From a virus: a stretch of DNA of 64,000 nt. This document shows positions 1-64,000 of this stretch, in pieces. The notes below the pieces were generated by a model, which was given only the letters and a program-made list of their open reading frames with translations, did no database searches and was not told the DNA's origin. How positions within the stretch are numbered: position 1 is the first letter of the stretch; every line of letters starts with the position of its first letter. The DNA lies in the IMG/VR virus record IMGVR_UViG_3300018080_000121, positions 1-64,000 of that record; one strand, 5' to 3'. Position numbers and translations under genes: made by a program.

Positions 1-8
1 ATGTACTA

Positions 9-767
9 TCAACGATTCCACTCCTTCACTTTATGTCCAAGAAATTTAAACAGCTTTTGATTATAGGGTTTATAATGAGAAAGAAGTTTTTCTCGTAGTG
101 GACCACCTAACCTTTCTTTATGTTTTGACCATACTCGATAATATTTTTCTTCTCTATTTTTTTTAATATCTTCTTGTCTTGATCTATTTCGTAATATAAC
201 CCCATGTACTTCTTTTCGAGGAAGATTTAAATCAGATATCCCAAGAAAAGAAAAAACCTTTTTCATTTCTTCTGTTGTATTAGCTTTCATCCATTCCATA
301 ATACAAATATGAATTTGTGATTTATCAAAGAAAGGTAATAAATTCTTTTTCATTTTAGCAAAATATCTACCATCAGCATCATATCGATCTTGAAATACGT
401 TGAAATTAAATACAGATACTTTTCCTGCCTTTCGATTCATTTGAAAGTTCGAAAAAGCTCTATCTACAGGATTTCTCAAACATAGAATAATTTTAGCATT
501 TGGAATATACCTGTTCATAATCCGTATGCTAGAGTTTCGTTGGAGATAAAGAGGTGTTTTTTCTCCGTTTAATTTTCCGGCAACACATCGACTAGAATAC
601 CATTCAAGACCTTTTCCCCACGTTCGTCCACCACCCCAGAAATTCATTTCAATGCTTGTTTTACTTTTGGTCATCATGTTAATTTCTGGATGTTTGTCAA
701 GGTTATACCATAATGGTGTAGTTCCGCCCTTTGCTACCCCAGCTATAATGAAATCAGGTAAGATCAT
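9..767 (-). CDS. PAPS-dependent sulfotransferase (P-loop sulfotransferase family)
   Basis: 5'-PSB motif PDFIIAGVAKGGTT and 3'-PB motif LRNPVDRAFS. Confidence 0.85.
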   Translation of the reverse strand: MILPDFIIAGVAKGGTTPLWYNLDKHPEINMMTKSKTSIEMNFWGGGRTWGKGLEWYSSRCVAGKLNGEKTPLYLQRNSSIRIMNRYIPNAKIILCLRNPVDRAFSNFQMNRKAGKVSVFNFNVFQDRYDADGRYFAKMKKNLLPFFDKSQIHICIMEWMKANTTEEMKKVFSFLGISDLNLPRKEVHGVILRNRSRQEDIKKNREEKYYRVWSKHKERLGGPLREKLLSHYKPYNQKLFKFLGHKVKEWNR

Positions 768-1387
768 TATTTTTTTCCTATAAGAAATACTCCCTTTGGT
801 CCAGTGTCGTGCGGGTAGTCGACAATGTCAAATTCTACAACTTTAAAGTATTTCTCAACCTTCGGAATTAGATATTTCTTATCAATAGACCTTACATGAA
901 GCTCGCTTGTTTGACCTTTAAATGGACAAGTTATTATAATTGTCCCGCCAGGTACCAGAACCCTATGAGCTTCTTTTAATGTTTTATCTACATTATATAC
1001 GTGCTCTAGAGTTTCGGTTAATGTCACTGTATTAAATGATTCTTTTAAGAAGGTTAGTTCTTCTGCAAACCCTTGATGGAATTCAACTTTTTTGCTTTTA
1101 ACATTTTTTACAGCGTCTTTTAATACAGATTCCTGTACATCAATTCCAACTATCTCTTTTATATCATCTCTCTGACTAGCAAGATAACAAGTCAATCCAG
1201 CACCACAACCAATATCGAGAAGTTTTGGACCTACAATATTTTCTAATATTCTAGGAAATCTTTTATGATACCTTTTATGTCTTGGATGACTTGGATCATG
1301 ATATCTCCAGAATGTAGGTTCTTTTGACTGCCCTGGTTTATTTATTATTTTATAGTGTTTGTCTTTCTCAATAATTACGTCTTTCAT
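767..1387 (-). CDS. Class I SAM-dependent methyltransferase
   Basis: LLDIGCGAG motif I, GIDV motif II, ETLEHV, LVPGG. Confidence 0.85.
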   Translation of the reverse strand: MKDVIIEKDKHYKIINKPGQSKEPTFWRYHDPSHPRHKRYHKRFPRILENIVGPKLLDIGCGAGLTCYLASQRDDIKEIVGIDVQESVLKDAVKNVKSKKVEFHQGFAEELTFLKESFNTVTLTETLEHVYNVDKTLKEAHRVLVPGGTIIITCPFKGQTSELHVRSIDKKYLIPKVEKYFKVVEFDIVDYPHDTGPKGVFLIGKK

Positions 1388-2292
1388 ATTTTCCCCGCCA
1401 AATTAGGTTGGTAAATTGTATCCCACTGAACTCCTTGATGTTTTGGTAGAGTGACTATATCAATAGTTTTTTGATCTTGTAAATCAATTACCGCCATCTT
1501 ACAAGAACTATTTTCACCATAAGCGTAACTAGCAAATATAAATGCTTTATCGTTATGGATAACCATCCCTCGCCACCAACCTGGTTTTCCAATATTGATC
1601 TTCTTATCAATTTTTACAGGCCACTTCTGTTCCAAGAGTTCATATATAACATAGATTTGATGTTCTCTTGTACCTGACAAATAAAAATCATCGTTATAAA
1701 AATTACCATCGTGACAATTATGTTTATCTAGAACAACCTGTTGTGTGCTTAACTCAACAACCTTTCCAGATTTTTTCCTTCTTTTTTCATTCTCAAAACA
1801 TGTTACAAACTTTAAACCTTTTTTGATAGTGATACAATTTGGATGACATACATGATTTGTTTTATATTTCTCATTCCACTTTTCCCATATATCAATTTTT
1901 CTCTTTTTGATTTCTGGAATTTTACTGAAAACAAACGTGAGAAAATTTGGACCCTCTTCAGGTTTCATTGGATTTCTTATTTCTTCAATTGCATCTAACC
2001 CGGTATTAACCACGTAAAGTCGATTATCATAGATAGTAAGATAATGAAGATCATTAAAAGTAGTTTGGGTATAAGATTTTTCATACTTCCACTTTTTCAA
2101 GTTGAAGTAGTGGAGGTCTTGCCAATCTGTCGCAATTAAATAATCCTTATGAATTATCCCACCTCTCCAACCTGATCTCCTCCATTTTTTAGAGTGTACA
2201 TATTGTCGAAGAATTTTGTTATTGATAGGATCATATTCAATTACTCCACCTTTATTCTGAATAATACTTTCAACAGGTATAATAAACTTCAT
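1384..2292 (-). CDS. Putative beta-propeller protein in the glycan cluster
   Basis: Repeated short beta-strand units with His motifs (DLHY, CHPN, NCHD) and GWWRGM; translationally coupled to both neighbours. Confidence 0.4.
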   Translation of the reverse strand: MKFIIPVESIIQNKGGVIEYDPINNKILRQYVHSKKWRRSGWRGGIIHKDYLIATDWQDLHYFNLKKWKYEKSYTQTTFNDLHYLTIYDNRLYVVNTGLDAIEEIRNPMKPEEGPNFLTFVFSKIPEIKKRKIDIWEKWNEKYKTNHVCHPNCITIKKGLKFVTCFENEKRRKKSGKVVELSTQQVVLDKHNCHDGNFYNDDFYLSGTREHQIYVIYELLEQKWPVKIDKKINIGKPGWWRGMVIHNDKAFIFASYAYGENSSCKMAVIDLQDQKTIDIVTLPKHQGVQWDTIYQPNLAGKI

Positions 2293-3290
2293 TAAAAACT
2301 CCCAATAAGATCTACAAGTCTCTTCATATTATCTTCTCTACTTCCTAAGGTCAAGATCATATCACGCGCTCTATTACCCATCCTTTTTCTTTTACCCGGT
2401 TGTTCCATTAAGAATTCTACAGTGTCGATAAAAGATTTTAAATTGTTTTCCGACACCAGTCCTGTTTTTCCAGATATCAAATAATCTTGCATTCCACTCA
2501 TTGGAGCATTAGTTCCTACAACTGGGCAGCAAGTTAACATAGCTTCAGCTGGTGGAATGTGAAGTCCTTCCAACTCTGTAGGTGAAAGCCAAATGTTCAC
2601 TTGGTTGTACATCTTGTTCTTTTGCTCTATTGTCGGATCCTTTGCAAATACATCTACATGTTTCATGTTTGGGGTCCCATCTGACCCAAAAGTCAATAGT
2701 AAAGTCCCCGGAAAAAGTTCCTTCATTTTTTTCGCTGTTTCGAATATCCATGACACTCTCTTTCCTGCTCTTTTTACTCCTGTATTATACAATCCGCCGA
2801 GTACTATTTCTCTATCTGTTCGTTCATAAGTTGGAAATATTTCATTAAAATCATAACCAGGTCTGATGATATAAGCGTTCTTTCCAAATTCTTGAAGTTT
2901 CTTTTGGAGACATGTGGAGTTCACCATTTTCAAAGTTGGTTGGTCAAGCACCTTTTTCTTAATTTTATCTTCTGACATATTCCACGTTTCCCAACCCCTG
3001 ATCCAATGCATCTTCAAACCACATTTGTCTGGTGCATCAACCGTTGTTTTTACTGTACCATAACCAGTTGCAATAATAGCTTCCGCTGCTGGAATATTTT
3101 GGACAGATTTAACTTTCTTAAATTTTGCTTTGAGTGGTACCCAAGTATTGCAATATTTTCCAGTATCAACTATAGTTACGTCATGACCTAAATCAACTAA
3201 TGTATTAGCTGATTTAATGATTGTTAGACTCCCACCATTATTTCCTAACCCGCAATTCATTGAATTAAAAATTATTCGCATATTAACCAT
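2292..3290 (-). CDS. GT-B glycosyltransferase (GT4-like)
   Basis: NGGSLTII N-terminal loop, EGLHIPPAEAM (ExF/LxxxxxEAM), GKTGLV. Confidence 0.85.
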   Translation of the reverse strand: MVNMRIIFNSMNCGLGNNGGSLTIIKSANTLVDLGHDVTIVDTGKYCNTWVPLKAKFKKVKSVQNIPAAEAIIATGYGTVKTTVDAPDKCGLKMHWIRGWETWNMSEDKIKKKVLDQPTLKMVNSTCLQKKLQEFGKNAYIIRPGYDFNEIFPTYERTDREIVLGGLYNTGVKRAGKRVSWIFETAKKMKELFPGTLLLTFGSDGTPNMKHVDVFAKDPTIEQKNKMYNQVNIWLSPTELEGLHIPPAEAMLTCCPVVGTNAPMSGMQDYLISGKTGLVSENNLKSFIDTVEFLMEQPGKRKRMGNRARDMILTLGSREDNMKRLVDLIGSF

Positions 3291-3588
3291 CCGTTGTATG
3301 ATCTGGACTACCTGTTACGATAACGCCAATATTACAACCTGTTACAGAATCAGTGATTCTTGCGTCAGGTAGATTGTCAGTTTTTGCTGTTGGACTACCA
3401 GTTACAATAATTCCTGGGTGTCCACACCATCCAATTGTAGTGTCTGTAAGTCTAGCTTGTCCGAGGTTGTTTACTGTTCTTGTTGGGCTCGCAGTTACAA
3501 TGGGCCCTGACATTGGAATGCATGGAGCGGGCGGATGACAACAACATATACCTACCCATATATCAGTTAGTCTTGCGTTTGCTGGCAT
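3283..3588 (-). CDS. PAAR-like spike tip protein
   Basis: Three degenerate PAAR repeats (ANARLTD, GQARLTD, PDARITD) with Cys/His zinc ligands. Confidence 0.8.
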   Translation of the reverse strand: MPANARLTDIWVGICCCHPPAPCIPMSGPIVTASPTRTVNNLGQARLTDTTIGWCGHPGIIVTGSPTAKTDNLPDARITDSVTGCNIGVIVTGSPDHTTDG

Positions 3589-3712
3589 TTCTAATTTTCC
3601 TTATACGGTTGAAGAATAGATACCTTTCTCGTCTATCCAGACAATTCATCATCCCTATATATCCTGCAGCACAAATCATAAAAAGACCAAAATCAATTAA
3701 AACATCTATCAT
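3563..3712 (-). CDS. Small membrane peptide, 49 aa (not in ORF track)
   Basis: MIDVLIDFGLFMICAAGYIGMMNCLDRRERYLFFNRIRKIRNASKRKTN; ATG overlaps the upstream TGA and it fills the gap to PAAR. Confidence 0.55.
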   Translation of the reverse strand: MIDVLIDFGLFMICAAGYIGMMNCLDRRERYLFFNRIRKIRNASKRKTN

Positions 3713-4437
3713 GATGCATGCCTCGCTAACTTGGTTTCTGAATCGGCGAGTTTGTCACGATTTGAAGTAAGCAATCCCTTTGCTCCGGACAATTTTGCAA
3801 TCATATCTTCGGTTCCATAGGTACCACCTAAACCTACTGGTTGTGTTTTATAGTCGTATGCAAAATCAAACTCATCAATTCTTGATTGAATTTCAGAATC
3901 ACTATCCCATCCAACACCATTATATTCGTAGGTTAACACTCCAACTTTCTCAACTCCAGAAGGAATAACTGCATCATCAACAGTGACTAGAGTTAATCCT
4001 ATATAACTTGTAGTGTCATATTCTGAGATTGTTATTGTTGTATGGGATGTTGTTCCCCCTTCATCAAATAAAATGGTTTCACCACTAGGAAATTTTGTAG
4101 TTTGATTTCCGTCGCATGTAAATTGTGTACTTGATATATAGGTTACATTGTTTGTTGAAGTTGTATCGGTGTTGTCAAGATCTATATCTGCAACATACCA
4201 ATCTGTTGCATTAGATACACCAAAATCTCCGTATGTATGAACCATATCGCCCTTGTCAGGAAGTAAATCATTTTCCAAATCATCACAACTGCTTGACATC
4301 GTGTATTCTAATGCTGCTTGTTTTTCTTGTAAGTCAGCAATTTGATCATCAACACTGTTTATTGATGTCTGGACGTCAGCTGCATCAGAAGCTGCAGAAT
4401 CAACCATATCTTTTAAAGTATCAGCTGGATTAGCCAA
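3709..4437 (-). CDS. Hypothetical, probably virion structural protein
   Basis: Acidic Thr/Asp-rich protein with terminal coiled coils flanking a beta-rich insert; next to PAAR. Confidence 0.45.
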   Translation of the reverse strand: MANPADTLKDMVDSAASDAADVQTSINSVDDQIADLQEKQAALEYTMSSSCDDLENDLLPDKGDMVHTYGDFGVSNATDWYVADIDLDNTDTTSTNNVTYISSTQFTCDGNQTTKFPSGETILFDEGGTTSHTTITISEYDTTSYIGLTLVTVDDAVIPSGVEKVGVLTYEYNGVGWDSDSEIQSRIDEFDFAYDYKTQPVGLGGTYGTEDMIAKLSGAKGLLTSNRDKLADSETKLARHAS

Positions 4438-4451
4438 CGTTGACCACCTCC

Positions 4452-4685
4452 TTATGAGTTATTTACGGATGGTATTTGATCCATCAATTTATTAATCTCT
4501 GCTTTGAGATTTTCAATTTCAACATTTAACCTTTGTATTTCTGCAAATGCACTCTTTAACATTTCTACATTATGTCTGAGGTTAAGTTTACCATCAGACG
4601 AACCTTGTAATGCAAAGTACTCAAGGTTCGTAATAAGTTGTCGCACTTGCTTTCCATAAACTGCCATCCATGCGGTTTCGTTCAT
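4452..4685 (-). CDS. Small coiled-coil hypothetical protein
   Basis: Heptad pattern in the C-terminal half; in operon. Confidence 0.6.
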   Translation of the reverse strand: MNETAWMAVYGKQVRQLITNLEYFALQGSSDGKLNLRHNVEMLKSAFAEIQRLNVEIENLKAEINKLMDQIPSVNNS

Positions 4686-6451
4686 TATCTTCTCCTCTTC
4701 ATTTTCTTTAAAATTCTGTTCATTTCTAAAACAACTCTATCAGGCTTAATATTAAATTTTGGATCATCTAGAAAAGTTGTTGGTGTATTTTTTACATTGT
4801 AGGTTACTGTGTGGGGTTTCTTTTCATTTCCCCATTGTAATGTAGGAGTTCCAATTAAGTTTGATAAATTAGGAATTCCACTTTGACTTCCAATACATAA
4901 AATTGCTCGTCTCAAAACTTCAATTGTTACACCTACAAGAGATGTATTAGCAGGTAACTGAAATTTGTTGATGTCATAATACCTATCTTTTGGATCAGGA
5001 ATATATTCTGGTGCTCTTCCGCATAACACAAAGGAATATCTATTTCTAAGATTCTCAATCAAATCGTAAAATTCTTTCCAGTTATTCCAGTTTCTCTTCT
5101 TATTATGACGTCTAAATCTTGGACCTAATACAATTACTGGTTTATCACTTGGAATCATTTTATCTACAAATGTTTTGTTTTGAGGTCTGGGTTTAAAGTT
5201 AAAGATTTTTTGTGCGTCTGGGAATTGTCCCTTCTCAGTATATCTTCTAGCACCAATCCTTGGGACTATATGTTCGAGAATTGTATATTCCGCAGAATAT
5301 TTCGCTCGAAAATTATGTACCAGTTGTTTATATTTTTGATCAGGGAACCCTGTTAGTTTTAAACAATCAGATGTATATTTTTGGAAGTCACCTGAAATCT
5401 CAAGCGGTATCAACTCATCAGCGTATTTTCCATATAAGTCAAAACGATCTTCCCGAGTGTATACTATTAATTTTGCACCTTTGTGTTTATGCTTCTTATA
5501 CCATAACACATGAGGCGCAAATCTTAAAAGTTCCCATCCAAACTCACCGAGAAATGGGCCAGCTAAAATTGCATATTTTGTTTTTTGAGTATGAATATTC
5601 TCGGATTTTTCTTCCTCTGTTATCACGGGATTCTTGTCGATTCTCTTATCTCCTTTCACCATGTTATAAAATTCATCAAATGTCATCGATTCAACTTTTC
5701 GATCTGAATTAGCATACTTGATCTTTTCCATTCTTTTTGCGTCAGACCCAAAACCAATGACATTACAAATGCTTCCTACATATTTTCCACTATTTAAAGC
5801 AAGTACTTTTTTAACTCCAAGTATATAAGGTTGTCCCTTAGTTAATCTATCCATCTTAACCCAGTAATTTTGATCGTGTTTTTTACAAAGACCAACTAAT
5901 GGACCAAGATCAAGATACCCAACATCTCTAAAGAAGTTTGGTCTAACAGTCCAAAAAGCACTTCCGCCCAATTTACCAAGGTATGCTTTGTATCCCGCAA
6001 TTCTTGTAGAAATAATAGAACCAAATTTTATGGCGCTAGGATGCTGACTAATAACTTTAACATTCTCCATTCGATGACGTTTGACATCTCTCCAAGCCTT
6101 TTTAATTACTTCATCCCAGTCTGGAGTAACTAACATATCATTATCAAGAAATAACAAGAAATCAGTCTTGTCTTTCTTTGGGTCTTGCTCATGGTTTTGA
6201 CCAAATTGATTCAATGCTGCAGCTTTCGAGAAAGCTTCATGTGTAGACGCTTTTGTGTTAAAAGTAACTTGGGAAATCATTCCCTCCCGGAACAACTTCG
6301 AAAAATAATCAAAGTGTTCTTGGAGTTTATAGTTAGTAATATTATCATAAACGTACAATTGGAATGGATTTTTAGTGTGTTTATGTAAAGCCTCTATTAC
6401 TTTTTTAGTTACTGCTAATCGGTTTCGGACGCACAGACCTATCTTTATCAT
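4685..6451 (-). CDS. Two-domain glycosyltransferase (GT-A/GT2 N-terminal + GT-B/GT9-like C-terminal)
   Basis: FLDNDM DxD motif; C-terminal GEFGWEL and IGSQSGIPNLSNLIGTPTL; start moved to ATG 6451 (SD GAGAGG). Confidence 0.75.
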   Translation of the reverse strand: MIKIGLCVRNRLAVTKKVIEALHKHTKNPFQLYVYDNITNYKLQEHFDYFSKLFREGMISQVTFNTKASTHEAFSKAAALNQFGQNHEQDPKKDKTDFLLFLDNDMLVTPDWDEVIKKAWRDVKRHRMENVKVISQHPSAIKFGSIISTRIAGYKAYLGKLGGSAFWTVRPNFFRDVGYLDLGPLVGLCKKHDQNYWVKMDRLTKGQPYILGVKKVLALNSGKYVGSICNVIGFGSDAKRMEKIKYANSDRKVESMTFDEFYNMVKGDKRIDKNPVITEEEKSENIHTQKTKYAILAGPFLGEFGWELLRFAPHVLWYKKHKHKGAKLIVYTREDRFDLYGKYADELIPLEISGDFQKYTSDCLKLTGFPDQKYKQLVHNFRAKYSAEYTILEHIVPRIGARRYTEKGQFPDAQKIFNFKPRPQNKTFVDKMIPSDKPVIVLGPRFRRHNKKRNWNNWKEFYDLIENLRNRYSFVLCGRAPEYIPDPKDRYYDINKFQLPANTSLVGVTIEVLRRAILCIGSQSGIPNLSNLIGTPTLQWGNEKKPHTVTYNVKNTPTTFLDDPKFNIKPDRVVLEMNRILKKMKRRR

Positions 6452-7700
6452 TACTAATGAGCCTCTCAATACGATTAACTACTTCATCAACATTTATAGT
6501 ACTATAACATTTTGGACTTTTTCCAATCGCATTTCTACATAGGTTCATTCCATGTGTAAAACATGGAGCACATTCTGTTTTTCCCTCAATCCAATCAATA
6601 TTTTTATATGTCTCTAATCTAATTTTTCCAGGAAATGCTCCATAAATTCCAAAACCAGGAACTCTTAAACTGGCAGCAATATGAATCAATGAACTATCAG
6701 GAGATAATATACAATCAGCTAAATGTGCTAATGCGATTGTATAATCTAAAGTTTGTGATTCCTTTGTAAAATTTAATACACAATGCTGCACATCCTCATC
6801 TAACGATTCAATAAATGCTTGAATATGTGTATGCATATGAGGAGCATCTGTGATAATTACAGTATGGTTTTTCCTGACTAAATGACCAAGAAGATCTTTC
6901 CATAAATTTGGACTTGGTGTTCTAATTGGTGAAGAAGCCCGCAATTGTACCAAAACAAAATTCTTTACATTATTTTGATCTAAATACTTTTGACATGCTT
7001 CAACTTTATCCTTTACAGGATTTTGAGTAGGGATAAGTTTTTCATCTGGTAAATTAAGACCCATCCATTTTGTAAAAAGTCGATAAGCATTTTCCTCGGT
7101 AGCTTCTCTACACCTTTCAATAACACCCTCAAAAATTGAATGGTAATCTGATCTTAATAAATGGGTTAAAGAAAATGGAAGGTCTAGAATTTCATCTACA
7201 CAATCCCAACCTTCTATCATAGCTTGGTATTGCGGACCACACGCAAATTTGATTGTGCAGGTCGGATATTTTTCTTTTAGATAGATTAGATTAGGTTGGA
7301 TGAATAAAAGATCTCCAATCCCTCCTGTTCTTGTAACCAAGAGGGATTTGTCAGTAAGATCTTGACCTGTATAAGGTCTATATACTTTATTGAATTGTAC
7401 GGTGGCTGGTTTAAGAATTTTAACCTTTCTGAAATTGTCATACCATAATTGTTTATAAACACCTAATCCCATTACATATTTTTGTTTCTTTTTAAGAACT
7501 TGATGTTTGAATTTATTCTGTATGAACCCTGCAGTTCTTAGAGCTTCAGCAATTACAATATTTGGGGGTGATTCTCGAAGTTCCTCCATATGTTGTACAT
7601 ACTGTGGTTTGTCGCTTTTCAACCCCATTTTTTTAATAGATTGTCTTTGGATTTCCTTATCAACTTTAGGTCCCTTTCCATCAAATTCAAAACTCTTCAC
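6405..7700 (-). CDS. GT9-family (heptosyltransferase-like) glycosyltransferase
   Basis: RTGGIGDLLF, SPDSSLIHIAASLRVPGFGIYG, C-terminal CAPC..C..C cluster. Confidence 0.85.
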   Translation of the reverse strand: MKSFEFDGKGPKVDKEIQRQSIKKMGLKSDKPQYVQHMEELRESPPNIVIAEALRTAGFIQNKFKHQVLKKKQKYVMGLGVYKQLWYDNFRKVKILKPATVQFNKVYRPYTGQDLTDKSLLVTRTGGIGDLLFIQPNLIYLKEKYPTCTIKFACGPQYQAMIEGWDCVDEILDLPFSLTHLLRSDYHSIFEGVIERCREATEENAYRLFTKWMGLNLPDEKLIPTQNPVKDKVEACQKYLDQNNVKNFVLVQLRASSPIRTPSPNLWKDLLGHLVRKNHTVIITDAPHMHTHIQAFIESLDEDVQHCVLNFTKESQTLDYTIALAHLADCILSPDSSLIHIAASLRVPGFGIYGAFPGKIRLETYKNIDWIEGKTECAPCFTHGMNLCRNAIGKSPKCYSTINVDEVVNRIERLISNDKDRSVRPKPISSN

Positions 7701-7717
7701 CTGTAAACTCCTTTCAA

Positions 7718-8233
7718 TTATTTCGATTTTCTTGCTGCAACTCTAGAAAGTATCTGTTGTTTTTTCCTCTCTATATCTGCATAATCTGCTGGTGTTAATT
7801 CATATGCTTTTTGTTTGCGTCTTGGGACTGCATCTTTTAATGCTTGTTTCACTTTCTTAAAAAATTTAGATCCTGGTGTTTTTTGACTTCTTGCATTTAC
7901 TGCTCTAGTCATCCAGGCGGTTGCTTCACCTACTTTTTTTTTAGAAAACGCCTCGCCCATGATATCTTTTAGTTGTTGATTTCTTCTTAAGAGGATGCCT
8001 GCGGTCGTATGACGATTAATTTCACGAGGTTTTTGCGGATCTTCTAATCCTCGTTGAGCGCGAAATTTTCTTTTAGCTCTTTCAAAATTAGCTTCTTCGC
8101 CCTTTTTAGTCCATTTCTTTTTGAAAAAAGATCTCAATCCCTCATCAACTAAGTCGTCAACCAAACCTTCAACGACTCTTATATCTTCTATTGTACCATC
8201 AAGATATGCATCTACAAGTTTATCTGGTTTCAT
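7718..8233 (-). CDS. Basic putative head-internal protein with repeated xxE/(A,G) sites
   Basis: Leader VDAYLD; LVDE-G, IMGE-A, VGE-A separate Lys/Arg-rich modules; ATG 8233. Confidence 0.55.
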   Translation of the reverse strand: MKPDKLVDAYLDGTIEDIRVVEGLVDDLVDEGLRSFFKKKWTKKGEEANFERAKRKFRAQRGLEDPQKPREINRHTTAGILLRRNQQLKDIMGEAFSKKKVGEATAWMTRAVNARSQKTPGSKFFKKVKQALKDAVPRRKQKAYELTPADYADIERKKQQILSRVAARKSK

Positions 8234-8252
8234 GATAACTTCCCCCAATATT

Positions 8253-8522
8253 TTAAACCATCCCAGACATATTCTTAGGTGGTTGGTATTCCTTTCCTGC
8301 TGCTGACATCTTAGCTTTTTGATGTTCTTGTTTTTTCCTCAACAATTCTTTTTGTTTTCTTGCTTCTCGTTTCTTTTTGATCCAATTTGTCAGTCTGGAT
8401 ATATCCTGACCGACTCCTTGAGCGGTCTGTATACCCATCAATGTATTATATACCCAATCTTCTCCCAAAAGATAGTAATCAACCATTACTTCTGAGAGTT
8501 GAATTTTCTCTTTTAGTTTCAT
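8253..8522 (-). CDS. Small basic putative head-internal protein
   Basis: SD GGAGGT then ATG 8522; leader VDYYLLGE; Lys-rich tail. Confidence 0.55.
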   Translation of the reverse strand: MKLKEKIQLSEVMVDYYLLGEDWVYNTLMGIQTAQGVGQDISRLTNWIKKKREARKQKELLRKKQEHQKAKMSAAGKEYQPPKNMSGMV

Positions 8523-8523
8523 A

Positions 8524-8733
8524 CTACCTCCCAGCGAGCCAATTAGTACTCTTTTTACCAAGTACTCCGGGTGTAACGTCTCTGTCTTGACTCTTTTTTT
8601 GTAATTTTCTACCCTCTTTATATTTTTTTAAAAGGTCTTTTAGTTTTATAAAATTAGATTTTCTAACTTTCTGTTCTTTCTTTTTTGACTCAAAAACATT
8701 ATTTAATAAATGTTTGTACATAATATAGCCCAT
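8524..8733 (-). CDS. Small Lys-rich protein
   Basis: AGAACAAA motif just upstream; leader ending VFE; alternative start 8721. Confidence 0.55.
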   Translation of the reverse strand: MGYIMYKHLLNNVFESKKKEQKVRKSNFIKLKDLLKKYKEGRKLQKKSQDRDVTPGVLGKKSTNWLAGR

Positions 8734-8749
8734 ATAATAAGTTTTATAA

Positions 8750-8757
8750 TTTGTTCT
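8750..8757 (-). promoter_or_regulatory. AGAACAAA motif (candidate late promoter)
   Basis: Exact recurring intergenic octamer oriented toward the downstream gene. Confidence 0.5.
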
Positions 8758-8762
8758 TCTTG

Positions 8763-9281
8763 TTATACATTCTTAATCCTTGAGGTGAGTTTTTGTGCAA
8801 CCTTTTTGGGTTTCTTTTTTCCTCGCCAGTATGTACTTCCATAAGCTTCATCTTTTAGAGATGCGCAATACCCTTCTGCTCCATCTCCCATATGTTTTCT
8901 CATTCTCTTAACACACTTCTTAAAAAAGCCTTTTTCTTTTGGGGATTTATCACCAACTGTCTTAGCTAGAGAACGACCCGCTTTAGTAATGGATTTTTTA
9001 GTCCATCCTTTTGGCATACCCTCAAACCCAGCTTCTGTTATTCCAAATTTCTTCTTTTGATTTTTAATACAATCTTTCTTAGTAGCAGGATTTCTTACAT
9101 TTTTACATCTTTTATTTATTGCTCTAGTGATAGCTGCTTTTCTCTGCATCTTATTTAACTTACCTTTTGTCATAGCGTATAAAAGACCACCAGCTGTCAA
9201 ACCTGATAGAGCACCCATTGCAAGTCCCTGACCCAAGGAGCTATCTTGTAAATATTGTAAATACTCATCTAAAGGATCCAT
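8763..9281 (-). CDS. Putative head-internal protein with GxxxG hydrophobic segment
   Basis: Leader DEYLQYLQ, GLGQGLAMGALSGLTAGGLLYAM segment, ITE-AG site, basic Cys-containing C-terminal module. Confidence 0.6.
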   Translation of the reverse strand: MDPLDEYLQYLQDSSLGQGLAMGALSGLTAGGLLYAMTKGKLNKMQRKAAITRAINKRCKNVRNPATKKDCIKNQKKKFGITEAGFEGMPKGWTKKSITKAGRSLAKTVGDKSPKEKGFFKKCVKRMRKHMGDGAEGYCASLKDEAYGSTYWRGKKKPKKVAQKLTSRIKNV

Positions 9282-9294
9282 AACAACACCTTAT

Positions 9295-9302
9295 TTTGTT
9301 CT
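9295..9302 (-). promoter_or_regulatory. AGAACAAA motif (candidate late promoter)
   Basis: 13 nt upstream of ATG 9281. Confidence 0.5.
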
Positions 9303-9419
9303 ATTTATTTTATAAGTTTGTAACTTATATTTTAGAATATTTTTAAGAAATTATACTTCCATAAAAATGTGAAAATATTAGTTCTTAGTATATACAAGGG
9401 TATTTTTAAACCAATGAAT

Positions 9420-9977
9420 TTATTCAAAAATTTTGTTTATCATTTCTTTAATTTTTGTTTCTCCTGAGAAGTTATTTGTAGGATAATCAACAATTCTCTC
9501 ATCCAAATCTAAAACTTTTGAAATAGTCTTTTTCATCTCTGGGAGAGTCATTAATTCAACTTCACCCATACTCGAAATCCATTTAAAGTCGTCATGTTCA
9601 TGTGATAATTTTACAGGTTGTTTAGGATCTTTCATTTGACATAAATAATTGTACTGTGTAGATTCTCTTCTTCCACTATCCGCTATATATGTAAATTTAT
9701 CAATAAATCTTAAAATACGAACATCTAATCCAGTTTCTTCTTTCACTTCTCTTTTGAGACATTTAATAGTATCCTCGTCTAGTCCTTGATCACATTTACC
9801 TCTTGGAAATTCAAAATGAAGGGGCCAATGATCTGTTGGAGATCTTCTAATTAATAAGATGAGGGTTTCCCCTTTTTCTCCTAGCTTCGCAATAACTGCT
9901 CCAGCCACATTTACTTTTTTAACAAATTTTTTCCTATCTGTAAATATAGTATTCATTACTGATTTATCTAAAGTCAT
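9420..9977 (-). CDS. Nudix hydrolase
   Basis: Nudix box PRGKCDQGLDEDTIKCLKREVKEETGL, EHDDFKW. Confidence 0.9.
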   Translation of the reverse strand: MTLDKSVMNTIFTDRKKFVKKVNVAGAVIAKLGEKGETLILLIRRSPTDHWPLHFEFPRGKCDQGLDEDTIKCLKREVKEETGLDVRILRFIDKFTYIADSGRRESTQYNYLCQMKDPKQPVKLSHEHDDFKWISSMGEVELMTLPEMKKTISKVLDLDERIVDYPTNNFSGETKIKEMINKIFE

Positions 9978-11191
9978 ACCACTACCTCATAGACATATAA
10001 CTCAAGGAATTCTCCTTCCTTTAATATAACATCTGAGCTAATTGATAATATATTACCGCTATTTTCTATTGTATAATCATCACCGTATTCTAGTCTACCT
10101 TCTGAATTTTGTACTATTAAAAGTGTTTGATCTGTAATTGGTTCTGGTAGATCAATGAAAACTACAGATGTAGCATCTGCTTCTTGTGTGGTGATTTCAT
10201 GGAAGTATCTTATCTTAAATTGTCTTTCAGTTTTAGTAATTGCATCAACTTCATCAGGTAAATCAGGAGGAACTGTATCACTAATGCCATCTTGTAATCC
10301 TGAGTCCCATACAGTATCAATACTATCTTTTGCATCGGGTGCTTCATTATAATCAGGATATTCAGAGTATGTGTGTCCATATCGAAAATTAGTAACAATG
10401 CCTTCTGCAATATAATCACTATCAATTATAATAAAACTTGGTATCTCAAGTTCATATTCAATTGTTAATGATAAACGCCAATCAGCAAGAGAATCTAATC
10501 CACCATGTCTTGCTGATGCATCCGATATTCCTCTTAAGATGTATCGTGGTTTAATTTTTCCTGCTATGACCAATTCATTTCTATTTGTAGTTCTTACAAG
10601 ATGATCATAAGCACCAGCGCTATCCCAATCAAGTCCATAGGAAACACCAGTTTCGTCATTTTCGTATCTAAAGTTTTTAAGCTCATCAGGAATGATAATA
10701 AATGAATTGAAATATACAGGCGTGATTATTCTTCCTTCTCCTCCAAAATATTGCATCATTAAAAGTTTTACATCAAAATATTCATAAAAAGAATTTACCA
10801 GAATTAATAATTCAAACTCTCCTCGAAGTCTTGTAAACCCTACATTAATTTGAGTATTTGCATCTTTATAGATAGGTTCATATAGTCTTTGTATAAACCC
10901 TGAGTTTAAATTTGGAAATCTATAGAGTTGTTTTGCTCCGGAATTTGCTTCATCAAGGTTGAAGTCTCCTGAAGGGTTCAGAATCATAGATGTTAAATTT
11001 GGCATATCCATTTCGCGTCCTAGATTCATCTGTTCTTTTAGATAATCCACAGCTTTATCATATGTCCCTACAACGCGATAATTAGTTCTTGGATACATAT
11101 AATCTGCAAAGTAACTTAATGTATCCTCAATAAATCCACCAAATACATTATGTATAAACGTATAATGATAACCGTCTCTAGTCCTTGCCAT
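9974..11191 (-). CDS. Possible tail completion / sheath stabiliser (T4 gp15-like) with C-terminal extension
   Basis: RLRGEFELLILVNSFYEYFDVKLLMMQYF resembles the gp15 core by eye; weak. Confidence 0.35.
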   Translation of the reverse strand: MARTRDGYHYTFIHNVFGGFIEDTLSYFADYMYPRTNYRVVGTYDKAVDYLKEQMNLGREMDMPNLTSMILNPSGDFNLDEANSGAKQLYRFPNLNSGFIQRLYEPIYKDANTQINVGFTRLRGEFELLILVNSFYEYFDVKLLMMQYFGGEGRIITPVYFNSFIIIPDELKNFRYENDETGVSYGLDWDSAGAYDHLVRTTNRNELVIAGKIKPRYILRGISDASARHGGLDSLADWRLSLTIEYELEIPSFIIIDSDYIAEGIVTNFRYGHTYSEYPDYNEAPDAKDSIDTVWDSGLQDGISDTVPPDLPDEVDAITKTERQFKIRYFHEITTQEADATSVVFIDLPEPITDQTLLIVQNSEGRLEYGDDYTIENSGNILSISSDVILKEGEFLELYVYEVVV

Positions 11192-11828
11192 TCAATCCTA
11201 ACTCCTTGTCGACTTCAGAAAGAGTGATAATCTCTTTTTCATCTGATGGAACTGCAACAAGTTCTTGTTTTCCTTGCATTCCAGCAGTCAAACTCTCTTT
11301 ATGAAATTCGTCTAATAGTGATAATGCTCGTGATGTCCCTATTTGAATTCCTGTCGTCCTTACTACCTTTTTACCAAGCTTCTTAATAATATTTTGTCTC
11401 TCAGCAATTACGAACACAAACTCATTGCTATAACTTGTAAGAGTTAGTCCGTACAAAGTTAATGTATCAAAAAGTGTTCTATCATTAACTTCAATTTTTG
11501 ATAGTCTGAGAGTTTCATTGAAAAGAAAATTAACGTCGTAATAATAATCAGATTTGATATTTTCAAATTGATTAATGATATCCAGGGTTGTCTTCCTATA
11601 GTTGTGTAGTGTTAAGAATGTTTCACAGAATTTAGAAGACTCCAAATTCTTAAACATGTTCACTTTAACACCATGAGAAGCAACACTTCCTTCAAAATCT
11701 GCGTCAACACTAAAAAGTAAAAATGATGATCTCTTATTAAAGAATGTACCAATATTGTAATAACCATCCAGAAACGGGACTCTTAACATATAACTTCGAT
11801 CAAACGTTCTTCCAAGATTCAATGACAT
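11178..11828 (-). CDS. Hypothetical protein
   Basis: Long ORF in operon with SD. Confidence 0.7.
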   Translation of the reverse strand: MSLNLGRTFDRSYMLRVPFLDGYYNIGTFFNKRSSFLLFSVDADFEGSVASHGVKVNMFKNLESSKFCETFLTLHNYRKTTLDIINQFENIKSDYYYDVNFLFNETLRLSKIEVNDRTLFDTLTLYGLTLTSYSNEFVFVIAERQNIIKKLGKKVVRTTGIQIGTSRALSLLDEFHKESLTAGMQGKQELVAVPSDEKEIITLSEVDKELGLNGKD

Positions 11829-11843
11829 TCTAAATTCTCCTTT

Positions 11844-13772
11844 CTATAGGTCGAGGTTGGCTCCGCCCAACCAATCACCTTCACTTCCAGTGTTATCTTC
11901 TAGATTCTCGGTACCTTGTATTTTTGCAAGTATTAAGTCTTTCGAGATACATTCTTCAATCTTCATAAAGAAGGATTTATACCCCTCGTTCTTTTCAGAT
12001 TCATTCCAGACATACAATCCTTGAAGTACACTCTCATCAAGTTCTTGAGATGGAATTTCTGGATTGGAAAAATCATAGTTTGATTCTTCAAGTCCATCTA
12101 CAGCTCTAAGTAGCTTATCAACATACTTATCCTGAATAGAATCTTTAACGAACCTTATGTATCTAACAATGTTTGTTTCTTTCTTTGTAGGTTCCGTTTT
12201 ATGTTGGGTGCGTTTTGGCTTTCTCTTTTTAATCTGCAAATTACCAAAGAGACCCAAATAATCTTCATTGTCAGTTTCCTTTGAGGGATCAGCACCCAAA
12301 TGAACTTTCACTTCCAACGGAACAATCTCGTTTGTAATTTGTTCTAACTCAAAGGTATTTTTATAAGGAAGAATCACAGAATGGTCGTCATACGCAGCAT
12401 TATGCACAAGATCAATCGAACTGGTTTTTACTCCAGCTTCTAGAGCTTTCTCTACAATTGCTCCAACTTCTACAGGAGAAATATCTTTACAATTATTCAT
12501 TGTAAGCATTTCCTGATAATGTCGAAAGAAACCCTTCTCCAAATAATCCTTGTATTTTGATACTACATAATTCTTTATAGCTTCTGGATTTTGATGGTCA
12601 AGAAAACTAAAACATAATACGTCCATGAAGCATCTGGTAGCCATAAAAACCATTGCTCCATTTGAATAAGCATCTGAATTCACTGACTCTATTTTACTTC
12701 GGTATATTCTTAAGTAACTATTCATTAAGAGTATATCATGTGCAAGATCTGTGTTATATTGACTTGTTTCAGATGGAGAATATTTTAAGATGTTTGATGT
12801 AGCTGGAAGAGCCACATTATTTAACATATATTTTTGGAATGGAACTCTAAATAAGATGTTGGACATGTAACATATTGACTTATAATCATCGATAGACATT
12901 CCTGGAAACAACTCAACTCCCTCTCCTACTTTAAGATGTTTTATAATGGAGTCAAGTGGATTCGAGTCTGTCATAACAGCGGTCATCATCTGGTCGAAAA
13001 CCTGACAATCACCTTTTAAAATATTATCTAGAAAGTTACTTTGGAACTCTTGCGTGACAGGCTCCTGCGGCGCAACCACGTCACTGTCCAACTCCGGGAT
13101 CTTAACGTTATCTTCATTTTCCGTGACAAACTTCTCGAAGTCATCGATGTTACTGGTGTCGACGTCGATCGGCTCATCGTCGTGCGCAACCTCCTGTGGC
13201 GAAACTTGACCAACCAACTGTGATGGAAGAATCTTTAAACTAGCATTTATAGCTTTCTGTTCTTGTACGAGCATACTAAGCAGGTAACCATTTTTCATAC
13301 CTAACATTAGGTCAACGTATTTATCTTTAAACATTCGTGCTAGTTCTATAATTTCTTGACATTCCGAAAGTGGAATTATCACCTTACCTTCATCAGATGG
13401 TCCAAATACTATTCTAATAACTACCAGTCTATCACCTGTGTTTGGGTCTTTACGAAATTCAAATATGAGATCTCTTTTCTTGTTATATCTTTTTGTGATA
13501 TCTCCTGATTCAGGATTGTCATAGATTTCTTTGAGATTAGGAGCAACGGTGTTGAATGTTCTTACTAAATCACTAACGTTTGACCTACAGATACTACAAA
13601 CTCTCCTTTTCCTATTATTATCAATTGAGATAGAAAACCTAGGTTTTGAGAAGTTGATATAGTCAGTTGTCGTTACAACAATTGAGATATCTAAATACCC
13701 ATCAGAATGATATGCATTATCTTTGTATGAGTAAAGAGATTGATTAATCCAAATTACTTCTTCATTATACAT
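11844..13772 (-). CDS. Hypothetical 642-aa protein with acidic linker
   Basis: Long ORF with SD AAGGA; no family recognised. Confidence 0.75.
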   Translation of the reverse strand: MYNEEVIWINQSLYSYKDNAYHSDGYLDISIVVTTTDYINFSKPRFSISIDNNRKRRVCSICRSNVSDLVRTFNTVAPNLKEIYDNPESGDITKRYNKKRDLIFEFRKDPNTGDRLVVIRIVFGPSDEGKVIIPLSECQEIIELARMFKDKYVDLMLGMKNGYLLSMLVQEQKAINASLKILPSQLVGQVSPQEVAHDDEPIDVDTSNIDDFEKFVTENEDNVKIPELDSDVVAPQEPVTQEFQSNFLDNILKGDCQVFDQMMTAVMTDSNPLDSIIKHLKVGEGVELFPGMSIDDYKSICYMSNILFRVPFQKYMLNNVALPATSNILKYSPSETSQYNTDLAHDILLMNSYLRIYRSKIESVNSDAYSNGAMVFMATRCFMDVLCFSFLDHQNPEAIKNYVVSKYKDYLEKGFFRHYQEMLTMNNCKDISPVEVGAIVEKALEAGVKTSSIDLVHNAAYDDHSVILPYKNTFELEQITNEIVPLEVKVHLGADPSKETDNEDYLGLFGNLQIKKRKPKRTQHKTEPTKKETNIVRYIRFVKDSIQDKYVDKLLRAVDGLEESNYDFSNPEIPSQELDESVLQGLYVWNESEKNEGYKSFFMKIEECISKDLILAKIQGTENLEDNTGSEGDWLGGANLDL

Positions 13773-13950
13773 TTCCTTTAATCTCCTTTCTAATTCTTAT
13801 TCTATATTTATTTTAGATGTCGCCCGAAGGGTGACTATAGATTAAAAGCTTAAAAGCTTTATCATTATATGATTATAGGGTTTTTGTGTGTTGTAAATCC
13901 ATAGAATTATTCCATATTTTAAAATGTAATAATAACATAAAATGGTTATT

Positions 13951-15180
13951 TTAAAACGCATGACTGAGTCCTTGGAAATCTTCTAGGAGATTATCAACCG
14001 TAATCGCGTTTTTACATTCTTTTTTTTGTTCTTTTTCTTTAGCCAGAACCCAAGCACGTCTTAATTCATCAATTTCCCTCAAACGACTTATATCTTCTTT
14101 CAATTGTTGATTGTCTTCTATTATCTTTTGATTTTGTTGAACTAATGTAGTTAACAAATCAACTACTTGTTCTTGATGCGATTTCTTTTTTGGTTTCTTT
14201 GGGTTTTCTATATTACCACGTCTTACTAAAAAATGATATCTTGTCAAATCCATATTAGTTACTTCAATTAAACCAGTAGTTTCCAATTCTCTTATCCAAC
14301 TAACGACCATATTTTTTCTTACAGAATCTACATTAGTTCTAATTCCCAAATCTGTTACAATTTCTTCAATTTTCAAAGTTTTTTGAACCATCCTATTCAA
14401 ATGGATTAAGTAGCGTCTAAAGATGAGATTTGCATTAGGCGAGAGGGAATACAAAATCTTAGCTAGTTCAGGTTTAATAATAGAATAACCTTGGGACATA
14501 ATATTGTGAGTAAATAACGTTCCTAAAATAGTATCAAAATTGAAGGTGTAGGTTGAACCATATACACCTTGATCTTGTTTTTCTTCTACAAAAAATAAAG
14601 GTGAGAAATATTTATTTTGATATTTTTTTTGAAATGTTGTTTCTAATTTTTTCTTCTTAGTCTTTTTTCTATTTCCATTTGAGTTAATTATTGTTTTGAT
14701 GCTATAACTTGTTTTTACATTACATGTAGCTATTTTGTTAATAGTTTGTCGTAATTTTGCTGTACTCATTCCTTTAAGAGGAAGAGACTTTAACATTTCT
14801 TTACTAGTTCTTGAGAATTTAAAAGGTTTACAGGTTCCTCTTAGAGTTTCTAAATCTTTGGGATGCACATTAGGTTCTTCACAATCAGCTATGAATCCTA
14901 CATTAGTTGAGAAAGGTAATTGTTGGAGAATGCTACCATTAGCAGAAACAGTGCTGATATTATGTTTCTTCTTAATTATACTCTCAAAATGTAGCTGGCA
15001 CTCAGTGGCTAAATAATCCATTAAATTAAAACAATAAACATCCCACGTACAATTTTTCTCAGATTCAAATTTCCCATGACTTGCATTCACTTTATACCCA
15101 TTAGATAAATCATTTCCTCTTTTCTTTTCGATAGGTAAAAATGCTTGGTTTACTCCACGTTCACTAATCAATCCGATCAT
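13951..15180 (-). CDS. Possible RepA/TrfA-like winged-helix replication initiator
   Basis: C-terminal LYSLSPNANLIFRRYL...LKIEEIVTDLGI...WIRELETTGLI pattern typical of Rep winged helices; isolated by AT-rich spacers at the strand switch. Confidence 0.4.
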   Translation of the reverse strand: MIGLISERGVNQAFLPIEKKRGNDLSNGYKVNASHGKFESEKNCTWDVYCFNLMDYLATECQLHFESIIKKKHNISTVSANGSILQQLPFSTNVGFIADCEEPNVHPKDLETLRGTCKPFKFSRTSKEMLKSLPLKGMSTAKLRQTINKIATCNVKTSYSIKTIINSNGNRKKTKKKKLETTFQKKYQNKYFSPLFFVEEKQDQGVYGSTYTFNFDTILGTLFTHNIMSQGYSIIKPELAKILYSLSPNANLIFRRYLIHLNRMVQKTLKIEEIVTDLGIRTNVDSVRKNMVVSWIRELETTGLIEVTNMDLTRYHFLVRRGNIENPKKPKKKSHQEQVVDLLTTLVQQNQKIIEDNQQLKEDISRLREIDELRRAWVLAKEKEQKKECKNAITVDNLLEDFQGLSHAF

Positions 15181-15265
15181 AAATGTCTCCTTTCACACTA
15201 AACCTATTTTAACATTTGTTACTAAACTATAGGAAATTTTCTTAATTAGATTATTAGAACCAAAC

Positions 15266-15277
15266 TATATATATTAC
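15266..15277 (+). promoter_or_regulatory. TATATATATTAC motif (candidate early promoter)
   Basis: Recurs at 27470, 40174 and 51918, ahead of DNA-metabolism operons. Confidence 0.5.
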
Positions 15278-15334
15278 TATATGTATGGGAACATATTTGT
15301 TTCTATATGAACAAAAGTTTAAAAGGAGACAGAC

Positions 15335-15520
15335 ATGTATGAATTTTTAACTGGAGTAATTGACAGTGCAAAGGAAAGAATCAGACGGTACTTCCAAAAG
15401 AATGAAGTACAAGATTTCCTTATGTGGTGTTTTGTATATGGATTCTTAGCCGTCATATTAATATTTGGTGTAGTCCCTTGGTTAATCGGTTTAGGGATGT
15501 ATATTTATTGGATATTCTAA
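15335..15520 (+). CDS. Small membrane protein
   Basis: SD AAGGAG; C-terminal hydrophobic stretch. Confidence 0.65.
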   Translation: MYEFLTGVIDSAKERIRRYFQKNEVQDFLMWCFVYGFLAVILIFGVVPWLIGLGMYIYWIF

Positions 15521-15538
15521 CTAGGAGGTGATGGGAGG

Positions 15539-16213
15539 ATGAGTGTAACGACTAGAGAAAAGAAGATGGCGTTGTTAGTATTTGTAGTTTGTAGTTTGCT
15601 ATTATTGTTGAATATGGGAATGTTATTGTTTAACGCAAAAATGATGAAATCAATTCAGGACACCATTGTAGAAATTACGAACAAACCGGAACCAAAACCT
15701 GAGGTCATTGCTCAGATAGTTGACCCTTTTGAGCTGAGCAAAGATATGGAGATTCTGTCCTCCTACATCCAATCAAGAAATAATAGGATTGCTGTTGAGA
15801 TAGCGGATAGAATTGCTTGGGAGATTCATAATCAAGCTGAGTTGCAAAATATGGAGATTGGAGTTATATGTGGAGTTATTGAAACTGAGTCCACATGGAA
15901 CCCATTTGCAACATCTCCCAAAGGCGCAAAAGGATTAATGCAAATACTCAAAGAAGATGGAGTTGAAATTGATCCTAAATGTGCTTATGACCTCAGGTAT
16001 AATATTCAAAAGGGTGTGGAGATTTTAAAGTCTAAACTCCAGAAATCAAAAGGGAATTTGGACCTAGCTCTTCACTGGTATGTTGGGAAAGAAGATGGAT
16101 ATACCGAGAAAGTGTTTAAACACATGAATCGGTATGTTGCATACAAAACTCGAATTGCGACCACGGAGGAGAACGTTGATCGAACTGACGAAGCAACAGG
16201 AGAAAGTGTGTAA
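15539..16213 (+). CDS. Lytic transglycosylase (SLT domain) with N-terminal membrane anchor
   Basis: VIETESTWNPFATSPKGAKGLMQI catalytic motif; hydrophobic residues 9-31. Confidence 0.9.
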   Translation: MSVTTREKKMALLVFVVCSLLLLLNMGMLLFNAKMMKSIQDTIVEITNKPEPKPEVIAQIVDPFELSKDMEILSSYIQSRNNRIAVEIADRIAWEIHNQAELQNMEIGVICGVIETESTWNPFATSPKGAKGLMQILKEDGVEIDPKCAYDLRYNIQKGVEILKSKLQKSKGNLDLALHWYVGKEDGYTEKVFKHMNRYVAYKTRIATTEENVDRTDEATGESV

Positions 16214-17408
16214 CAATGTAATTGATTGGTACAACTCAAACCTGTCCCAGTATGTTACAGTTGGTGGATATGCTGGGACAGGAAAAACATCAATCATTCC
16301 TTATCTTGTAGATTACTTAAGACGAGGAAGGTGGGGTCGTCTTGCTTTTGCTGCATTCACAGGAAAAGCTAGTTTTGTTATGAAGACAAAATTAAGGGAA
16401 GCTGGAGTAATAGATCCAGATGACTTTTGTGGGACATTACATAGTTTAATGTATGTTCCATTGATGAAAGAAGTGAAAATCAAGGGGGTTAAAAAGAAAG
16501 TCATCAGCGGTTGGAGAAAGAAAGAAGATCTTGATGTGACTGCAGTAATTGTAGATGAAGCATCTATGGTTAATAGAGAATTATGGAATGACTTGCTGTC
16601 TTATGATGTGCCAATTATTGCAATTGGAGACCATGGTCAATTACCCCCTGTAGGTGGTAAATTCAATTTAATGCAGTCCCCTCAATTAATGCTAACCAAA
16701 GTTCATCGACAAGCACTTGATAGCCCTATTATTCAACTTTCGCAAAGAGTACGACAAACTGGAAAACTCGTCTTAGGTTATCCAAAGTCATTACACCAAC
16801 CGGTGTTTGCAATGAATTGGAGAGACCCAAGATGCCAAAATACATTCAAAGGTATTAACTTCCAACAAGATATCATTTGTTTATGTGGGTTTAACTCAAC
16901 TCGAGTAGAGTTGAATAATATGATTCGAGAGAAGAAAAAATGGAAAATGAAATTTCCTTATCTGGGTGAACGAATGATATGTCTTCGTAACAATCATAAC
17001 AGCGGTGTAATGAATGGTCAAATTGGTACACTGACCTTTGGTATGCCTTCTGGTCATCCTGGATTAATGAACGCAACCGTTAAGATGGATGGTATTGGAG
17101 ATGATTATCTTACCTTGATATATGATGGTTGTTTTGGTCAGGTTTCTTACGACGAAGTCTTTGAGATGAATCTTCGTAAGAAATATGAAAAGGCGATGAA
17201 AGACCATGGTTGTATTAACCTTGACCTTTTTGACTATGGTTACGCGATCACCGTCCATAAGTCACAGGGGAGTGAATGGGATAAGGTTATACTATTTGAC
17301 CAAAGGAATAAATATCAAAACGATGATGATTATCGTAGGTGGTTGTACACAGCAGTTACTAGAGCAAGGGAGAAATTATTTGTGATTTATAACTACAACA
17401 ACTGGTAG
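16176..17408 (+). CDS. SF1B Dda/RecD2-like helicase
   Basis: GYAGTGKT, VDEASMV, GDHGQLPPV, YAITVHKSQGSEWD, LYTAVTRA; TTG start after GGAGGAG. Confidence 0.92.
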   Translation: MIELTKQQEKVCNNVIDWYNSNLSQYVTVGGYAGTGKTSIIPYLVDYLRRGRWGRLAFAAFTGKASFVMKTKLREAGVIDPDDFCGTLHSLMYVPLMKEVKIKGVKKKVISGWRKKEDLDVTAVIVDEASMVNRELWNDLLSYDVPIIAIGDHGQLPPVGGKFNLMQSPQLMLTKVHRQALDSPIIQLSQRVRQTGKLVLGYPKSLHQPVFAMNWRDPRCQNTFKGINFQQDIICLCGFNSTRVELNNMIREKKKWKMKFPYLGERMICLRNNHNSGVMNGQIGTLTFGMPSGHPGLMNATVKMDGIGDDYLTLIYDGCFGQVSYDEVFEMNLRKKYEKAMKDHGCINLDLFDYGYAITVHKSQGSEWDKVILFDQRNKYQNDDDYRRWLYTAVTRAREKLFVIYNYNNW

Positions 17409-17418
17409 GGAGGATGTT

Positions 17419-17958
17419 GTGAGAGGATTAACGGTAGGATTATGTGTGATAGTTGGGATGCTGTTTATACTTCTTATTCAAGCTGGTGCCCAACTGTGGT
17501 TTGGAAGGGAAGCTGTATATCTATTCCTCAAAGGAACAAGAGAAGCAAACCCAATATTTTCATGGACAATCTTTCCTCTTGGGTGTGTTGCGATACCTTT
17601 CGGAATTTATATGGCAATAAGGTTCGATAATGAGATTCTTCCTAAACGATATTATATGGAATATTCTCAAGCGGTTGGATGGGGAGTTATGACTGATGTC
17701 GCTGTTTTTGAGTCATGTTCTCTACGAGGTGCATTCAATCATATAAGAGAATGGTCAATGTACACATCTCGACATAGACATTGCTCCTTTGAACAATTCA
17801 AGTGGTATGTGTGGATGGGAAGGTGTTCAGTAGATTGTTTATTTCCTGTTCCTAAGAGGTTAAAGGATATGACGGACCAAGAGGTTAAAGAATACTACCA
17901 AGACAAAAAACTTGGGAAAGGGTTTCGAGAAAAGATAAAGGGGAAAAGAGAAGAATGA
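17419..17958 (+). CDS. Hypothetical membrane protein
   Basis: Two N-terminal hydrophobic segments; SD GGAGG. Confidence 0.65.
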   Translation: MRGLTVGLCVIVGMLFILLIQAGAQLWFGREAVYLFLKGTREANPIFSWTIFPLGCVAIPFGIYMAIRFDNEILPKRYYMEYSQAVGWGVMTDVAVFESCSLRGAFNHIREWSMYTSRHRHCSFEQFKWYVWMGRCSVDCLFPVPKRLKDMTDQEVKEYYQDKKLGKGFREKIKGKREE

Positions 17959-18467
17959 AACAACCCTTATTTAGAGAATGGGTAAATGAGTTACCTTGGA
18001 AAATGCAAACGGTAATGGTACAGGGGTTAAGGGCGCCAGACACTCATTTCTGTAAGAATATGAAAGACATATGTAGATGGATGAGGAGTCTGGTCTTCCA
18101 TAACGCTGACAAAAATCATACGTTTATGTGCGAAAAAAATAAACGACTTCCACAATGGAGTGATATCGAAAATGAGATAAATTATTGCTCATTACATTGT
18201 GCAACCCATTTCATATATGCGCTAGAAATAATAGCGTATAAATATCCATTGGAAAAAGGGAGAAGTAATCTGGCAATGTATCTTTACGAGGGACTTGTAC
18301 ATCATATGTGTCATTTTGCAATTGAGACTGAGGATGAATTAGATGTCAGATTATCTGATGTAGAAGAAAGACCTGAGTTGTGTATTGCGATTTGTAGACC
18401 AGAACCTGAGCCAGAACCTAAAACATGTCCATCTGGAAGAGCGGACAATTATTCATGGAGGCCTTAA
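17955..18467 (+). CDS. Hypothetical protein
   Basis: ATGA-coupled ORF. Confidence 0.7.
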   Translation: MKQPLFREWVNELPWKMQTVMVQGLRAPDTHFCKNMKDICRWMRSLVFHNADKNHTFMCEKNKRLPQWSDIENEINYCSLHCATHFIYALEIIAYKYPLEKGRSNLAMYLYEGLVHHMCHFAIETEDELDVRLSDVEERPELCIAICRPEPEPEPKTCPSGRADNYSWRP

Positions 18468-18483
18468 ATTGAATTGGAAGGAT

Positions 18484-18549
18484 GTGATTAACATCATCAT
18501 CATTATAGGTGGACTCGCAGTCTTATTAATGGAATGTGGATTTTTTTAG
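18484..18549 (+). CDS. 21-aa hydrophobic peptide (not in ORF track)
   Basis: GTG after GGAAGG; MINIIIIIGGLAVLLMECGFF. Confidence 0.3.
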   Translation: MINIIIIIGGLAVLLMECGFF

Positions 18550-18557
18550 GAGGGTAG

Positions 18558-18686
18558 ATGAAAGCGCCAAATGAATGGTGGAGATTGATTGATGGATTGA
18601 TGACAGGTGTTATATTAATCGCACTTGGAATTTGGTTGGTCACCGTAACCGGTTTTGCAGACTGGTTAAAAAGGGTGTTAGAATGA
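18558..18686 (+). CDS. 42-aa single-pass membrane peptide (not in ORF track)
   Basis: SD GGAGG; MKAPNEWWRLIDGLMTGVILIALGIWLVTVTGFADWLKRVLE; stop overlaps the next ATG. Confidence 0.6.
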   Translation: MKAPNEWWRLIDGLMTGVILIALGIWLVTVTGFADWLKRVLE

Positions 18687-19060
18687 AAAAGTTTTGGAAA
18701 TGGGTAGGATATATTATAGAGGTGACGGAGGACACTTTCTGGGCGCACCTTGAAGATAAAACAGATCCAACCAAACCTGACATGGAAGCTGAAATTCCAA
18801 AAGACCAAATCAGAGAGCGAGATCGAGAGTGGATTCAAGTAGGTGCTTACTTTTCGTTTTACATCAGGTATTATGAGGGAGAACCAGATAAGGAATCTCG
18901 TGCATTTTTTCATTTTATTAAAGCTAGATGGACAGAGGAGGATGTCCAACGAGCAAAGGAACGTGCAACGGAACTATCTAGATTTTTCGTGGAACGAGAA
19001 ACCACAGAAGAAAAACTAAGACGAGTAGTAGAGTACATGAAAAAAGAGTTTCCGGACTAA
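18683..19060 (+). CDS. Hypothetical protein
   Basis: ATGA-coupled start at 18683. Confidence 0.7.
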   Translation: MKKFWKWVGYIIEVTEDTFWAHLEDKTDPTKPDMEAEIPKDQIRERDREWIQVGAYFSFYIRYYEGEPDKESRAFFHFIKARWTEEDVQRAKERATELSRFFVERETTEEKLRRVVEYMKKEFPD

Positions 19061-19078
19061 TTCGGACTCTTTTTTTTT
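19046..19078 (+). terminator. Rho-independent terminator
   Basis: GAG..TCCGGA-CTAA-TTCGGA.CTC hairpin followed by a T run. Confidence 0.75.
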
Positions 19079-19127
19079 GTTTGAATTTTCTTATGAAACT
19101 ATTTTGTCAAAAGGTAACATAAACCAA

Positions 19128-19406
19128 ATGAAAGAGTATGTTAGGAGGTATGTTGAAATGGAAATGGCAAACCCCATTTGTAACCAATGTGGAACAGCTC
19201 ACCCAGCATTGCAACCGGGTGAAAAATGTCCAATGATGCCTGAAAAATCAAAAGCTGGGATTGCACTAGACTTTAATCTAATTTTTGAACCATTAAAAAC
19301 AATTTTAAAAGCTCAAGTTGATATGAAAGGAATCCAAGATTTTGATAAATTTTGTAAGTATATGATTGTAGAAATTACAAAATCTGCAGAAGCTTACAAA
19401 GAGTAA
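19128..19406 (+). CDS. Small Zn-ribbon protein
   Basis: CNQC..H..CP; ATG 19128 chosen over TTG 19077. Confidence 0.55.
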   Translation: MKEYVRRYVEMEMANPICNQCGTAHPALQPGEKCPMMPEKSKAGIALDFNLIFEPLKTILKAQVDMKGIQDFDKFCKYMIVEITKSAEAYKE

Positions 19407-19415
19407 GGAGGAGAA

Positions 19416-20399
19416 GTGAAGATAGAACAAACTCTGTGGGTAGAGAAATACAGACCTCGAACATTGAAAGAAGTGGCTTTATCTGAAGACCACTATCAGG
19501 AGTTTGGAAGGTTTTTAAAGAATAAAGAAATTCCAAACATTTTGTTGTCTGGACCAGCGGGAGGTGGAAAAACAACTCTCGCAAGAATTGTTACATCTAA
19601 AGCAGGCGTAATAAGTCAGAGAGATCATAATGTTTTGGAGATAAACGGTTCTGCAAAAGAAACTAGAGGTATTGATTTTGTAGATAAAGTAATTGAACCA
19701 TTTCTAAAAATCCCACCCGCAGGTCAAGATAAATATCGCATTGTTTTTATTGATGAGGGTGACAACTTAACGGAAGCAAGTTTCAGATCTCTTAGAGGCG
19801 TAATAGAAAAATATCAAGTAAAGTATGGGAGATTTATTCTTACTTGTAATTACCTCTCTAAAATTCCTGACCCAGTTCAGAGTCGTTTTGCAGTATATAT
19901 GTTTAAGCAACTCCCAATGGAATTTGTTGATAAATACTGCAAAGATATTCTGTCTAATGAAAAGGTTAAATATCAAGAAGAAGATCTGAAGTTTATAATT
20001 GATAATCTATATCCGGATGTTAGAAGGATAGTATATGAACTTCAACGACGCTCAATAAATGGAACTTTAAAAGTAAATAAAGATGTAGCTTTAACATCTG
20101 AGAAAGCAATCATTGGTTCGATTATTGAGATAGTTGGTTATTTAAAAGATAAGAAGCCACATAAAGTGAATAAACTCATGACTTCAATAATCAACTTACT
20201 TGATAAACAAGATCTTGAGTTTAGAAATATCTATGTCAATCTCTTTAATTCAAAACAAATTCCAGTCCCTGCAAAAGTATTAGTAAATAAATATTCTAGA
20301 GAACACCAATCATGTCTTGTCCCATCAATGCATTTCGCTGCTATGATAATGGAGATTATTCAATGCGTGAATCAGTACTACAGGAGTATTGAAAAATGA
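19416..20399 (+). CDS. Clamp loader AAA+ subunit (RFC / T4 gp44-like)
   Basis: LWVEKYRP, GPAGGGKTT, IDEGD, QSRF arginine finger. Confidence 0.92.
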   Translation: MKIEQTLWVEKYRPRTLKEVALSEDHYQEFGRFLKNKEIPNILLSGPAGGGKTTLARIVTSKAGVISQRDHNVLEINGSAKETRGIDFVDKVIEPFLKIPPAGQDKYRIVFIDEGDNLTEASFRSLRGVIEKYQVKYGRFILTCNYLSKIPDPVQSRFAVYMFKQLPMEFVDKYCKDILSNEKVKYQEEDLKFIIDNLYPDVRRIVYELQRRSINGTLKVNKDVALTSEKAIIGSIIEIVGYLKDKKPHKVNKLMTSIINLLDKQDLEFRNIYVNLFNSKQIPVPAKVLVNKYSREHQSCLVPSMHFAAMIMEIIQCVNQYYRSIEK

Positions 20400-20764
20400 A
20401 ATTGACACCATCGAAAATCCAGACTGCAGATCAAGTCCGAACCAGAATTAAAGCACTTGGTGAAGAAGGGTTTAGAAAATGTAATGGGTGTGGTGGTACT
20501 GGGTTAGCAGGAATAACAAAACATGATTCTGGGTTTATGTGGAATGGTGATTATTGTGAAAAGTGTGATGGTAGTGGATACCTTGATTGGGAAGATTCGC
20601 AGCTTTTTTTCATATGTGAGAAATGTAATGGGACGGGTAGAACTCAGAATTGGGGCATTTGTGAGGCGTGCGGAGGAGAAGGTACAATCGACTTCGTCCA
20701 AAGAGTTACAAGGGCGCATCTCTTACCCATGCAAGGAGTGTGTCATTCTACCAATGGGGTGTAG
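20396..20764 (+). CDS. DnaJ-type zinc-finger repeat protein
   Basis: Four CxxCxGxG repeats. Confidence 0.75.
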   Translation: MKLTPSKIQTADQVRTRIKALGEEGFRKCNGCGGTGLAGITKHDSGFMWNGDYCEKCDGSGYLDWEDSQLFFICEKCNGTGRTQNWGICEACGGEGTIDFVQRVTRAHLLPMQGVCHSTNGV

Positions 20765-20981
20765 TCAATTATGTAATCAGGTAACAAATGATGAAAAGTC
20801 ATTGATTGGGATTGTTGTACTTACTGGCTGTTGTCCTGATTGTGGAGGTGAATTAGAACTAAGTGAAGATGGAAAATTTCATGGTGATAGCACATATCAA
20901 CAATGTCAAGTATGCAAACATTTTTTTGCTGTCTATAAAGATCACGGAAAAACAATAAGAGTATTTAGGACATTTCACTAA
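20712..20981 (+). CDS. Cys-rich ORF segment, possibly a frameshifted continuation of 20396
   Basis: PCKECVILPMGCSQLC and CPDC...CQVC motifs; no convincing independent start. Confidence 0.45.
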   Translation, partial: GRISYPCKECVILPMGCSQLCNQVTNDEKSLIGIVVLTGCCPDCGGELELSEDGKFHGDSTYQQCQVCKHFFAVYKDHGKTIRVFRTFH

Positions 20982-21964
20982 TGACAGGAATTTACAAAGA
21001 AGGGTTTCTAGAGTATCTCGAGGAGAATTTAGGTGGTAAACCTCGAGTTAATGTAAAGAACATTATTTGTAAATGTCCCTGGTGTGATGTTGGTAGAACA
21101 ACCAGTAAAGATCACCTGTGGATTTCAATTGAAGCTCCGATCTTTAATTGTTTTAGAGCTGGATGTAAGCAGAGTGGAGTACTATCAAAACTACTTAATA
21201 AAATTGAAGGAAAAGATTCGTCAGGTAAATATGTAGACCAGGGTAAAATTAAATCTCTAGCAAAGAAACGACTAACATTAAAAAGAACAGTTTTTCGACC
21301 AAAGAGATTTATACTACCACAACTTGATGAACAAGTTTTTCATTATAAAGCATTGTATACAAGACAGAGATTCAAATTCGCCAAAGAGAATTTGAAGACT
21401 ATCAAAGGACTTATATTTGATGTAGACCAATTTTTTAGGATTAACAAAATAGAGCTGTCAGAAAAGGAGGAAGGACTACGACAGTATTTCCACACAAACT
21501 TTGTAGGTTTCATTTCTGAGTACCATACGAACCTGGTGTTGAGAAATGTAGATAAGAAATCTGATTTTAGATACTACAGAATGAAGCTGCAACAGTACCC
21601 ATTAACCGATTATTATAAACTAGACACTGGAAATTTTTTGTCTAAAATTGTAGTCTTAGCTGAGGGAATATATGACATATCAACCGAACATATATTTGAC
21701 TCATTAGGGTTAAGGAATAAAGCAAGATTATATGCAGCTACAATTTCATCGTCCTACCTTTCTCTCCTAAAAAGTATTGCATTCCATGAACAAATATTTC
21801 AACAAGATGTTCATATCTTATCAGATATTGATGTTGATTTAAGTTACTATAAAAAGTTAAAATATTATAATAAACATCTAATTAACACCTTAACGGTGTA
21901 TTACAATAGGTCTGGAAAAGACTTTAATGTTACACCAATTATCGTGGATAAGCAGGTAGTATAG
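20981..21964 (+). CDS. DNA primase-like (Zn finger + TOPRIM)
   Basis: CPWC...CFRAGC, VLAEGIYD, SDIDVD. Confidence 0.75.
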   Translation: MTGIYKEGFLEYLEENLGGKPRVNVKNIICKCPWCDVGRTTSKDHLWISIEAPIFNCFRAGCKQSGVLSKLLNKIEGKDSSGKYVDQGKIKSLAKKRLTLKRTVFRPKRFILPQLDEQVFHYKALYTRQRFKFAKENLKTIKGLIFDVDQFFRINKIELSEKEEGLRQYFHTNFVGFISEYHTNLVLRNVDKKSDFRYYRMKLQQYPLTDYYKLDTGNFLSKIVVLAEGIYDISTEHIFDSLGLRNKARLYAATISSSYLSLLKSIAFHEQIFQQDVHILSDIDVDLSYYKKLKYYNKHLINTLTVYYNRSGKDFNVTPIIVDKQVV

Positions 21965-21972
21965 GGAGGACT

Positions 21973-22368
21973 ATGAAGAAAGTATCTTTACAACAACGAA
22001 TTAAAGAAGCATTTGAAGATACAGTCGAGACAAATAATCTGAGGTATGATGGGACGATGTTAGACATTGATTATTTTGGATTATTTTGTAAAGCAACATC
22101 CAAGGATCGATTATTCAAATTCCTTGGCGCAAACGTCTGTATGTTCAATTGTTTACATGAGGATGATGAATCAGTATTGGTCATTTTTTCAATACCGATT
22201 AACTCAGACTCAAGTACAAAAAATATTGCTGATCGAGTGATGGAAATCACAGAAACAATGGAACGGTGTTTTACTACACTTGATTTCATCCAAGCTAAGG
22301 AAAAGAAAAATGATAAATTTGTATATGTGACAGTAATAAAAAAGTTGACCAGTCGAGAGGAGGATTAA
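21973..22368 (+). CDS. Hypothetical protein
   Basis: SD GGAGG; in replication operon. Confidence 0.7.
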   Translation: MKKVSLQQRIKEAFEDTVETNNLRYDGTMLDIDYFGLFCKATSKDRLFKFLGANVCMFNCLHEDDESVLVIFSIPINSDSSTKNIADRVMEITETMERCFTTLDFIQAKEKKNDKFVYVTVIKKLTSREED

Positions 22369-22572
22369 ATGCGAGGAACAAGAGCGAAGATGATCTTTAA
22401 TCTTGTATTACATCAAGACGATAATATGATTGAGACCATCAAACGTGAATGTTTTAGTGTTGGAGCTAACAAAGATAAAATGTTCAATGACCTTGAAGGT
22501 ACGCAAGTATACAAGTTAGCTAAGAGACTTTGGAGAAGGTTTGGAAAAAAAGATAAATGGGGAATCGCCTAA
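22369..22572 (+). CDS. Small basic hypothetical protein
   Basis: SD GAGGAGG. Confidence 0.6.
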   Translation: MRGTRAKMIFNLVLHQDDNMIETIKRECFSVGANKDKMFNDLEGTQVYKLAKRLWRRFGKKDKWGIA

Positions 22573-22587
22573 AAGGAGGTAGAAGGA

Positions 22588-23325
22588 ATGCAGCAAGTAG
22601 GTTTGAGCGCGGAACGTTATGAAGAGTTTTTGAGGTGTTTGGGAATTTTGAAAGACATTTGTAATGATGTTGATATACAAGAAGGGGTTGCTCGACAACG
22701 TACAAATGATAAAGCGACAGTATTTGAAATTATGTTGACATCGATTCTCGACGATTTGAGTATTCCATTGATCAATCTAAAACAAAAGTTGGATTTGTTA
22801 AAGATTTTTTCTGAACAAGAGGTTGAAATTACTGTAGAAGATGATGGGAGTTTTTCATTTTCTGACCAATATTCAACTCTACATTTCGATGGTCCTGATT
22901 TAGATTTTATGGATAACAAATTTCTTACCGATGAGGAACTTGATAGTATCTTTGTATTGAATGAAGAAGACATGATATTGAATACAGAACTATCAACGAC
23001 GATCTCTGAACGTATGAGAGTTATTGCTCAGGGGTTTAGTGTCAATACAACCCAAGTAGTTTTTGATGGTGAAACTGCTTCTATGACAATGCAAACTCAA
23101 AGTAAAGAGCAAACAGCAAAAATCATTTCTGATATTATGGCTGAGAGAGTTATGAATTGTACTAGCAGTTTGGTTAACACACCATTTATTATTGACCATG
23201 ATGGTGATATAATTTTCAAGATGTATAACTTTCAAGATAATGTTTGTTCCAATAAATGTTCTACAACCATAGGTGATATTGACATTAACATTTATAGCAG
23301 GAGTGCACTTACAGAGGTTGAATAA
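22588..23325 (+). CDS. Probable sliding clamp (PCNA / T4 gp45-like)
   Basis: 245-aa acidic two-domain protein near clamp loader and primase. Confidence 0.6.
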   Translation: MQQVGLSAERYEEFLRCLGILKDICNDVDIQEGVARQRTNDKATVFEIMLTSILDDLSIPLINLKQKLDLLKIFSEQEVEITVEDDGSFSFSDQYSTLHFDGPDLDFMDNKFLTDEELDSIFVLNEEDMILNTELSTTISERMRVIAQGFSVNTTQVVFDGETASMTMQTQSKEQTAKIISDIMAERVMNCTSSLVNTPFIIDHDGDIIFKMYNFQDNVCSNKCSTTIGDIDINIYSRSALTEVE

Positions 23326-23531
23326 TGCCACTTTATCATTGCAATCTTTGTCATCATGAGTGGGAGGGTCCTAAAGAGGAAAGTCCGAAATGTGATTGGT
23401 GTAAGGAGGGAAAGGGATGGGTATTACAGGAGGAAACTCCCTTGGAAAAGTTCTTGATCGAATTTTCCAAAGATCCGGAAAAGTTCTTACGGATGATCTC
23501 AGGAAGAGAAAATGTGAACTCAAAGACATAA
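23325..23531 (+). CDS. Zn-ribbon protein
   Basis: CNLCHHEW...CDWC; TAATG coupling. Confidence 0.6.
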   Translation: MPLYHCNLCHHEWEGPKEESPKCDWCKEGKGWVLQEETPLEKFLIEFSKDPEKFLRMISGRENVNSKT

Positions 23532-23860
23532 AAGCTAATTTTAAGGTTGATGTGAAGTTTAATGACTTTCGAGATTGGTTTGTAATGGAGAAAGATAAGG
23601 ATCGATTTAACAAAGTTCATAAAACTGAAATGTCAGTTTATGTTGAAGATATGTTAGCGGCTACTCACATGATCCCTATTAACTTTAAAAAGGTTACCGT
23701 TAAACTTACATTTTCTGTAACGAGACCTATACAACTAACTAAGTTTCGATGGTTAATACCTGAGATGGGAACAGATAGAACTTCTACCTTTGTTCCACCA
23801 ACGATGGTAGACCCTGGCGATACTATTAACTTTAATTGTGATTTAACAATGGATCTATAA
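23417..23860 (+). CDS. Hypothetical protein (start uncertain)
   Basis: Fills the gap before the exonuclease; the 5' part overlaps the previous gene. Confidence 0.4.
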   Translation: MGITGGNSLGKVLDRIFQRSGKVLTDDLRKRKCELKDIKANFKVDVKFNDFRDWFVMEKDKDRFNKVHKTEMSVYVEDMLAATHMIPINFKKVTVKLTFSVTRPIQLTKFRWLIPEMGTDRTSTFVPPTMVDPGDTINFNCDLTMDL

Positions 23861-23861
23861 T

Positions 23862-24998
23862 ATGCACCCATCAAGTATACTAAGCTACTACCCAACGTAC
23901 TCAATTTTAGACGAGATCATATCCTACAATGATTATGATGTAATTAACGTTTATGTAGATCTAAAGAATTGTCTACAAAGTATTTATATGGAACATACTA
24001 TTGTAAATATGGTCGAGTCTACAAAATTGAGTGGTCAACATGACACATCTGTGTTCACTTCATTATTATCCTTCCTATCATTCCATAGAGTGTATGCTGC
24101 TCGAAGAAATATTAAGATTAAGTTCTATATTTTTTATGAGAGTGGTAGGTCATATTATCATAATAATGTAAGTAAGAAGTATAAAGTGTCTAGACGAATA
24201 GATGACTTATATGGTTTGGACGCAGTAGATCGAAAAACATTTTTCGAAGTCATAAGAAATAATCTTGCTCTAATTGAAAATGCTGGTAATCGATTGCCTG
24301 ATATTAAGGTATTGAGATTACTAAATTTTGAAGCTGACTTTATTCCATATTATCTAACTACAAGAAAATTAGTTGAAACGGACCCAAATGTAGCTCATGT
24401 AGTTTACTCGAACGACCATGACCTATGTCAAACTGTAAATGATCATTGTTATATCTTTTCAAAAGTCCCTTATAAAAAGAGAATTATCAAAAAGGGTGAA
24501 GGGATGAAACAACAGTTGAAGTGTGACTGTGATCTTGGGGATGAAATTCAACCATTAGCAATGGCGATTATAGGCGATCCTGGAGATGATGTTGATGGGG
24601 TTAAAGGTGTTGGTCCAAAGCGATTCTTATCTAATGCTAAAGATTTATTAAAGATGACAGGAGGGATGGAACAACTATACGAAAATGTATTGAAGGGTAA
24701 ACAAATCTTCGACACTAAAGGAATTATCAAGAACAAATATATAAACAAGATACTTAGTGAAGAAGAAAAACGCAAACTTATTTCTAATAATCTTCGATTG
24801 GTTTCCTTTGAATTGATATCCAGATATTTTGATGATCCGGATACAACGGAAATGTTAGAGAGAAGAAAGAACTTACTGAAAGTATTGGATACAAACGACA
24901 TTGTTAAATTAGACCGAATGAGAGAAGTTCTAGAAATGAACAGAATAGACATTCAAGGGGATGATTTGGAGAATATATACCATGGTTATGGAGGGTAA
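23862..24998 (+). CDS. 5'-3' exonuclease / flap endonuclease (T4 RNase H-like)
   Basis: FEADF, SNDHDL, H3TH IIGDPGDDVDGVKGVGPK. Confidence 0.88.
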   Translation: MHPSSILSYYPTYSILDEIISYNDYDVINVYVDLKNCLQSIYMEHTIVNMVESTKLSGQHDTSVFTSLLSFLSFHRVYAARRNIKIKFYIFYESGRSYYHNNVSKKYKVSRRIDDLYGLDAVDRKTFFEVIRNNLALIENAGNRLPDIKVLRLLNFEADFIPYYLTTRKLVETDPNVAHVVYSNDHDLCQTVNDHCYIFSKVPYKKRIIKKGEGMKQQLKCDCDLGDEIQPLAMAIIGDPGDDVDGVKGVGPKRFLSNAKDLLKMTGGMEQLYENVLKGKQIFDTKGIIKNKYINKILSEEEKRKLISNNLRLVSFELISRYFDDPDTTEMLERRKNLLKVLDTNDIVKLDRMREVLEMNRIDIQGDDLENIYHGYGG

Positions 24999-25000
24999 TT

Positions 25001-25720
25001 ATGCTCAACCAATCCCGTGTCCTAGATTATATAAAGGACAATCTTGGGTTTCCATTCCAGCAGCTAGAATTTACAGACGATGACATTATAAACTATTTTG
25101 TAACTTATTCACTCAGAGAGTTTTCAGGGTATGTACCTGACGTAAACAAAATAGATCTTAATGTCAACGCTACACAATTACAAGTCCCTGGAAGACAAAA
25201 TGAATACTATCTTGTAGAACCGGACAATCTTGAGATAATGAATGTTATTGATGTGTATTATCCCGCTACTGATTTGTATATTCATGGTCATCCTGTTTAC
25301 GGACCATTCACACATTTTGAGTTGAGGGAATGGGCGCTGGCTACTGAGATGGCTAACGAGACCAAACAATTTTCTTCGTGGGACAAAACCTTTGCGTTTA
25401 AACATCCTAATATACTTCGTATATCACCTGTCCCTACCGACATAACACATTGTACAGTAGAGTACGAAAGAATACAACCACCTGATTTGGGAGGTATCCC
25501 AAATGAACATCAAGTCATATTTTGTGAATTTGCAATGGCGGATTGCATGATTAGAATTGGTCGTGTCAGAAAGAAATACGGTGACGGGAATATGCGCACA
25601 CCTTTTGGCGAAATCCCAGTCGGCGCAGAAATTTTTGATGAAGGTAAGGAGAAGAAACGAGAACTAATTGAGAGACTAGATAGGTTATACTTACCGAATG
25701 TGGTTATTGATCACGGATAG
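25001..25720 (+). CDS. Neck / head-completion protein (T4 gp13-like)
   Basis: YIKDNLGFP..LEFTDDDI N-terminus and RKKYG..MRTPFGEIPVG..IFDEG..KRELIERL C-terminus match the gp13 pattern. Confidence 0.7.
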   Translation: MLNQSRVLDYIKDNLGFPFQQLEFTDDDIINYFVTYSLREFSGYVPDVNKIDLNVNATQLQVPGRQNEYYLVEPDNLEIMNVIDVYYPATDLYIHGHPVYGPFTHFELREWALATEMANETKQFSSWDKTFAFKHPNILRISPVPTDITHCTVEYERIQPPDLGGIPNEHQVIFCEFAMADCMIRIGRVRKKYGDGNMRTPFGEIPVGAEIFDEGKEKKRELIERLDRLYLPNVVIDHG

Positions 25721-25729
25721 GAGTTTTGA

Positions 25730-26209
25730 ATGGAGAAATTTTTTGTTGGGGTCGACCCCAGTTTGACGGGAAATGCGATAGTTATTATTGACAACAAAGG
25801 AAATATCCACGACACAAAACTAGTCTCTACTCACAAAGAATGTTACCTTAATGGTGAACAAAGAGTACTAGATGTATTTAACGAGGTTAAATACATTGCA
25901 AATGTTTGTAGATTAGAGGCTGTATATATAGAAGGTCTTTCATACATGTCTGTAAGTCCAACATTGTTTGAAAGATGCGGTCTTCTATATTTAATCCTTA
26001 CGCATTTATTTGAGAGAGAAGTTCCCTATAAAATTGTCCCACCTACAACCTTGAAAAAATTTACAACAGATAATGGAAGAGCAGATAAAAAAGAAATGAT
26101 GAAAGTTGCTAAGAGTAGATGGGGTGTAGACTTTGAAGACGATAATATATGTGACGCATATTGTCTTGCTCGCATGGCTCTAAAGGAATCTACCAATGGC
26201 AACCGTTAA
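25730..26209 (+). CDS. RuvC-like Holliday junction resolvase
   Basis: GVDPSLT, YIEG, DDNICDA acidic triad. Confidence 0.85.
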   Translation: MEKFFVGVDPSLTGNAIVIIDNKGNIHDTKLVSTHKECYLNGEQRVLDVFNEVKYIANVCRLEAVYIEGLSYMSVSPTLFERCGLLYLILTHLFEREVPYKIVPPTTLKKFTTDNGRADKKEMMKVAKSRWGVDFEDDNICDAYCLARMALKESTNGNR

Positions 26210-26699
26210 ATTTGTAGTACATGATCATAAAGCAAGAAGAGCTGGATATCATCAAGATTTAAGATTTCAAGATCCAAAGAATATGAAAAATTGGTATAGT
26301 TTTGCTGTACCAAAGAAGGTACCACTCAATCCAGGTGAAAAGGTTCTTGCTATTCAAACTCATGTACATACAGAAGAGGAAGCTTTATTTCAAGGCGAGA
26401 TTCCCCCGAAAGAATATGGCGGTGGAATAATTACAGTATTTGATCAAGGTGTATGCAGAATAGAAAAACTAACCTCTGCACATATTGTGATACAATTTCA
26501 AGGAGCAAAAATTAAAGGGTTGTATCATATGGTATCCTTGGGAAATGTGAAGAAGTCTAAGTTTAAACAAAAACAATATCTTTTATTTAAGTCAAAAATG
26601 ACAGACTATCAACCTTTAAAGATTAAAGGAAGTTCGTTAGACACGATATTAAAAACAGGATCTAGATTTAGAATGTATCCTGGAGGTCGTATCGCATGA
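26196..26699 (+). CDS. Stand-alone LigD 3'-phosphoesterase domain
   Basis: FVVHDH...HQDLRF...SFAVPK...LAIQTHVH...GGGIITVFDQG. Confidence 0.8.
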   Translation: MATVKFVVHDHKARRAGYHQDLRFQDPKNMKNWYSFAVPKKVPLNPGEKVLAIQTHVHTEEEALFQGEIPPKEYGGGIITVFDQGVCRIEKLTSAHIVIQFQGAKIKGLYHMVSLGNVKKSKFKQKQYLLFKSKMTDYQPLKIKGSSLDTILKTGSRFRMYPGGRIA

Positions 26700-27019
26700 A
26701 AAAAATTAAAGAAACACTAAACGAAATATTTGTAGGGTCCGTTCAAGATCTGAAGAATGCGACTCCCGACAATAGAGATAAAGAGATTTTAAGAATGGCA
26801 ATAATTGCTGAACTAGATGCATCAAATCTTTATGAGCAGATGTCTGAGATTGCTATACACCCAGCAGTTAAAAAACTTCTACTAGATATATCAAAAGAAG
26901 AAAAAGTTCATGTGGGCGAATTTGAATTCTTATTAGAACGATTAGATCCAGAGCATGAGGAAAGCGAAGAAGAGGGAAAAGAAGAAGCTGAAGAGTTGAC
27001 ATCTGATCTATGGGGGTAA
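26696..27019 (+). CDS. Encapsulin-type ferritin-like protein (EncFtn/Flp)
   Basis: EILRMAIIAELDASNLYEQ and LLDISKEEKVHVGEF with ferroxidase E/Y/EExxH residues. Confidence 0.88.
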   Translation: MKKIKETLNEIFVGSVQDLKNATPDNRDKEILRMAIIAELDASNLYEQMSEIAIHPAVKKLLLDISKEEKVHVGEFEFLLERLDPEHEESEEEGKEEAEELTSDLWG

Positions 27020-27020
27020 G

Positions 27021-27419
27021 ATGAGCCGTTCAAAAGTAAAGAAGTACCTTGGAAATATCTTCCGAGAAGACGTTGGTGGGAAATCTATAAAAGATAAAAT
27101 TGTTAATTTCTTTGTAAAGAATCCATATCCGGATGATGATCAAGTTCATAAATTTGCAGAGAAAGAGGGAATCAATCCACATCGTCTGGAATCTTATATC
27201 TATTCTCTCTTGTCGGACTTTATTACTGGTGTTGGCAAACATGATCACATTCCAGATACTAAGTTTGATGCTAATGAATTGGAGATGGGAATTGAAGTAG
27301 AGAAGGAACATACAGATTCAGAAACCATCTCAAAATCAATCGCAAAAGACCATTTGATGGAATGTCCTACATATTACACTCGTCTCGCAAAGATGGAAAA
27401 AGAATGCGAAGAAAGATAG
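27021..27419 (+). CDS. DUF5661-like phage protein
   Basis: ELEMGIEVEKEHTD...IAKDHL.E.P.YYTRL. Confidence 0.65.
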   Translation: MSRSKVKKYLGNIFREDVGGKSIKDKIVNFFVKNPYPDDDQVHKFAEKEGINPHRLESYIYSLLSDFITGVGKHDHIPDTKFDANELEMGIEVEKEHTDSETISKSIAKDHLMECPTYYTRLAKMEKECEER

Positions 27420-27460
27420 AATCTTAAGTGAATTTGTTTGTTTCGTATTGAAAATAGAAT

Positions 27461-27498
27461 TTTTCTAGGTATATATAGAACAAATTAATACTAGAAAA
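27461..27498 (+). promoter_or_regulatory. Composite promoter region of the RNR gene (TATATATAG + AGAACAAA inside an 8-bp inverted repeat)
   Basis: TTTTCTAG 27461-27468 / CTAGAAAA 27491-27498 flank both motifs. Confidence 0.5.
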
Positions 27499-27519
27499 TT
27501 CTTAAAGGAGAAATGTTAT

Positions 27520-29247
27520 ATGGGAAAAGTTGTATTGTCGGATAACGCTACACAAGTTGCTGAAAGTAGATACTTTATGGACGGAGAAAATTGGATGTCA
27601 TGTACTCACCGCGTAGCAAGCGTGATATCAACACCAGAAAATGAACGACAAAAGTATCTGGATGCTTTCCATGAAATGATTCATAATATGGATTTTCTTC
27701 CTGGTGGAAGAATATTGAGAAATTGCGGGCGACCAAGGGGGTCGCTTTTTAACTGTTACCATCTCCCAATAGGTGATAGCATTGAGGAGATTGGTCAGTT
27801 AATTAAGGACGCATTAATTCTCTGGTCAGAAGGCGGTGGTGTTGGTGTAAACTTTTCACCATTACGACCAAGGGGAGATAAAATTTTTGGAAAGGGTGGA
27901 ACATCATCAGGTTTAGTCAGTTTTATCCAAGCTACGGATGCTGTTGCTGAGACCATTGAAAGTGGGGGAAGCAGAAGAGCAGCAGCTATCGCTCATGTAG
28001 ATGTGTCACATCCAGAGGTGATGGATTTTATTGACGCTAAGTTGGTGGATGGAAGGATCACACACTTTAATATTTCTGTATCTGTAAATGGCAAATTTCT
28101 TGAAGCAGTAGAAGCTGATGGGGATTGGGAATTCAAATTCAAACAGAGAAGTTATGGTAAGGTAAAAGCTAGAGTTATTTGGGATAAAATTGTTGAGAAT
28201 ATGGTAAAGTGTGCTGAACCAGGTTTAATCAACTGGGACAACTTTTCAAAGAACAACTCGTATTATTTTGAACCTGTATTGGGAACTAATCCCTGTGGAG
28301 AAACAACACTTGGACCTTATGGTGTATGCGACCTAGGTTCATTAGTTCTTCCAAATTTTATCACAGGTAAAGTAAACACAAATTGGCAAAAACTAGAAAG
28401 AACAATTAAACTTGCAGTAAGATTTTTAGACAACGTCATTGACGTTAATAAGTATACCTTAAAAGACATTGATATTAATGCCCATAAATCTAGGAGAATT
28501 GGGATTGGAGTACTTGGGCTTGCAGAATATTTATTTGCAAAGAAATTGAGATATGGGAGTGAAAGAGCAATTACAGAAATTGAAAGATTGATGCAATTCA
28601 TTAGAAATGCTTGTTATGTAGCTTCAATTGAACTAGCAGCAGAAAAAGGTTCATTCCCTGCATTTGATCCTATTCAACATAAGAAAGCTTCGTTCGTAAG
28701 AAAACTTCCCGCCAGAATTCGAGCAGACATAAAGAACTTTGGTATTAGGAATACCACGTTAATGGCGATTGCTCCAAATGGTACGATCTCCCTTTTAGCT
28801 GACTATACAGGTAGTGGGGAACCACTATTTGCTAAAGCGTATATGCGACATGACCGTGTTGGAGATAGAATGTATATTCATCCTATCTATGAAGAGATGT
28901 TAAAATCAAGAGAAGAAATTCCAAATTGGTTTGTAGATACATTTGATTTATCTCCTACTGATCATTTTGAAGTTCAGGTCGCGCTACAGAAATATAATGA
29001 TGGGTCGGTTTCGAAAACAATCAATTTACCACATGAAACTACCCCAGATGAGCTGAGTGCCTTATTGTTAGAGTACATTACAGATCTGAAAGGTGTTACC
29101 GTCTATCGAGACGGATGTAGAGATGGACAACCACTTCGCCGTGTTACAGAGGAGGATGCTCGAGCCTACCTAGAGAAAAATGGAAAGATTGAGTCAAATC
29201 GAACAGAGGATGATGTTCGTTGTGTGAATGGTTCATGTGAATTATAA
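27520..29247 (+). CDS. nrdJ: Class II (adenosylcobalamin-dependent) ribonucleotide reductase
   Basis: PGGRIL, NPCGE, CDLGS, APNGTIS, C-terminal CVNGSC; no beta subunit gene nearby. Confidence 0.88.
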   Translation: MGKVVLSDNATQVAESRYFMDGENWMSCTHRVASVISTPENERQKYLDAFHEMIHNMDFLPGGRILRNCGRPRGSLFNCYHLPIGDSIEEIGQLIKDALILWSEGGGVGVNFSPLRPRGDKIFGKGGTSSGLVSFIQATDAVAETIESGGSRRAAAIAHVDVSHPEVMDFIDAKLVDGRITHFNISVSVNGKFLEAVEADGDWEFKFKQRSYGKVKARVIWDKIVENMVKCAEPGLINWDNFSKNNSYYFEPVLGTNPCGETTLGPYGVCDLGSLVLPNFITGKVNTNWQKLERTIKLAVRFLDNVIDVNKYTLKDIDINAHKSRRIGIGVLGLAEYLFAKKLRYGSERAITEIERLMQFIRNACYVASIELAAEKGSFPAFDPIQHKKASFVRKLPARIRADIKNFGIRNTTLMAIAPNGTISLLADYTGSGEPLFAKAYMRHDRVGDRMYIHPIYEEMLKSREEIPNWFVDTFDLSPTDHFEVQVALQKYNDGSVSKTINLPHETTPDELSALLLEYITDLKGVTVYRDGCRDGQPLRRVTEEDARAYLEKNGKIESNRTEDDVRCVNGSCEL

Positions 29248-29911
29248 AACGGGAGTCTCTAGACGCAGAGATCCGAAATAAAACACAGGAGGAAATGTAG
29301 TAATGAAGATGTTTAAATTATTTGGAATTTTTACAATTGTAGTTGCACTTATGTGCGCAGTACCTGCATTCGCAACAGAGGATGTAAAAGCAGTACCTGA
29401 TTCAGGCAACCCTGGTAAAATAGGGTTTGGATTTCATACATTAAGTTCTACTGAAGATACTTACGCGGGTGTAAGTATCCGAGGTTGGACTGACAGCTGG
29501 CTAGGAATGGAAGGAAATTTTTATTATTCAAATGCAGAAGTTAAAAATGAACAAGGTGTTCAAGCCGACGGAGATCTTGCGTTGTATGGCGTGAAGTTGA
29601 TGGCGGCTCCAGTACGTGCTGAACAATCTAAGTTTTATTTCTTTGGCGAAGGATTATGGGGTAAAATTGACGACATTGCTATTTCTGATAAAGCAGATAT
29701 AGCGACCTATGGCGCCGGTTTTGGTTTTGAATGGAACTTTGCTGGAGTACCAGAACTTGGAATTGATATTGAAACCGGGTATTATCTTACTGATACAGAT
29801 GGTACCATTGAACTTGAGAATGAAGATCAAGAGGTTAAAGTCGGCTTCGGAATGCACTATTACTTCGACTAACCATTAATCTAATTTCTCTGCGTCTAGA
29901 GAGTTTCGTTT
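29247..29911 (+). repeat. Inverted repeat pair flanking the beta-barrel gene
   Basis: TCTCTAGACGCAGAGA (29256-29271) is the exact reverse complement of 29887-29902; pairing extends 8 more bp with 2 G.U. Confidence 0.9.
29303..29872 (+). CDS. 8-stranded outer-membrane beta-barrel protein with Sec signal peptide
   Basis: Signal ending AFA; eight amphipathic Gly/aromatic strands; C-terminal KVGFGMHYYFD. Confidence 0.8.
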   Translation: MKMFKLFGIFTIVVALMCAVPAFATEDVKAVPDSGNPGKIGFGFHTLSSTEDTYAGVSIRGWTDSWLGMEGNFYYSNAEVKNEQGVQADGDLALYGVKLMAAPVRAEQSKFYFFGEGLWGKIDDIAISDKADIATYGAGFGFEWNFAGVPELGIDIETGYYLTDTDGTIELENEDQEVKVGFGMHYYFD

Positions 29912-29927
29912 GTAGAAAGGAGTACAT

Positions 29928-30332
29928 ATGGAATCAAAAATTAAGCAATTAGAAAAATGGATTAAAGAAGAACTGTGTCGATGGACTACTTATGAAAGAT
30001 TAGTTGATGATGTAAGTGGTGAGGGTAGTGATGTAGAACGAAAGTGGAGCTTTAAAATATATACTGATAGGTACGTATATAGATTTATAGCCATCGACCG
30101 ATATGGTAAAGACGGATATCTTGGTTGTCAAGTATCCTCCAGAAAAAAGAGAGCTGGTGAAAGCTGGACGAGGGGGAATGATTTACCTGATGGTCCTTTT
30201 ACTAGAGAAACGTGGGAGAGAATTAAAAATGATATGATTGGTTGGGAAATCGTCCCGACTGCATTTTACCCAAACCCTGAAACACTTTCTAGTGAACCAG
30301 CTCAAACAGTAGAGGAGGGAATTGGATGTTAA
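29928..30332 (+). CDS. Hypothetical protein
   Basis: SD AAGGAG. Confidence 0.7.
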   Translation: MESKIKQLEKWIKEELCRWTTYERLVDDVSGEGSDVERKWSFKIYTDRYVYRFIAIDRYGKDGYLGCQVSSRKKRAGESWTRGNDLPDGPFTRETWERIKNDMIGWEIVPTAFYPNPETLSSEPAQTVEEGIGC

Positions 30333-30535
30333 TACTTGAAGCAAAAGAAAAGTGTCCACATTCTGGTCGGTGTAAATACAATGTTGGAAATACGTGTTAT
30401 GGTGCAAGGAATGATCGGGATACCACATTCTCTTGTGAATATGTAGATTCTTCCGGTCGGATTACTGAGTTTGGTCAACAAAGACATCCAATGGACAAAA
30501 CAGGTAAAATGAAAGTTATAATGGAAGGTGCTTAA
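30326..30535 (+). CDS. Small Cys-rich protein
   Basis: CPHSGRC..C..C; SD GGAGG. Confidence 0.6.
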   Translation: MLILEAKEKCPHSGRCKYNVGNTCYGARNDRDTTFSCEYVDSSGRITEFGQQRHPMDKTGKMKVIMEGA

Positions 30536-30969
30536 TGAGTTTTGACAATAATGAATTAATCATCGCCGAGCTTCTCGAAGGGTTTAAAAAACAACGTGTA
30601 GATCTCGAAAAGATGATTGATGATGTCGAACAAATTAAAGAGAAGATAGATACGTTGTTTCCTGATAAGATAGAGAAAAGATTCAGAAATATCTTTGAAG
30701 AGAAAGTTAAAGCAGCATCATCTATGTTCAATGTTTTGTTGGACATCAGAAAAGAGTTAATTAAAAGTATGCGAGATGAGATTGAAATTCGTCGTCGTAT
30801 TACACTTGAATCGACAGGTGGAATGGAAGATATCATCGATGTCCGAGATTTAGCCACACAGGTTGAAAAGTTAAATAAGAAGAAGTTAAAAGTTGTGGAA
30901 AACGTGAAGGACAAGGGAGAGAAGAATGATGGTGGAAAAAGAGGAACAGAAAGTTCAGGAGCAAGATAG
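30535..30969 (+). CDS. Coiled-coil hypothetical protein
   Basis: TAATG-coupled helical ORF. Confidence 0.65.
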   Translation: MSFDNNELIIAELLEGFKKQRVDLEKMIDDVEQIKEKIDTLFPDKIEKRFRNIFEEKVKAASSMFNVLLDIRKELIKSMRDEIEIRRRITLESTGGMEDIIDVRDLATQVEKLNKKKLKVVENVKDKGEKNDGGKRGTESSGAR

Positions 30970-32146
30970 CGGTCCAGCTCAACCCACAAAAGAAGACCTG
31001 TCCAAAATGATGGAGAGTGTTTCTATTAATAAAGATGATGTTGAGATTGAGATTGACAAGGACGAGATTGAAAAGAAAGCAGAAAATGTAGGAGTTGATC
31101 CTGAAACCCTTGCTCTCTATGAAGAGTTTGGTAGTTTCTTAAAAGTTAAAGCTGACATTACGGAAGACACAGGGGTAAAAGCTGTTATCCCTACAGGGAT
31201 TGATGTTCTAGATGGCGCACTCGGTGGTGGATTTGCTGTTGGTACAATGAGTCAAATTGTTGGAAATCCTGGAAGTGGTAAAAGTATGTTAGCTATCCAG
31301 ACAATGGGTTCTGCTCAAAAAGAATATAAGGGTTGTTTAGCATCATTTTTAGACTCAGAAGAAGCCACGACCTCATTAAGACTTTCAAATCTTGGAGTTA
31401 AATATCCTCCAATTAAACCATATACAGATGTGACAGTTGAAAAAGTTTTCAAACATCTTGAAACTATGTGTCTCTTTAAAGAACAAAAGAACATAGTCGA
31501 TGTACCATCTGTAGTGTGCTGGGATTCAATAGCAAATACCCTCTCAGAAAAAGAAAGAGAAGTCGAGGATATTAATTCTGTTATTGGGTACAAAGCAAGA
31601 TTGTTAAGCATTCTAGTTCCAAAATATGTTGCGAAATGTTCAAAGTATGGAATAGCATGGATTACTGTAAATCAAATGCGAGATCAATTAGCAATTGGTC
31701 CTTATTCTGCACCAAAAGAACTAAGATATCTCAGTACCGGAAAAACTCTACCTGGTGGAAATGTACTAAAGTTTAATGCGTTTACACTTCTAGAGTTGAA
31801 AGCAAAAGCCGCTTTAGATCCTGAGAAGATGGGGTTTGAAGGAATGATGGTTACAGCTACAACTGTTAAAAATAAACTGATGCCACCTAATATAGTTGTT
31901 GAATTGATAGGAGATTTTGTAAGGGGATTTAACAACTTCAGAACGAGTTATAACTTCTTAGTAAAAGAAAAGAGACTTGTTTCAGGTGCGTGGAACTACT
32001 TGAAAAGTTATAAAGATAAGAAGTTTCGTACCAAAGATGCTGAGATTTTGTACTACGAAGATGAGAACTTTAGAAAAGCATTTGACGAAGCAACACAAGA
32101 AGCAATTCAAACGGAGATCATACAAAAATATAATCCTAAACTCTAA
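30926..32146 (+). CDS. RecA/UvsX-like recombinase
   Basis: PTGIDVLD, GNPGSGKS, LDSEEA, WDSIA, VNQMR, GGNVLKF, KNKL. Confidence 0.85.
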   Translation: MMVEKEEQKVQEQDSGPAQPTKEDLSKMMESVSINKDDVEIEIDKDEIEKKAENVGVDPETLALYEEFGSFLKVKADITEDTGVKAVIPTGIDVLDGALGGGFAVGTMSQIVGNPGSGKSMLAIQTMGSAQKEYKGCLASFLDSEEATTSLRLSNLGVKYPPIKPYTDVTVEKVFKHLETMCLFKEQKNIVDVPSVVCWDSIANTLSEKEREVEDINSVIGYKARLLSILVPKYVAKCSKYGIAWITVNQMRDQLAIGPYSAPKELRYLSTGKTLPGGNVLKFNAFTLLELKAKAALDPEKMGFEGMMVTATTVKNKLMPPNIVVELIGDFVRGFNNFRTSYNFLVKEKRLVSGAWNYLKSYKDKKFRTKDAEILYYEDENFRKAFDEATQEAIQTEIIQKYNPKL

Positions 32147-32187
32147 CTAGATTTCTCCAAGTTTCCCTCTAACAAGCGTATGATTTT

Positions 32188-32195
32188 AGAACAAA
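32188..32195 (+). promoter_or_regulatory. AGAACAAA motif (candidate late promoter)
   Basis: Intergenic, upstream of the KH/head/baseplate operon. Confidence 0.5.
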
Positions 32196-32238
32196 TTACA
32201 AAATTGAATTACGCTAACAATTTGAAGGGGGAAATGTT

Positions 32239-32538
32239 ATGAAGCAGATGTCAGACTTGCTGCGCGATTATGTTGAAGATACCGTTAAACGACTTGTGGA
32301 CAACCCAAACGAAGTCTCGATTTTTATTACCGTATCTACAAAATCAGTGATTGTACAAATAAAGAGTAAACAAGAAGATCTGGGAAAAATCATTGGTAAG
32401 AAAGGTAGAACCATTGATGCTCTTAAGATCATAACATTAGCAATAAAAAACACACATTTTCCACGAGATACGCGGCGTGTGTCGTTGGAAATAATTGAGG
32501 ATGAAAACTCAAATTTTATGGATCTAAATAAAGGCTAG
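32239..32538 (+). CDS. khpA: Single KH-domain RNA-binding protein (KhpA/YlqC-like)
   Basis: LVDNP.EV and DLGKIIGKKGRTIDALK GxxG loop. Confidence 0.85.
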   Translation: MKQMSDLLRDYVEDTVKRLVDNPNEVSIFITVSTKSVIVQIKSKQEDLGKIIGKKGRTIDALKIITLAIKNTHFPRDTRRVSLEIIEDENSNFMDLNKG

Positions 32539-32566
32539 GTAAATTGATATAAGGAGGACTTTCACG

Positions 32567-33130
32567 ATGTTACAGAAAGAAAGTAAGATCAGAGTTCTTG
32601 AGAACTTTTACTCACTGGACTATGTTTTCTTTGGAAAACCAGTAAAGAAAATGCAGGCCTGTTGTCCATCTCTGATCGAAGATTACATTACAGTTAAAGG
32701 TGCATTGATGTCCTTAATGATTGAAATGTATAAACTGATAGATCATAAACCTGAAGCGATTGACGGTGTAGTCACGTCTGAAGGTTTAGCTGAGACAGCA
32801 AGAGAAAATGCTAAAATTGCCCGAGAAAACGCACACCACTTAGTTCATTCCGACAAAGGTCGACAAGACATTAAAGAAGAACTAAGGAATAGTATTACCG
32901 AAGATAGTGATATCAACATCGAAGAAGAGGTAAAAGACAAAATTAGAGAAAAAGCTTTCTCTCTCGCAATCGACAATATTCTCATTGGTAGAGCAGTCAC
33001 CGAATCTGATCAAATTGAAGTACTCAATGATTGGGAAGGGAAGATTGTAGAGGACGCCTATAAGGTTCTAAGAGATAGCTTGGTAGAAAGTGCTATGTTT
33101 GTCTTAGAAGCGGATGAACTCCTTGAATAA
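32567..33130 (+). CDS. Acidic hypothetical, possible head core/scaffold protein
   Basis: Glu-rich helical ORF with MLQKE-S leader. Confidence 0.5.
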   Translation: MLQKESKIRVLENFYSLDYVFFGKPVKKMQACCPSLIEDYITVKGALMSLMIEMYKLIDHKPEAIDGVVTSEGLAETARENAKIARENAHHLVHSDKGRQDIKEELRNSITEDSDINIEEEVKDKIREKAFSLAIDNILIGRAVTESDQIEVLNDWEGKIVEDAYKVLRDSLVESAMFVLEADELLE

Positions 33131-34019
33131 TGATTATGGAGAACTTGTAAAATATCTCGAGTCACAATTACCGACAGAAAAGGAGATTCCTGATGAATCT
33201 CCTGAACAAGTTTCTGACAATACTCAGAAATTAATCCGAGAATCTTTTGAGGATATACATTCGGATGTCCAGATGGGTACACCGAATGTTACCTCAAAGG
33301 GTTTCGATGTAGGTCGTTTCGAATCTCTTATGAGAGCTCAATTAGTCGGCGACCATAAAAAGATTCAGACCTATGAAAGACCTTATATATCAGTTACCGA
33401 GTTGATTTCTTGTATACGTAAGAGTTATTACAGTCGAATGAAATATCAAATCGACGTTGCACAACAATACTCATTTGCGTATCTATATTTGATCAATAAA
33501 GTCGGGAACGCGGTACATGACGTAATTCAATCTTTATATGATCATACAGAGATTGAAAAAACTATTGTCAGTGAGAAGTTTAAGGTAAAAGGTAGAGTCG
33601 ATGGCATTCGAGACAATTTTCTACTTGAGTACAAAACAATAGATGAGCGAAAATTTAAAGGTGCGTATTTACCAAGTCATTATCATCAAGGACTAATTTA
33701 TGCGTATATATTGAATACTGAGTATGGCTATAACATTGATACAATAACAATAGTCTATATAGTTAGATCACTCAAACGAGTTGTCCCCTTTGACCTACCT
33801 CTCAAAGATGACCTTTCTGTCGACTTCTTAAAAAGGTCTCTTATCCTTCATTCATGTCTTACTGACCAGATAGTTCCAGATCCGATTGGTGCAGATAAGG
33901 AGCAGTGTACGTATTGCTCTTATAAAAAATACTGTAAGAAAGATCATACTGAGATGCTAAGACCGTTTGCACAGACGGCAAAGAAAAACATGAAGCCGAA
34001 GACAGCGTTCTTGTTGTAA
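33114..34019 (+). CDS. Cas4-like PD-(D/E)xK exonuclease
   Basis: SVTELISC, GNAVH, GRVDG..LLEYKT, QGLIY, CTYCSYKKYC Fe-S cysteines. Confidence 0.8.
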   Translation: MNSLNNDYGELVKYLESQLPTEKEIPDESPEQVSDNTQKLIRESFEDIHSDVQMGTPNVTSKGFDVGRFESLMRAQLVGDHKKIQTYERPYISVTELISCIRKSYYSRMKYQIDVAQQYSFAYLYLINKVGNAVHDVIQSLYDHTEIEKTIVSEKFKVKGRVDGIRDNFLLEYKTIDERKFKGAYLPSHYHQGLIYAYILNTEYGYNIDTITIVYIVRSLKRVVPFDLPLKDDLSVDFLKRSLILHSCLTDQIVPDPIGADKEQCTYCSYKKYCKKDHTEMLRPFAQTAKKNMKPKTAFLL

Positions 34020-34034
34020 TATTGGAGGAACAAC

Positions 34035-35846
34035 ATGATAGTTATTTACCCTATGATAGTTTCGAAGTCGGTTAATCCTAATGTTCTTCCTGGTGTATGT
34101 AAAGCGCTGGAAAAATACCTTATTGTTAACAAGATGGATAAGATTGTTGATAATGTAAATAAACAAGCTGGTTCAAAGAAGGAAGTTATTAAGTTAGCAA
34201 AAGGTAAACTGACTATGGAGTCAGTAGAAGAGATCCAGGAAGATAGACCTAAAGGTTCAACTGTTGGAAAAAAAGGGACAACGGCAACAGGAACTAGAGG
34301 TCAAAGTAGTGTTGGGGCAGGATTACCAGGAACTTCATCTGGGCAACGTGCAGGTGGGCGAACTGTTTCTGCACAAGCTGATGCCGAGGGTGGTAAAGGC
34401 GGAATGGCTTGGTCTGCTGGTGGAGCAGGTGGTACAGGACATGGGGGTCTTGCTATAGCTGTAGCACCAACTCCTGAAAAACCAAAAGAGAGACCACCAG
34501 AAGCTAGAGCTACAGCAAGGTTTGATACAAAAATTGATAGTAGAGCTATTACCGTAGAACCTACGACAATTTCAATTGACACTGTTAAAGGTACTCTATA
34601 TCTTGGTATCAAAGTTGTTCCTTATATTGTAAACAATGATACATCACTAATACGTTTGTTAATGAACGATAGATATAGAAGCAAAGCAAGCGCCAACGTT
34701 CAATGGCAAACAAGACGAATTCTTAAAATGATGTGGGGGTTCGCAAATAGGTTCTGGAAGTATACAGTTGGTTTGTTCCATCAAACTGGTCTAGTAGGGC
34801 AAGAGTTATACACGGGAACTCTTACAGGTGATTGGAAAAAAGATGTAATCATTGGAACAACAAAATTTGATAAAAATTTATTCATTCTTGTAAATCAAAC
34901 AGATTTAAAGAGTGACTTTTTATATGATGCAAGTAAAGTTAAGAGATTGTTTAAATTAATGTGGCCATCTCTCATGGTTGCAGATGAAGTTAATCAGAGA
35001 ATGCACTTTTGTATGGACGAATATAAAGGAATGTGTTCAGTAGTTAACTATGGATATTTGTATGCCCTTAGTAGAGAGACGGTACAAGCGTATGAAAAAA
35101 TTACTGATGTACAGAGGTCCGCAGCCTCAGTATTTCGGATGAAGGGGAGATTAACTAACATGATACGCGATGACATTGCATACGATAAATATCTTAAGTA
35201 TTCAAGGGTCAATTTGGTATCAGAATCCGTGGGGTCGCCCATAGTTTCTCGTGTTATGAAAGATATCAAATCTGCGCCAAAGAAGTACAAACAAATATTT
35301 AATGATATGTTGAAAGCGTCACAAAGAAGAGACATGAAAGGTTTGATGTCTTCTGCAAATAAATTAGGAAAGTTTACAATTGATTTTGCTTCACTACAAC
35401 CTATAATGAGAGCTGTTGATGGAAATTACGACAGGGTGTATAAATTTACAGATAAAGTATTTGCAAATTCACTACCCGAAATTCCTTCAGCGCTTCGAAG
35501 TGCAGGTGCTTCATTTCTTGCATTTGCTTCACTTGGAGCAGACAACCCAATGTCTGAAGTTAAAAAGAACATTAAGAAGGTTGTAGTTGATACAAGAAAG
35601 AGTATGAAAAAGAAAGTTGGGGATGAAGATTTTGATAGAGAGATGATGTATGCTTTTGTATTTGGTATTATTTCTACAGGTATTGTAGCTGCAGCCGCTG
35701 TAGCTATTATTCCACCTGTTGTATCATTTGTTGCATCGATTACAGGTACTATAAGCTGGATTGTAACAATTGCTGTTCTTGCAATTGCGTCAGTGACAGT
35801 ATTGAGTATCTTCCAATCTCTTGGTTTTATTCCAGGAGGTAAATAA
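34035..35846 (+). CDS. 603-aa protein with Gly-rich linker and C-terminal transmembrane hairpin; possible ejection protein
   Basis: Gly/Ala/Thr-rich region about residues 70-145; two long hydrophobic segments at the C-terminus. Confidence 0.5.
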   Translation: MIVIYPMIVSKSVNPNVLPGVCKALEKYLIVNKMDKIVDNVNKQAGSKKEVIKLAKGKLTMESVEEIQEDRPKGSTVGKKGTTATGTRGQSSVGAGLPGTSSGQRAGGRTVSAQADAEGGKGGMAWSAGGAGGTGHGGLAIAVAPTPEKPKERPPEARATARFDTKIDSRAITVEPTTISIDTVKGTLYLGIKVVPYIVNNDTSLIRLLMNDRYRSKASANVQWQTRRILKMMWGFANRFWKYTVGLFHQTGLVGQELYTGTLTGDWKKDVIIGTTKFDKNLFILVNQTDLKSDFLYDASKVKRLFKLMWPSLMVADEVNQRMHFCMDEYKGMCSVVNYGYLYALSRETVQAYEKITDVQRSAASVFRMKGRLTNMIRDDIAYDKYLKYSRVNLVSESVGSPIVSRVMKDIKSAPKKYKQIFNDMLKASQRRDMKGLMSSANKLGKFTIDFASLQPIMRAVDGNYDRVYKFTDKVFANSLPEIPSALRSAGASFLAFASLGADNPMSEVKKNIKKVVVDTRKSMKKKVGDEDFDREMMYAFVFGIISTGIVAAAAVAIIPPVVSFVASITGTISWIVTIAVLAIASVTVLSIFQSLGFIPGGK

Positions 35847-36445
35847 TGGATGAATTAAAAGTTAATGTAGAAGGTTTAGAGTTGTATAGTGATCAATATC
35901 CTTTTCGTCTTCCCCTTCGGATTAGGACTTTTGAGAGCGAAGCTGACTACATGAAATTCATTCGTAATGTTGAGAGGCATGTTAGAAATAGTATAGAATA
36001 TAGATTGTGGAAGAATTATATCATTGATGTTCTTGGTGTGACTTGTTGCATGGTCACTGAAGAAAGAATGGATCAATGTTCTGTAGAAGTTCACCATCAT
36101 GTTCCTTCATTATTTGTTTTGGTAAAGGCGTTGGTAAATGAAAAAATTGAAAAAGAAGAAGAGTTTTCTTCATTTGATATTGCATTAGACGCAATTGAAA
36201 TACACTTTCAAAATCAAGTGGGTTATGTAACTCTTGTAAAGAGTATACATGAAAAATTTCATAATGGATTTCTAAAAATCCCAAGTTCCCTTATAAGGGG
36301 AAACTATCAAGCGTTTATGGAGTCTTATGTAAAATATCTAGATGATGAAGATCTTGATGTTATTAATAATCGACTCGCTGTAAATGAAGGTAATTGCGGA
36401 TGGGGTAGAGACAACTATCCTGCACTTCAAAAAGGTTCTTCATAA
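35846..36445 (+). CDS. HNH-like (His-Me finger) protein
   Basis: CMVT..EVHHH..IHEKFH pattern. Confidence 0.45.
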   Translation: MDELKVNVEGLELYSDQYPFRLPLRIRTFESEADYMKFIRNVERHVRNSIEYRLWKNYIIDVLGVTCCMVTEERMDQCSVEVHHHVPSLFVLVKALVNEKIEKEEEFSSFDIALDAIEIHFQNQVGYVTLVKSIHEKFHNGFLKIPSSLIRGNYQAFMESYVKYLDDEDLDVINNRLAVNEGNCGWGRDNYPALQKGSS

Positions 36446-36457
36446 TAGAGGAAATTT

Positions 36458-36856
36458 ATGCCGTTCACAATTGATACAGAGAGCAATCAAAATCAAGCTC
36501 TATCTCTTGACTTAGATTATATGTCTGAGAGATATCTTACTGAGACTGGTTTGTTTTCTTTTCCATCACCTAGTCTATGGGTATTAGAACAGAACTTATA
36601 TTTCTTACTTAGAAATTCAACAAAGAAAACATTTGAGTCAAAATATGAGATGCGTCCAGATTATCTATCATATGATGAATATGGAACTGTTGTTCTGGCT
36701 CCTTTATTAATGTATGTGAATGGAATTTTTACAATTGAAGATTTTACAATGAATGAGGTTGTGATTCCTAGTTTTTCTTATATACTGGAGATTGTGGAGG
36801 ACCGTTTTATTTCAAAAGATAAACCTGAATCTGAGTTAGAAGCAGTCGATTGGTAA
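36458..36856 (+). CDS. Baseplate wedge protein (T4 gp53 / LysM-like)
   Basis: RPDYLSYDEYG...LLMYVNGI..IED....VIP. Confidence 0.7.
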   Translation: MPFTIDTESNQNQALSLDLDYMSERYLTETGLFSFPSPSLWVLEQNLYFLLRNSTKKTFESKYEMRPDYLSYDEYGTVVLAPLLMYVNGIFTIEDFTMNEVVIPSFSYILEIVEDRFISKDKPESELEAVDW

Positions 36857-36869
36857 CATTGGGGGACAG

Positions 36870-37754
36870 ATGATAATATTAGATAAGTTTACACTTTTAA
36901 AAGATGTACCTAATGTCCTTCATTTGTCAGAAAATGTACTTAAAGCGAACTCTGTAAGAAATGCAAATGATACAGTAAAATCAATTATGGGTATCATGGA
37001 AAAAAGAATTACACACTTTGCTACGAAGCCTGTCTTTAAGTATGTTAAAAAAGGTAAGTTCCATATTGTATACACACCTAGTTATAATCTTCCTGTTTCT
37101 TACAATATTCCAACCAAAGGAATTGTGATCAATTTAGCTTCGTTTAATGTAAGAGATGTGACTCCTACAAATCCAAGTCCTCGAGATTTATATGCATGCT
37201 TTGCGTATGGAATTTGTTTTATGAAGATGGTCACAGGAAAAGCTAAATTTCCCGACAAATTCTCTTCTGTAATTTCAACATATTTAATGACTGTATTTTT
37301 TAGAATCTTTGGAAAAGAATATGGTCTCCTTGGACGCTACTCCACCCAAATACCCAAGCTCAAATTTCTAACTTCGTGTTATATCAATGCGTCATTCTTT
37401 GGAATTAAAGGAGATTCAAATTATAGAAGAGCTAGTATGGAGACAGGTATAGATTATAGAGATGTAAAATCACAACTGGATAAGTTTAAATTTGATAACA
37501 TTGATGACTTTATCAACGCGTTGTCAGACTTTAAAGTATTTCCTGGTATTTCTAAGTATCATTTTACATCAAAACTCTTAAAGATGTTAACTATTAATTT
37601 TCTTCCAGCTATAGAAGATTGTTCTAGATTTACATCTGTTCTGACAGCATCTAGTGTTCCAGGAGTGACATTTATACCTTCAGCTTTGATAAGATACAAT
37701 GAAGATGAATTTGACAAGGTAATGAAAATTTCTCAGACAATATTTAGTAGGTGA
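36870..37754 (+). CDS. Hypothetical protein
   Basis: Long ORF in the structural operon. Confidence 0.7.
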   Translation: MIILDKFTLLKDVPNVLHLSENVLKANSVRNANDTVKSIMGIMEKRITHFATKPVFKYVKKGKFHIVYTPSYNLPVSYNIPTKGIVINLASFNVRDVTPTNPSPRDLYACFAYGICFMKMVTGKAKFPDKFSSVISTYLMTVFFRIFGKEYGLLGRYSTQIPKLKFLTSCYINASFFGIKGDSNYRRASMETGIDYRDVKSQLDKFKFDNIDDFINALSDFKVFPGISKYHFTSKLLKMLTINFLPAIEDCSRFTSVLTASSVPGVTFIPSALIRYNEDEFDKVMKISQTIFSR

Positions 37755-37758
37755 AATA

Positions 37759-38643
37759 ATGGATTCTTCGAATAGACTTCTTGGCTTTTATAGGGCAAAA
37801 GTGGTGAACAATAGGGATCCAGAAAAACAGGGTCGAGTAATTGTATGGATTCCTGCTATTATGCCTGAGGTTGAAGACACGAAAGGACTATGGGCAAGAC
37901 CTGGAAATAATCCTGTGGGCGGGAGGAATATGCAAGGAGATTCCGCTCATCATAATATGGGAACATGTTATGTCCCACAAGTGGGTAGTTGGGTTTTTGT
38001 ATTTTTTGAAGCCGGAAATATTGATTCGCCATACTATTTTGGTTCTCTTGATATTGGAAATACAAAATCATTACCTGAATGTCAAGACGCAGAATATTGG
38101 AATAAATGGGTTGTGTTTAAAAGTCCACAAGGTCGGTGTGTAGTTATTTCTGATGACCCAAATGATGAAAGAATTGAAATTACAGGAAAGAAAAGACAGA
38201 TTTCAGAACCACCAACTGGAGATGTTCCTTCAGTCTACAATATAGATGATAATCAAACGACTATTTTACTTGATGAAAAATCAGGTCGAGAAAAACTCTT
38301 AATCAGGACGTATAAGGGTGATTTCATTCATATTGATATAGACTCTCAAAAGTTACAATGTTTCTTTGAAGGTGATATTGTGATTGAGAGTGGAGGAAGC
38401 ATTCATATTACTGCTGAAAAGGACGTAAAAGTAAAAGCAGGAATGAATATGCACCTACAATCTGTTCAAGCTATGCATCAAAAGAGTGGAATGAATACGC
38501 ATCATGAATCTGGGGCAGAACATCATACAAAAGTAGCCGGTACTATCAATCGAGATGGGGCGTCAATAAGTGATAACGGCGGGGCAGCTCAACAAGCTGT
38601 TGAACCAAATCCAGACCTTCCAGTAGGTGAAAGGAGCACATAA
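37759..38643 (+). CDS. Baseplate hub/spike protein (gp5/VgrG OB-fold + beta-helix), no lysozyme domain
   Basis: YRAKVVNNRDPEKQGRV, WARP, VPQVGSWVFVFFEAGNIDSPYYFG, C-terminal 8-residue beta repeats. Confidence 0.85.
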   Translation: MDSSNRLLGFYRAKVVNNRDPEKQGRVIVWIPAIMPEVEDTKGLWARPGNNPVGGRNMQGDSAHHNMGTCYVPQVGSWVFVFFEAGNIDSPYYFGSLDIGNTKSLPECQDAEYWNKWVVFKSPQGRCVVISDDPNDERIEITGKKRQISEPPTGDVPSVYNIDDNQTTILLDEKSGREKLLIRTYKGDFIHIDIDSQKLQCFFEGDIVIESGGSIHITAEKDVKVKAGMNMHLQSVQAMHQKSGMNTHHESGAEHHTKVAGTINRDGASISDNGGAAQQAVEPNPDLPVGERST

Positions 38644-39608
38644 TGTCTTTATTACCAATACCAGACTTACCACAAGCTCCTGAGCTTCCTGGTGTACCTG
38701 ATGTGGGTGATATTATTGACGGTGCTGTTGATCAGATTCCTGGAATTTCAGATGTTGTTGGGGACATTGATTGCAACCCTCAAAAGTCATTATGTGATAA
38801 ATTTAATAACCAACTAGATGATGCGATAAAGCAAATTGAGAATTTTAGTAATATCTTTCGAGATAAACTCGGTAGAGTCCAAGATAAACTTGAGTCTTTC
38901 AAACTAGATATTCCAAGTACAGAAATTGATGATCTATCAAAAACTATGGAAGATGAAGCCGCTGCTGCCCTCCCGGACATTGATCCTTGCGATCCAGCAG
39001 AAATTTTAAAGACTCTAGAAAATTGTGGATTGGCGTTTCCCAGTCTTGCTTCTCCAAAACAAATGGAGAAGGATATGAGAGATTGGATGAGTTTTAAATT
39101 GAAAAATATATTTGGGGATTTTGAATTTCCAGACTTTGATTTTGCGATGCCAGATTTTCCAAGGTTACCATCATTCGAATTACCGGAATTTCAACTCCCA
39201 GAATTTTCTATATCTCTTGATTTTGATGGTTTAGATAACTTGTTAAGTAAGTGGAAATTTCCTGATCTTTTGGGGTCAATGGATGGACTTTTTAACTGCC
39301 TTGATTCTATTTGTAAAGACGTTGATTTGGACGATAAAATTACTAGAGTGAATAATAGTCTTAGTGGCATGGGAATTTCTGATAGTGGAACATTAGATAC
39401 AAAACAATTGATGGATAGTGTTGGTTTATCAGATCTCCATCAAGCTGGTGTTAATAAAGCAAAAAGTACAATGGCAGATCTAAAATCTGCTTATACAAGT
39501 GCAGCTGAAAATGGTGCAACTGCAGTTACTAATCAAACAAAAAATATGGTTGCTCAAACTACACAGCCCGCAGAAGGTGTTATTGCTAAATACAAGTCAT
39601 TGTTTTAG
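38643..39608 (+). CDS. Acidic Pro/Phe repeat protein next to gp5
   Basis: FEFPDFDFAMPDFPRLPSFELPEFQLPEF pentapeptide periodicity. Confidence 0.6.
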   Translation: MSLLPIPDLPQAPELPGVPDVGDIIDGAVDQIPGISDVVGDIDCNPQKSLCDKFNNQLDDAIKQIENFSNIFRDKLGRVQDKLESFKLDIPSTEIDDLSKTMEDEAAAALPDIDPCDPAEILKTLENCGLAFPSLASPKQMEKDMRDWMSFKLKNIFGDFEFPDFDFAMPDFPRLPSFELPEFQLPEFSISLDFDGLDNLLSKWKFPDLLGSMDGLFNCLDSICKDVDLDDKITRVNNSLSGMGISDSGTLDTKQLMDSVGLSDLHQAGVNKAKSTMADLKSAYTSAAENGATAVTNQTKNMVAQTTQPAEGVIAKYKSLF

Positions 39609-39613
39609 GAGTT

Positions 39614-40132
39614 ATGATGAAGATACCTTTAAAACCAAGTCTTCTTAAAATTCGAAGAAAGTCTCCAAGGTGGATTATCCTCCATCATACCGCAGAGATA
39701 TATGACGATCCTGCAGCAACAGTAGCAAATACAAAATTTCAAATACCTGCAATTGCAAAAGGAGTACTTGAGAAGAAACAAGGTGATGTAAATTATCACT
39801 ACATTGTAGATAAAATTGGTGAAGACTTTCAACCGATTGTATGTAGACCCTTTGTGTTTATGTGTGACTGGCCAGATATTAGACCTGATGTAAATAATGC
39901 CGCTGTTCATATTGCTGTATTAGGAAATTTTGATTTTAAAGTACCTGAAAAGAGATTGTATGAAATATTATGTTTTAGATTAATTAACCCCATGTTAAAA
40001 ATGTGGGGACTCTCTCCAAGCCGCGTCAAATTTCACAGAGACGTGTCAACGGATAAAGATCTTTCCTGTCCTGGCGACTTTATTGATATGGCTGTCGTCC
40101 AAGCGATGATAAGACGCTTTGTTATTAAGTAG
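39614..40132 (+). CDS. N-acetylmuramoyl-L-alanine amidase (Amidase_2-like)
   Basis: IILHHT, YHYIV, IAVLGNFD, FHRDV...SCPG. Confidence 0.8.
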   Translation: MMKIPLKPSLLKIRRKSPRWIILHHTAEIYDDPAATVANTKFQIPAIAKGVLEKKQGDVNYHYIVDKIGEDFQPIVCRPFVFMCDWPDIRPDVNNAAVHIAVLGNFDFKVPEKRLYEILCFRLINPMLKMWGLSPSRVKFHRDVSTDKDLSCPGDFIDMAVVQAMIRRFVIK

Positions 40133-40173
40133 TCTGTTTCTCACCTGTTTGTTTCCATTATAGTAATTTCGAT

Positions 40174-40208
40174 TATATATATAACCTTTATGAGTTTAAT
40201 GTTATATA
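40174..40208 (+). promoter_or_regulatory. TATATATATAAC motif with 8-bp inverted repeat
   Basis: TATATAAC 40178-40185 / GTTATATA 40201-40208 upstream of gene 40223. Confidence 0.5.
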
Positions 40209-40222
40209 AACCATGAAAGGAG

Positions 40223-41680
40223 ATGTATATGCTGTCGTTTGAGAAAGAGAGTTTGAAAAAGTGGAACATGAAAATGGATGATAAACATGTCTTCACACTT
40301 AATTTAATGACCTCTTCTATCACAAATAAATTTAACATTGTTTCTGATTTTATCCAGAATGTGTCCAAAGTTATTGGTCAAGAATTTGATGATTGGTTCT
40401 TGGAATTTCTGACAAACTACAAAGCGAGAAAAGATTTTGCAACTATTGTTGAGAATATTGATAAATTAAAAGGTTTTGTTGATAAGTATATTGACGAAAG
40501 TGACCTTGACTTTTCTAAATTTGTAGATGTAAGTAAAGCAAAAAAAGGAACAATCCTTTTTATGCCTGATGAAATTGAAATGATTATTCGAGCTTCTGGT
40601 TATTTGAAATTGTATTCTGTGATTTCTAATAGTCAGGATATGCAGCTAAGCAGAAAGTTGCATGGTGAAGCTTATAATATGATCATTACGGACATTGTTA
40701 AGAGTGAAGTTGCAGCGAAAATTTTTAACGTTGTAAAAACCAAAACCTACAAATACAATATGACTGACAAGTATATGTGGGAATACATTAAAATGATTCA
40801 ATGTAAGTCAATAGACGTCCACACAGTTGAGATTTTTAACTTTATTATGAACTCCATTCTGGTTCTCTGTGAAGAGGACAAAAACCCAATTACATACTTT
40901 GTTGGAGTTGTTGACGAGTCTGTAAAATGGTTCTTGAGATCTGTATATAAGAAAACGGTCATTTATGACGACTCGATATCTACAGAAGATATTCATGGAA
41001 TGAACATTGACAATCTCAAGACGTATAGTTATAATGATACTCTTGGGAGACTCAAGGGAATCGCATATGAGAAGATTTACCAAGATTTGGATAAGTCGTC
41101 TATAATGTTAATTGATGAAGATAATGAATCTGATAAAAACATTACAGAATTCCAAAATAGAATTTTAGACGTCGAATTCATTTCTCCATTATGTGATTGT
41201 TTAGTATTTCCAATATTATCAAAGATGACAAACATTCCTTATACACATTTTACAACATTGTCACCTGAACATGCTACAATACTTTCATTGTATGTAAAAC
41301 GAATTTTGGAGAAAGTTTTTAAGAGTGAGTACCCGAATTTGTTTACGCTTCTGGAATATTTCCCAACTACTGCGCCTGCTATTGCAACTACATATAAAAT
41401 TAAAAATGTAAATGATGATGGTGGGTTCATTCAAATTCAAAATAACGTTGCGAATTTTTTTGGCTTTTCTACGAAGATTTTACCTTACAAAATTATGAGC
41501 TACTTTGTAGGTAGGAGTTCAAGAGTCAATTTCCAACATGTTTTGACTGGAAAGAAGTTGGGTGGTATCCCTCTTTCTAAAGTGGAGTCAGATGTAGTTA
41601 AATTTTATACTCTTTTCTTTTCTGGAGCTTTGGATGAAAAGATTGAAGAGATGAGAAACTACATGCAAGATGACTTCTAA
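40223..41680 (+). CDS. 485-aa unknown, candidate sigma-like promoter specificity factor
   Basis: Monocistronic, immediately upstream of the RNAP cluster; KNPITYFVGVV loosely resembles the gp55 region-2 motif NPFAYFTQII. Confidence 0.35.
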   Translation: MYMLSFEKESLKKWNMKMDDKHVFTLNLMTSSITNKFNIVSDFIQNVSKVIGQEFDDWFLEFLTNYKARKDFATIVENIDKLKGFVDKYIDESDLDFSKFVDVSKAKKGTILFMPDEIEMIIRASGYLKLYSVISNSQDMQLSRKLHGEAYNMIITDIVKSEVAAKIFNVVKTKTYKYNMTDKYMWEYIKMIQCKSIDVHTVEIFNFIMNSILVLCEEDKNPITYFVGVVDESVKWFLRSVYKKTVIYDDSISTEDIHGMNIDNLKTYSYNDTLGRLKGIAYEKIYQDLDKSSIMLIDEDNESDKNITEFQNRILDVEFISPLCDCLVFPILSKMTNIPYTHFTTLSPEHATILSLYVKRILEKVFKSEYPNLFTLLEYFPTTAPAIATTYKIKNVNDDGGFIQIQNNVANFFGFSTKILPYKIMSYFVGRSSRVNFQHVLTGKKLGGIPLSKVESDVVKFYTLFFSGALDEKIEEMRNYMQDDF

Positions 41681-41683
41681 AAT

Positions 41684-41718
41684 AATGGGTAGAGTCTTGT
41701 CGGGACTCTACCCATTTT
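41684..41718 (+). terminator. Strong Rho-independent terminator
   Basis: Perfect 13-bp stem AATGGGTAGAGTC/GACTCTACCCATT plus T run. Confidence 0.85.
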
Positions 41719-41732
41719 CCGTTGTTAATTTT

Positions 41733-41740
41733 AGAACAAA
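41733..41740 (+). promoter_or_regulatory. AGAACAAA motif (candidate late promoter of the RNAP operon)
   Basis: Directly after the terminator, before the RNAP cluster. Confidence 0.5.
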
Positions 41741-41775
41741 CTTAAAATGTGATACCTTTGTTAAGGAGTTATACA

Positions 41776-42189
41776 ATGACAAAATTACAGGAAAGCTTTG
41801 AAATCCTAGAAGAATTACTCCGCCAGGCTCACGAGTTAATATCTCCTATGACATACCATGATGATCTTGAGAGATTGACCCCACAGTTTATGATGGGTGA
41901 TATGCAAAAGAATCCTGGATGTTATATTAAAATGGATACTGGTCGAAAAACGATGGTGTTTCCTATCTGTAATAGAAATGGAATCAAGACACCACAAATG
42001 ATCAAGTTCTCTCTAAAGTTAGCAGCAAGATTAAACGATGCAGATTATGTTGATCAAGAAAGAATTTCAATTGTGATTTCGAAGTTAAATCGTCTTTTAA
42101 ACAGATATGACAGACCAGTACCAAAGCCTTCTAGAGCCGCTGGAGTTAAAAGTCTAGCCACACAAAAATTTAATCAATTGATGAAATAA
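41776..42189 (+). CDS. Hypothetical protein with MTKLQE leader
   Basis: SD AAGGAG then ATG 41776. Confidence 0.65.
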   Translation: MTKLQESFEILEELLRQAHELISPMTYHDDLERLTPQFMMGDMQKNPGCYIKMDTGRKTMVFPICNRNGIKTPQMIKFSLKLAARLNDADYVDQERISIVISKLNRLLNRYDRPVPKPSRAAGVKSLATQKFNQLMK

Positions 42190-42190
42190 A

Positions 42191-44530
42191 ATGTTAAGAC
42201 TTCTGAATACTGATTCTTATGTGAAAGGTCTTACACCAGTAACGTCGATGACATATACTACTAAAGCTGGTGAGTTTCATGAGGATGGTCTGTTTAGCGA
42301 AAAAATTTTTGGGCCTAATGGATCTCTTGAGAGACGACAAACCTTTTCATATATTGAGTTGAGATCAAAAGTAGTACACCCTGCCGCTTTAAGAATAATT
42401 CTCCAGTTAGATAGACGTGTAGAAAAGTTTTTATCTACCGAAGACTCATTCATTTTGAATAAAGGTCGCCTAGAAGTAGTAGAGACTGGAGGTGTCACTG
42501 GAATCAATGAGTTCATCAAATTGTTTCCAAGGATCAAGTGGAGAGGTGAAACAGACACAAGAGAAAAGTTAATCAAATTTATTGAAAATGAGAAAAAGAA
42601 AAAAACTCTTTTCATTGATAAAATACCTGTTATCCCACCTGATTTAAGACCTGCAGTTCTAGGTGAAGATGGAAACTGGATGATTGACGCTCTTAATGAC
42701 GTATACATTTCAATTATGAGAAGAGCTGCTCAAGTGAGATCTTCTGGTTCTGGACCTTTATATGATTTATTAAACTATGCATTACAAAATGCAGTTATGG
42801 ATCATGACAACTATATTCGAACGAGAATTAATAAGAAACAAGGTCTCATTAGAAGTCAGATGCTTGGTAAGCGTGTAGACTTTTCAGGCAGAGCAGTTAT
42901 TACACCAAGTCCAAAAATCAACTTAAATGAACTTGGGGTTCCATTACGTTTGGCAGTTGGTCTCTTTGAACCATTCATATTACATCGCTTGCTTTATTCC
43001 GGTAAAGTTAATAGAGAAACTTTAGCAACACTTGTTGAAGAATTTACAGGGTTGGAATTATCTGTGGATGGCATCAAACGAGTATTGAAAGCTATTAAAG
43101 AAAACGATAAAATCCCTGAAGATTTATATGAGTTATTTTTTGAAGCAACTGATGCTGCAATGGCGGGAAGGGTAGTTGTACTAAAACGTGACCCTGTATT
43201 ACATACACAAAGTTATATGGCTTACTTTCCTGTATTACATAGGGGAAATACATTAGAAATGTCAACACTTCAAGTTGGTGCTCACAATGCTGACTTTGAT
43301 GGTGACCAAATGGCAGTATTTCATCCATTGACAGATGAAGCTCAAAGAGAAGCTAGAGAGAGAATGACACGTCTTACTAGCGGTACATCTTCTTCTCAGT
43401 TAGTATTTGAATTATCAAAAGAGATGTGGGCGGGTTTATATATCATAACTAAAGATAAAAAGTCATCTAAACCTGCAAAAGCTGTATCTGATGAAGATTT
43501 GGAAAATATAACTGACCCATATATTCCTGTAAAATATAGAGGAAAGACAACTACAGCAGGAAAAGCAATTTTCAATAGCTGTTTTCCAAAAGGAATGTCA
43601 TTTCAAACAGGTATTGCATCTAAAAAATTAACAGGGTCTTTAATACAATTAGCTTTTAAAAAGTATGGTGAACCGGCAACTATTAAAATTGCTAATAAAT
43701 TGAAACATGTAGCTTTTAAATGGGCAACTATCACTGCTCCATCAATGACTCTTGATACATTTCAACTTCCAAAATCTGTGTATGTGATTAAAGAAAAGAT
43801 CAAAACTGCAACTCCAGAAGAAGCACAAGATCTTATTGATAAAGCTCAAAAAATTGTAGAGAAAGAATTAAAAGATACAGGGTTTGGTGATTTAGTAGAA
43901 TCTGGATCTGCTAAAGGTTGGGGTCAGCCAATGCAGATCCTTGTTTCTAAAGGTGTTATTGCTGATCCTGATGGTAATGTTTTAGATCCTGTAGCTGGTT
44001 CATTTGCGGACGGCTTATCAAATGTTGACTTCTTTAAAGCATCACAGGGCGCAAGAAAAGGTATTATTGACCGTGTTATCAACACGGCGGATACCGGATA
44101 TATGGCTCGTCGACTTGCATATTTCCTCAATACTGTAGAAGTTGATCGCACTCTACGAGATTGTAAAACAACCAGGACTCTTGATTTTCTATTAACAGAA
44201 GATTTAATAGATCGATTTACTGGTCGATTCGTTATTAAAAATGGTAAGTTAATGCCATTTGAACAAGCGAAATTGAAATTAGGTGATATTGTTCATTTAC
44301 GAAGTCCTGTTTTTTGTAGAAGTCCAAAAATATGTCACACTTGCTATGGGAGATTAATTGAGAGACATAGAACTCCATATGTCGGTATTTTAGCATCACA
44401 GATTATTGGAGAGAGAGGGACCCAGCTAATTATGAAGACATTCCATACAGGTGGTGCTGTAACATTGATTAAACGAGATATGTTAAGTGATATAATTAAT
44501 AATGATCCATTGTCAGGATTGAAAAAATAG
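42191..44530 (+). CDS. rpoC: Phage RNA polymerase beta' subunit, N-terminal/catalytic part
   Basis: GKRVDFSGRAV, NADFDGD, bridge helix GARKG..TADTGY..RRL, CRSPKICHTCYG, trigger loop GERGTQLIMKTFHTGG. Confidence 0.95.
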   Translation: MLRLLNTDSYVKGLTPVTSMTYTTKAGEFHEDGLFSEKIFGPNGSLERRQTFSYIELRSKVVHPAALRIILQLDRRVEKFLSTEDSFILNKGRLEVVETGGVTGINEFIKLFPRIKWRGETDTREKLIKFIENEKKKKTLFIDKIPVIPPDLRPAVLGEDGNWMIDALNDVYISIMRRAAQVRSSGSGPLYDLLNYALQNAVMDHDNYIRTRINKKQGLIRSQMLGKRVDFSGRAVITPSPKINLNELGVPLRLAVGLFEPFILHRLLYSGKVNRETLATLVEEFTGLELSVDGIKRVLKAIKENDKIPEDLYELFFEATDAAMAGRVVVLKRDPVLHTQSYMAYFPVLHRGNTLEMSTLQVGAHNADFDGDQMAVFHPLTDEAQREARERMTRLTSGTSSSQLVFELSKEMWAGLYIITKDKKSSKPAKAVSDEDLENITDPYIPVKYRGKTTTAGKAIFNSCFPKGMSFQTGIASKKLTGSLIQLAFKKYGEPATIKIANKLKHVAFKWATITAPSMTLDTFQLPKSVYVIKEKIKTATPEEAQDLIDKAQKIVEKELKDTGFGDLVESGSAKGWGQPMQILVSKGVIADPDGNVLDPVAGSFADGLSNVDFFKASQGARKGIIDRVINTADTGYMARRLAYFLNTVEVDRTLRDCKTTRTLDFLLTEDLIDRFTGRFVIKNGKLMPFEQAKLKLGDIVHLRSPVFCRSPKICHTCYGRLIERHRTPYVGILASQIIGERGTQLIMKTFHTGGAVTLIKRDMLSDIINNDPLSGLKK

Positions 44531-44540
44531 TGGAGTTGTT

Positions 44541-44801
44541 ATGAAAACTTTCAGAACTGAATCAAAATATCATGATGACGCGTTAAAACGAGACATCAAA
44601 AGAAAAGTAACCGTAGCTGGTGTTACATTAGTTGGACTTCCACTTGTTACTATGTACGCACTCTTTCAAGTATATGAAAGACTATTAGCAAAGAAAAAGA
44701 AAGCTAAAACTCCAAGAGAAAAGTCTGAGATCGAATGGAAGATACAAAGACTAGCCAGACGAGCTAAGAAATTAATGGCGAAGGTGAAGAAAAATGGCTA
44801 A
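44541..44801 (+). CDS. Small basic single-TM protein inserted between the beta' halves
   Basis: MKTFRTE leader, VTVAGVTLVGLPLVTMYALFQV, Lys-rich tail. Confidence 0.65.
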   Translation: MKTFRTESKYHDDALKRDIKRKVTVAGVTLVGLPLVTMYALFQVYERLLAKKKKAKTPREKSEIEWKIQRLARRAKKLMAKVKKNG

Positions 44802-45510
44802 GAGTATATCTACATATCTAAAACAATCTGGTAATGATCTTGTTGTGTTAAGAGATTGTGTTCTTACTATTGATATGTCCAACTATGATGCCGACAATAT
44901 GAGAATGGAAGAGAAGATATGGGTCAAGTCATTGTTAGCAAAAGCGGAGTTTGGAGATCTAATATTTGATATTGTTCTGGATTATCCTGTAGACCTTCAT
45001 GTATATAAGATGGACAAAGTAGGAAAAGAATACATCAAACTCCATTATACAGCGAATTCAATTATGCTATCAGTTTCAATTGAAGCCGCTGAATCTAAAG
45101 TTCAGATTTCATATGTAGATCGTCTAATTGGCGGAAAAGAGATCTTAAAAGATGCTTCTCATTTATATAGAAAGTTGTTTGCAGTATATGGCAAACTTTC
45201 AAATATGGATTCTGCACACCTAGAGGTCCTTTGTTCTCAAGTATTAAGAGATAGACAAAATGTCCAAATACCTGCGAGGTTAGGAAAAAAGTGGGATCCT
45301 ACTTTAGTAAATCTAAAGAAAGTAGTTTTCTCAGAAGGGTTTATCAATGGGCTTGCATTTGAGAATGTCAATGAAGCAATTAAGACTGGTTTGATATCTG
45401 ATGAACGAGCCGAACCTAGTATTATTGAAAAGGTTATGACAGGTACGTTGGTTGATGATAGACGTGGACAAAAAGGTATGGTAGGAAGTAGACATTATAA
45501 AAATAGGTAA
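44794..45510 (+). CDS. rpoC: Phage RNA polymerase beta' subunit, C-terminal part
   Basis: HLEVLCSQVLR, GFINGLAFENVNEAI, SIIEKVMTG correspond to beta' region H. Confidence 0.85.
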   Translation: MAKSISTYLKQSGNDLVVLRDCVLTIDMSNYDADNMRMEEKIWVKSLLAKAEFGDLIFDIVLDYPVDLHVYKMDKVGKEYIKLHYTANSIMLSVSIEAAESKVQISYVDRLIGGKEILKDASHLYRKLFAVYGKLSNMDSAHLEVLCSQVLRDRQNVQIPARLGKKWDPTLVNLKKVVFSEGFINGLAFENVNEAIKTGLISDERAEPSIIEKVMTGTLVDDRRGQKGMVGSRHYKNR

Positions 45511-45514
45511 TGAT

Positions 45515-46297
45515 ATGTTACTAGAAGAATATCTAGATCATTTACAGGAAATTGAACCAACCACTGCTGCAGGAATAGTAATTGGATCCATGACTTTTTT
45601 GATGATTGTAGGTGGTCCAATTCTGCAAGCACATATGTTAGTGAAAACCTCGAAAAGACACAAGGTTCTAGAAAAGAAACTTAAGGACATACTTCAAGAT
45701 GGACGAGATTGGAAGATATATATCATGAAAGAGAAGCTTCCAAATGCTGGCATTTTAAGTGAAAAACCAGAGATATTTGTAACATCTGGATTGTTTAAGT
45801 ATGTAACGGATCGAGAAGTGATGGCTATACTACTCCACGAAGTAGGTCATATCAGGGGGTTTCATGCGACAAAACAAGGGTGGTCTACAGCAATATTAGT
45901 CAGTCCCGCCATTGCTGCAGCGACAACAACATTATTCAATACCGCAACATTAGTGGCTTCAGCGTTAGCACCACTAGCGGTAATGGCTATTCTATTTACA
46001 TCACATATGATCATGCTTCCTATGAGTAGAAGTCATGAATATAAAGCAGATGAACATACAATACGATATGGATATGGAAAGGATCTAGCCTCAGCCCTTA
46101 AGAAAATGATAAAAGTTCATCAAAAAGGACATTCAAAATTATCTAAGAAAATAGCAAGTTATCTTGATCCACATCCGACAGTTGAAAGGCGAGTAGCAAA
46201 TATATTACTACACGCCTCAACGATAAAACTCATTCTAAAAAATACTTTAACTAAATCGGATGTAGTTAAACATCTCGCAAAACTTTGGAAGGGTTAA
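45515..46297 (+). CDS. M48-family zinc metallopeptidase with hydrophobic segments
   Basis: PNA, LLHEVGH, SRSHEYKAD, HPTVERR; leader LEEYLDHLQE. Confidence 0.85.
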   Translation: MLLEEYLDHLQEIEPTTAAGIVIGSMTFLMIVGGPILQAHMLVKTSKRHKVLEKKLKDILQDGRDWKIYIMKEKLPNAGILSEKPEIFVTSGLFKYVTDREVMAILLHEVGHIRGFHATKQGWSTAILVSPAIAAATTTLFNTATLVASALAPLAVMAILFTSHMIMLPMSRSHEYKADEHTIRYGYGKDLASALKKMIKVHQKGHSKLSKKIASYLDPHPTVERRVANILLHASTIKLILKNTLTKSDVVKHLAKLWKG

Positions 46298-46299
46298 AA

Positions 46300-46644
46300 A
46301 TGTATACATATAGAGCTAAGGTAACAAGGGTTGTCGACGGTGATACATTCCATGCTGAAGTGGATCTTGGCTTTAAATTAACTATGAAACAAACATTTAG
46401 GTTAGCTGAGATTGACACCCCAGAGACATTTCGACCAAAATCTGAAGCAGAAAGAGCGCATGGACAGCAGGCTAAGGAGTTCGTTAAACGAGCAATTGAA
46501 GGAAAGATTGTTACTGTCAAAACGAAGAAGACGGGAAAGTATGGTAGATATATCGCCTATGTAACTTATGGTGGTGGACTTAGTCTATTACAAGAATTAA
46601 GGGACAAAGGATTCGAAAAGAAGGAATCATATGATACAATTTAA
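46300..46644 (+). CDS. Thermonuclease (SNase-like)
   Basis: VVDGDT, RLAEIDTPE, GKYGRYIA. Confidence 0.88.
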   Translation: MYTYRAKVTRVVDGDTFHAEVDLGFKLTMKQTFRLAEIDTPETFRPKSEAERAHGQQAKEFVKRAIEGKIVTVKTKKTGKYGRYIAYVTYGGGLSLLQELRDKGFEKKESYDTI

Positions 46645-49600
46645 GTCACTTAAGCAGTATACTCATCTGGTTGATGGAATTCGATTTCCAAAAAATAGGA
46701 ACGAACCATTTTTACTAGTTTATATGAGTGAGAACTCTACGTTGTTAGATGATTATACTAAGTTAAATCTTCGAAGAACCGATGCGCGGTTTGTTATGGT
46801 TCCGTTAACTAAGATACCTATTTCCAGAATGACAGCTGAGTTAAAAAAATTATATAAGACTCAAGGGTTATACGCATATTCTACATCCCAAAAAGTTCCT
46901 GAAGGACAGAATTTAATTTACGATCTAAGTAACTTTTTGAAAACAATGGACACTACTTATAATGTCAAAACGTACCGACAGCGAGCAGGATTCTTGTTGA
47001 AAAATATGTTGTTAAAAGTTGCAAATTCATACCCTCCCAACTATCAAAAAATACTAATCTATTCAGTTGATACAACAAAATCTATGAATTCATTTATAGA
47101 TAGAAAGATATTTCCTTTGTTGATTCAATTGAAAAAAGAACCTTTCCAATTTGATCATCTAATTCTTAATACCATTGGTGATGCAACTTCTAGGTATCGT
47201 CTTCTAATTAAAGACAGACAATTTAATTTCAATAGAATTCACCAATTTCTAAAGAAGATTAGGCTATTAGATCCCGAAAAAGAGAAAGAAGAACAATTAG
47301 TAAATGCGACTAGTGCGGTCATGAATCGAATTGATGCTGACATTGAACCTAGTAACAAAAGTAAAATAAGGGACGCAATTGTTAGATTTTTTAAGAGAAG
47401 TCCTAAGTCTTTAGAGAAGGCGAGTATTGATTCTATAGATGATAATGAAGCTCAGGAAATCGCTACAGCGTCAATTCTATTTAAAGCGAATGGTGATTTG
47501 TATAGAGCTAGAAGAACCGCCAAATCAATTCCTACAACAAATAAGAAAGCCGCTTTAAAAGTGGTAGATAAACGATATTCTGATGAGCTTTTAAAACCTC
47601 ATAAAACCGAAACTTTATCTGATGATGTAATAGTCCAAGTGGCTAACATTCCAAAAGCTGTAGGGAATAAATCACCGGAGCATATATTTGAGAAACGAAA
47701 AATAGACTTTGCAACTAATCTAAAGAAGGATATGACTAACTCATTTCGAGTTCTCCAGTCAAAAGAGGTCCCATTAAAAGTAGCTAGTGTAAAGATAATA
47801 CAAAAACCAAGTCGTTCTGGAGAATTGCGCAAATCAGATGTTAGTACAATTCAAGTTACTCTTACTGACAAATTTAGAAGAAAACATGTTGTTGATATTG
47901 ATATTCCTAACGTGGGTGAAGATGGTACCTTTTATGTAAATGGTAAACGCAAATGTCTCATTAACCAAATAGTACTTTGTCCTATTTCGTTTCCTAAACC
48001 TTATGATGCTAAGTTTGAGAGTAGTTATTCAACTTTCCATATTTGGAGCAAGAGAACCAAAAGAGAACAGTACTTAGAAGGGTATATTGGTTCATACAAA
48101 CTCCCTCTAATGATACTTCTGGCGTTTAGTTTTGGTTGGGAAGAAACTCTTAAATTGTATGATATCACTCATGAATTTGTAACAGAGAAACCAAGTAAAG
48201 AAGTTGGGTGGAGATATAAATTAGCTGATGACAGATATCTTATTTTTGGAAATGTTGATACCCCATTAAAGGAGGAAATGTGTCAATCGTTTATCCACGC
48301 AAATGTTGCTGCTTATAAACTCAATCAAGAATTTGGAACTAAAGAATATTTTAATGATTTGATTATTAAAATAAGTGGGCGTATTAATTCCACCTTCTTA
48401 ATCGAGTCAAACCTTGAGAATATTGTTGATCCTGTAGCAAGACAGGTGTTAATCAACCAACAACTACCAAGTGATTTATACCTGATTATGAAATATATGG
48501 CTTCAAAGGTAGTAACGGGGTTTACACAAAAACGCAATGACATATCAAACCAGCGAATTAGGAACTCTGAGATATTGGTCCATTTGGCACAGAAACAAAT
48601 ACTTGCTGCCTATACCGAATACAAAGAGCAAGTCCTGGCCGGAAATAAAAAAGCTAATTTTGAGTTGTCACAAACTAAAGTGTTGTCTGATTTTATCAAT
48701 TCCGAAATTGTTTCTGATATGGAGTATGCAAATCCTGTAGAAGAGATGGCTACAAAAACAAGGGTCTCTCCTGTTGGAAAGACTATTGGTGGTATTCCAG
48801 ACAAACAAGCTATCCAAAATGAAGGTCGAAATGTTCATGATTCTATGTTTGGAAATATTGATACATTAGATACTCCTGAAGGACCAAATGTTGGCATTGT
48901 CCAACAATTAACAGTAGACGCATACATCACATCAGCTCGAGGACTTATTGCGACAAAGGATATTAAAGAGGGAGAAGACTCTGGCTTACTTTCTACTACT
49001 AGTTCGCAAATTCCATTTGTTGAAAATAACGATGGGAATAGAGTAATGTTCGGATGTAATCAATCTAGACAAGCAATACCTCTTAAAAACCCAGAACCAC
49101 CAATGATTCAAACGGGATATGAATCTATCCTTACTAACGTTTTATCTGATGCGTTTGTAAAGAGAGCGCCTTGTGCTGGAAAGATAAAAGAGATAACAGA
49201 TGATTTCATTAAAGTAGCTTGTAAGGGTGGTCCTGCAAAGAAAGTAGATATAATTCCTGTTCATTTGAGATCTGGGTCTGGAAAAGATACTCTCAGTGTT
49301 TTTAATCCAAAAGTAAAAGTTGGTCAATCTGTTGCTAATAATCAAATTATTGCAGAAGGTGCCTGTATATCTCAAGGCACTATTGCTCTTGGTAGGACTC
49401 TTTGTGTAGCTTATATGCCTTACAAAGGTTATAATTTTGAGGACGGAATTGTAATTGCAGAGTCGGTTGCTAAAGAAGAAAAACTAACATCTCTCCATGG
49501 AATCATGGAAGAAGTTCTTGTTTCAAGAGATGATAGAATCACTTTTATGACAGAACTTGGAACAAAAACTAAAAGGGGTGATCCGTTAATTCGTAAGACA

Positions 49601-50722
49601 ATAGGAGAAGTTGAACAACTTATTGGTTATGAAGAAGAGGTAGAAGGGGAAGAAATTGTATCAGGACATTTTATCAAAAAATCCCCTGGAGGTGTTGTAG
49701 TTGATATTGAAGTGTTTTCAAATGTTCCAGAAAGTAAATTCCCAGATTTAAAACCTCTCATTCAACGAACAAGATCTCGATATAAAGTTCAACCAAAAGA
49801 GAAATTTACAGTTCGTGGTGAAACTGTAAAGGGTGTGTTGATTAGATTTAAAGTTGAACAAGAATTACCGATTGGAGTTGGAGATAAATTAACAAATCGA
49901 CATGGTGCGAAAGGTATTGTATCGTTGATTGAGAAAGATGAATTGATGCCACGGACTCCTACCGGAGATAAAATTGAAGTAATTTTAAACCCAATCGGTG
50001 TTATTGGTAGAATGAACGTTGGACAATTATATGAAATGTATGTTGGGTTAATCTCCAGAGAATTAGGTAGAAGGATAATAGCTGGGAAGAGTAAATCAAA
50101 AGCTGTAGCTCTGATGAAAAGTGTCTTACCAAAACTAGATACAACAAAGAATAAAGAATTCAGTAAAACATTAATTCGAAAATTTCAGGGATTGAATGCA
50201 ACTAAATTTAAACAGTTTATGGATCAAGTAAGTCAATCAAATAATATGACGATCCTAGTACCACCATTTAAAGCTCCAAGTTATCCTGAGATACTTTCAG
50301 CAATGAAAATGTTGAAATTGAAGCCGGGTTATAAGTTAAAGCTTCCAGAGTATAACACAACAACAAAACATGAAGTCCCAATCGGATATCAATACATTTT
50401 GAAACTCGAACATATTGGAGCTGAGAAACTGCACGTTAGAAGTACAGGTCCGATAACAAGTAAGACAATGCAACCGACTTCGGGTAAACGAAGAGAGGGT
50501 GGTCAGAGAATGGGTGAGTTGGATACATACTCGTTTATATCTTATAATTGTCCAAACTTGTTAGCAGAATTTTTTGGACCACTTTCAGATGACCATGTGA
50601 CAAAGAATCAAATTTTGTCCGATATTATACAGACAGGTAGTGCTCAGTATAGACCACCTAAAGCATCACCTGTCCGAGATTTGTTAAATTCATATTTTGT
50701 TTCATTAATGATAGGGAGGTAG
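46631..50722 (+). CDS. rpoB: Phage RNA polymerase beta subunit with long N-terminal extension
   Basis: GTFYVNG, DTPEGPNVG, NNDGNRVMFGCNQSRQA, GYNFEDG, GDKLTNRHGAKG, RMNVGQ, GGQRMGELD. Confidence 0.95.
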   Translation: MIQFKSLKQYTHLVDGIRFPKNRNEPFLLVYMSENSTLLDDYTKLNLRRTDARFVMVPLTKIPISRMTAELKKLYKTQGLYAYSTSQKVPEGQNLIYDLSNFLKTMDTTYNVKTYRQRAGFLLKNMLLKVANSYPPNYQKILIYSVDTTKSMNSFIDRKIFPLLIQLKKEPFQFDHLILNTIGDATSRYRLLIKDRQFNFNRIHQFLKKIRLLDPEKEKEEQLVNATSAVMNRIDADIEPSNKSKIRDAIVRFFKRSPKSLEKASIDSIDDNEAQEIATASILFKANGDLYRARRTAKSIPTTNKKAALKVVDKRYSDELLKPHKTETLSDDVIVQVANIPKAVGNKSPEHIFEKRKIDFATNLKKDMTNSFRVLQSKEVPLKVASVKIIQKPSRSGELRKSDVSTIQVTLTDKFRRKHVVDIDIPNVGEDGTFYVNGKRKCLINQIVLCPISFPKPYDAKFESSYSTFHIWSKRTKREQYLEGYIGSYKLPLMILLAFSFGWEETLKLYDITHEFVTEKPSKEVGWRYKLADDRYLIFGNVDTPLKEEMCQSFIHANVAAYKLNQEFGTKEYFNDLIIKISGRINSTFLIESNLENIVDPVARQVLINQQLPSDLYLIMKYMASKVVTGFTQKRNDISNQRIRNSEILVHLAQKQILAAYTEYKEQVLAGNKKANFELSQTKVLSDFINSEIVSDMEYANPVEEMATKTRVSPVGKTIGGIPDKQAIQNEGRNVHDSMFGNIDTLDTPEGPNVGIVQQLTVDAYITSARGLIATKDIKEGEDSGLLSTTSSQIPFVENNDGNRVMFGCNQSRQAIPLKNPEPPMIQTGYESILTNVLSDAFVKRAPCAGKIKEITDDFIKVACKGGPAKKVDIIPVHLRSGSGKDTLSVFNPKVKVGQSVANNQIIAEGACISQGTIALGRTLCVAYMPYKGYNFEDGIVIAESVAKEEKLTSLHGIMEEVLVSRDDRITFMTELGTKTKRGDPLIRKTIGEVEQLIGYEEEVEGEEIVSGHFIKKSPGGVVVDIEVFSNVPESKFPDLKPLIQRTRSRYKVQPKEKFTVRGETVKGVLIRFKVEQELPIGVGDKLTNRHGAKGIVSLIEKDELMPRTPTGDKIEVILNPIGVIGRMNVGQLYEMYVGLISRELGRRIIAGKSKSKAVALMKSVLPKLDTTKNKEFSKTLIRKFQGLNATKFKQFMDQVSQSNNMTILVPPFKAPSYPEILSAMKMLKLKPGYKLKLPEYNTTTKHEVPIGYQYILKLEHIGAEKLHVRSTGPITSKTMQPTSGKRREGGQRMGELDTYSFISYNCPNLLAEFFGPLSDDHVTKNQILSDIIQTGSAQYRPPKASPVRDLLNSYFVSLMIGR

Positions 50723-50727
50723 TTACA

Positions 50728-51048
50728 ATGATTACTGACGCTTACTTAGAGTTCCTAACTGAGCAAGATGAGGGTGAAGAAGAAAAGAAGCCTTTTTATA
50801 AAAGAGGATCTTTTTGGAAGAAAGCTGGCGCTGTTGCTGCATTAGGTGCAGCTGGATACGCTGGTCATAAATATGGTGGAAGAGCAGCAGCTGCGGCTAA
50901 AAGTGCTGCAGAGAAAGTTGGACAACGAACCGGACTTACCGCCGGCATGAAAGCTATGCGAGCATCGTTGAAAAGTCAGGCAGCTGAGCGAGCAAAAGCT
51001 AAGGCTGCCAAAGCCGCTCAAGCTAAACAACCAGCAACAACGGTATAA
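50728..51048 (+). CDS. Ala/Lys-rich putative head-internal protein
   Basis: Leader TDAYLEFLTE; AGAVAALGAAGYAG segment. Confidence 0.6.
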   Translation: MITDAYLEFLTEQDEGEEEKKPFYKRGSFWKKAGAVAALGAAGYAGHKYGGRAAAAAKSAAEKVGQRTGLTAGMKAMRASLKSQAAERAKAKAAKAAQAKQPATTV

Positions 51049-51049
51049 T

Positions 51050-51634
51050 ATGGATAGATCTAAAATTCTAATGGGAGCAAGTGTTGCCCCATTGGAGATG
51101 GATGATGAGGATCTTTGGGGACAGCAAGAAGACGCTTCTATCCAGTATGATGTTCTAGAATTAGTTGACGCTATTGATAAGTTAGAGTTTAAGTCTTTAT
51201 ACTTAAACTCAATTAATAATATCAAAGCAGAAACAGTACCTGCTCAACGAGACTTTTGTCAGAAGTTTCTTATAAAAGTAAAAGAATTATATGATTTTGA
51301 GTTTCTCCCACATCCCGAATTAGAAAACCAAATCGACATGAACAACGTTTATGATCTTTTAGAGTTTCTGAATTTTGGGTGTATACCCTTCCTTGGGGAT
51401 GTGTGGAGATTCCTCAAAGTCGATTTAAGAAAAATTGATGTGATATCTTTCTGCACCCAAAACGAGGATAAAGTTATCTCTGAGATTGAGGACCAGATTC
51501 AATCACACGATTATAGCGAGTTAATTTCTATATTTCTTAGAACATATAATAAAGAAAGTATGGTAAGTTGGTTTGCGAGAATGACCCAACGTTATAAAAT
51601 GTTGGTGTTACTAAGAATCGCGGAAGGGATGTAA
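51050..51634 (+). CDS. Hypothetical protein
   Basis: Operon-coupled ORF. Confidence 0.7.
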   Translation: MDRSKILMGASVAPLEMDDEDLWGQQEDASIQYDVLELVDAIDKLEFKSLYLNSINNIKAETVPAQRDFCQKFLIKVKELYDFEFLPHPELENQIDMNNVYDLLEFLNFGCIPFLGDVWRFLKVDLRKIDVISFCTQNEDKVISEIEDQIQSHDYSELISIFLRTYNKESMVSWFARMTQRYKMLVLLRIAEGM

Positions 51635-51635
51635 A

Positions 51636-51893
51636 ATGAGTGAATTTCGAATTGAGTTAAAGAAAGGGTCTGCTAAATTAGTGGCTGACCGAGAAGAACT
51701 GGTTGGAGTTTCTGAAACACATGAAGGTCTTGTATTCAATTTCAAGGGCGGTATGAATGTTGTAATACATGATGATTATATGTCCAGTTCTGTGAAGAAA
51801 AGGGTTACTAATGCAGATCGTCAATTTGCTGAGGGAAATCTCATTTTTGATATGGATAATCCTCGGGCACCTGTCCTTGTGGACACCACTTAA
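51636..51893 (+). CDS. Hypothetical protein
   Basis: Operon-coupled ORF. Confidence 0.65.
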   Translation: MSEFRIELKKGSAKLVADREELVGVSETHEGLVFNFKGGMNVVIHDDYMSSSVKKRVTNADRQFAEGNLIFDMDNPRAPVLVDTT

Positions 51894-51917
51894 AAATTCT
51901 ATATAAAAATCAAGATC

Positions 51918-51929
51918 TATATATATTAA
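51918..51929 (+). promoter_or_regulatory. TATATATATTAA motif (candidate early promoter)
   Basis: Same motif class as 15266 and 40174; heads the right-arm operon. Confidence 0.5.
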
Positions 51930-52132
51930 TATACAGATAGGAATATTTGTATTTACAGATGTTCCTGAATACCAATCAATTAAAACACAGATAAGGGGAT
52001 AAGTTTGCAATCACATAGTCGATTTCGAAAAACGGGAGGTATGGGTTTCTTCCGTTGTCATGGAAAGGGGGTGGGGCGACTGGGTCGTTGGGCAATTCAG
52101 GTTAACCATTAGGGCAGCAAGAAGGGAACGAG

Positions 52133-52309
52133 GTGGCGAAGAAACAGGACGTGAAGAAGCTGAGAAGAAGAGTCATACATTATTATGAGCAGGCAGCGCT
52201 ACCTGTACTTATTAAAGAAGCGCAGGATCTTGGACTACGAATTCCGAAAGCCATTTTAATGGAATTTGAAAAAACGCGTCAAGATTCTCCAATGCACAAC
52301 CAAGGCTAA
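52133..52309 (+). CDS. 58-aa ORF (not in ORF track)
   Basis: GTG start after AAGGGA; MAKKQDVKKLRRRVIHYYEQAALPVLIKEAQDLGLRIPKAILMEFEKTRQDSPMHNQG. Confidence 0.5.
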   Translation: MAKKQDVKKLRRRVIHYYEQAALPVLIKEAQDLGLRIPKAILMEFEKTRQDSPMHNQG

Positions 52310-52313
52310 ATAA

Positions 52314-52528
52314 CGATAGTGATGACCAACCTCGACGTTGGAGATTGCTATTGTATCGTATATAATGATCGACGCACCCGACTGCGATCGATGGTTATGT
52401 CAAATTTAGACAATGCGAGTCGCTAGCACTTGACTGCTAGGAACTCCATTCTAATCTTATGTCTAATCCTTAATTGGATTAGGTGTTTGATTGGAATGGG
52501 GTTTCTAGTGGTCAAGTGCTGGCGACTC
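52314..52528 (+). ncRNA. Candidate structured RNA: two stem-loops plus a 53-bp hairpin
   Basis: Hairpin 52417-52528 has 42 Watson-Crick pairs, 9 G.U and 2 U.U; stem-loops at 52314-52353 and 52361-52399; no Rfam family recognised by eye. Confidence 0.65.
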
Positions 52529-52588
52529 ACGCCTAAACCGTTTTCCGTTTTTGTCGTTTTTCGTTTGAATATTTTCGGGAGGTGCTTA

Positions 52589-53161
52589 ATGAGATTTGTC
52601 TCGGCTGAGCAATTTATAGAAAAGCTTGGCTGCAGGGTCTATCCGATAACACTGATTAAGTTTATGTTGAATAAACGGAGAATTTTACGTTACATTTCAG
52701 CAGCGGCAGGTGATGACTTTAAAGCAGCTAGCTACCAGGTGGGTCCAGAAGGATGCGAAGTATGTGAAAGTAAGAAAGAACAGAATATTCTATGTAGACA
52801 ACATACATCTATCCATCGTGTTCTTAATACTGACACAGTAGCATTTGATTTGGATACCAATTTGTACTTCTACAAGAATGAGATTTTTCGTATGGTAGGT
52901 AATCGACTTGTAATCGTATATTGTCCACATACAAAATTGATTATGGGTGAGCTTACCGACGATAAAGTACGGAAGGTAATTCCAATCACTGTAGAAGACC
53001 CTAAACTTACCTCCCTTCCTCAATATGCGAATGTTAAGAAATTTATATCTACCGAATTGATGTATAATCATATGAAATGCTGGTTTGACAGGGAGTTTTC
53101 AATAGTTACACTTCCAGATAATGGCGGAAGTAGTAATTGGTGTCTTATTACTAACAGATAG
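52589..53161 (+). CDS. Hypothetical Zn-finger protein
   Basis: SD GGGAGG then ATG 52589; CEVC...CRQH; the TTG 52430 extension is rejected. Confidence 0.7.
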   Translation: MRFVSAEQFIEKLGCRVYPITLIKFMLNKRRILRYISAAAGDDFKAASYQVGPEGCEVCESKKEQNILCRQHTSIHRVLNTDTVAFDLDTNLYFYKNEIFRMVGNRLVIVYCPHTKLIMGELTDDKVRKVIPITVEDPKLTSLPQYANVKKFISTELMYNHMKCWFDREFSIVTLPDNGGSSNWCLITNR

Positions 53162-53174
53162 GAGGATTTAAGAA

Positions 53175-54107
53175 ATGAGTAGTTACGAAGAGTACGCGGG
53201 TCTGGGAGAGACCGGGTATGAAGATCAAGAGCCAGTAAAGCCGGAGGATGAGTTTTTCCACGCCTTGTATATAGCTGGAAACTCAAGAGAAAACCATGCG
53301 GGTATTACTGAGCAATCAGGAAAGTTGCAGATAAGAGGTGTTGAGTATAATCTAGATGCCATAAATATGGTTATTACCCATGTTAAGAAAGTTCTGGTGA
53401 AGTCATCGAGAGATGCAAAGGGCAGAGAGAAACTGGAATGCTTCAGTTATAAAAAAGAGCCAAGACCTCCGTGGCATGGATTTGAAAATCGAGTATGTGG
53501 TTCTAACTCTGCTGAAAGAGCTGCAGATCAATGGTGCCAAGACTGTCGTGAACAGATTATCGTCGCCGGACTTTATTGTGATGCAAAGGGCAAACCGATC
53601 CTCAGCGAGGAGAAGAGACCCATTTTTATCTTTCTCAGGGGTAAGGGTATGAAATACAGTAATGTATCTGAGTACCTTGGGAGCATGTTTAAGTTGGATC
53701 TTGAACCAATGTTCCAACCTGTTACGGAAGAGAGCAAAGCGTTTGAGAAGAAAGTTGTGAATAACAAACGATTTGTTACTCAAATTGGAATGGGAAAACA
53801 ATCCTCGAATTATGGCGATAAAGATGTTTTCACTTTGACCAATACGGTTCAACTCGAAAACAAAAACGTACTTGAAGTATTGAAGATTGCGAAGCAGACT
53901 CAGGATAAATTCAATGAGAAAATGGACTGGACAAGGACTCCATCGACAAGTGGATATTCTCCGCAACAAGCTCCTGTTGACCAGTCCAATGTGATTCCTG
54001 ATTCTGAAGGGGGAGAAGCTCCAAAGCAACAAGAAGCATCTCCCGCTCAGCAACCACAACAAGCTCCAAAAGACGAGACCTTTAATTTTGAAGACATCAA
54101 TTTCTAA
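53175..54107 (+). CDS. Probable ssDNA-binding protein
   Basis: Four conserved-looking Cys, disordered Pro/Gln linker, acidic tail ending FNFEDINF. Confidence 0.55.
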   Translation: MSSYEEYAGLGETGYEDQEPVKPEDEFFHALYIAGNSRENHAGITEQSGKLQIRGVEYNLDAINMVITHVKKVLVKSSRDAKGREKLECFSYKKEPRPPWHGFENRVCGSNSAERAADQWCQDCREQIIVAGLYCDAKGKPILSEEKRPIFIFLRGKGMKYSNVSEYLGSMFKLDLEPMFQPVTEESKAFEKKVVNNKRFVTQIGMGKQSSNYGDKDVFTLTNTVQLENKNVLEVLKIAKQTQDKFNEKMDWTRTPSTSGYSPQQAPVDQSNVIPDSEGGEAPKQQEASPAQQPQQAPKDETFNFEDINF

Positions 54108-54303
54108 GGTCACTGATGTAAAATGTGTCGATGGAAAACGGCATAAGTGGGATAAAACAATCAAACATTGGGCGTGGTGTAAGAAATGTGGTTCTATAAC
54201 TAAGTTTCATTATCGCGCTCATCATGACAAACCATGGACACGAGTAAAAGAAAAAAGTATGCATGGCAATTATTTGATTGGAATTCCAGAACATTTACTC
54301 TAA
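54088..54303 (+). CDS. Small Cys/His protein (start uncertain)
   Basis: C..H..WCKKC pattern. Confidence 0.4.
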   Translation: MKTSISKVTDVKCVDGKRHKWDKTIKHWAWCKKCGSITKFHYRAHHDKPWTRVKEKSMHGNYLIGIPEHLL

Positions 54304-54328
54304 AGGATGAACCTATGGGAGGGACAAG

Positions 54329-54715
54329 ATGTCCCTCCCTTCAGAAAGGATGTTAAACATGAAGAGCCCTTGCGATGACTGTGTTGTTAGTATAATGTGC
54401 ACGGCGATGTGTGAGGAAGCTCTACCATATTACAAGAGTCTTGCCACTAAAGACCAAACCTTTGACCATGATCATTATTTCCATCGTGTTGAAAAGTATT
54501 GGGAGGACAAGGCGAGTGGGGTAGAGAGTCCCACGTCAATAAGGACAGAAGATTCTAATATAGAGTTACACCCAAAGGAGAAGAACGATGGCAAGAAACG
54601 TAGAACAAAAGTACTTCGAAAGATTGGACATCGCTGTGCTTCCTATCTCAAAGATAAAGTCCTTAATAAAAGGAGACATCTTGGGAACGCTGAATGCGTG
54701 GAGCAGCGGTCGTAA
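54329..54715 (+). CDS. PCxxC-family Cys-cluster protein
   Basis: SPCDDCVVSIMCTAMCEE. Confidence 0.55.
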   Translation: MSLPSERMLNMKSPCDDCVVSIMCTAMCEEALPYYKSLATKDQTFDHDHYFHRVEKYWEDKASGVESPTSIRTEDSNIELHPKEKNDGKKRRTKVLRKIGHRCASYLKDKVLNKRRHLGNAECVEQRS

Positions 54716-55811
54716 TGTTGATAAACAATGTTTTCATATAGTCGGACCCGCCGGAGTGGGAAAGACTCAAATTTGTGAACAGATACAAATCGAACTTACC
54801 GAAGAATTGAAACAGCCGGTTGAGATGATTATGGTCAAATCACCGGTCCTGTCCAGAGATGATTTCATTATCCCATTTCCGATTGTGGATAATGGAAATA
54901 CATCATTCCGAATGTTATATTCCGACTTCGTTCCGAAAGATCCAGATAGTATTGGACTATTTGTGATCGACGAATTCTCAAGAGGTGATCACTCACTTCA
55001 ACAATTGCTGTGGCAAGTACAAAATGAGTATAAGGTCCACTTGTATGATTTTCCAAAGAAGTGGTTTGTTATCTCTATTGATAACCCTGATGACTCTGAA
55101 TACCAAATGGATACAATGGAAGACGCTGCTGGGTTGAGGAGGCAGCTACATCTGTATACTGAGGTTAGTGTTCCAGACTTCTTGTCCCATGCGATGAAGA
55201 AGGAGTTCCACCCAACAATTATTCAATTTATCCAAGCTCATCCGGACTTTCTCTATGACTTTAATGCTCAGAAGGTTGGCGCGGTATTTTCTAACCCAGC
55301 AAGTTACGAGAAGTTGTCTGACCAAATGTGGAAGTTTGAGTTGGGTAGAGGAATTAAAGAAAGTTACAATGAGATAGAGCCACTTGCTGCTGGATTGCTT
55401 AATTCCAGTAAAGCAAGAATGTTTATCGAGTTCATCCAAGAAGGAAAGGATGTGAACCCAAGAGATATCTTTTATGATTATAAGAAGAAAGTACGTCCGA
55501 TAATCATAAATCTCAAAAGAGAAAAAGATAATGCCACTCTTGGAAATATTATGACTGGGTTCTTGACCTTTGTGACATCGGAACGTCCGACTCATACAAC
55601 AAAGAAAATTAAGGATAATGTCTCTCAGTTTTTGGTTGATATGCCTATTGATACTTCGGCAATCTTTATGTCATCTCTTGATGGTATGGAGAGGACTTCA
55701 CCAGAGTTTGTATACATGGCGGAATTCCATCGAGCATTGTTGGAACATGGTGATACATACCGTGTACACTTTTATGAAAAGGCGATCCAAGCAGCTGAAA
55801 ATGGGAGGTAG
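54588..55811 (+). CDS. MoxR/dynein-related AAA+ ATPase
   Basis: GPAGVGKT, VIDEFSRG, AAGLRR. Confidence 0.85.
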   Translation: MARNVEQKYFERLDIAVLPISKIKSLIKGDILGTLNAWSSGRNVDKQCFHIVGPAGVGKTQICEQIQIELTEELKQPVEMIMVKSPVLSRDDFIIPFPIVDNGNTSFRMLYSDFVPKDPDSIGLFVIDEFSRGDHSLQQLLWQVQNEYKVHLYDFPKKWFVISIDNPDDSEYQMDTMEDAAGLRRQLHLYTEVSVPDFLSHAMKKEFHPTIIQFIQAHPDFLYDFNAQKVGAVFSNPASYEKLSDQMWKFELGRGIKESYNEIEPLAAGLLNSSKARMFIEFIQEGKDVNPRDIFYDYKKKVRPIIINLKREKDNATLGNIMTGFLTFVTSERPTHTTKKIKDNVSQFLVDMPIDTSAIFMSSLDGMERTSPEFVYMAEFHRALLEHGDTYRVHFYEKAIQAAENGR

Positions 55812-55813
55812 GT

Positions 55814-57100
55814 ATGGAACAAAGCGAGAGATTACGAGAATTAGTAGCTGTGATGACATTTCAAAACAGTTACTGGGGTTATCTCTTTGCTAGGATTCGT
55901 CGAGTTGAAGATTCAAATCTTCCATCAATTATGGGTGTTAGTCCAAATTCGGACGGAACTATTTCATTAAGATTTCATCCGGAGTTAGTAAGAGATACAG
56001 ATGATGAAAATTTGAAATGGATCCTTGAGCATGAAGGAATGCATGTATTGAATAAACATATTCCAAGGCTCTTAACTATCTTAGCCAATGAGGTTGATCA
56101 GAAGCGAGAAATGGCTAAGATGGCAGTTTGGAATATTGCTGCGGATTGTGCAGTTAACGTGGCTATTGCAATACCCAAAATCTTAAAGATTGGTGGGAGA
56201 CCATGGACTGGTCAACATCCAGACTTATATGGACTACCAGACGATAGATCGACTGAGTATTATTTCTCCAAACTAATGAGTGAATACGATTCAATGGAGT
56301 CGGAAGGTGGAGAAGGTTCAGGAGAAGATTTGTTTGGTATGGCTGACGATGTAGATGACCATGGCTCATGGGGTAACGTAACAAAACAAGTAACAGATGT
56401 TGGATCTTTAGCAAGAAAGATTGACGGATATACAAAGAAGATAATCAAAGAATCTTTGAAAGCTGCTGGTAGGAATCGTGGTACAATACCCGGTCATATT
56501 ATGGAGCTTATTGAGTCTGCTCTTGAACCTCCAAAGGTCCCGTATTACCAATTAATCCGGCGACTTATAAGAGGCTCAAAAATGAGCAAATTCAAACGAG
56601 CATTCACAAAGGTGAATCGAAAACGAACTTATGTGTTTACAATCGGAGAACTAAATATCCCTCAAATCTCGCCGTTTCCAGGGAGAACCAGAGACTTTAC
56701 ATTCAATATCTGTGTCCTAATTGATACCTCCGGAAGTATGTCACCGGATGATATTAAAGAAGGTCTCTCAGGAGTTAAGAACATAATCGAGAATGATAGA
56801 CATTGTAAGTTGACCGTTCTTGAGAATGATACACATCTCCAAAAAGAGTACGAATGTAAAAAGATTCGTGATATTGATTTTGAAGTAAAAGGTCGTGGTG
56901 GAACTATACTCGAACCAGGACTGAGAAGAGCGAGAGAATTGAGACCGGATGTAACCTTATGTTTTACAGATGGTTACTGTGATGATATTAACACTTTACC
57001 CAGAAAGATACTTCCTCGAAAGTTAATCTGGGCGATCCAACAAAATGGTACAGCTGAACATGTGAATAAAACTGGATACATAGTGAGGATTGAAAAATGA
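55814..57100 (+). CDS. HExxH metallopeptidase-like + vWA domain protein (DUF2201-type)
   Basis: ILEHEGMH, WNIAADCAVN, MIDAS IDTSGSMS, GRGGT, FTDG. Confidence 0.85.
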   Translation: MEQSERLRELVAVMTFQNSYWGYLFARIRRVEDSNLPSIMGVSPNSDGTISLRFHPELVRDTDDENLKWILEHEGMHVLNKHIPRLLTILANEVDQKREMAKMAVWNIAADCAVNVAIAIPKILKIGGRPWTGQHPDLYGLPDDRSTEYYFSKLMSEYDSMESEGGEGSGEDLFGMADDVDDHGSWGNVTKQVTDVGSLARKIDGYTKKIIKESLKAAGRNRGTIPGHIMELIESALEPPKVPYYQLIRRLIRGSKMSKFKRAFTKVNRKRTYVFTIGELNIPQISPFPGRTRDFTFNICVLIDTSGSMSPDDIKEGLSGVKNIIENDRHCKLTVLENDTHLQKEYECKKIRDIDFEVKGRGGTILEPGLRRARELRPDVTLCFTDGYCDDINTLPRKILPRKLIWAIQQNGTAEHVNKTGYIVRIEK

Positions 57101-57330
57101 TACCAGAATGGGGATGTTTCAAAGGGTTAACGTTTATGTGACTTCCACTTCAATATTGGCTACGTGTTAGCGAATTGGCGTTTATAGTCTGGGCTGTTTT
57201 TATGATCTTTACATTTACAATGATTTACCAACTCATAAAGATGGGCGCAAATGAATTTGGCGTAACGAAGTGGGAATTTATCAAGGACATGTTCAAGGAG
57301 ACGTATGGATGGATATGGAAAAAGAAATAG
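57097..57330 (+). pseudogene. 77-codon membrane-protein ORF interrupted by an in-frame TGA
   Basis: ATGA-coupled start; TGA at 57139-57141; the frame stays open through a TM segment to TAG 57330. Confidence 0.45.
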
Positions 57331-57722
57331 CAAATAAAATCATGCTACTTGGTAAGTGGAGCAATCCGAAACCAGGAACCGGAGCTTCTGTTATGTATCG
57401 TGCAGCTTGTGATTGTACCGATCCTGATTGTGATATCACAATAGATATGGAATATGACCCAGATTTTGGTATGATAGATCTCATGTTTTATAAAGATGTT
57501 CATACGTTTGACGAAGTATGGGACCCAGAAACTGGAGCAGATCATATTCGCAATATCATAGGACGAATCAAGAAAGCACTAAAATTGATCTTTACTGGGC
57601 GATTAAAAATGGAAGAGTCGTTCCATATCCAAGGTGAAGACCAAATTGATGGATGGATAGAAGCTCTACGAAAGGGGAAGGAGTTCATATTAGAGGACTT
57701 AAGAAAGATGCAAGAGGAGTAG
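57309..57722 (+). CDS. Hypothetical protein
   Basis: SD AAGGAG then ATG 57309; CDCTDPDC motif. Confidence 0.65.
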   Translation: MDMEKEIANKIMLLGKWSNPKPGTGASVMYRAACDCTDPDCDITIDMEYDPDFGMIDLMFYKDVHTFDEVWDPETGADHIRNIIGRIKKALKLIFTGRLKMEESFHIQGEDQIDGWIEALRKGKEFILEDLRKMQEE

Positions 57723-57724
57723 AT

Positions 57725-59515
57725 ATGGCACAATATACTGCGAAAGATATAAGAACGCTTAATCCAATGGAGCAGATACGTCTCTCTCCAGGTATGTGGA
57801 TTGGTCCTACAGAAGATCCACACCACCTAATTGAAGAGGCGTTGGATAATGCTCTGGATGAAGCTCAAGGAGGACACGTGTCAATAATCGCTGTGAATAT
57901 TGACACAAAGAATAATGTCTGTGCAGTTATAGATAATGGAAGAGGTATTCCAATATCTGACAATACTCCTGTAAAGATTTCTACTGAGTTATTCTCAGGA
58001 GCAAAATTCCAGGACAAAAAGACTGCATATGAAATAGCGAGTGGTCTTCATGGTGTTGGTCTTGTTGCTGTGAATGCTTTGAGTACAGATTACGAAGTAG
58101 ACATTTACAGGAATGGTAAGCATGGATATTTCCTTTTTAAAGATGGGAAGTTGAAAAAGAAGTACATTAAACCATTCAAAAGTGAAAAACCTTTTTCAAC
58201 GAAGATTCAATTCAAACCAAACCCAAAAACATTTGAAAGTACAATTCCGGATCTAGATCGAATAAGGAGACGGTTGAGTACAGCATCTGCGGAGATGGGG
58301 AAAAAGATTTCTTTTGTATTACAGGTAGATAACAAGAAAGAGGTATTCAAATTATCTCTAACGGATCACTTTGGACAGCATTGTTTAAATAATGGAGAAG
58401 AGAATACGGGTATAGCTGGATTGAAATCGTCCATAACACCTGAAGCATTTAATGTTCTCTTGTCATATTCTTTGAATGGTAGTATGACTCCAAAGGTTTT
58501 GTCATCTGTAAATCTTCTTCCGGTCGACTCAGGTGGGACACACGTCAATTGTTTTTACGATATTTTGAGAGAGTTCTTCTCTGCGAAAGCAAAGAAAGCG
58601 GGATATCGTTTCCTTCCAAATGATTGTCTGATTGGTCTGAGAGCATATTTAATGCTCAGTCTAAGAGAACCAAAGTTCTCAAGTCAGACAAAAGAGAAAC
58701 TTACCAACAGAAAAACTGACATGGAGAAATTGTCAGCTCAACTCAAAACACAAATCGAAACCTACTTTACAAAACACGGGGACAAATTAGAACTGCTACT
58801 CCAGCGTTTCGCAGACTATCGAGCGCGACTGGAAGCGAAGAAGATCAAAACCGCACCCAACGGAAAGAGAGTAGCTACGAAATTCACAAAGCTGAGAGAC
58901 TGTACGTCAAAAATGGGTGAACTGTTTATAGTAGAAGGAGATTCAGCAGGCGGCGGTTTTGTATCTTGTCGTGATCCAAGGAAGCATGCAATCTTACCTT
59001 TGAGAGGAAAAATTCCTTCAGCTGCAAGTGCGAAAGACATCTTAAAGAATAAGGAAATTGGAGAACTGATTCAGTCGTTAGGAACGGGTGTTGGACCTAC
59101 TTTCAATTTGAAGAATTTGAAGTATAATAAGATTATATGTGCTACAGATGCTGACGAGGATGGGTATCATATTCTCTGTCTTGTTACTCTGGTTTTAGCA
59201 GTTCTAGTCCCCGAAGTCATTAAAGCTGGTAAGTATTATTTCGTCCAGACTCCACTGTGGGCTATAAATGAAAGAAAAACATTTACCCCAATCTGGACAG
59301 ATGAAGAACTTACAAAAGCGAGAGAAGCAAATCGACATCTAACTCGACTCAAAGGGTTGGGTGAATTGAATCCTGACCAATTGAAAGTTGTTACGATTGA
59401 CTCAACAAGAAAACTTGTACCGATTCCATACACAAAGAATCTCGGAAAGATCATAAAACTCTTTTCGGACTCAAGTCAAAAACGAAAACTTCTAGAAGGA
59501 AAATGGAAAGTATAG
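57725..59515 (+). CDS. Type IIA topoisomerase, B (ATPase/TOPRIM) subunit
   Basis: EALDNALDE, SGLHGVG, VEGDSAGG, PLRGKI, TDADEDG, RLKGLGE. Confidence 0.93.
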   Translation: MAQYTAKDIRTLNPMEQIRLSPGMWIGPTEDPHHLIEEALDNALDEAQGGHVSIIAVNIDTKNNVCAVIDNGRGIPISDNTPVKISTELFSGAKFQDKKTAYEIASGLHGVGLVAVNALSTDYEVDIYRNGKHGYFLFKDGKLKKKYIKPFKSEKPFSTKIQFKPNPKTFESTIPDLDRIRRRLSTASAEMGKKISFVLQVDNKKEVFKLSLTDHFGQHCLNNGEENTGIAGLKSSITPEAFNVLLSYSLNGSMTPKVLSSVNLLPVDSGGTHVNCFYDILREFFSAKAKKAGYRFLPNDCLIGLRAYLMLSLREPKFSSQTKEKLTNRKTDMEKLSAQLKTQIETYFTKHGDKLELLLQRFADYRARLEAKKIKTAPNGKRVATKFTKLRDCTSKMGELFIVEGDSAGGGFVSCRDPRKHAILPLRGKIPSAASAKDILKNKEIGELIQSLGTGVGPTFNLKNLKYNKIICATDADEDGYHILCLVTLVLAVLVPEVIKAGKYYFVQTPLWAINERKTFTPIWTDEELTKAREANRHLTRLKGLGELNPDQLKVVTIDSTRKLVPIPYTKNLGKIIKLFSDSSQKRKLLEGKWKV

Positions 59516-59524
59516 GAGGTGTAA

Positions 59525-59686
59525 ATGTCCCAGAAGAGAAAAAATAGCACCCCAGCTAGGACCCGGTATAATGCTGAGAAGAGATGGGAAGTCAATAAAC
59601 TGAAAAAACAAGAGAAGCACAAAAAACGTGTGGAGAAGAAGGCTCAAAGGAAAAAGGACCGTGAAAATACTGAATCCATGTCGTAA
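59525..59686 (+). CDS. 53-aa very basic peptide (not in ORF track)
   Basis: SD GGAGG; MSQKRKNSTPARTRYNAEKRWEVNKLKKQEKHKKRVEKKAQRKKDRENTESMS. Confidence 0.55.
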   Translation: MSQKRKNSTPARTRYNAEKRWEVNKLKKQEKHKKRVEKKAQRKKDRENTESMS

Positions 59687-59831
59687 TTGTGTGATCAAAA
59701 TGTGTTGTACATGTCGGTGTCCTGATCGTCGGGATTACTGGGATACGAGAGAAAATTTTTCTTGGTGGATAGCTCACGCTTGTAAGTGGGTTGCAACGAT
59801 TAATATCATTTATATATTCTTTGTAAAATGA
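59661..59831 (+). CDS. PCxxC-family Cys-cluster peptide
   Basis: NPCRNCVIKMCCTCRC; GTG 59661. Confidence 0.55.
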   Translation: MKILNPCRNCVIKMCCTCRCPDRRDYWDTRENFSWWIAHACKWVATINIIYIFFVK

Positions 59832-59842
59832 GAGGGAGATAA

Positions 59843-61171
59843 ATGGATCAGTTAATACCGCAGTGGTATAGAAGATATGGCGAGTATGTGAACTCATTTA
59901 GATCCTTCCCGTTAAAAGACGATGGTTTGAAACCTGTTGAAAGAAGACTTTTAATTACCGCTTATTTAGTTGCTCGTGATAAGCGAGTTAAGTCAGCTAG
60001 TGTGGATGGAACTTGTATTGCGAAATACCATCCACATGGTTCATGTTATGGAACTATTGTACAGTTGGTCAAAAATGGTTTTCTTGAAGGTCAAGGAAAT
60101 TTTGGAAATAGCTTGGGAGTAGATCCATCACCTCCAGCAGCTATGAGATACACAGAGTGTAAGCTACCAAAGTCCACCCTTGATATGGCTTTTAAGTACA
60201 TTAAACATGTTCCATACATCGAAGGTGAACTCAGTAATGAGGAACCTGCATTTCTACCAACAATGTTTCCATTCTGTCTTATGGGAAGGGAGTACACTCA
60301 AGGAATTGGATTTGGTTTTAGAACCTACGTTCCTTGTTACCGTCTTGAAGATCTTCATAAGAGACTTATGTTTCTTTTGAAGGTCAGAAAGACCAAACCA
60401 ACAATTCGACCCATAACCGATTGTCAAATCCTGTCTCCGGATACTGAGTTGGAAACTTTGCTAACGACCGGTAAAGCTACGATAAAGGTTAAAGGAGTTA
60501 TCGTAATAACCAAAACACACTGCAAAGCAAGACTCAAATCTTGGCCACCGGGTAGACGATTCGAGTCCATTCTGGGTAAATTCAAAAAAGAACTTGAGAA
60601 CAACGACATTGGTTTTATCGACCAATCGAATGATGAGGTCGGTACAGCAATAGATTTTACAGTCTTGAAGCAAAGAAATCGAGATAAAATCTTCAGCTCA
60701 TTTGTGAAGAAACTCGAAGCCGCTGTAACCGGAACTATTTCATTTGAAGCTATTACGGTTGATAGGAATAGTCATGTGAATCTAACCTCAGTAGATGAAA
60801 TGCTCCTTGGGACATATGTAAATTTCAAGGAAGTAAATGAAGCCATGCTGAAATATGAAATTCAAAAGAATAACTCCATGATTAAAGAGTTGCAAGATTT
60901 GGAGAAAATTAGAGCTCCATTATCTGCAATTCTAAAACAGACACCTGGTAGACTTACAAAGAAATTACTTGAAAAGTCTATTAAGTTTATCTCTGATAAG
61001 TCTGGAGTTCCCGTAAAGACAGTTAAGGAGTTGATAGCAAAATATCATATTCAAAAACTCTTAACAGTTGATACGGATACAGGTGAATTAAGACAAAAAG
61101 GAAAGGAACTAACGAGTTCCTTAAAGAATATTGACCAGTTTGTACTGAGTCAATATGACGCGGTAAAATAG
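59843..61171 (+). CDS. Type IIA topoisomerase, A (breakage-reunion) subunit lacking the CTD
   Basis: DGLKPVERR, HPHG, PAAMRYTE catalytic Tyr; 442 aa. Confidence 0.93.
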   Translation: MDQLIPQWYRRYGEYVNSFRSFPLKDDGLKPVERRLLITAYLVARDKRVKSASVDGTCIAKYHPHGSCYGTIVQLVKNGFLEGQGNFGNSLGVDPSPPAAMRYTECKLPKSTLDMAFKYIKHVPYIEGELSNEEPAFLPTMFPFCLMGREYTQGIGFGFRTYVPCYRLEDLHKRLMFLLKVRKTKPTIRPITDCQILSPDTELETLLTTGKATIKVKGVIVITKTHCKARLKSWPPGRRFESILGKFKKELENNDIGFIDQSNDEVGTAIDFTVLKQRNRDKIFSSFVKKLEAAVTGTISFEAITVDRNSHVNLTSVDEMLLGTYVNFKEVNEAMLKYEIQKNNSMIKELQDLEKIRAPLSAILKQTPGRLTKKLLEKSIKFISDKSGVPVKTVKELIAKYHIQKLLTVDTDTGELRQKGKELTSSLKNIDQFVLSQYDAVK

Positions 61172-61179
61172 GAGGAGAT

Positions 61180-61773
61180 ATGTATGAGGAACTTCAGAAG
61201 TGGGTAAATGAAAATGTCCCTGATGATAAACTCATTTGGAAACGAGGACTTGGTGACCAGGTGATGTTTGTCAGGGATAAGATCCCAGCAATCTTGGCGA
61301 GATCATCCGAAGAGTATCGGGGAATCAAAGAACGAATTATGGTTGTCAGTACTCACCATTCAAAGTCAGTATGTCTTCCAGTGTATCGTCTTGAATGGTT
61401 CGACTATACATTCACGATGCGATACAATTTCTATAATTGGATAGTATCTGTAAGGACACCGTATGGAAAACCATTCTATAACATTGACTGGCTAGGAATG
61501 ATTACCTCGGAGGATAAGGATATCAATTCCGTATATTGTGAAGGGTTCTCAAAAGATGATGTCTATGGAGCCTACAAAGATGGAGAGAGAAAGTTTACAA
61601 TTTCTCTATACGATAACTATGAACTCTATACATTCTTTAAAGTCATAAAGAATTGGGTAGTAAAGGAGGAAGCTAAACGTGTACAGAATCAGGCGAATTT
61701 ATCATGTGACGATGGGTCACAGACTGAGCAAACATCTGGGTCTGTGCCAGAACTTTCACGGGCACAATGTTGA
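61180..61773 (+). CDS. Hypothetical protein
   Basis: SD GGAGGAG; the 3' end overlaps QueD. Confidence 0.7.
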   Translation: MYEELQKWVNENVPDDKLIWKRGLGDQVMFVRDKIPAILARSSEEYRGIKERIMVVSTHHSKSVCLPVYRLEWFDYTFTMRYNFYNWIVSVRTPYGKPFYNIDWLGMITSEDKDINSVYCEGFSKDDVYGAYKDGERKFTISLYDNYELYTFFKVIKNWVVKEEAKRVQNQANLSCDDGSQTEQTSGSVPELSRAQC

Positions 61774-62110
61774 ATTTGAAATATCATTGTCAGCTCCATC
61801 ATTGAATGATAATGATATGATTATGGACTTTTCAGAATTAAAAGAGATTGGTGAGAACATATTTGAAATGATGGATCACGCCACACTCTTTAATCCCACA
61901 GATGAAAATCTTAAGTTCTTTCAAGAGCATGGATTCAAGACATTGACATTTCCGACGAAAGCGAATGAGGATCCGACTGCTGAGGTAACATGTAAGTGGG
62001 TGTACAGGATTTTTCGCGCGGGTTTGGACGAGCGAGGTCTTGAAGATGTTACTATTGACTTTGTTCGTATGTGGGAAAACAAGAACTCAATGGCGGAGTA
62101 CAGTGAATAA
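61679..62110 (+). CDS. queD: 6-carboxy-5,6,7,8-tetrahydropterin synthase
   Basis: GHRL..CQNFHGH, MDHATL, PTAE, WEN. Confidence 0.88.
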   Translation: MYRIRRIYHVTMGHRLSKHLGLCQNFHGHNVEFEISLSAPSLNDNDMIMDFSELKEIGENIFEMMDHATLFNPTDENLKFFQEHGFKTLTFPTKANEDPTAEVTCKWVYRIFRAGLDERGLEDVTIDFVRMWENKNSMAEYSE

Positions 62111-63516
62111 TGTTAAAGTTTAAGAGAAGATCAGGGATCATCATTCCACGGGAGTACGAGCAGTATGATTTCTACCAGATGATCCTGAAGCATTTAACGA
62201 GACGTCAACAAAACTACAACTCACCAGACTTTGTAGTCAACCAATTCTTTTCACAGTCAGATAAGTTTCTGACCATTCCTAGATTCTTCCCATTACAAAA
62301 TTACATAGAGTGCGGGTATGTCGACGCCCAGCATGAAGGACAAGATATTGATATTGAACACAAGATAACTCCAAGAAATGAAACACAAGAAAAGACAATG
62401 GAGTTTATGTGTAACAATGACAATGGGATTATCCAGCTGGGTCCAGGAATGGGAAAGACAGTAATCAGTATTTATATGATTGCGAAAAAGAAAAAGAAGA
62501 CTTTTATTCTGGTGCATCGAGATTCTCTCGATAAACAATGGCGCAAACGACTCATCGAGCATTCTTCTCTTAAAGAAAAGGATATTGCTTTACTAACAAC
62601 TGCAAAATTGGAAGAGCATTTGCAATATCCAGTCGTAATTGCTACAACACAAACGTTTACGTCAATACTCAAACGACGTAGAATGGACTTCCTTATCGAG
62701 TTAGATAAAGCAAACATCGGGGTATTTATCGGAGATGAGGTTCATACTACGGTAGGTGCTCCCACATTTAGTCAGTGTTCCATACACATGCCATCTAAGG
62801 TGACGTTCGGACTTAGCGCCACTCCCTACAGATGGGATGGGAACACTGACATTATCGAGTACCATCTTGGAGATGTCTTTGGAATTGATGACGATTCTGA
62901 TACTATGTCTGCGGATGTAACTATTCTACTCTCTGACTATGGTATTGATTCTCCAAGGAGGTACAAATACTTACATTGGGAAGGTCAGTTTCAGCGCTCG
63001 CGATACCTTAACATTATGAAAAACTCAACGACCTTTATGACTTTGGTAAAAGCAATGATTAGAAGATTACAAGATCGAAATCTTTTGGTCATTTGTGAGC
63101 GAGTTAAGAAACTGATCGACCCTTTGTATGATTGGTCGAAACATCCAGATAAGAAGAAATTTATAGCTGGTTCGCCATTATCAAATTTGGAAAGTCAGTT
63201 AACATTCTCAACTCCAGGTAAGATACGAGATGGTATTGATGCTCCATGGAAGGATACATTAATTATTACATCACCTGTTAGAAATATTGAACAGTTGAGT
63301 GGTCGAGTGATTCGAACAAAACCTGGAAAGAAACAACCAGTTATAATTGATATGGTTGATTATGGGTGTCCAGATATGTCTCGTCAAACTTATAGTAGAA
63401 TTAAATACTACAAAAAGAAAGGATGGAAGATAAGGTACATATTTGTCAATCCTGTTAACATGCAAAAACATGAGATGGAGGAAGACGAAGCTCTTCGAAT
63501 CATCAAAGGAGAGTAG
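62110..63516 (+). CDS. SF2 helicase (UvsW/XPB-like)
   Basis: GPGMGKT, GDEVH, GLSATP, QLSGRVIR. Confidence 0.88.
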   Translation: MLKFKRRSGIIIPREYEQYDFYQMILKHLTRRQQNYNSPDFVVNQFFSQSDKFLTIPRFFPLQNYIECGYVDAQHEGQDIDIEHKITPRNETQEKTMEFMCNNDNGIIQLGPGMGKTVISIYMIAKKKKKTFILVHRDSLDKQWRKRLIEHSSLKEKDIALLTTAKLEEHLQYPVVIATTQTFTSILKRRRMDFLIELDKANIGVFIGDEVHTTVGAPTFSQCSIHMPSKVTFGLSATPYRWDGNTDIIEYHLGDVFGIDDDSDTMSADVTILLSDYGIDSPRRYKYLHWEGQFQRSRYLNIMKNSTTFMTLVKAMIRRLQDRNLLVICERVKKLIDPLYDWSKHPDKKKFIAGSPLSNLESQLTFSTPGKIRDGIDAPWKDTLIITSPVRNIEQLSGRVIRTKPGKKQPVIIDMVDYGCPDMSRQTYSRIKYYKKKGWKIRYIFVNPVNMQKHEMEEDEALRIIKGE

Positions 63517-63711
63517 ATGCGACGACCCAATCCTTATGGTATTGGTCCAGTTCCAATATTTGATCCATGTGAAAAATGTGTGATTAAAATGTGTTGCTCA
63601 TATCTTTGTGAAGAGAAGATCAAATATGAAGGAGCAAAAGTACCACCAATAAAAACTAGAGTATACACGAAAGGAAAAAGAATAAAATGCGTAAAAAAGC
63701 GGATTTCGTAA
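63517..63711 (+). CDS. PCxxC-family Cys-cluster peptide
   Basis: DPCEKCVIKMCCSYLCEE. Confidence 0.6.
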   Translation: MRRPNPYGIGPVPIFDPCEKCVIKMCCSYLCEEKIKYEGAKVPPIKTRVYTKGKRIKCVKKRIS

Positions 63712-64000
63712 CCAACAGTAGTTCGACGTCATATATCTTGACGGATAAGGAAGGTAGAATTGATCCACAGGGTAAGATGTTGATCGATTTGAAGAAGCAA
63801 GCGGATCTGACTGTGATTACGACAGAGATCTTGGACGAAATTGAGAAAAATGGATTCTATAAAATTGGTCAGTATTCCAGAATTGAACTGGATGAAGGTG
63901 AACTTGAAAACGCCAGATTTGTGTTGTCGCACGGCGAGAAGGTTTACTGGATTGATGTATATGACGATCCAGCATGGTTTATTCCCAGTGGAGTAGTTGC
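63687..64000 (+). CDS. Partial ORF with FVTNSSS N-terminal motif (runs off the window)
   Basis: MRKKADFVTNSSSTSYIL...; frame open to the window end. Confidence 0.65.
   Translation, partial: MRKKADFVTNSSSTSYILTDKEGRIDPQGKMLIDLKKQADLTVITTEILDEIEKNGFYKIGQYSRIELDEGELENARFVLSHGEKVYWIDVYDDPAWFIPSGVV

Follow-up and report, generated by a model that had tools for sequence, protein, structure and literature searches.

A single gene in a long DNA-metabolism operon of a jumbo phage, encoding a 189-aa outer-membrane beta-barrel protein (OMP), is bracketed by two 25-nt arms that form a gene-specific RNA helix on the sense strand. This element, referred to here as locus 1, lies in a window of 64,000 nt (positions 1 to 64,000 of IMG/VR record IMGVR_UViG_3300018080_000121) and may well be a processing or insulating stem of the RNase III type, at which cleavage would take place. 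The first-pass annotation had proposed that two 9-mers, AAACGGGAG and TTTCGTTTG, close the same panhandle around this gene and around an unrelated unit elsewhere in the window (locus 2). Only locus 1 is a real element, and the recurrence of the two words at locus 2 looks like coincidence.

Structure of the stem and its gene context

The 5' arm (29247-29271, + strand) and the 3' arm (29887-29911, + strand) make up a 25-nt inverted repeat with 24 of its 25 positions paired when G.U pairs are counted. From its outer end the 5' arm consists of an outer helix strand, AAACGGGA (29247-29254, +), an unpaired G (29255, +) and 16 nt of perfect Watson-Crick pairing (29256-29271, +), which include a core, CTCTAGACGCAGAG (29257-29270, +), that is identical in three of three phages. 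The 3' arm has a corresponding 16-nt inner part (29887-29902, +) including the invariant core CTCTGCGTCTAGAG (29888-29901, +), then an unpaired G (29903, +) and the outer helix strand TTTCGTTT (29904-29911, +). The arms occupy the spacers flanking exactly one gene and enclose a loop of ~615 nt, the 5' arm directly after the upstream stop codon and the 3' arm directly before the SD of the next gene. On inspection of the sequence, dyad symmetry within the arms was limited to CTCT...AGAG.

The upstream gene (27520-29247, +) encodes the large subunit of ribonucleotide reductase (RNR; Pfam PF02867, E 1.6e-102). All four 9-mer elements had been described as intergenic and are indeed non-coding, but base 29247, the first of the 5' arm, closes the RNR stop codon as its last base. 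The enclosed OMP gene (29303-29872, +; Pfam PF13505, E 2.9e-8) specifies a signal peptide and has an SD, ACAGGAGGAA (29285-29294, +), that is conserved across relatives. At E<=1e-10 a search of 5.8 billion proteins yielded just three homologues of its product, and a PDB sequence search with that protein returned no significant relative; because the phage carries this gene its host should be Gram-negative. The 134-aa gene that follows (29928-30332, +) has no assigned function, its SD starts ~6 nt past the 3' arm and its homologues follow the bracket in both relatives.

Searches of Rfam 15 gave no match at the gathering score for the whole window and none at E<=1 for 29150-30000, no tRNA genes were found in the window, and a phage GenBank collection yielded no match by megablast or blastn. 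Scans for sigma-70 promoters and intrinsic terminators found nothing at either arm, and a local 5-bp hairpin in the 3' arm did not qualify as a terminator.

Helices between spacers were ranked by a gapless-helix score combined with shuffles. This replaced an RNAduplex ranking of all the spacer pairs, in which long spacers gained inflated energies from unbounded interior loops. The locus 1 helix was the best inter-spacer helix on the 121,292-nt contig (score 51, against 32 for the next best) and arose in the smallest search space; 3000 shuffles gave 16.3 +/- 2.6 with a maximum of 29. All other long inverted repeats on the contig fall within coding sequence. Folding in a 1465-nt context gave a pair probability of ~1.0, with 0.55-1.00 across 24 of the 25 positions of the 3' arm. 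Duplex energies in the three phages were -41.1, -39.4 and -32.7 kcal/mol with 24-27 pairs, and the minimum free energy (MFE) fold of the 690-nt unit closes with the arm helix in each of them, as does the RNAalifold consensus. The RNA helix belongs to the sense strand, as each of the six wobble pairs is a G.U on the + strand, A.C positions do not occur, and the wobbles fit that strand only. There is at least ~20 bp of near-continuous duplex on the transcribed strand, as a stem of the RNase III type needs.

Conservation

The bracket is retained in both known relatives (L004 and L013), that is in all three known members of the clade, with a common layout of a fixed 14-16-bp core, a purine-purine mismatch (present in 3/3 phages) and an A/U-rich outer helix of 7-13 bp. 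Every core position (28 of 28) is invariant, compared with 57/164 (35%) of the OMP gene's third codon positions. In the outer helix only 4/10 positions per arm are unchanged, yet that helix is paired in every one of the three phages, as AAACGGGA/TTTCGTTT in the window, TATAAAAGGC/GTCTTTTGTA in a second phage and a 13-bp A/U helix in L013. Pairing is therefore kept with compensatory change in the outer helix, as judged from three genomes and an outer-helix alignment with indels; the core pairs never vary and so carry no covariation information either way. In the window and in L004 the upstream stop codon overlaps the 5' arm or lies directly next to it. L013 has a NUMOD3 homing-endonuclease gene inserted between RNR and the 5' arm, and its bracket is intact and still with the OMP gene.

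The core is present in only two copies on its own contig, with no others within 2 mismatches. A search of IMG/VR with the core 14-mer matched 99 contigs, among which a +/- pair was found in the two relatives only; the rest were single copies judged to be at chance level, and L088 carried three copies on the same strand. A metagenome scan for further relatives recovered the same two phages. The 9-mers themselves are conserved at neither locus in the relatives.

Proposed function

In the model that we favour the two arms would pair across ~615 nt on the sense transcript of the operon and loop out exactly the OMP cistron together with its own SD. A double-strand-specific endonuclease, in the simplest case the RNase III of the host, would cut this helix of at least two turns and yield a monocistronic OMP mRNA with its two ends still paired. 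The fate of this message would be uncoupled from that of the RNR message upstream and of the 134-aa gene message downstream, the bracket acting as an insulating and processing device for a moron-like gene, and the sequence of the outer helix would be free to vary provided that pairing persists. That the helix forms in vivo, that it is cleaved and that it alters stability or expression are inferences. Paired cuts in vivo have been mapped for E. coli RNase III in long-range intramolecular stems of mRNAs, with sites 16-1080 nt apart (Altuvia et al. 2018, PMC6212723). An RNase III gene (PF14622) was not found in the three phage contigs, which are 39-48% complete. As a counterpoint, each ribosome that finishes translation at the RNR stop codon would open the 5' arm for a short time.

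The 14 invariant bp of the core exceed the known requirements of RNase III; the helix may therefore be read by something else, or its core may act at the DNA level. On the sequence comparison, the fixed core suggests sequence-specific recognition beyond mere pairing. Taken further, and as a distinctly speculative idea, the invariant duplex with its purine-purine mismatch might be the recognition site of a dedicated phage or host factor, rather than of generic RNase III, that excises or masks one cistron of the jumbo-phage operon transcript. Were this true, the resulting mRNA cassette, its ends paired, would insulate an acquired gene naturally at the RNA level. In phages that use RNA polymerases of their own, it might be linked to when or where the message for an envelope protein appears.

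Should processing occur, the stem would stand as a clear example from nature of a phage that uses a long-range stem in the style of rRNA to cut out or shield a single protein-coding cistron within an operon. An acquired surface-protein gene would gain its own stability and dosage with the neighbouring DNA-metabolism genes left undisturbed, and the two 25-nt arms would offer a compact part for insulating genes in synthetic operons. For uncultivated jumbo phages the bracket would also give RNA-end mapping a specific hypothesis to address.

Alternative explanations

The same sense-strand helix could form and stay uncut, as a structural fold-back or insulating element comparable to the fbi of hok, the 5'-3' UTR pairing of icaR and the Min Jou interaction of MS2. 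Such a helix might shield the OMP segment from RNase E and exonucleases, gate the downstream SD (~6 nt after the helix) or couple expression to upstream translation that opens the 5' arm. The structural and conservation evidence applies to it equally, and the contact of the 5' arm with the stop codon in the window and L004 would suit it; we nevertheless consider it unlikely. In any host with the enzyme, RNase III would be expected to be drawn to a ~25-bp helix that contains 14-16 bp of perfect duplex. The L004 MFE fold adds pairing over the OMP SD, which fits an uncut element, but the SD is unsequestered in the folds of the window and L013, and the homing-endonuclease insertion in L013 displaced the upstream stop codon from the arm with no loss of the bracket. 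Pairing between 5' and 3' UTRs is documented in a bacterial mRNA, icaR of S. aureus (PMC3868564), whose two ends pair in a duplex that RNase III targets.

An inverted repeat, perfect over 14-16 bp, around a 615-bp segment with a surface-protein gene is also the general layout of an inverton. The arms would then be recombination sites, and inversion of the segment would turn the OMP gene ON or OFF within the operon in a phase-variable way; the presence of an invariant core in both arms would suit recognition by a protein. This DNA-level reading is improbable. The segment has the same orientation in three independent assemblies, and neither a serine (PF00239) nor a tyrosine (PF00589) recombinase was found in the three contigs, all of which are incomplete. 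The outer helix pairs despite sequence change and the imperfections are all + strand G.U, neither of which a double-stranded DNA site requires, and the arms are without internal dyad symmetry beyond the short motif noted above.

Still less probable is that the arms are a relic or a pair of DNA operators, either the terminal inverted repeats (TIRs) of a cargo element that brought the OMP gene, possibly by inserting itself into a pre-existing terminator hairpin at the loop, or two binding sites of a DNA-binding regulator. The bracket and the OMP gene do travel as a unit, and with its A-tract/stem...stem/T-tract order the region looks like a terminator that an insertion has divided; the distant relatives L008-L010, which have no OMP gene, carry at the homologous place a GC-rich hairpin followed by TTTTTTTCGTTTATAGAAGGAG. 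Against both versions stand the restriction of the core to two copies on the contig and, as a pair in IMG/VR, to this clade. A relic would not hold 28/28 invariant positions while synonymous sites are 65% changed, and there is neither a transposase nor a target-site duplication (no direct repeat beside the arms). The outermost bases of the repeat are the variable part, the opposite of transposon ends, and a pair of operators would not need compensation in the outer helix. A TIR-bounded mobile element (IS or MITE) was rejected on the same two core copies, the missing flanking direct repeat and the variable outermost bases.

Comparison with known systems

The leader-trailer stems of 16S and 23S rRNA in rRNA operons and the long-range mRNA sites of E. 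coli resemble locus 1 in that segments hundreds of nt apart pair over at least two turns and enclose a whole functional RNA. The earlier likening to rRNA leader/trailer signals is supported for locus 1, a conserved sense-strand helix around the OMP cistron, on stronger grounds than those first given, but not for locus 2. Unlike those stems, locus 1 encloses a protein-coding cistron in a phage operon, is a candidate for cleavage, and has an invariant 14-bp core beyond the known requirements of RNase III. In the early region of phage T7 (R0.3-R1.3) host RNase III cuts the polycistronic transcript between cistrons, internal mismatches shape the cleavage and the leftover helices stabilise the products. 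The T7 sites are local hairpins that recur at many junctions, whereas locus 1 is a single long-range helix over one gene, once per genome.

In hok mRNA the end pairing of the fold-back element was established by covariation, and hok and icaR resemble locus 1 in that the RNA of one cistron pairs with itself end to end. Those pairings sequester SD or translation signals in monocistronic mRNA, whereas the OMP SD lies in the loop, mostly unpaired, within an operon. The Gin/Cin/Hin systems and invertons share with locus 1 inverted repeats of 14-30 bp around a segment of a few hundred bp that affects a surface protein; locus 1 differs in that no recombinase was found in the three incomplete contigs, a single orientation was seen and its wobble imperfections are strand-specific.

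The 9-mers at the second locus

Both words recur as first annotated, AAACGGGAG at 29247-29255 and 52030-52038 and TTTCGTTTG at 29904-29912 and 52559-52567, and the 3' words do lie just before the SD of the next gene, at a distance of 5-15 nt at each locus. Across the contig (121,292 nt) TTTCGTTTG occurs only twice, but AAACGGGAG has a third copy (81626), inside an RNAP-beta-like coding region and without a partner. That a shared AAACGGGAG...TTTCGTTTG signal excises or circularises the units at both loci is very improbable, even though both words recur exactly, in the same order, in non-coding sequence and 529 nt apart, with a nominal chance of ~0.015-0.05. A recurring, mutually pairing word pair arose in 2.75% of 400 order-3 Markov genomes (0.015-0.048 by conditional estimate). 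However, 36% of the simulated genomes contained some 9-mer from the 5' arm with some 9-mer from the 3' arm following it within 3 kb, and a second such pair is present on the actual contig at 38085/40246.

The supposedly identical 8-bp helix is, at locus 1, the outer third of the 25-nt repeat and, at locus 2, at chance level. The locus 2 helix scores 19 and ranks ~9th in its spacer pair, the best helix there (27) falls within the shuffle null of 24.1 +/- 2.8, and the pair probability is 0.000; with the locus 1 core present only twice on the contig, a signal common to two unrelated units does not survive. The 5' word of locus 2 is consumed by a local 8-9-bp hairpin (52030-52056, +; 52031-52038 with 52049-56) in window-specific sequence missing from the relatives, and has no panhandle role. 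The 3' word (52538-52567, +) is one instance in a (T3-5 G/C)n tract after a large hairpin; the relatives retain the tract and not the word. As the 5' word lies in unshared and the 3' word in shared sequence, the pair does not mark the ends of a single unit. Nor does locus 2 of the relatives repeat the words that make up their own outer helix (AAAGGCGA / GAGTCTTTT in G001). Circularisation found no support: the three partial contigs yielded no gene for RtcB or for an RNA ligase. A 9-mer pair with a nominal p of ~0.03 failed tests of folding, background and conservation, and there is therefore no evidence here for a genome-wide panhandle code.

The large hairpin of locus 2, which gave only sub-threshold, generic miRNA-like long-hairpin scores in Rfam (52416-52525), is a separate feature of 112 nt (52417-52528, +) whose position is conserved in the relatives.

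Inverted repeat around the OMP gene

The first-pass annotation had described the 9-mers AAACGGGAG and TTTCGTTTG as closing the same panhandle at two loci, and both words were located exactly at 29247-29255 and 29904-29912 (locus 1, around the gene for a 189-aa OMP beta-barrel protein at 29303-29872) and at 52030-52038 and 52559-52567 (locus 2). The 8-bp helix was present at locus 1, but it proved to be just the outer third of an overlooked inverted repeat of 25 nt, whose arms at 29247-29271 and 29887-29911 form 8 bp (two of them G.U), then a G/G mismatch and 16 bp of perfect Watson-Crick pairing. Spacers were delimited by crude gene calls, and the best gapless helix (GC 3, AU 2, GU 1, mismatch -5) was sought on both strands for all spacer pairs no more than 5 kb apart; locus 1 ranked first with a score of 51 versus 32 for the next best, and its search space was by far the smallest in the scan. 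When its two spacers of 65 nt were shuffled 3000 times, the score was 16.3 +/- 2.6 and never exceeded 29. Elsewhere on the contig, every long inverted repeat had at least one arm in coding sequence, and nearly all had both there. Within a 1465-nt transcript context the MFE fold paired 24 of the 25 positions, with probabilities of 0.55-1.00 that were mostly >=0.99. A weak local hairpin, CUCU-N6-AGAG, is also possible within each arm, and the two hairpin loops are mutually complementary.

Conservation in related phages

Only three homologues of the OMP protein were found at E<=1e-10 among 5.8 billion proteins, and scans of viral and metagenome contigs led to the same two other phages, G001 (contig L004, the same as L014) and G002 (L006, the same as L013). 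In both, the OMP gene lies directly upstream of a homologue of the 134-aa gene that follows it in the window. The bracket formed by the two arms was kept in both relatives (2/2), a comparison that covers three genomes only, all incomplete and all metagenomic. Its core, CTCTAGACGCAGAG / CTCTGCGTCTAGAG, was identical across the three phages at 28/28 positions, compared with invariance at 57 of 164 third codon positions of the OMP gene and at about half of the neighbouring spacer positions. Pairing alone does not explain this invariance, which may reflect recognition of the sequence itself or a further role of each arm. On the whole contig the core occurred in exactly two copies with none other within 2 mismatches, and across IMG/VR it was found as a +/- pair in this clade only. 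An unrelated viral contig (IMGVR_UViG_3300009684_001982, L088:8809-9014) carried three same-strand 14-mer copies of the core ~80-115 nt apart, which are probably a tandem repeat.

The mismatch adjoining the core was purine-purine in each phage (G/G, tandem GA/GA and A/G). Beyond it the outer helix was predicted to pair in all three despite differing sequence: the window has AAACGGGA/TTTCGTTT, L004 has TATAAAAGGC/GTCTTTTGTA and L013 an A/U-rich helix of 13 bp. This compensation argues that the pairing is under selection. Duplex energies were -41.1, -39.4 and -32.7 kcal/mol, and the bracket helix closed the MFE fold of every unit as well as the RNAalifold consensus for all 780 alignment columns. 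Non-Watson-Crick pairs within the helices were in 6 of 6 cases G.U or U.G on the + strand, with no A.C, the mismatch to be expected had the opposite strand been the functional one. This pattern of wobbles argues for pairing in the sense RNA.

One relative only carries an insertion upstream of the bracket: in L013, a free-standing homing endonuclease of 316 aa with NUMOD3 motifs (2486-3436; Pfam E 7.7e-11) is encoded between the gene for the ribonucleotide reductase large subunit (RNR-L) and the 5' arm. The bracket there was intact and still hugged the OMP gene despite the insertion, and it therefore belongs to the OMP cassette rather than to the RNR 3' end; direct abutment on the RNR stop codon is not needed.

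Possible role of the bracket

Locus 1 is a genuine, conserved and gene-specific long-range RNA bracket, for which the known long-range processing or fold-back stems are the best class. A near-perfect duplex of ~25 bp is a standard RNase III substrate. In vivo mapping in E. coli has located paired RNase III cuts in stems formed within one RNA molecule, the two sites being up to 1080 nt apart (PMC6212723), a documented range that would include the 615-nt loop here. These considerations, together with the apparently selected pairing and the sense-strand wobbles, favour an RNase III-type processing and insulating element for the OMP message, a reading to which we give an even chance. Such a bracket would free, or set apart, a monocistronic OMP mRNA whose ends are paired.

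Second to RNase III-type processing comes an uncleaved structural role of the helix, as a fold-back or through opening linked to translation, which can be likened to hok fbi, icaR (PMC3868564) and the Min Jou interaction of MS2. As to origin, it is plausible that the bracket is the relic of an insertion into a terminator, as the distant relatives L008-L010, which have no OMP gene, carry at the corresponding position a GC-rich hairpin with TTTTTTTCGTTTATAGAAGGAG after it, although such a history leaves the continued constraint unexplained. At L008:3200-3510, and likewise in L009 and L010, two similar GC-rich hairpins of ~40 nt lie upstream of the 134-aa homologue; the second, with its TTTTTTTCGTTTATAGAAGGAG, resembles the window 3' outer arm and SD, TTTCGTTTGTAGAAAGGAG, and may be a clue to where the outer helix came from. 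The circularisation put forward in the first-pass annotation gained no support, neither an RNA ligase nor RtcB being found in the three partial contigs. Transposon ends were disfavoured by the presence of two copies only, the absent target-site duplication and the termini being the variable part, and an inverton by the identical orientation in 3/3 assemblies, the wobble-only imperfections and the lack of serine and tyrosine recombinases in the three partial contigs.

Genome setting

The whole IMG/VR viral contig, of which the window makes up the first 64 kb, is 121,292 nt long, with 37% GC and a CheckV completeness of ~39%. Its products include two RNA-polymerase beta-like proteins, RNR-L, a UvsX-like recombinase and a KhpA-like KH protein, a set consistent with a jumbo phage that has multisubunit RNA polymerases of its own. 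At both loci the surrounding genes are all on the + strand and tightly packed. The KhpA/KhpB-type KH-domain gene (32239-32538; PF13083, E 3.8e-17) lies in the same operon 2.3 kb downstream of the bracket, and its product is a phage RNA-binding protein. Past the window, at 84375-100650, is a cluster of unusually long spacers of 250-540 nt (at 84.4, 85.2, 90.0, 94.0, 96.5, 99.4 and 100.3 kb) with high mutual RNAduplex scores, for which spacer length alone may account.

The second locus

A panhandle common to the two loci was not borne out. At locus 2 the 8-bp helix had no extension, scored 19 and stood about ninth within its own spacer pair, where an A/G-rich segment can pair with a T-rich tract in three registers; the best helix there, 27, was within the shuffled distribution (24.1 +/- 2.8). 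The 8-bp helix had a pair probability of 0.000, the 5' word closing a local hairpin instead (52031-52038 with 52049-52056). A search for the 9-mers found AAACGGGAG three times and TTTCGTTTG twice on the whole contig, the third AAACGGGAG, at 81626, being within an RNAP-beta-like coding region. In 2.75% of order-3 Markov genomes, 9-mers from the two arms that pair with each other recurred no more than 3 kb apart, and a conditional estimate gave 0.015-0.048; the coincidence is nominally unusual, yet it was picked post hoc. With any 9-mer from one arm allowed to precede any from the other, recurrence rose to 36% of simulated genomes, and a second pair of this sort was present on the real contig.

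The locus-2 spacer is ~340 nt in both relatives versus 695 nt in the window, and the 58-aa ORF and both 9-mers were missing from it. The outer-helix words of G001 did not recur at its own locus 2 (GAGTCTTTT was found solely at locus 1, and the nearest AAAGGCGA was within coding sequence), and those of L013 were absent from L122, the locus-2 contig of G002. The window TTTCGTTTG is one instance of a conserved (T3-5 G)n tract and AAACGGGAG lies within window-specific sequence, so the two words bound no single unit. This window-specific stretch of ~350 nt (52030-52330), missing at locus 2 of both relatives, comprises a G-rich leader and a basic 58-aa ORF with a GTG start (52133-52309) that had no Pfam or PHROG match.

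Locus 2 does conserve a promoter-like, AT-rich box, a large ~45-bp hairpin and, ahead of the SD, the (T3-5 G)n tract. The hairpin, the sole large structure at locus 2 and separate from the proposed panhandle, has 53-nt arms in the window (52417-52528) and ~45 bp in the relatives (L005:2136-2227, - strand; L122:1354-1443). In all three phages it is placed alike, 3' of the box and 5' of the tract and the SD of a 190-aa gene. The hairpins of the two relatives align, with 2 compensatory pairs, and the window hairpin is unrelated in sequence. Possible roles are those of a small RNA or a structured leader, and RNase III might also act on it.

Follow-up and report, generated by a model that had tools for sequence, protein, structure and literature searches.

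The locus described here raises the question of what function a very long, near-perfect hairpin could have in the non-coding DNA just ahead of a group of phage replication genes. The hairpin lies in the window, that is, the whole 64,000-nt stretch of DNA that was analysed, which corresponds to the first 64 kb of the 121,292-base IMG/VR record IMGVR_UViG_3300018080_000121 (hereafter G000). Since CheckV rates a record of this size as 39% complete, it belongs to a jumbo phage, which is uncultured and encodes its own multisubunit RNA polymerases. The genes for the RNA polymerase beta' and beta subunits, an M48 peptidase and an SNase-like nuclease are located 5′ of the hairpin. On its 3′ side are found, in order, gene1, gene2, a MoxR-type ATPase with its VWA partner, a two-subunit type II topoisomerase and a helicase. 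A previous reading of the locus from its sequence only (the sequence-only reading) had placed the hairpin at the head of an SSB/topoisomerase operon, and genes for an SSB-like protein and for a type II topoisomerase were indeed present downstream. Between the SSB gene and the topoisomerase genes, positions 54588-57100 hold the MoxR-type AAA ATPase gene and then a gene whose product combines DUF2201 metallopeptidase-like and VWA-like domains.

The hairpin, its neighbours and its relatives

The hairpin comprises a 5′ arm (52417..52469), an apical TTAATT loop (52470..52475) and a 3′ arm (52476..52528), all given on the + strand. A recount of its 53 bp reproduced exactly the 42 Watson-Crick, 9 G.U and 2 U.U pairs around TTAATT that had been described before. 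The 40 basal pairs of the stem were uninterrupted, and all the transition mismatches (9/9) were G.U on the + strand. When folded with RNAfold, the + strand reached -85.5 kcal/mol (z = -15.0), a value that none of 200 dinucleotide shuffles equalled, and the - strand reached -68.7 kcal/mol (z = -10.9). In an ungapped scan of the whole G000 record, the hairpin was the single long inverted repeat found. Because ungapped scans overlook bulged homologues, such as the one in the complete 277-kb relative G002, which has terminal repeats, a gapped strand-neutral alignment was used instead. In the gapped scan of G000, the hairpin ranked first with a score of 71 (runner-up, 34), and the same scan of G002 found its best inverted repeat just upstream of the gene1 homologue (score 54; runner-up, 40). 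The Infernal/Rfam search proposed in the sequence-only reading was run with Rfam release 15, and no family reached its gathering score across the window. When E-values were used, the search returned sub-threshold matches to generic long-hairpin microRNA precursor models, the best one with 47.7 bits versus a gathering score of 101.7. The hairpin is an uncatalogued RNA motif.

The lower stem contains a two-fold symmetric box, CTAGCA-N6-TGCTAG (52423..52440, + strand), whose pairs covaried in a set of 31 hairpin sequences. Local palindromes of at least 5 bp were present in 39% of the 5′ arms versus 21% of shuffled arms, and they were centred about 10-17 nt above the stem base. Covariation of the box was also observed between subfamilies. 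It could fold transiently into a local hairpin or, on the duplex, be bound by a dimeric protein. Further upstream, between the small ORF and the hairpin, two small stem-loops with similar CYCGAC loops were observed at 52314-52399. This segment, of roughly 35-85 nt, looked like an insertion when compared with many relatives, in which a conserved block (...CAATGCGAGT) directly follows a TATA-like element.

Downstream of the hairpin, gene1 (52589..53161, + strand) encodes a 190-aa Cys/His-rich protein, probably a zinc protein, with seven residues (C56, C59, C69, H72, C112, H114 and C164) that were invariant in a 17-sequence alignment. The gene is kept in well over 100 phage contigs, always directly before the gp32-like SSB gene. 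Its product had no Pfam, PHROG or NCBIfam match. The AlphaFold model (pLDDT 93) gave no Foldseek match at E <= 0.001, and a wide VIA search of PDB structures peaked at Z 3.1; this absence of a convincing fold match does not make the fold new. The next gene, gene2 (53175..54107, + strand), encodes a 310-aa protein with a predicted OB fold, a zinc ribbon, weakly matched in Pfam, and a disordered acidic tail that ends in a conserved C-terminal F..FED..F motif. Its model matched RB69 gp32 (Z 6.4 over 149 residues) and T4 gp32 (Z 6.0 over 156 residues), as well as RPA/PrgE OB folds. As these Z values are moderate, gene2 is probably, rather than certainly, a gp32-like single-stranded-DNA-binding protein (SSB).

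Blastn and tblastn searches of GenBank phages returned no relative of the hairpin region, gene1 or gene2, and the RNA polymerase beta subunit found only distant matches of the AR9/phiR1-37/S6/YerA41 type among them (22-32% identity). Searches of viral and metagenome collections with gene1 and gene2 gathered 143 loci, mostly from sediment and hypersaline samples, and 106 of these had distinct upstream sequences. Genome bins contributed five matches, binned with unrelated archaea and bacteria, which suggests mis-binning.

Conservation and strand of folding

A long hairpin, with a median of 40 bp, occupied the same position in about 100 distinct related loci, between the small ORF and gene1 and on the strand of the genes. 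Within the 265 nt preceding gene1, the top inverted repeat scored a median of 40, compared to 15 in 424 control windows from the same loci, whose 99th percentile was exceeded by 81% of the 106 loci. In the 92 hairpins whose pairs were counted, the main stem had a median of 40 pairs (IQR 34-47), with G.U representing 13% of all pairs. The pairing was kept while the sequence changed. All of the 48 well-populated columns of the 5′-arm alignment contained two or more Watson-Crick pair types, and when the 3′ partner was swapped in from another sequence, a canonical pair was formed in only 63% of the cases. Similarly, in a MAFFT-aligned subfamily of 10 sequences, 95% of the cells paired versus 33-47% with slid partners, and double-sided changes were found in 8 out of 21 pairs versus 3.6 in shuffles, a count that none of 500 shuffles reached. 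Covariation among related phages had been named beforehand as a check on the hairpin, and the ~100 homologous hairpin loci with their compensatory pairing indicate that the structure is real, homologous and under selection. In addition, a separately listed metagenome contig (L065) showed the same hairpin with two point differences, which, together with the ~100 homologous loci, contradicts the assembly chimera that the sequence-only reading had considered.

Two alignment procedures behaved differently with this element. When applied to the 31 diverse hairpins, MAFFT misaligned the 3′ arms, and consequently RNAalifold displayed only a local 5′-arm hairpin. A covariance-model search produced matches on both strands because the element is palindromic, with plus-strand scores about twice the minus-strand ones, and its alignment was left out of the pair counts for this reason. 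The giant hairpin is not universal in the wider clade, since it was weak or absent in the most divergent group (L017-L019, L057-L059 and L062-L064), of which L058 has a shorter one. These loci kept gene1, the SSB gene and the T-run that precedes gene1, and they presented an early-promoter-like motif immediately upstream.

The sequence-only reading had proposed, from nine mismatches of one sequence, that selection acts on the folded + strand and not on a DNA palindrome. We counted the transition mismatches on the sense strand of the gene in the strand-neutral alignment of ~100 homologous hairpins and found 528 G.U versus 147 A.C (78%; 52% in the 424 control windows). By locus, G.U exceeded A.C in 91 cases and A.C exceeded G.U in 4, with 8 ties; these loci are related, and the counts are not independent events. 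The direction was the same in subfamilies whose stems have no sequence in common. In G002, where the operon lies on the opposite strand, the bias went with the gene. Per pair type, the frequency of G.U was about five-fold that of other mismatches, compared with about 1.5-fold for A.C, as expected for near-neutral RNA wobble. These comparisons, with 91 loci against 4 among ~100 hairpins, support the proposal and indicate, at the level of sequence, that the hairpin is selected to fold on the sense (message) strand. G.T is the least harmful mismatch in folded single-stranded DNA too, which leaves room for a DNA-level role.

The predicted early transcript

The transcription unit that contains the hairpin is predicted to start at an early-promoter-like motif, TATATATTAA (51920..51929, + strand), 669 nt upstream of the gene1 ATG; the genes on either side of the hairpin are co-oriented. 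Only three copies were present in G000 (51920 +, 90607 + and 105352 -). The motif is similar to the early promoter consensus of the AR9 virion RNA polymerase, AAATATATATTAT-N6-G (PMC5312081). A longer form, cTATATATATTAatta, occurred 15 times in G002, usually shortly 5′ of a ribosome site and start codon, and one of these copies was located ~1 kb upstream of the G002 hairpin. Across loci, sense-strand copies of the motif were enriched within 1,250 nt 5′ of gene1. We regard TATATATTAA as a candidate early promoter of this phage clade. From its copies, enrichment and orientation, we infer that the hairpin is part of an early transcript, with the predicted order promoter, small ORF, hairpin, gene1 and SSB gene.

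The small ORF (52133..52309, + strand), immediately upstream of the hairpin, would encode a basic protein of 58 aa with a KKLRRR... motif; a 52-aa homologue was found at L087:1381-1539. The conserved C-terminal coding part ended 5-110 nt 5′ of the hairpin in most loci. A basic ORF of 52-58 aa with the pattern KKLRRR(I/V)...LIK.A...(I/V)P always preceded the hairpin, and it could be a small regulator. A scan of the region also matched a sigma-70-like promoter, TTGGAG-N17-TATAAT (52338..52366, + strand). This candidate was dropped, as such sites were no commoner than in shuffled sequences and the match was not conserved; in many relatives there is no room for it because the upstream ORF ends 5-60 nt before the hairpin.

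Between the stem and gene1 there is a conserved T(U)-rich tract (52541..52566, + strand) with the core TTTTTGTCG at 52548-52556. Its pattern, 5-7 T followed by G/C-T/G-T/C, was found in 94 out of 95 loci. The T-run was located 39 nt (IQR 35-44) before the ATG and 0-29 nt after the last helix across loci, and this nearly fixed distance to the ATG combined with a variable distance to the helix ties the T-run to the gene start and not to the stem. It is followed by the Shine-Dalgarno sequence of gene1, GGGAGG (52577..52582, + strand), 6 nt before the ATG at 52589. The tract was considered as a general promoter, a candidate that was dropped since TTTTGTTC on the + strand clusters only at this tract; a second cluster, 1.9 kb downstream, corresponded to coding sequence of the ATPase gene. 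The tract was also the reverse complement of another promoter-like motif, AGAACAAA, in about one third of the loci. The idea of an antisense copy of AGAACAAA was dropped because it would apply to those loci only, with no match in G000 and G002; forward copies in the local neighbourhoods were too few for an analysis of co-variation between the two.

The sequence-only reading had noted that the hairpin is far longer than a terminator. This holds, and a terminator scan of 51800-52700 detected no terminator-like site. In an intrinsic terminator, the U-tract lies 0-2 nt from the stem. In the window, 12-19 nt separated the stem from the T-runs, with 19 unpaired nt from the last helix to the first run of at least 5 T, and an intrinsic terminator was rejected for this hairpin. 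Among the loci, 44% had a helix end within 3 nt of the T-run.

Function of the element

The likeliest role of the hairpin is that of a signal for processing, stability or translation in the predicted early message for DNA-replication proteins, probably either as a host RNase III processing/stability site or as the folded half of an operator like that of T4 gene 32. The explanation that we favour, to which we give somewhat less than an even chance, is a putative cis-acting RNA processing/stability element within an early message predicted to be polycistronic. Bacterial RNase III cuts perfect double-stranded RNA from about 20 bp upwards, and the phages T7, lambda and SP82 make use of hairpins of this kind in their early messages. 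The stem described here is well above that length on the sense strand (53 bp in the window; median 40 in 92 relatives). The message would comprise the promoter-like motif (51920), the small ORF, the hairpin, the U-rich tract, the ribosome site, the zinc protein and the gp32-like SSB. A near-perfect double-stranded RNA stem of 40-65 bp would be a substrate for host RNase III and a barrier to exonucleases, so that the message would be cut or punctuated after the small ORF and ahead of the replication genes. The part downstream would then keep a defined, structured 5′ end followed by the single-stranded U-rich tract and the ribosome site, and the stability and translation of the SSB operon would be set independently of the upstream cistron. 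No gene for RNase III or a dsRNA-binding domain was found in the five relatives searched, two of them complete, and any cutting would thus depend on the host enzyme.

Several observations do not fit easily with a processing/stability element. A general signal would be expected at other intercistronic sites as well, and only this site has one. Moreover, processing would need neither the conserved U-rich tract nor the symmetric box, features that hint at a specific binding protein, and the L017-type clade keeps gene1 and the SSB gene without a strong hairpin. When compared to the T7 R sites, the lambda N-leader and sib sites and those of SP82/SPO1, the element resembles them as a long sense-strand stem between cistrons of an early message in which G.U pairs are tolerated. 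It differs in its stem, which has roughly double their length (median 40 bp; 53 bp in the window) with hardly any interruption, in having one site per genome in the two genomes scanned instead of a series, and in the presence of conserved sequence blocks and the symmetric box; cleavage is putative here. The stabilisers of the ompA (E. coli), aprE (B. subtilis) and SP82 leaders are short hairpins with which the primary transcript begins. Like them, the hairpin is a stable structure upstream of a ribosome site that could shield the message from 5′-end-dependent decay, with the difference that it is much longer and internal in most relatives. Altogether, the element falls into a familiar general class, that of structured cis elements in phage early messages, and is unusual in its size and as the single top-scoring site in both scanned genomes. 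Little is known about post-transcriptional gene control in jumbo phages with their own RNA polymerases, and this motif is kept across a large clade of environmental phages and linked to their replication-SSB operon. If it were an RNase III/stability signal, the T7/lambda/SP82 pattern would extend to phages that in other respects do without host transcription. The covarying family of ~100 sequences is in any case a candidate for RNA family databases and for the annotation of the replication module.

Among the other explanations, the chief one is a translational operator, which is possible but doubtful. The hairpin would act as a folded element for nucleation or as a boundary, next to a single-stranded lattice provided by the U-rich tract, and with both together the SSB or the gene1 protein would bind and repress its own message. 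The T4 gene 32 operator consists of a folded element and a less structured A/U-rich stretch longer than 40 nt, which includes the ribosome-binding site and UUAAA/UAAA repeats (PMC535899). The layout found here is alike, with a single folded RNA and then a U-rich leader of ~60 nt with its ribosome site, heading a gene for a gp32-like SSB, as in T4 and RB69 (PMC535899). The T-run stays 39 nt (IQR 35-44) from the ATG whatever the distance to the hairpin, both scanned genomes (G000 and G002) have one element, placed at the SSB operon, and the two-fold symmetric stem box would suit a dimeric binder. In contrast, the hairpin spans ~110 nt whereas the pseudoknot of T4/RB69 has ~28 nt (PMC535899), there are no UUAAA/UAAA repeats, and a 53-bp stem far exceeds the needs of a nucleation site. 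The operator is further weakened because the first cistron is gene1 (52589-53161) rather than that of the SSB: the start codon that would be regulated is that of gene1, and the SSB start, at 53175, lies 586 nt downstream of it. The persistence of the T-run in the hairpin-less L017 clade also speaks against it and implies that T-run and hairpin are separable. An operator and a processing/stability element are compatible with each other, and if the former applied, gp32-type self-regulation would recur with a very different RNA. It is unlikely that the hairpin is instead a docking site for a phage protein, for example the zinc protein, which would recognise the symmetric box, and that it provides a single genome-wide control point coupling early transcription to the start of replication; the SSB operon might then be governed by a new RNA-protein switch, or the hairpin might be a structured primer/origin element read by phage polymerases. 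Rather unlikely, in turn, is an attenuator or terminator for a phage RNA polymerase, in which hairpin and U-run would halt early transcription after the small ORF until read-through. The conserved T-run 3′ of the hairpin, the loci with closely spaced helix and T-run (<=3 nt in 44%) and the location between an upstream cistron and the replication genes agree with it, but the 12-19-nt gap in the window, the empty terminator scan and the spacing of 0-29 nt across loci, with a T-run that tracks the ATG, do not. The ordinary terminators of these genomes are short hairpins, for which a stem of 40-65 bp would be superfluous.

The remaining explanations differ in the molecule that would act. Replicons with an obligatory single-stranded stage, such as M13, G4 and rolling-circle plasmids with sso origins, have complementary-strand origins made of imperfect, strand-specific hairpins that lie in non-coding DNA close to the replication genes, and by analogy the unwound + strand could fold as a replication origin or priming signal. 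Strand-specific selection, one copy per genome in the two scanned, the adjoining SSB, topoisomerase and helicase genes and the AGAACAAA complementarity of the tract in about one third of the loci all accord with such a single-stranded DNA element. We consider it improbable nonetheless: this is a double-stranded jumbo phage in which the folding strand is always the message strand of the flanking genes, and G.U pairs at 13%, ~5 times other mismatches per pair type, fit RNA wobble better than DNA G.T. In addition, the GC skew of G000 and of the complete G002 did not inflect near the hairpin, neither genome has a match to AGAACAAA in its tract, and neither iterons nor an AT-rich unwinding element were evident. 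Small RNAs and a decoy for RNA-sensing defence were among the roles first suggested for the locus; the excised double-stranded RNA would then itself act in trans, either by giving rise to small RNAs or by decoying a host defence that senses RNA or depends on RNase III. So long and near-perfect a stem is unusual in a bacterial system and its predicted early expression would suit counter-defence, but the stem sequence varies freely among relatives (cross-sequence pairing of only 63%), which makes a conserved base-pairing target unlikely. The element lies inside an operon without its own promoter and terminator, and it is single-copy and linked to one gene pair and not to accessory-gene islands. 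As a stand-alone role, small RNA or decoy gained no support, and we hold it to be improbable as well; the nearby host-type promoter is not conserved. Finally, the 42 Watson-Crick pairs amount to an inverted repeat in DNA as well, which could be a double-strand palindrome for protein binding or resolution, a chance repeat or an assembly chimera. These readings are hardly credible, given that a double-strand function leaves the strand asymmetry of the mismatches unexplained, that z = -15 disfavours chance, and that the hairpin recurs in a separately listed contig and, with compensatory change, in ~100 relatives. A template RNA associated with a retron or array was excluded within the sensitivity of the search, which found no reverse transcriptase (PF00078) in G000 or five relatives, two of them complete.

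Two further repeated motifs were observed. The promoter-like AGAACAAA was present in the window at 8757 (-), 9302 (-), 27477, 32188 and 41733 and at many sites in G002. It was located 20-50 nt before the ribosome sites of structural-module genes, co-oriented with them and about 2.5 times over-represented, and it is similar to the AACA core of AR9 late promoters. In G002, 10-mers of the CAACTACAAC type occurred more than 30 times each genome-wide, and they probably belong to a repetitive coding or tandem-repeat region.
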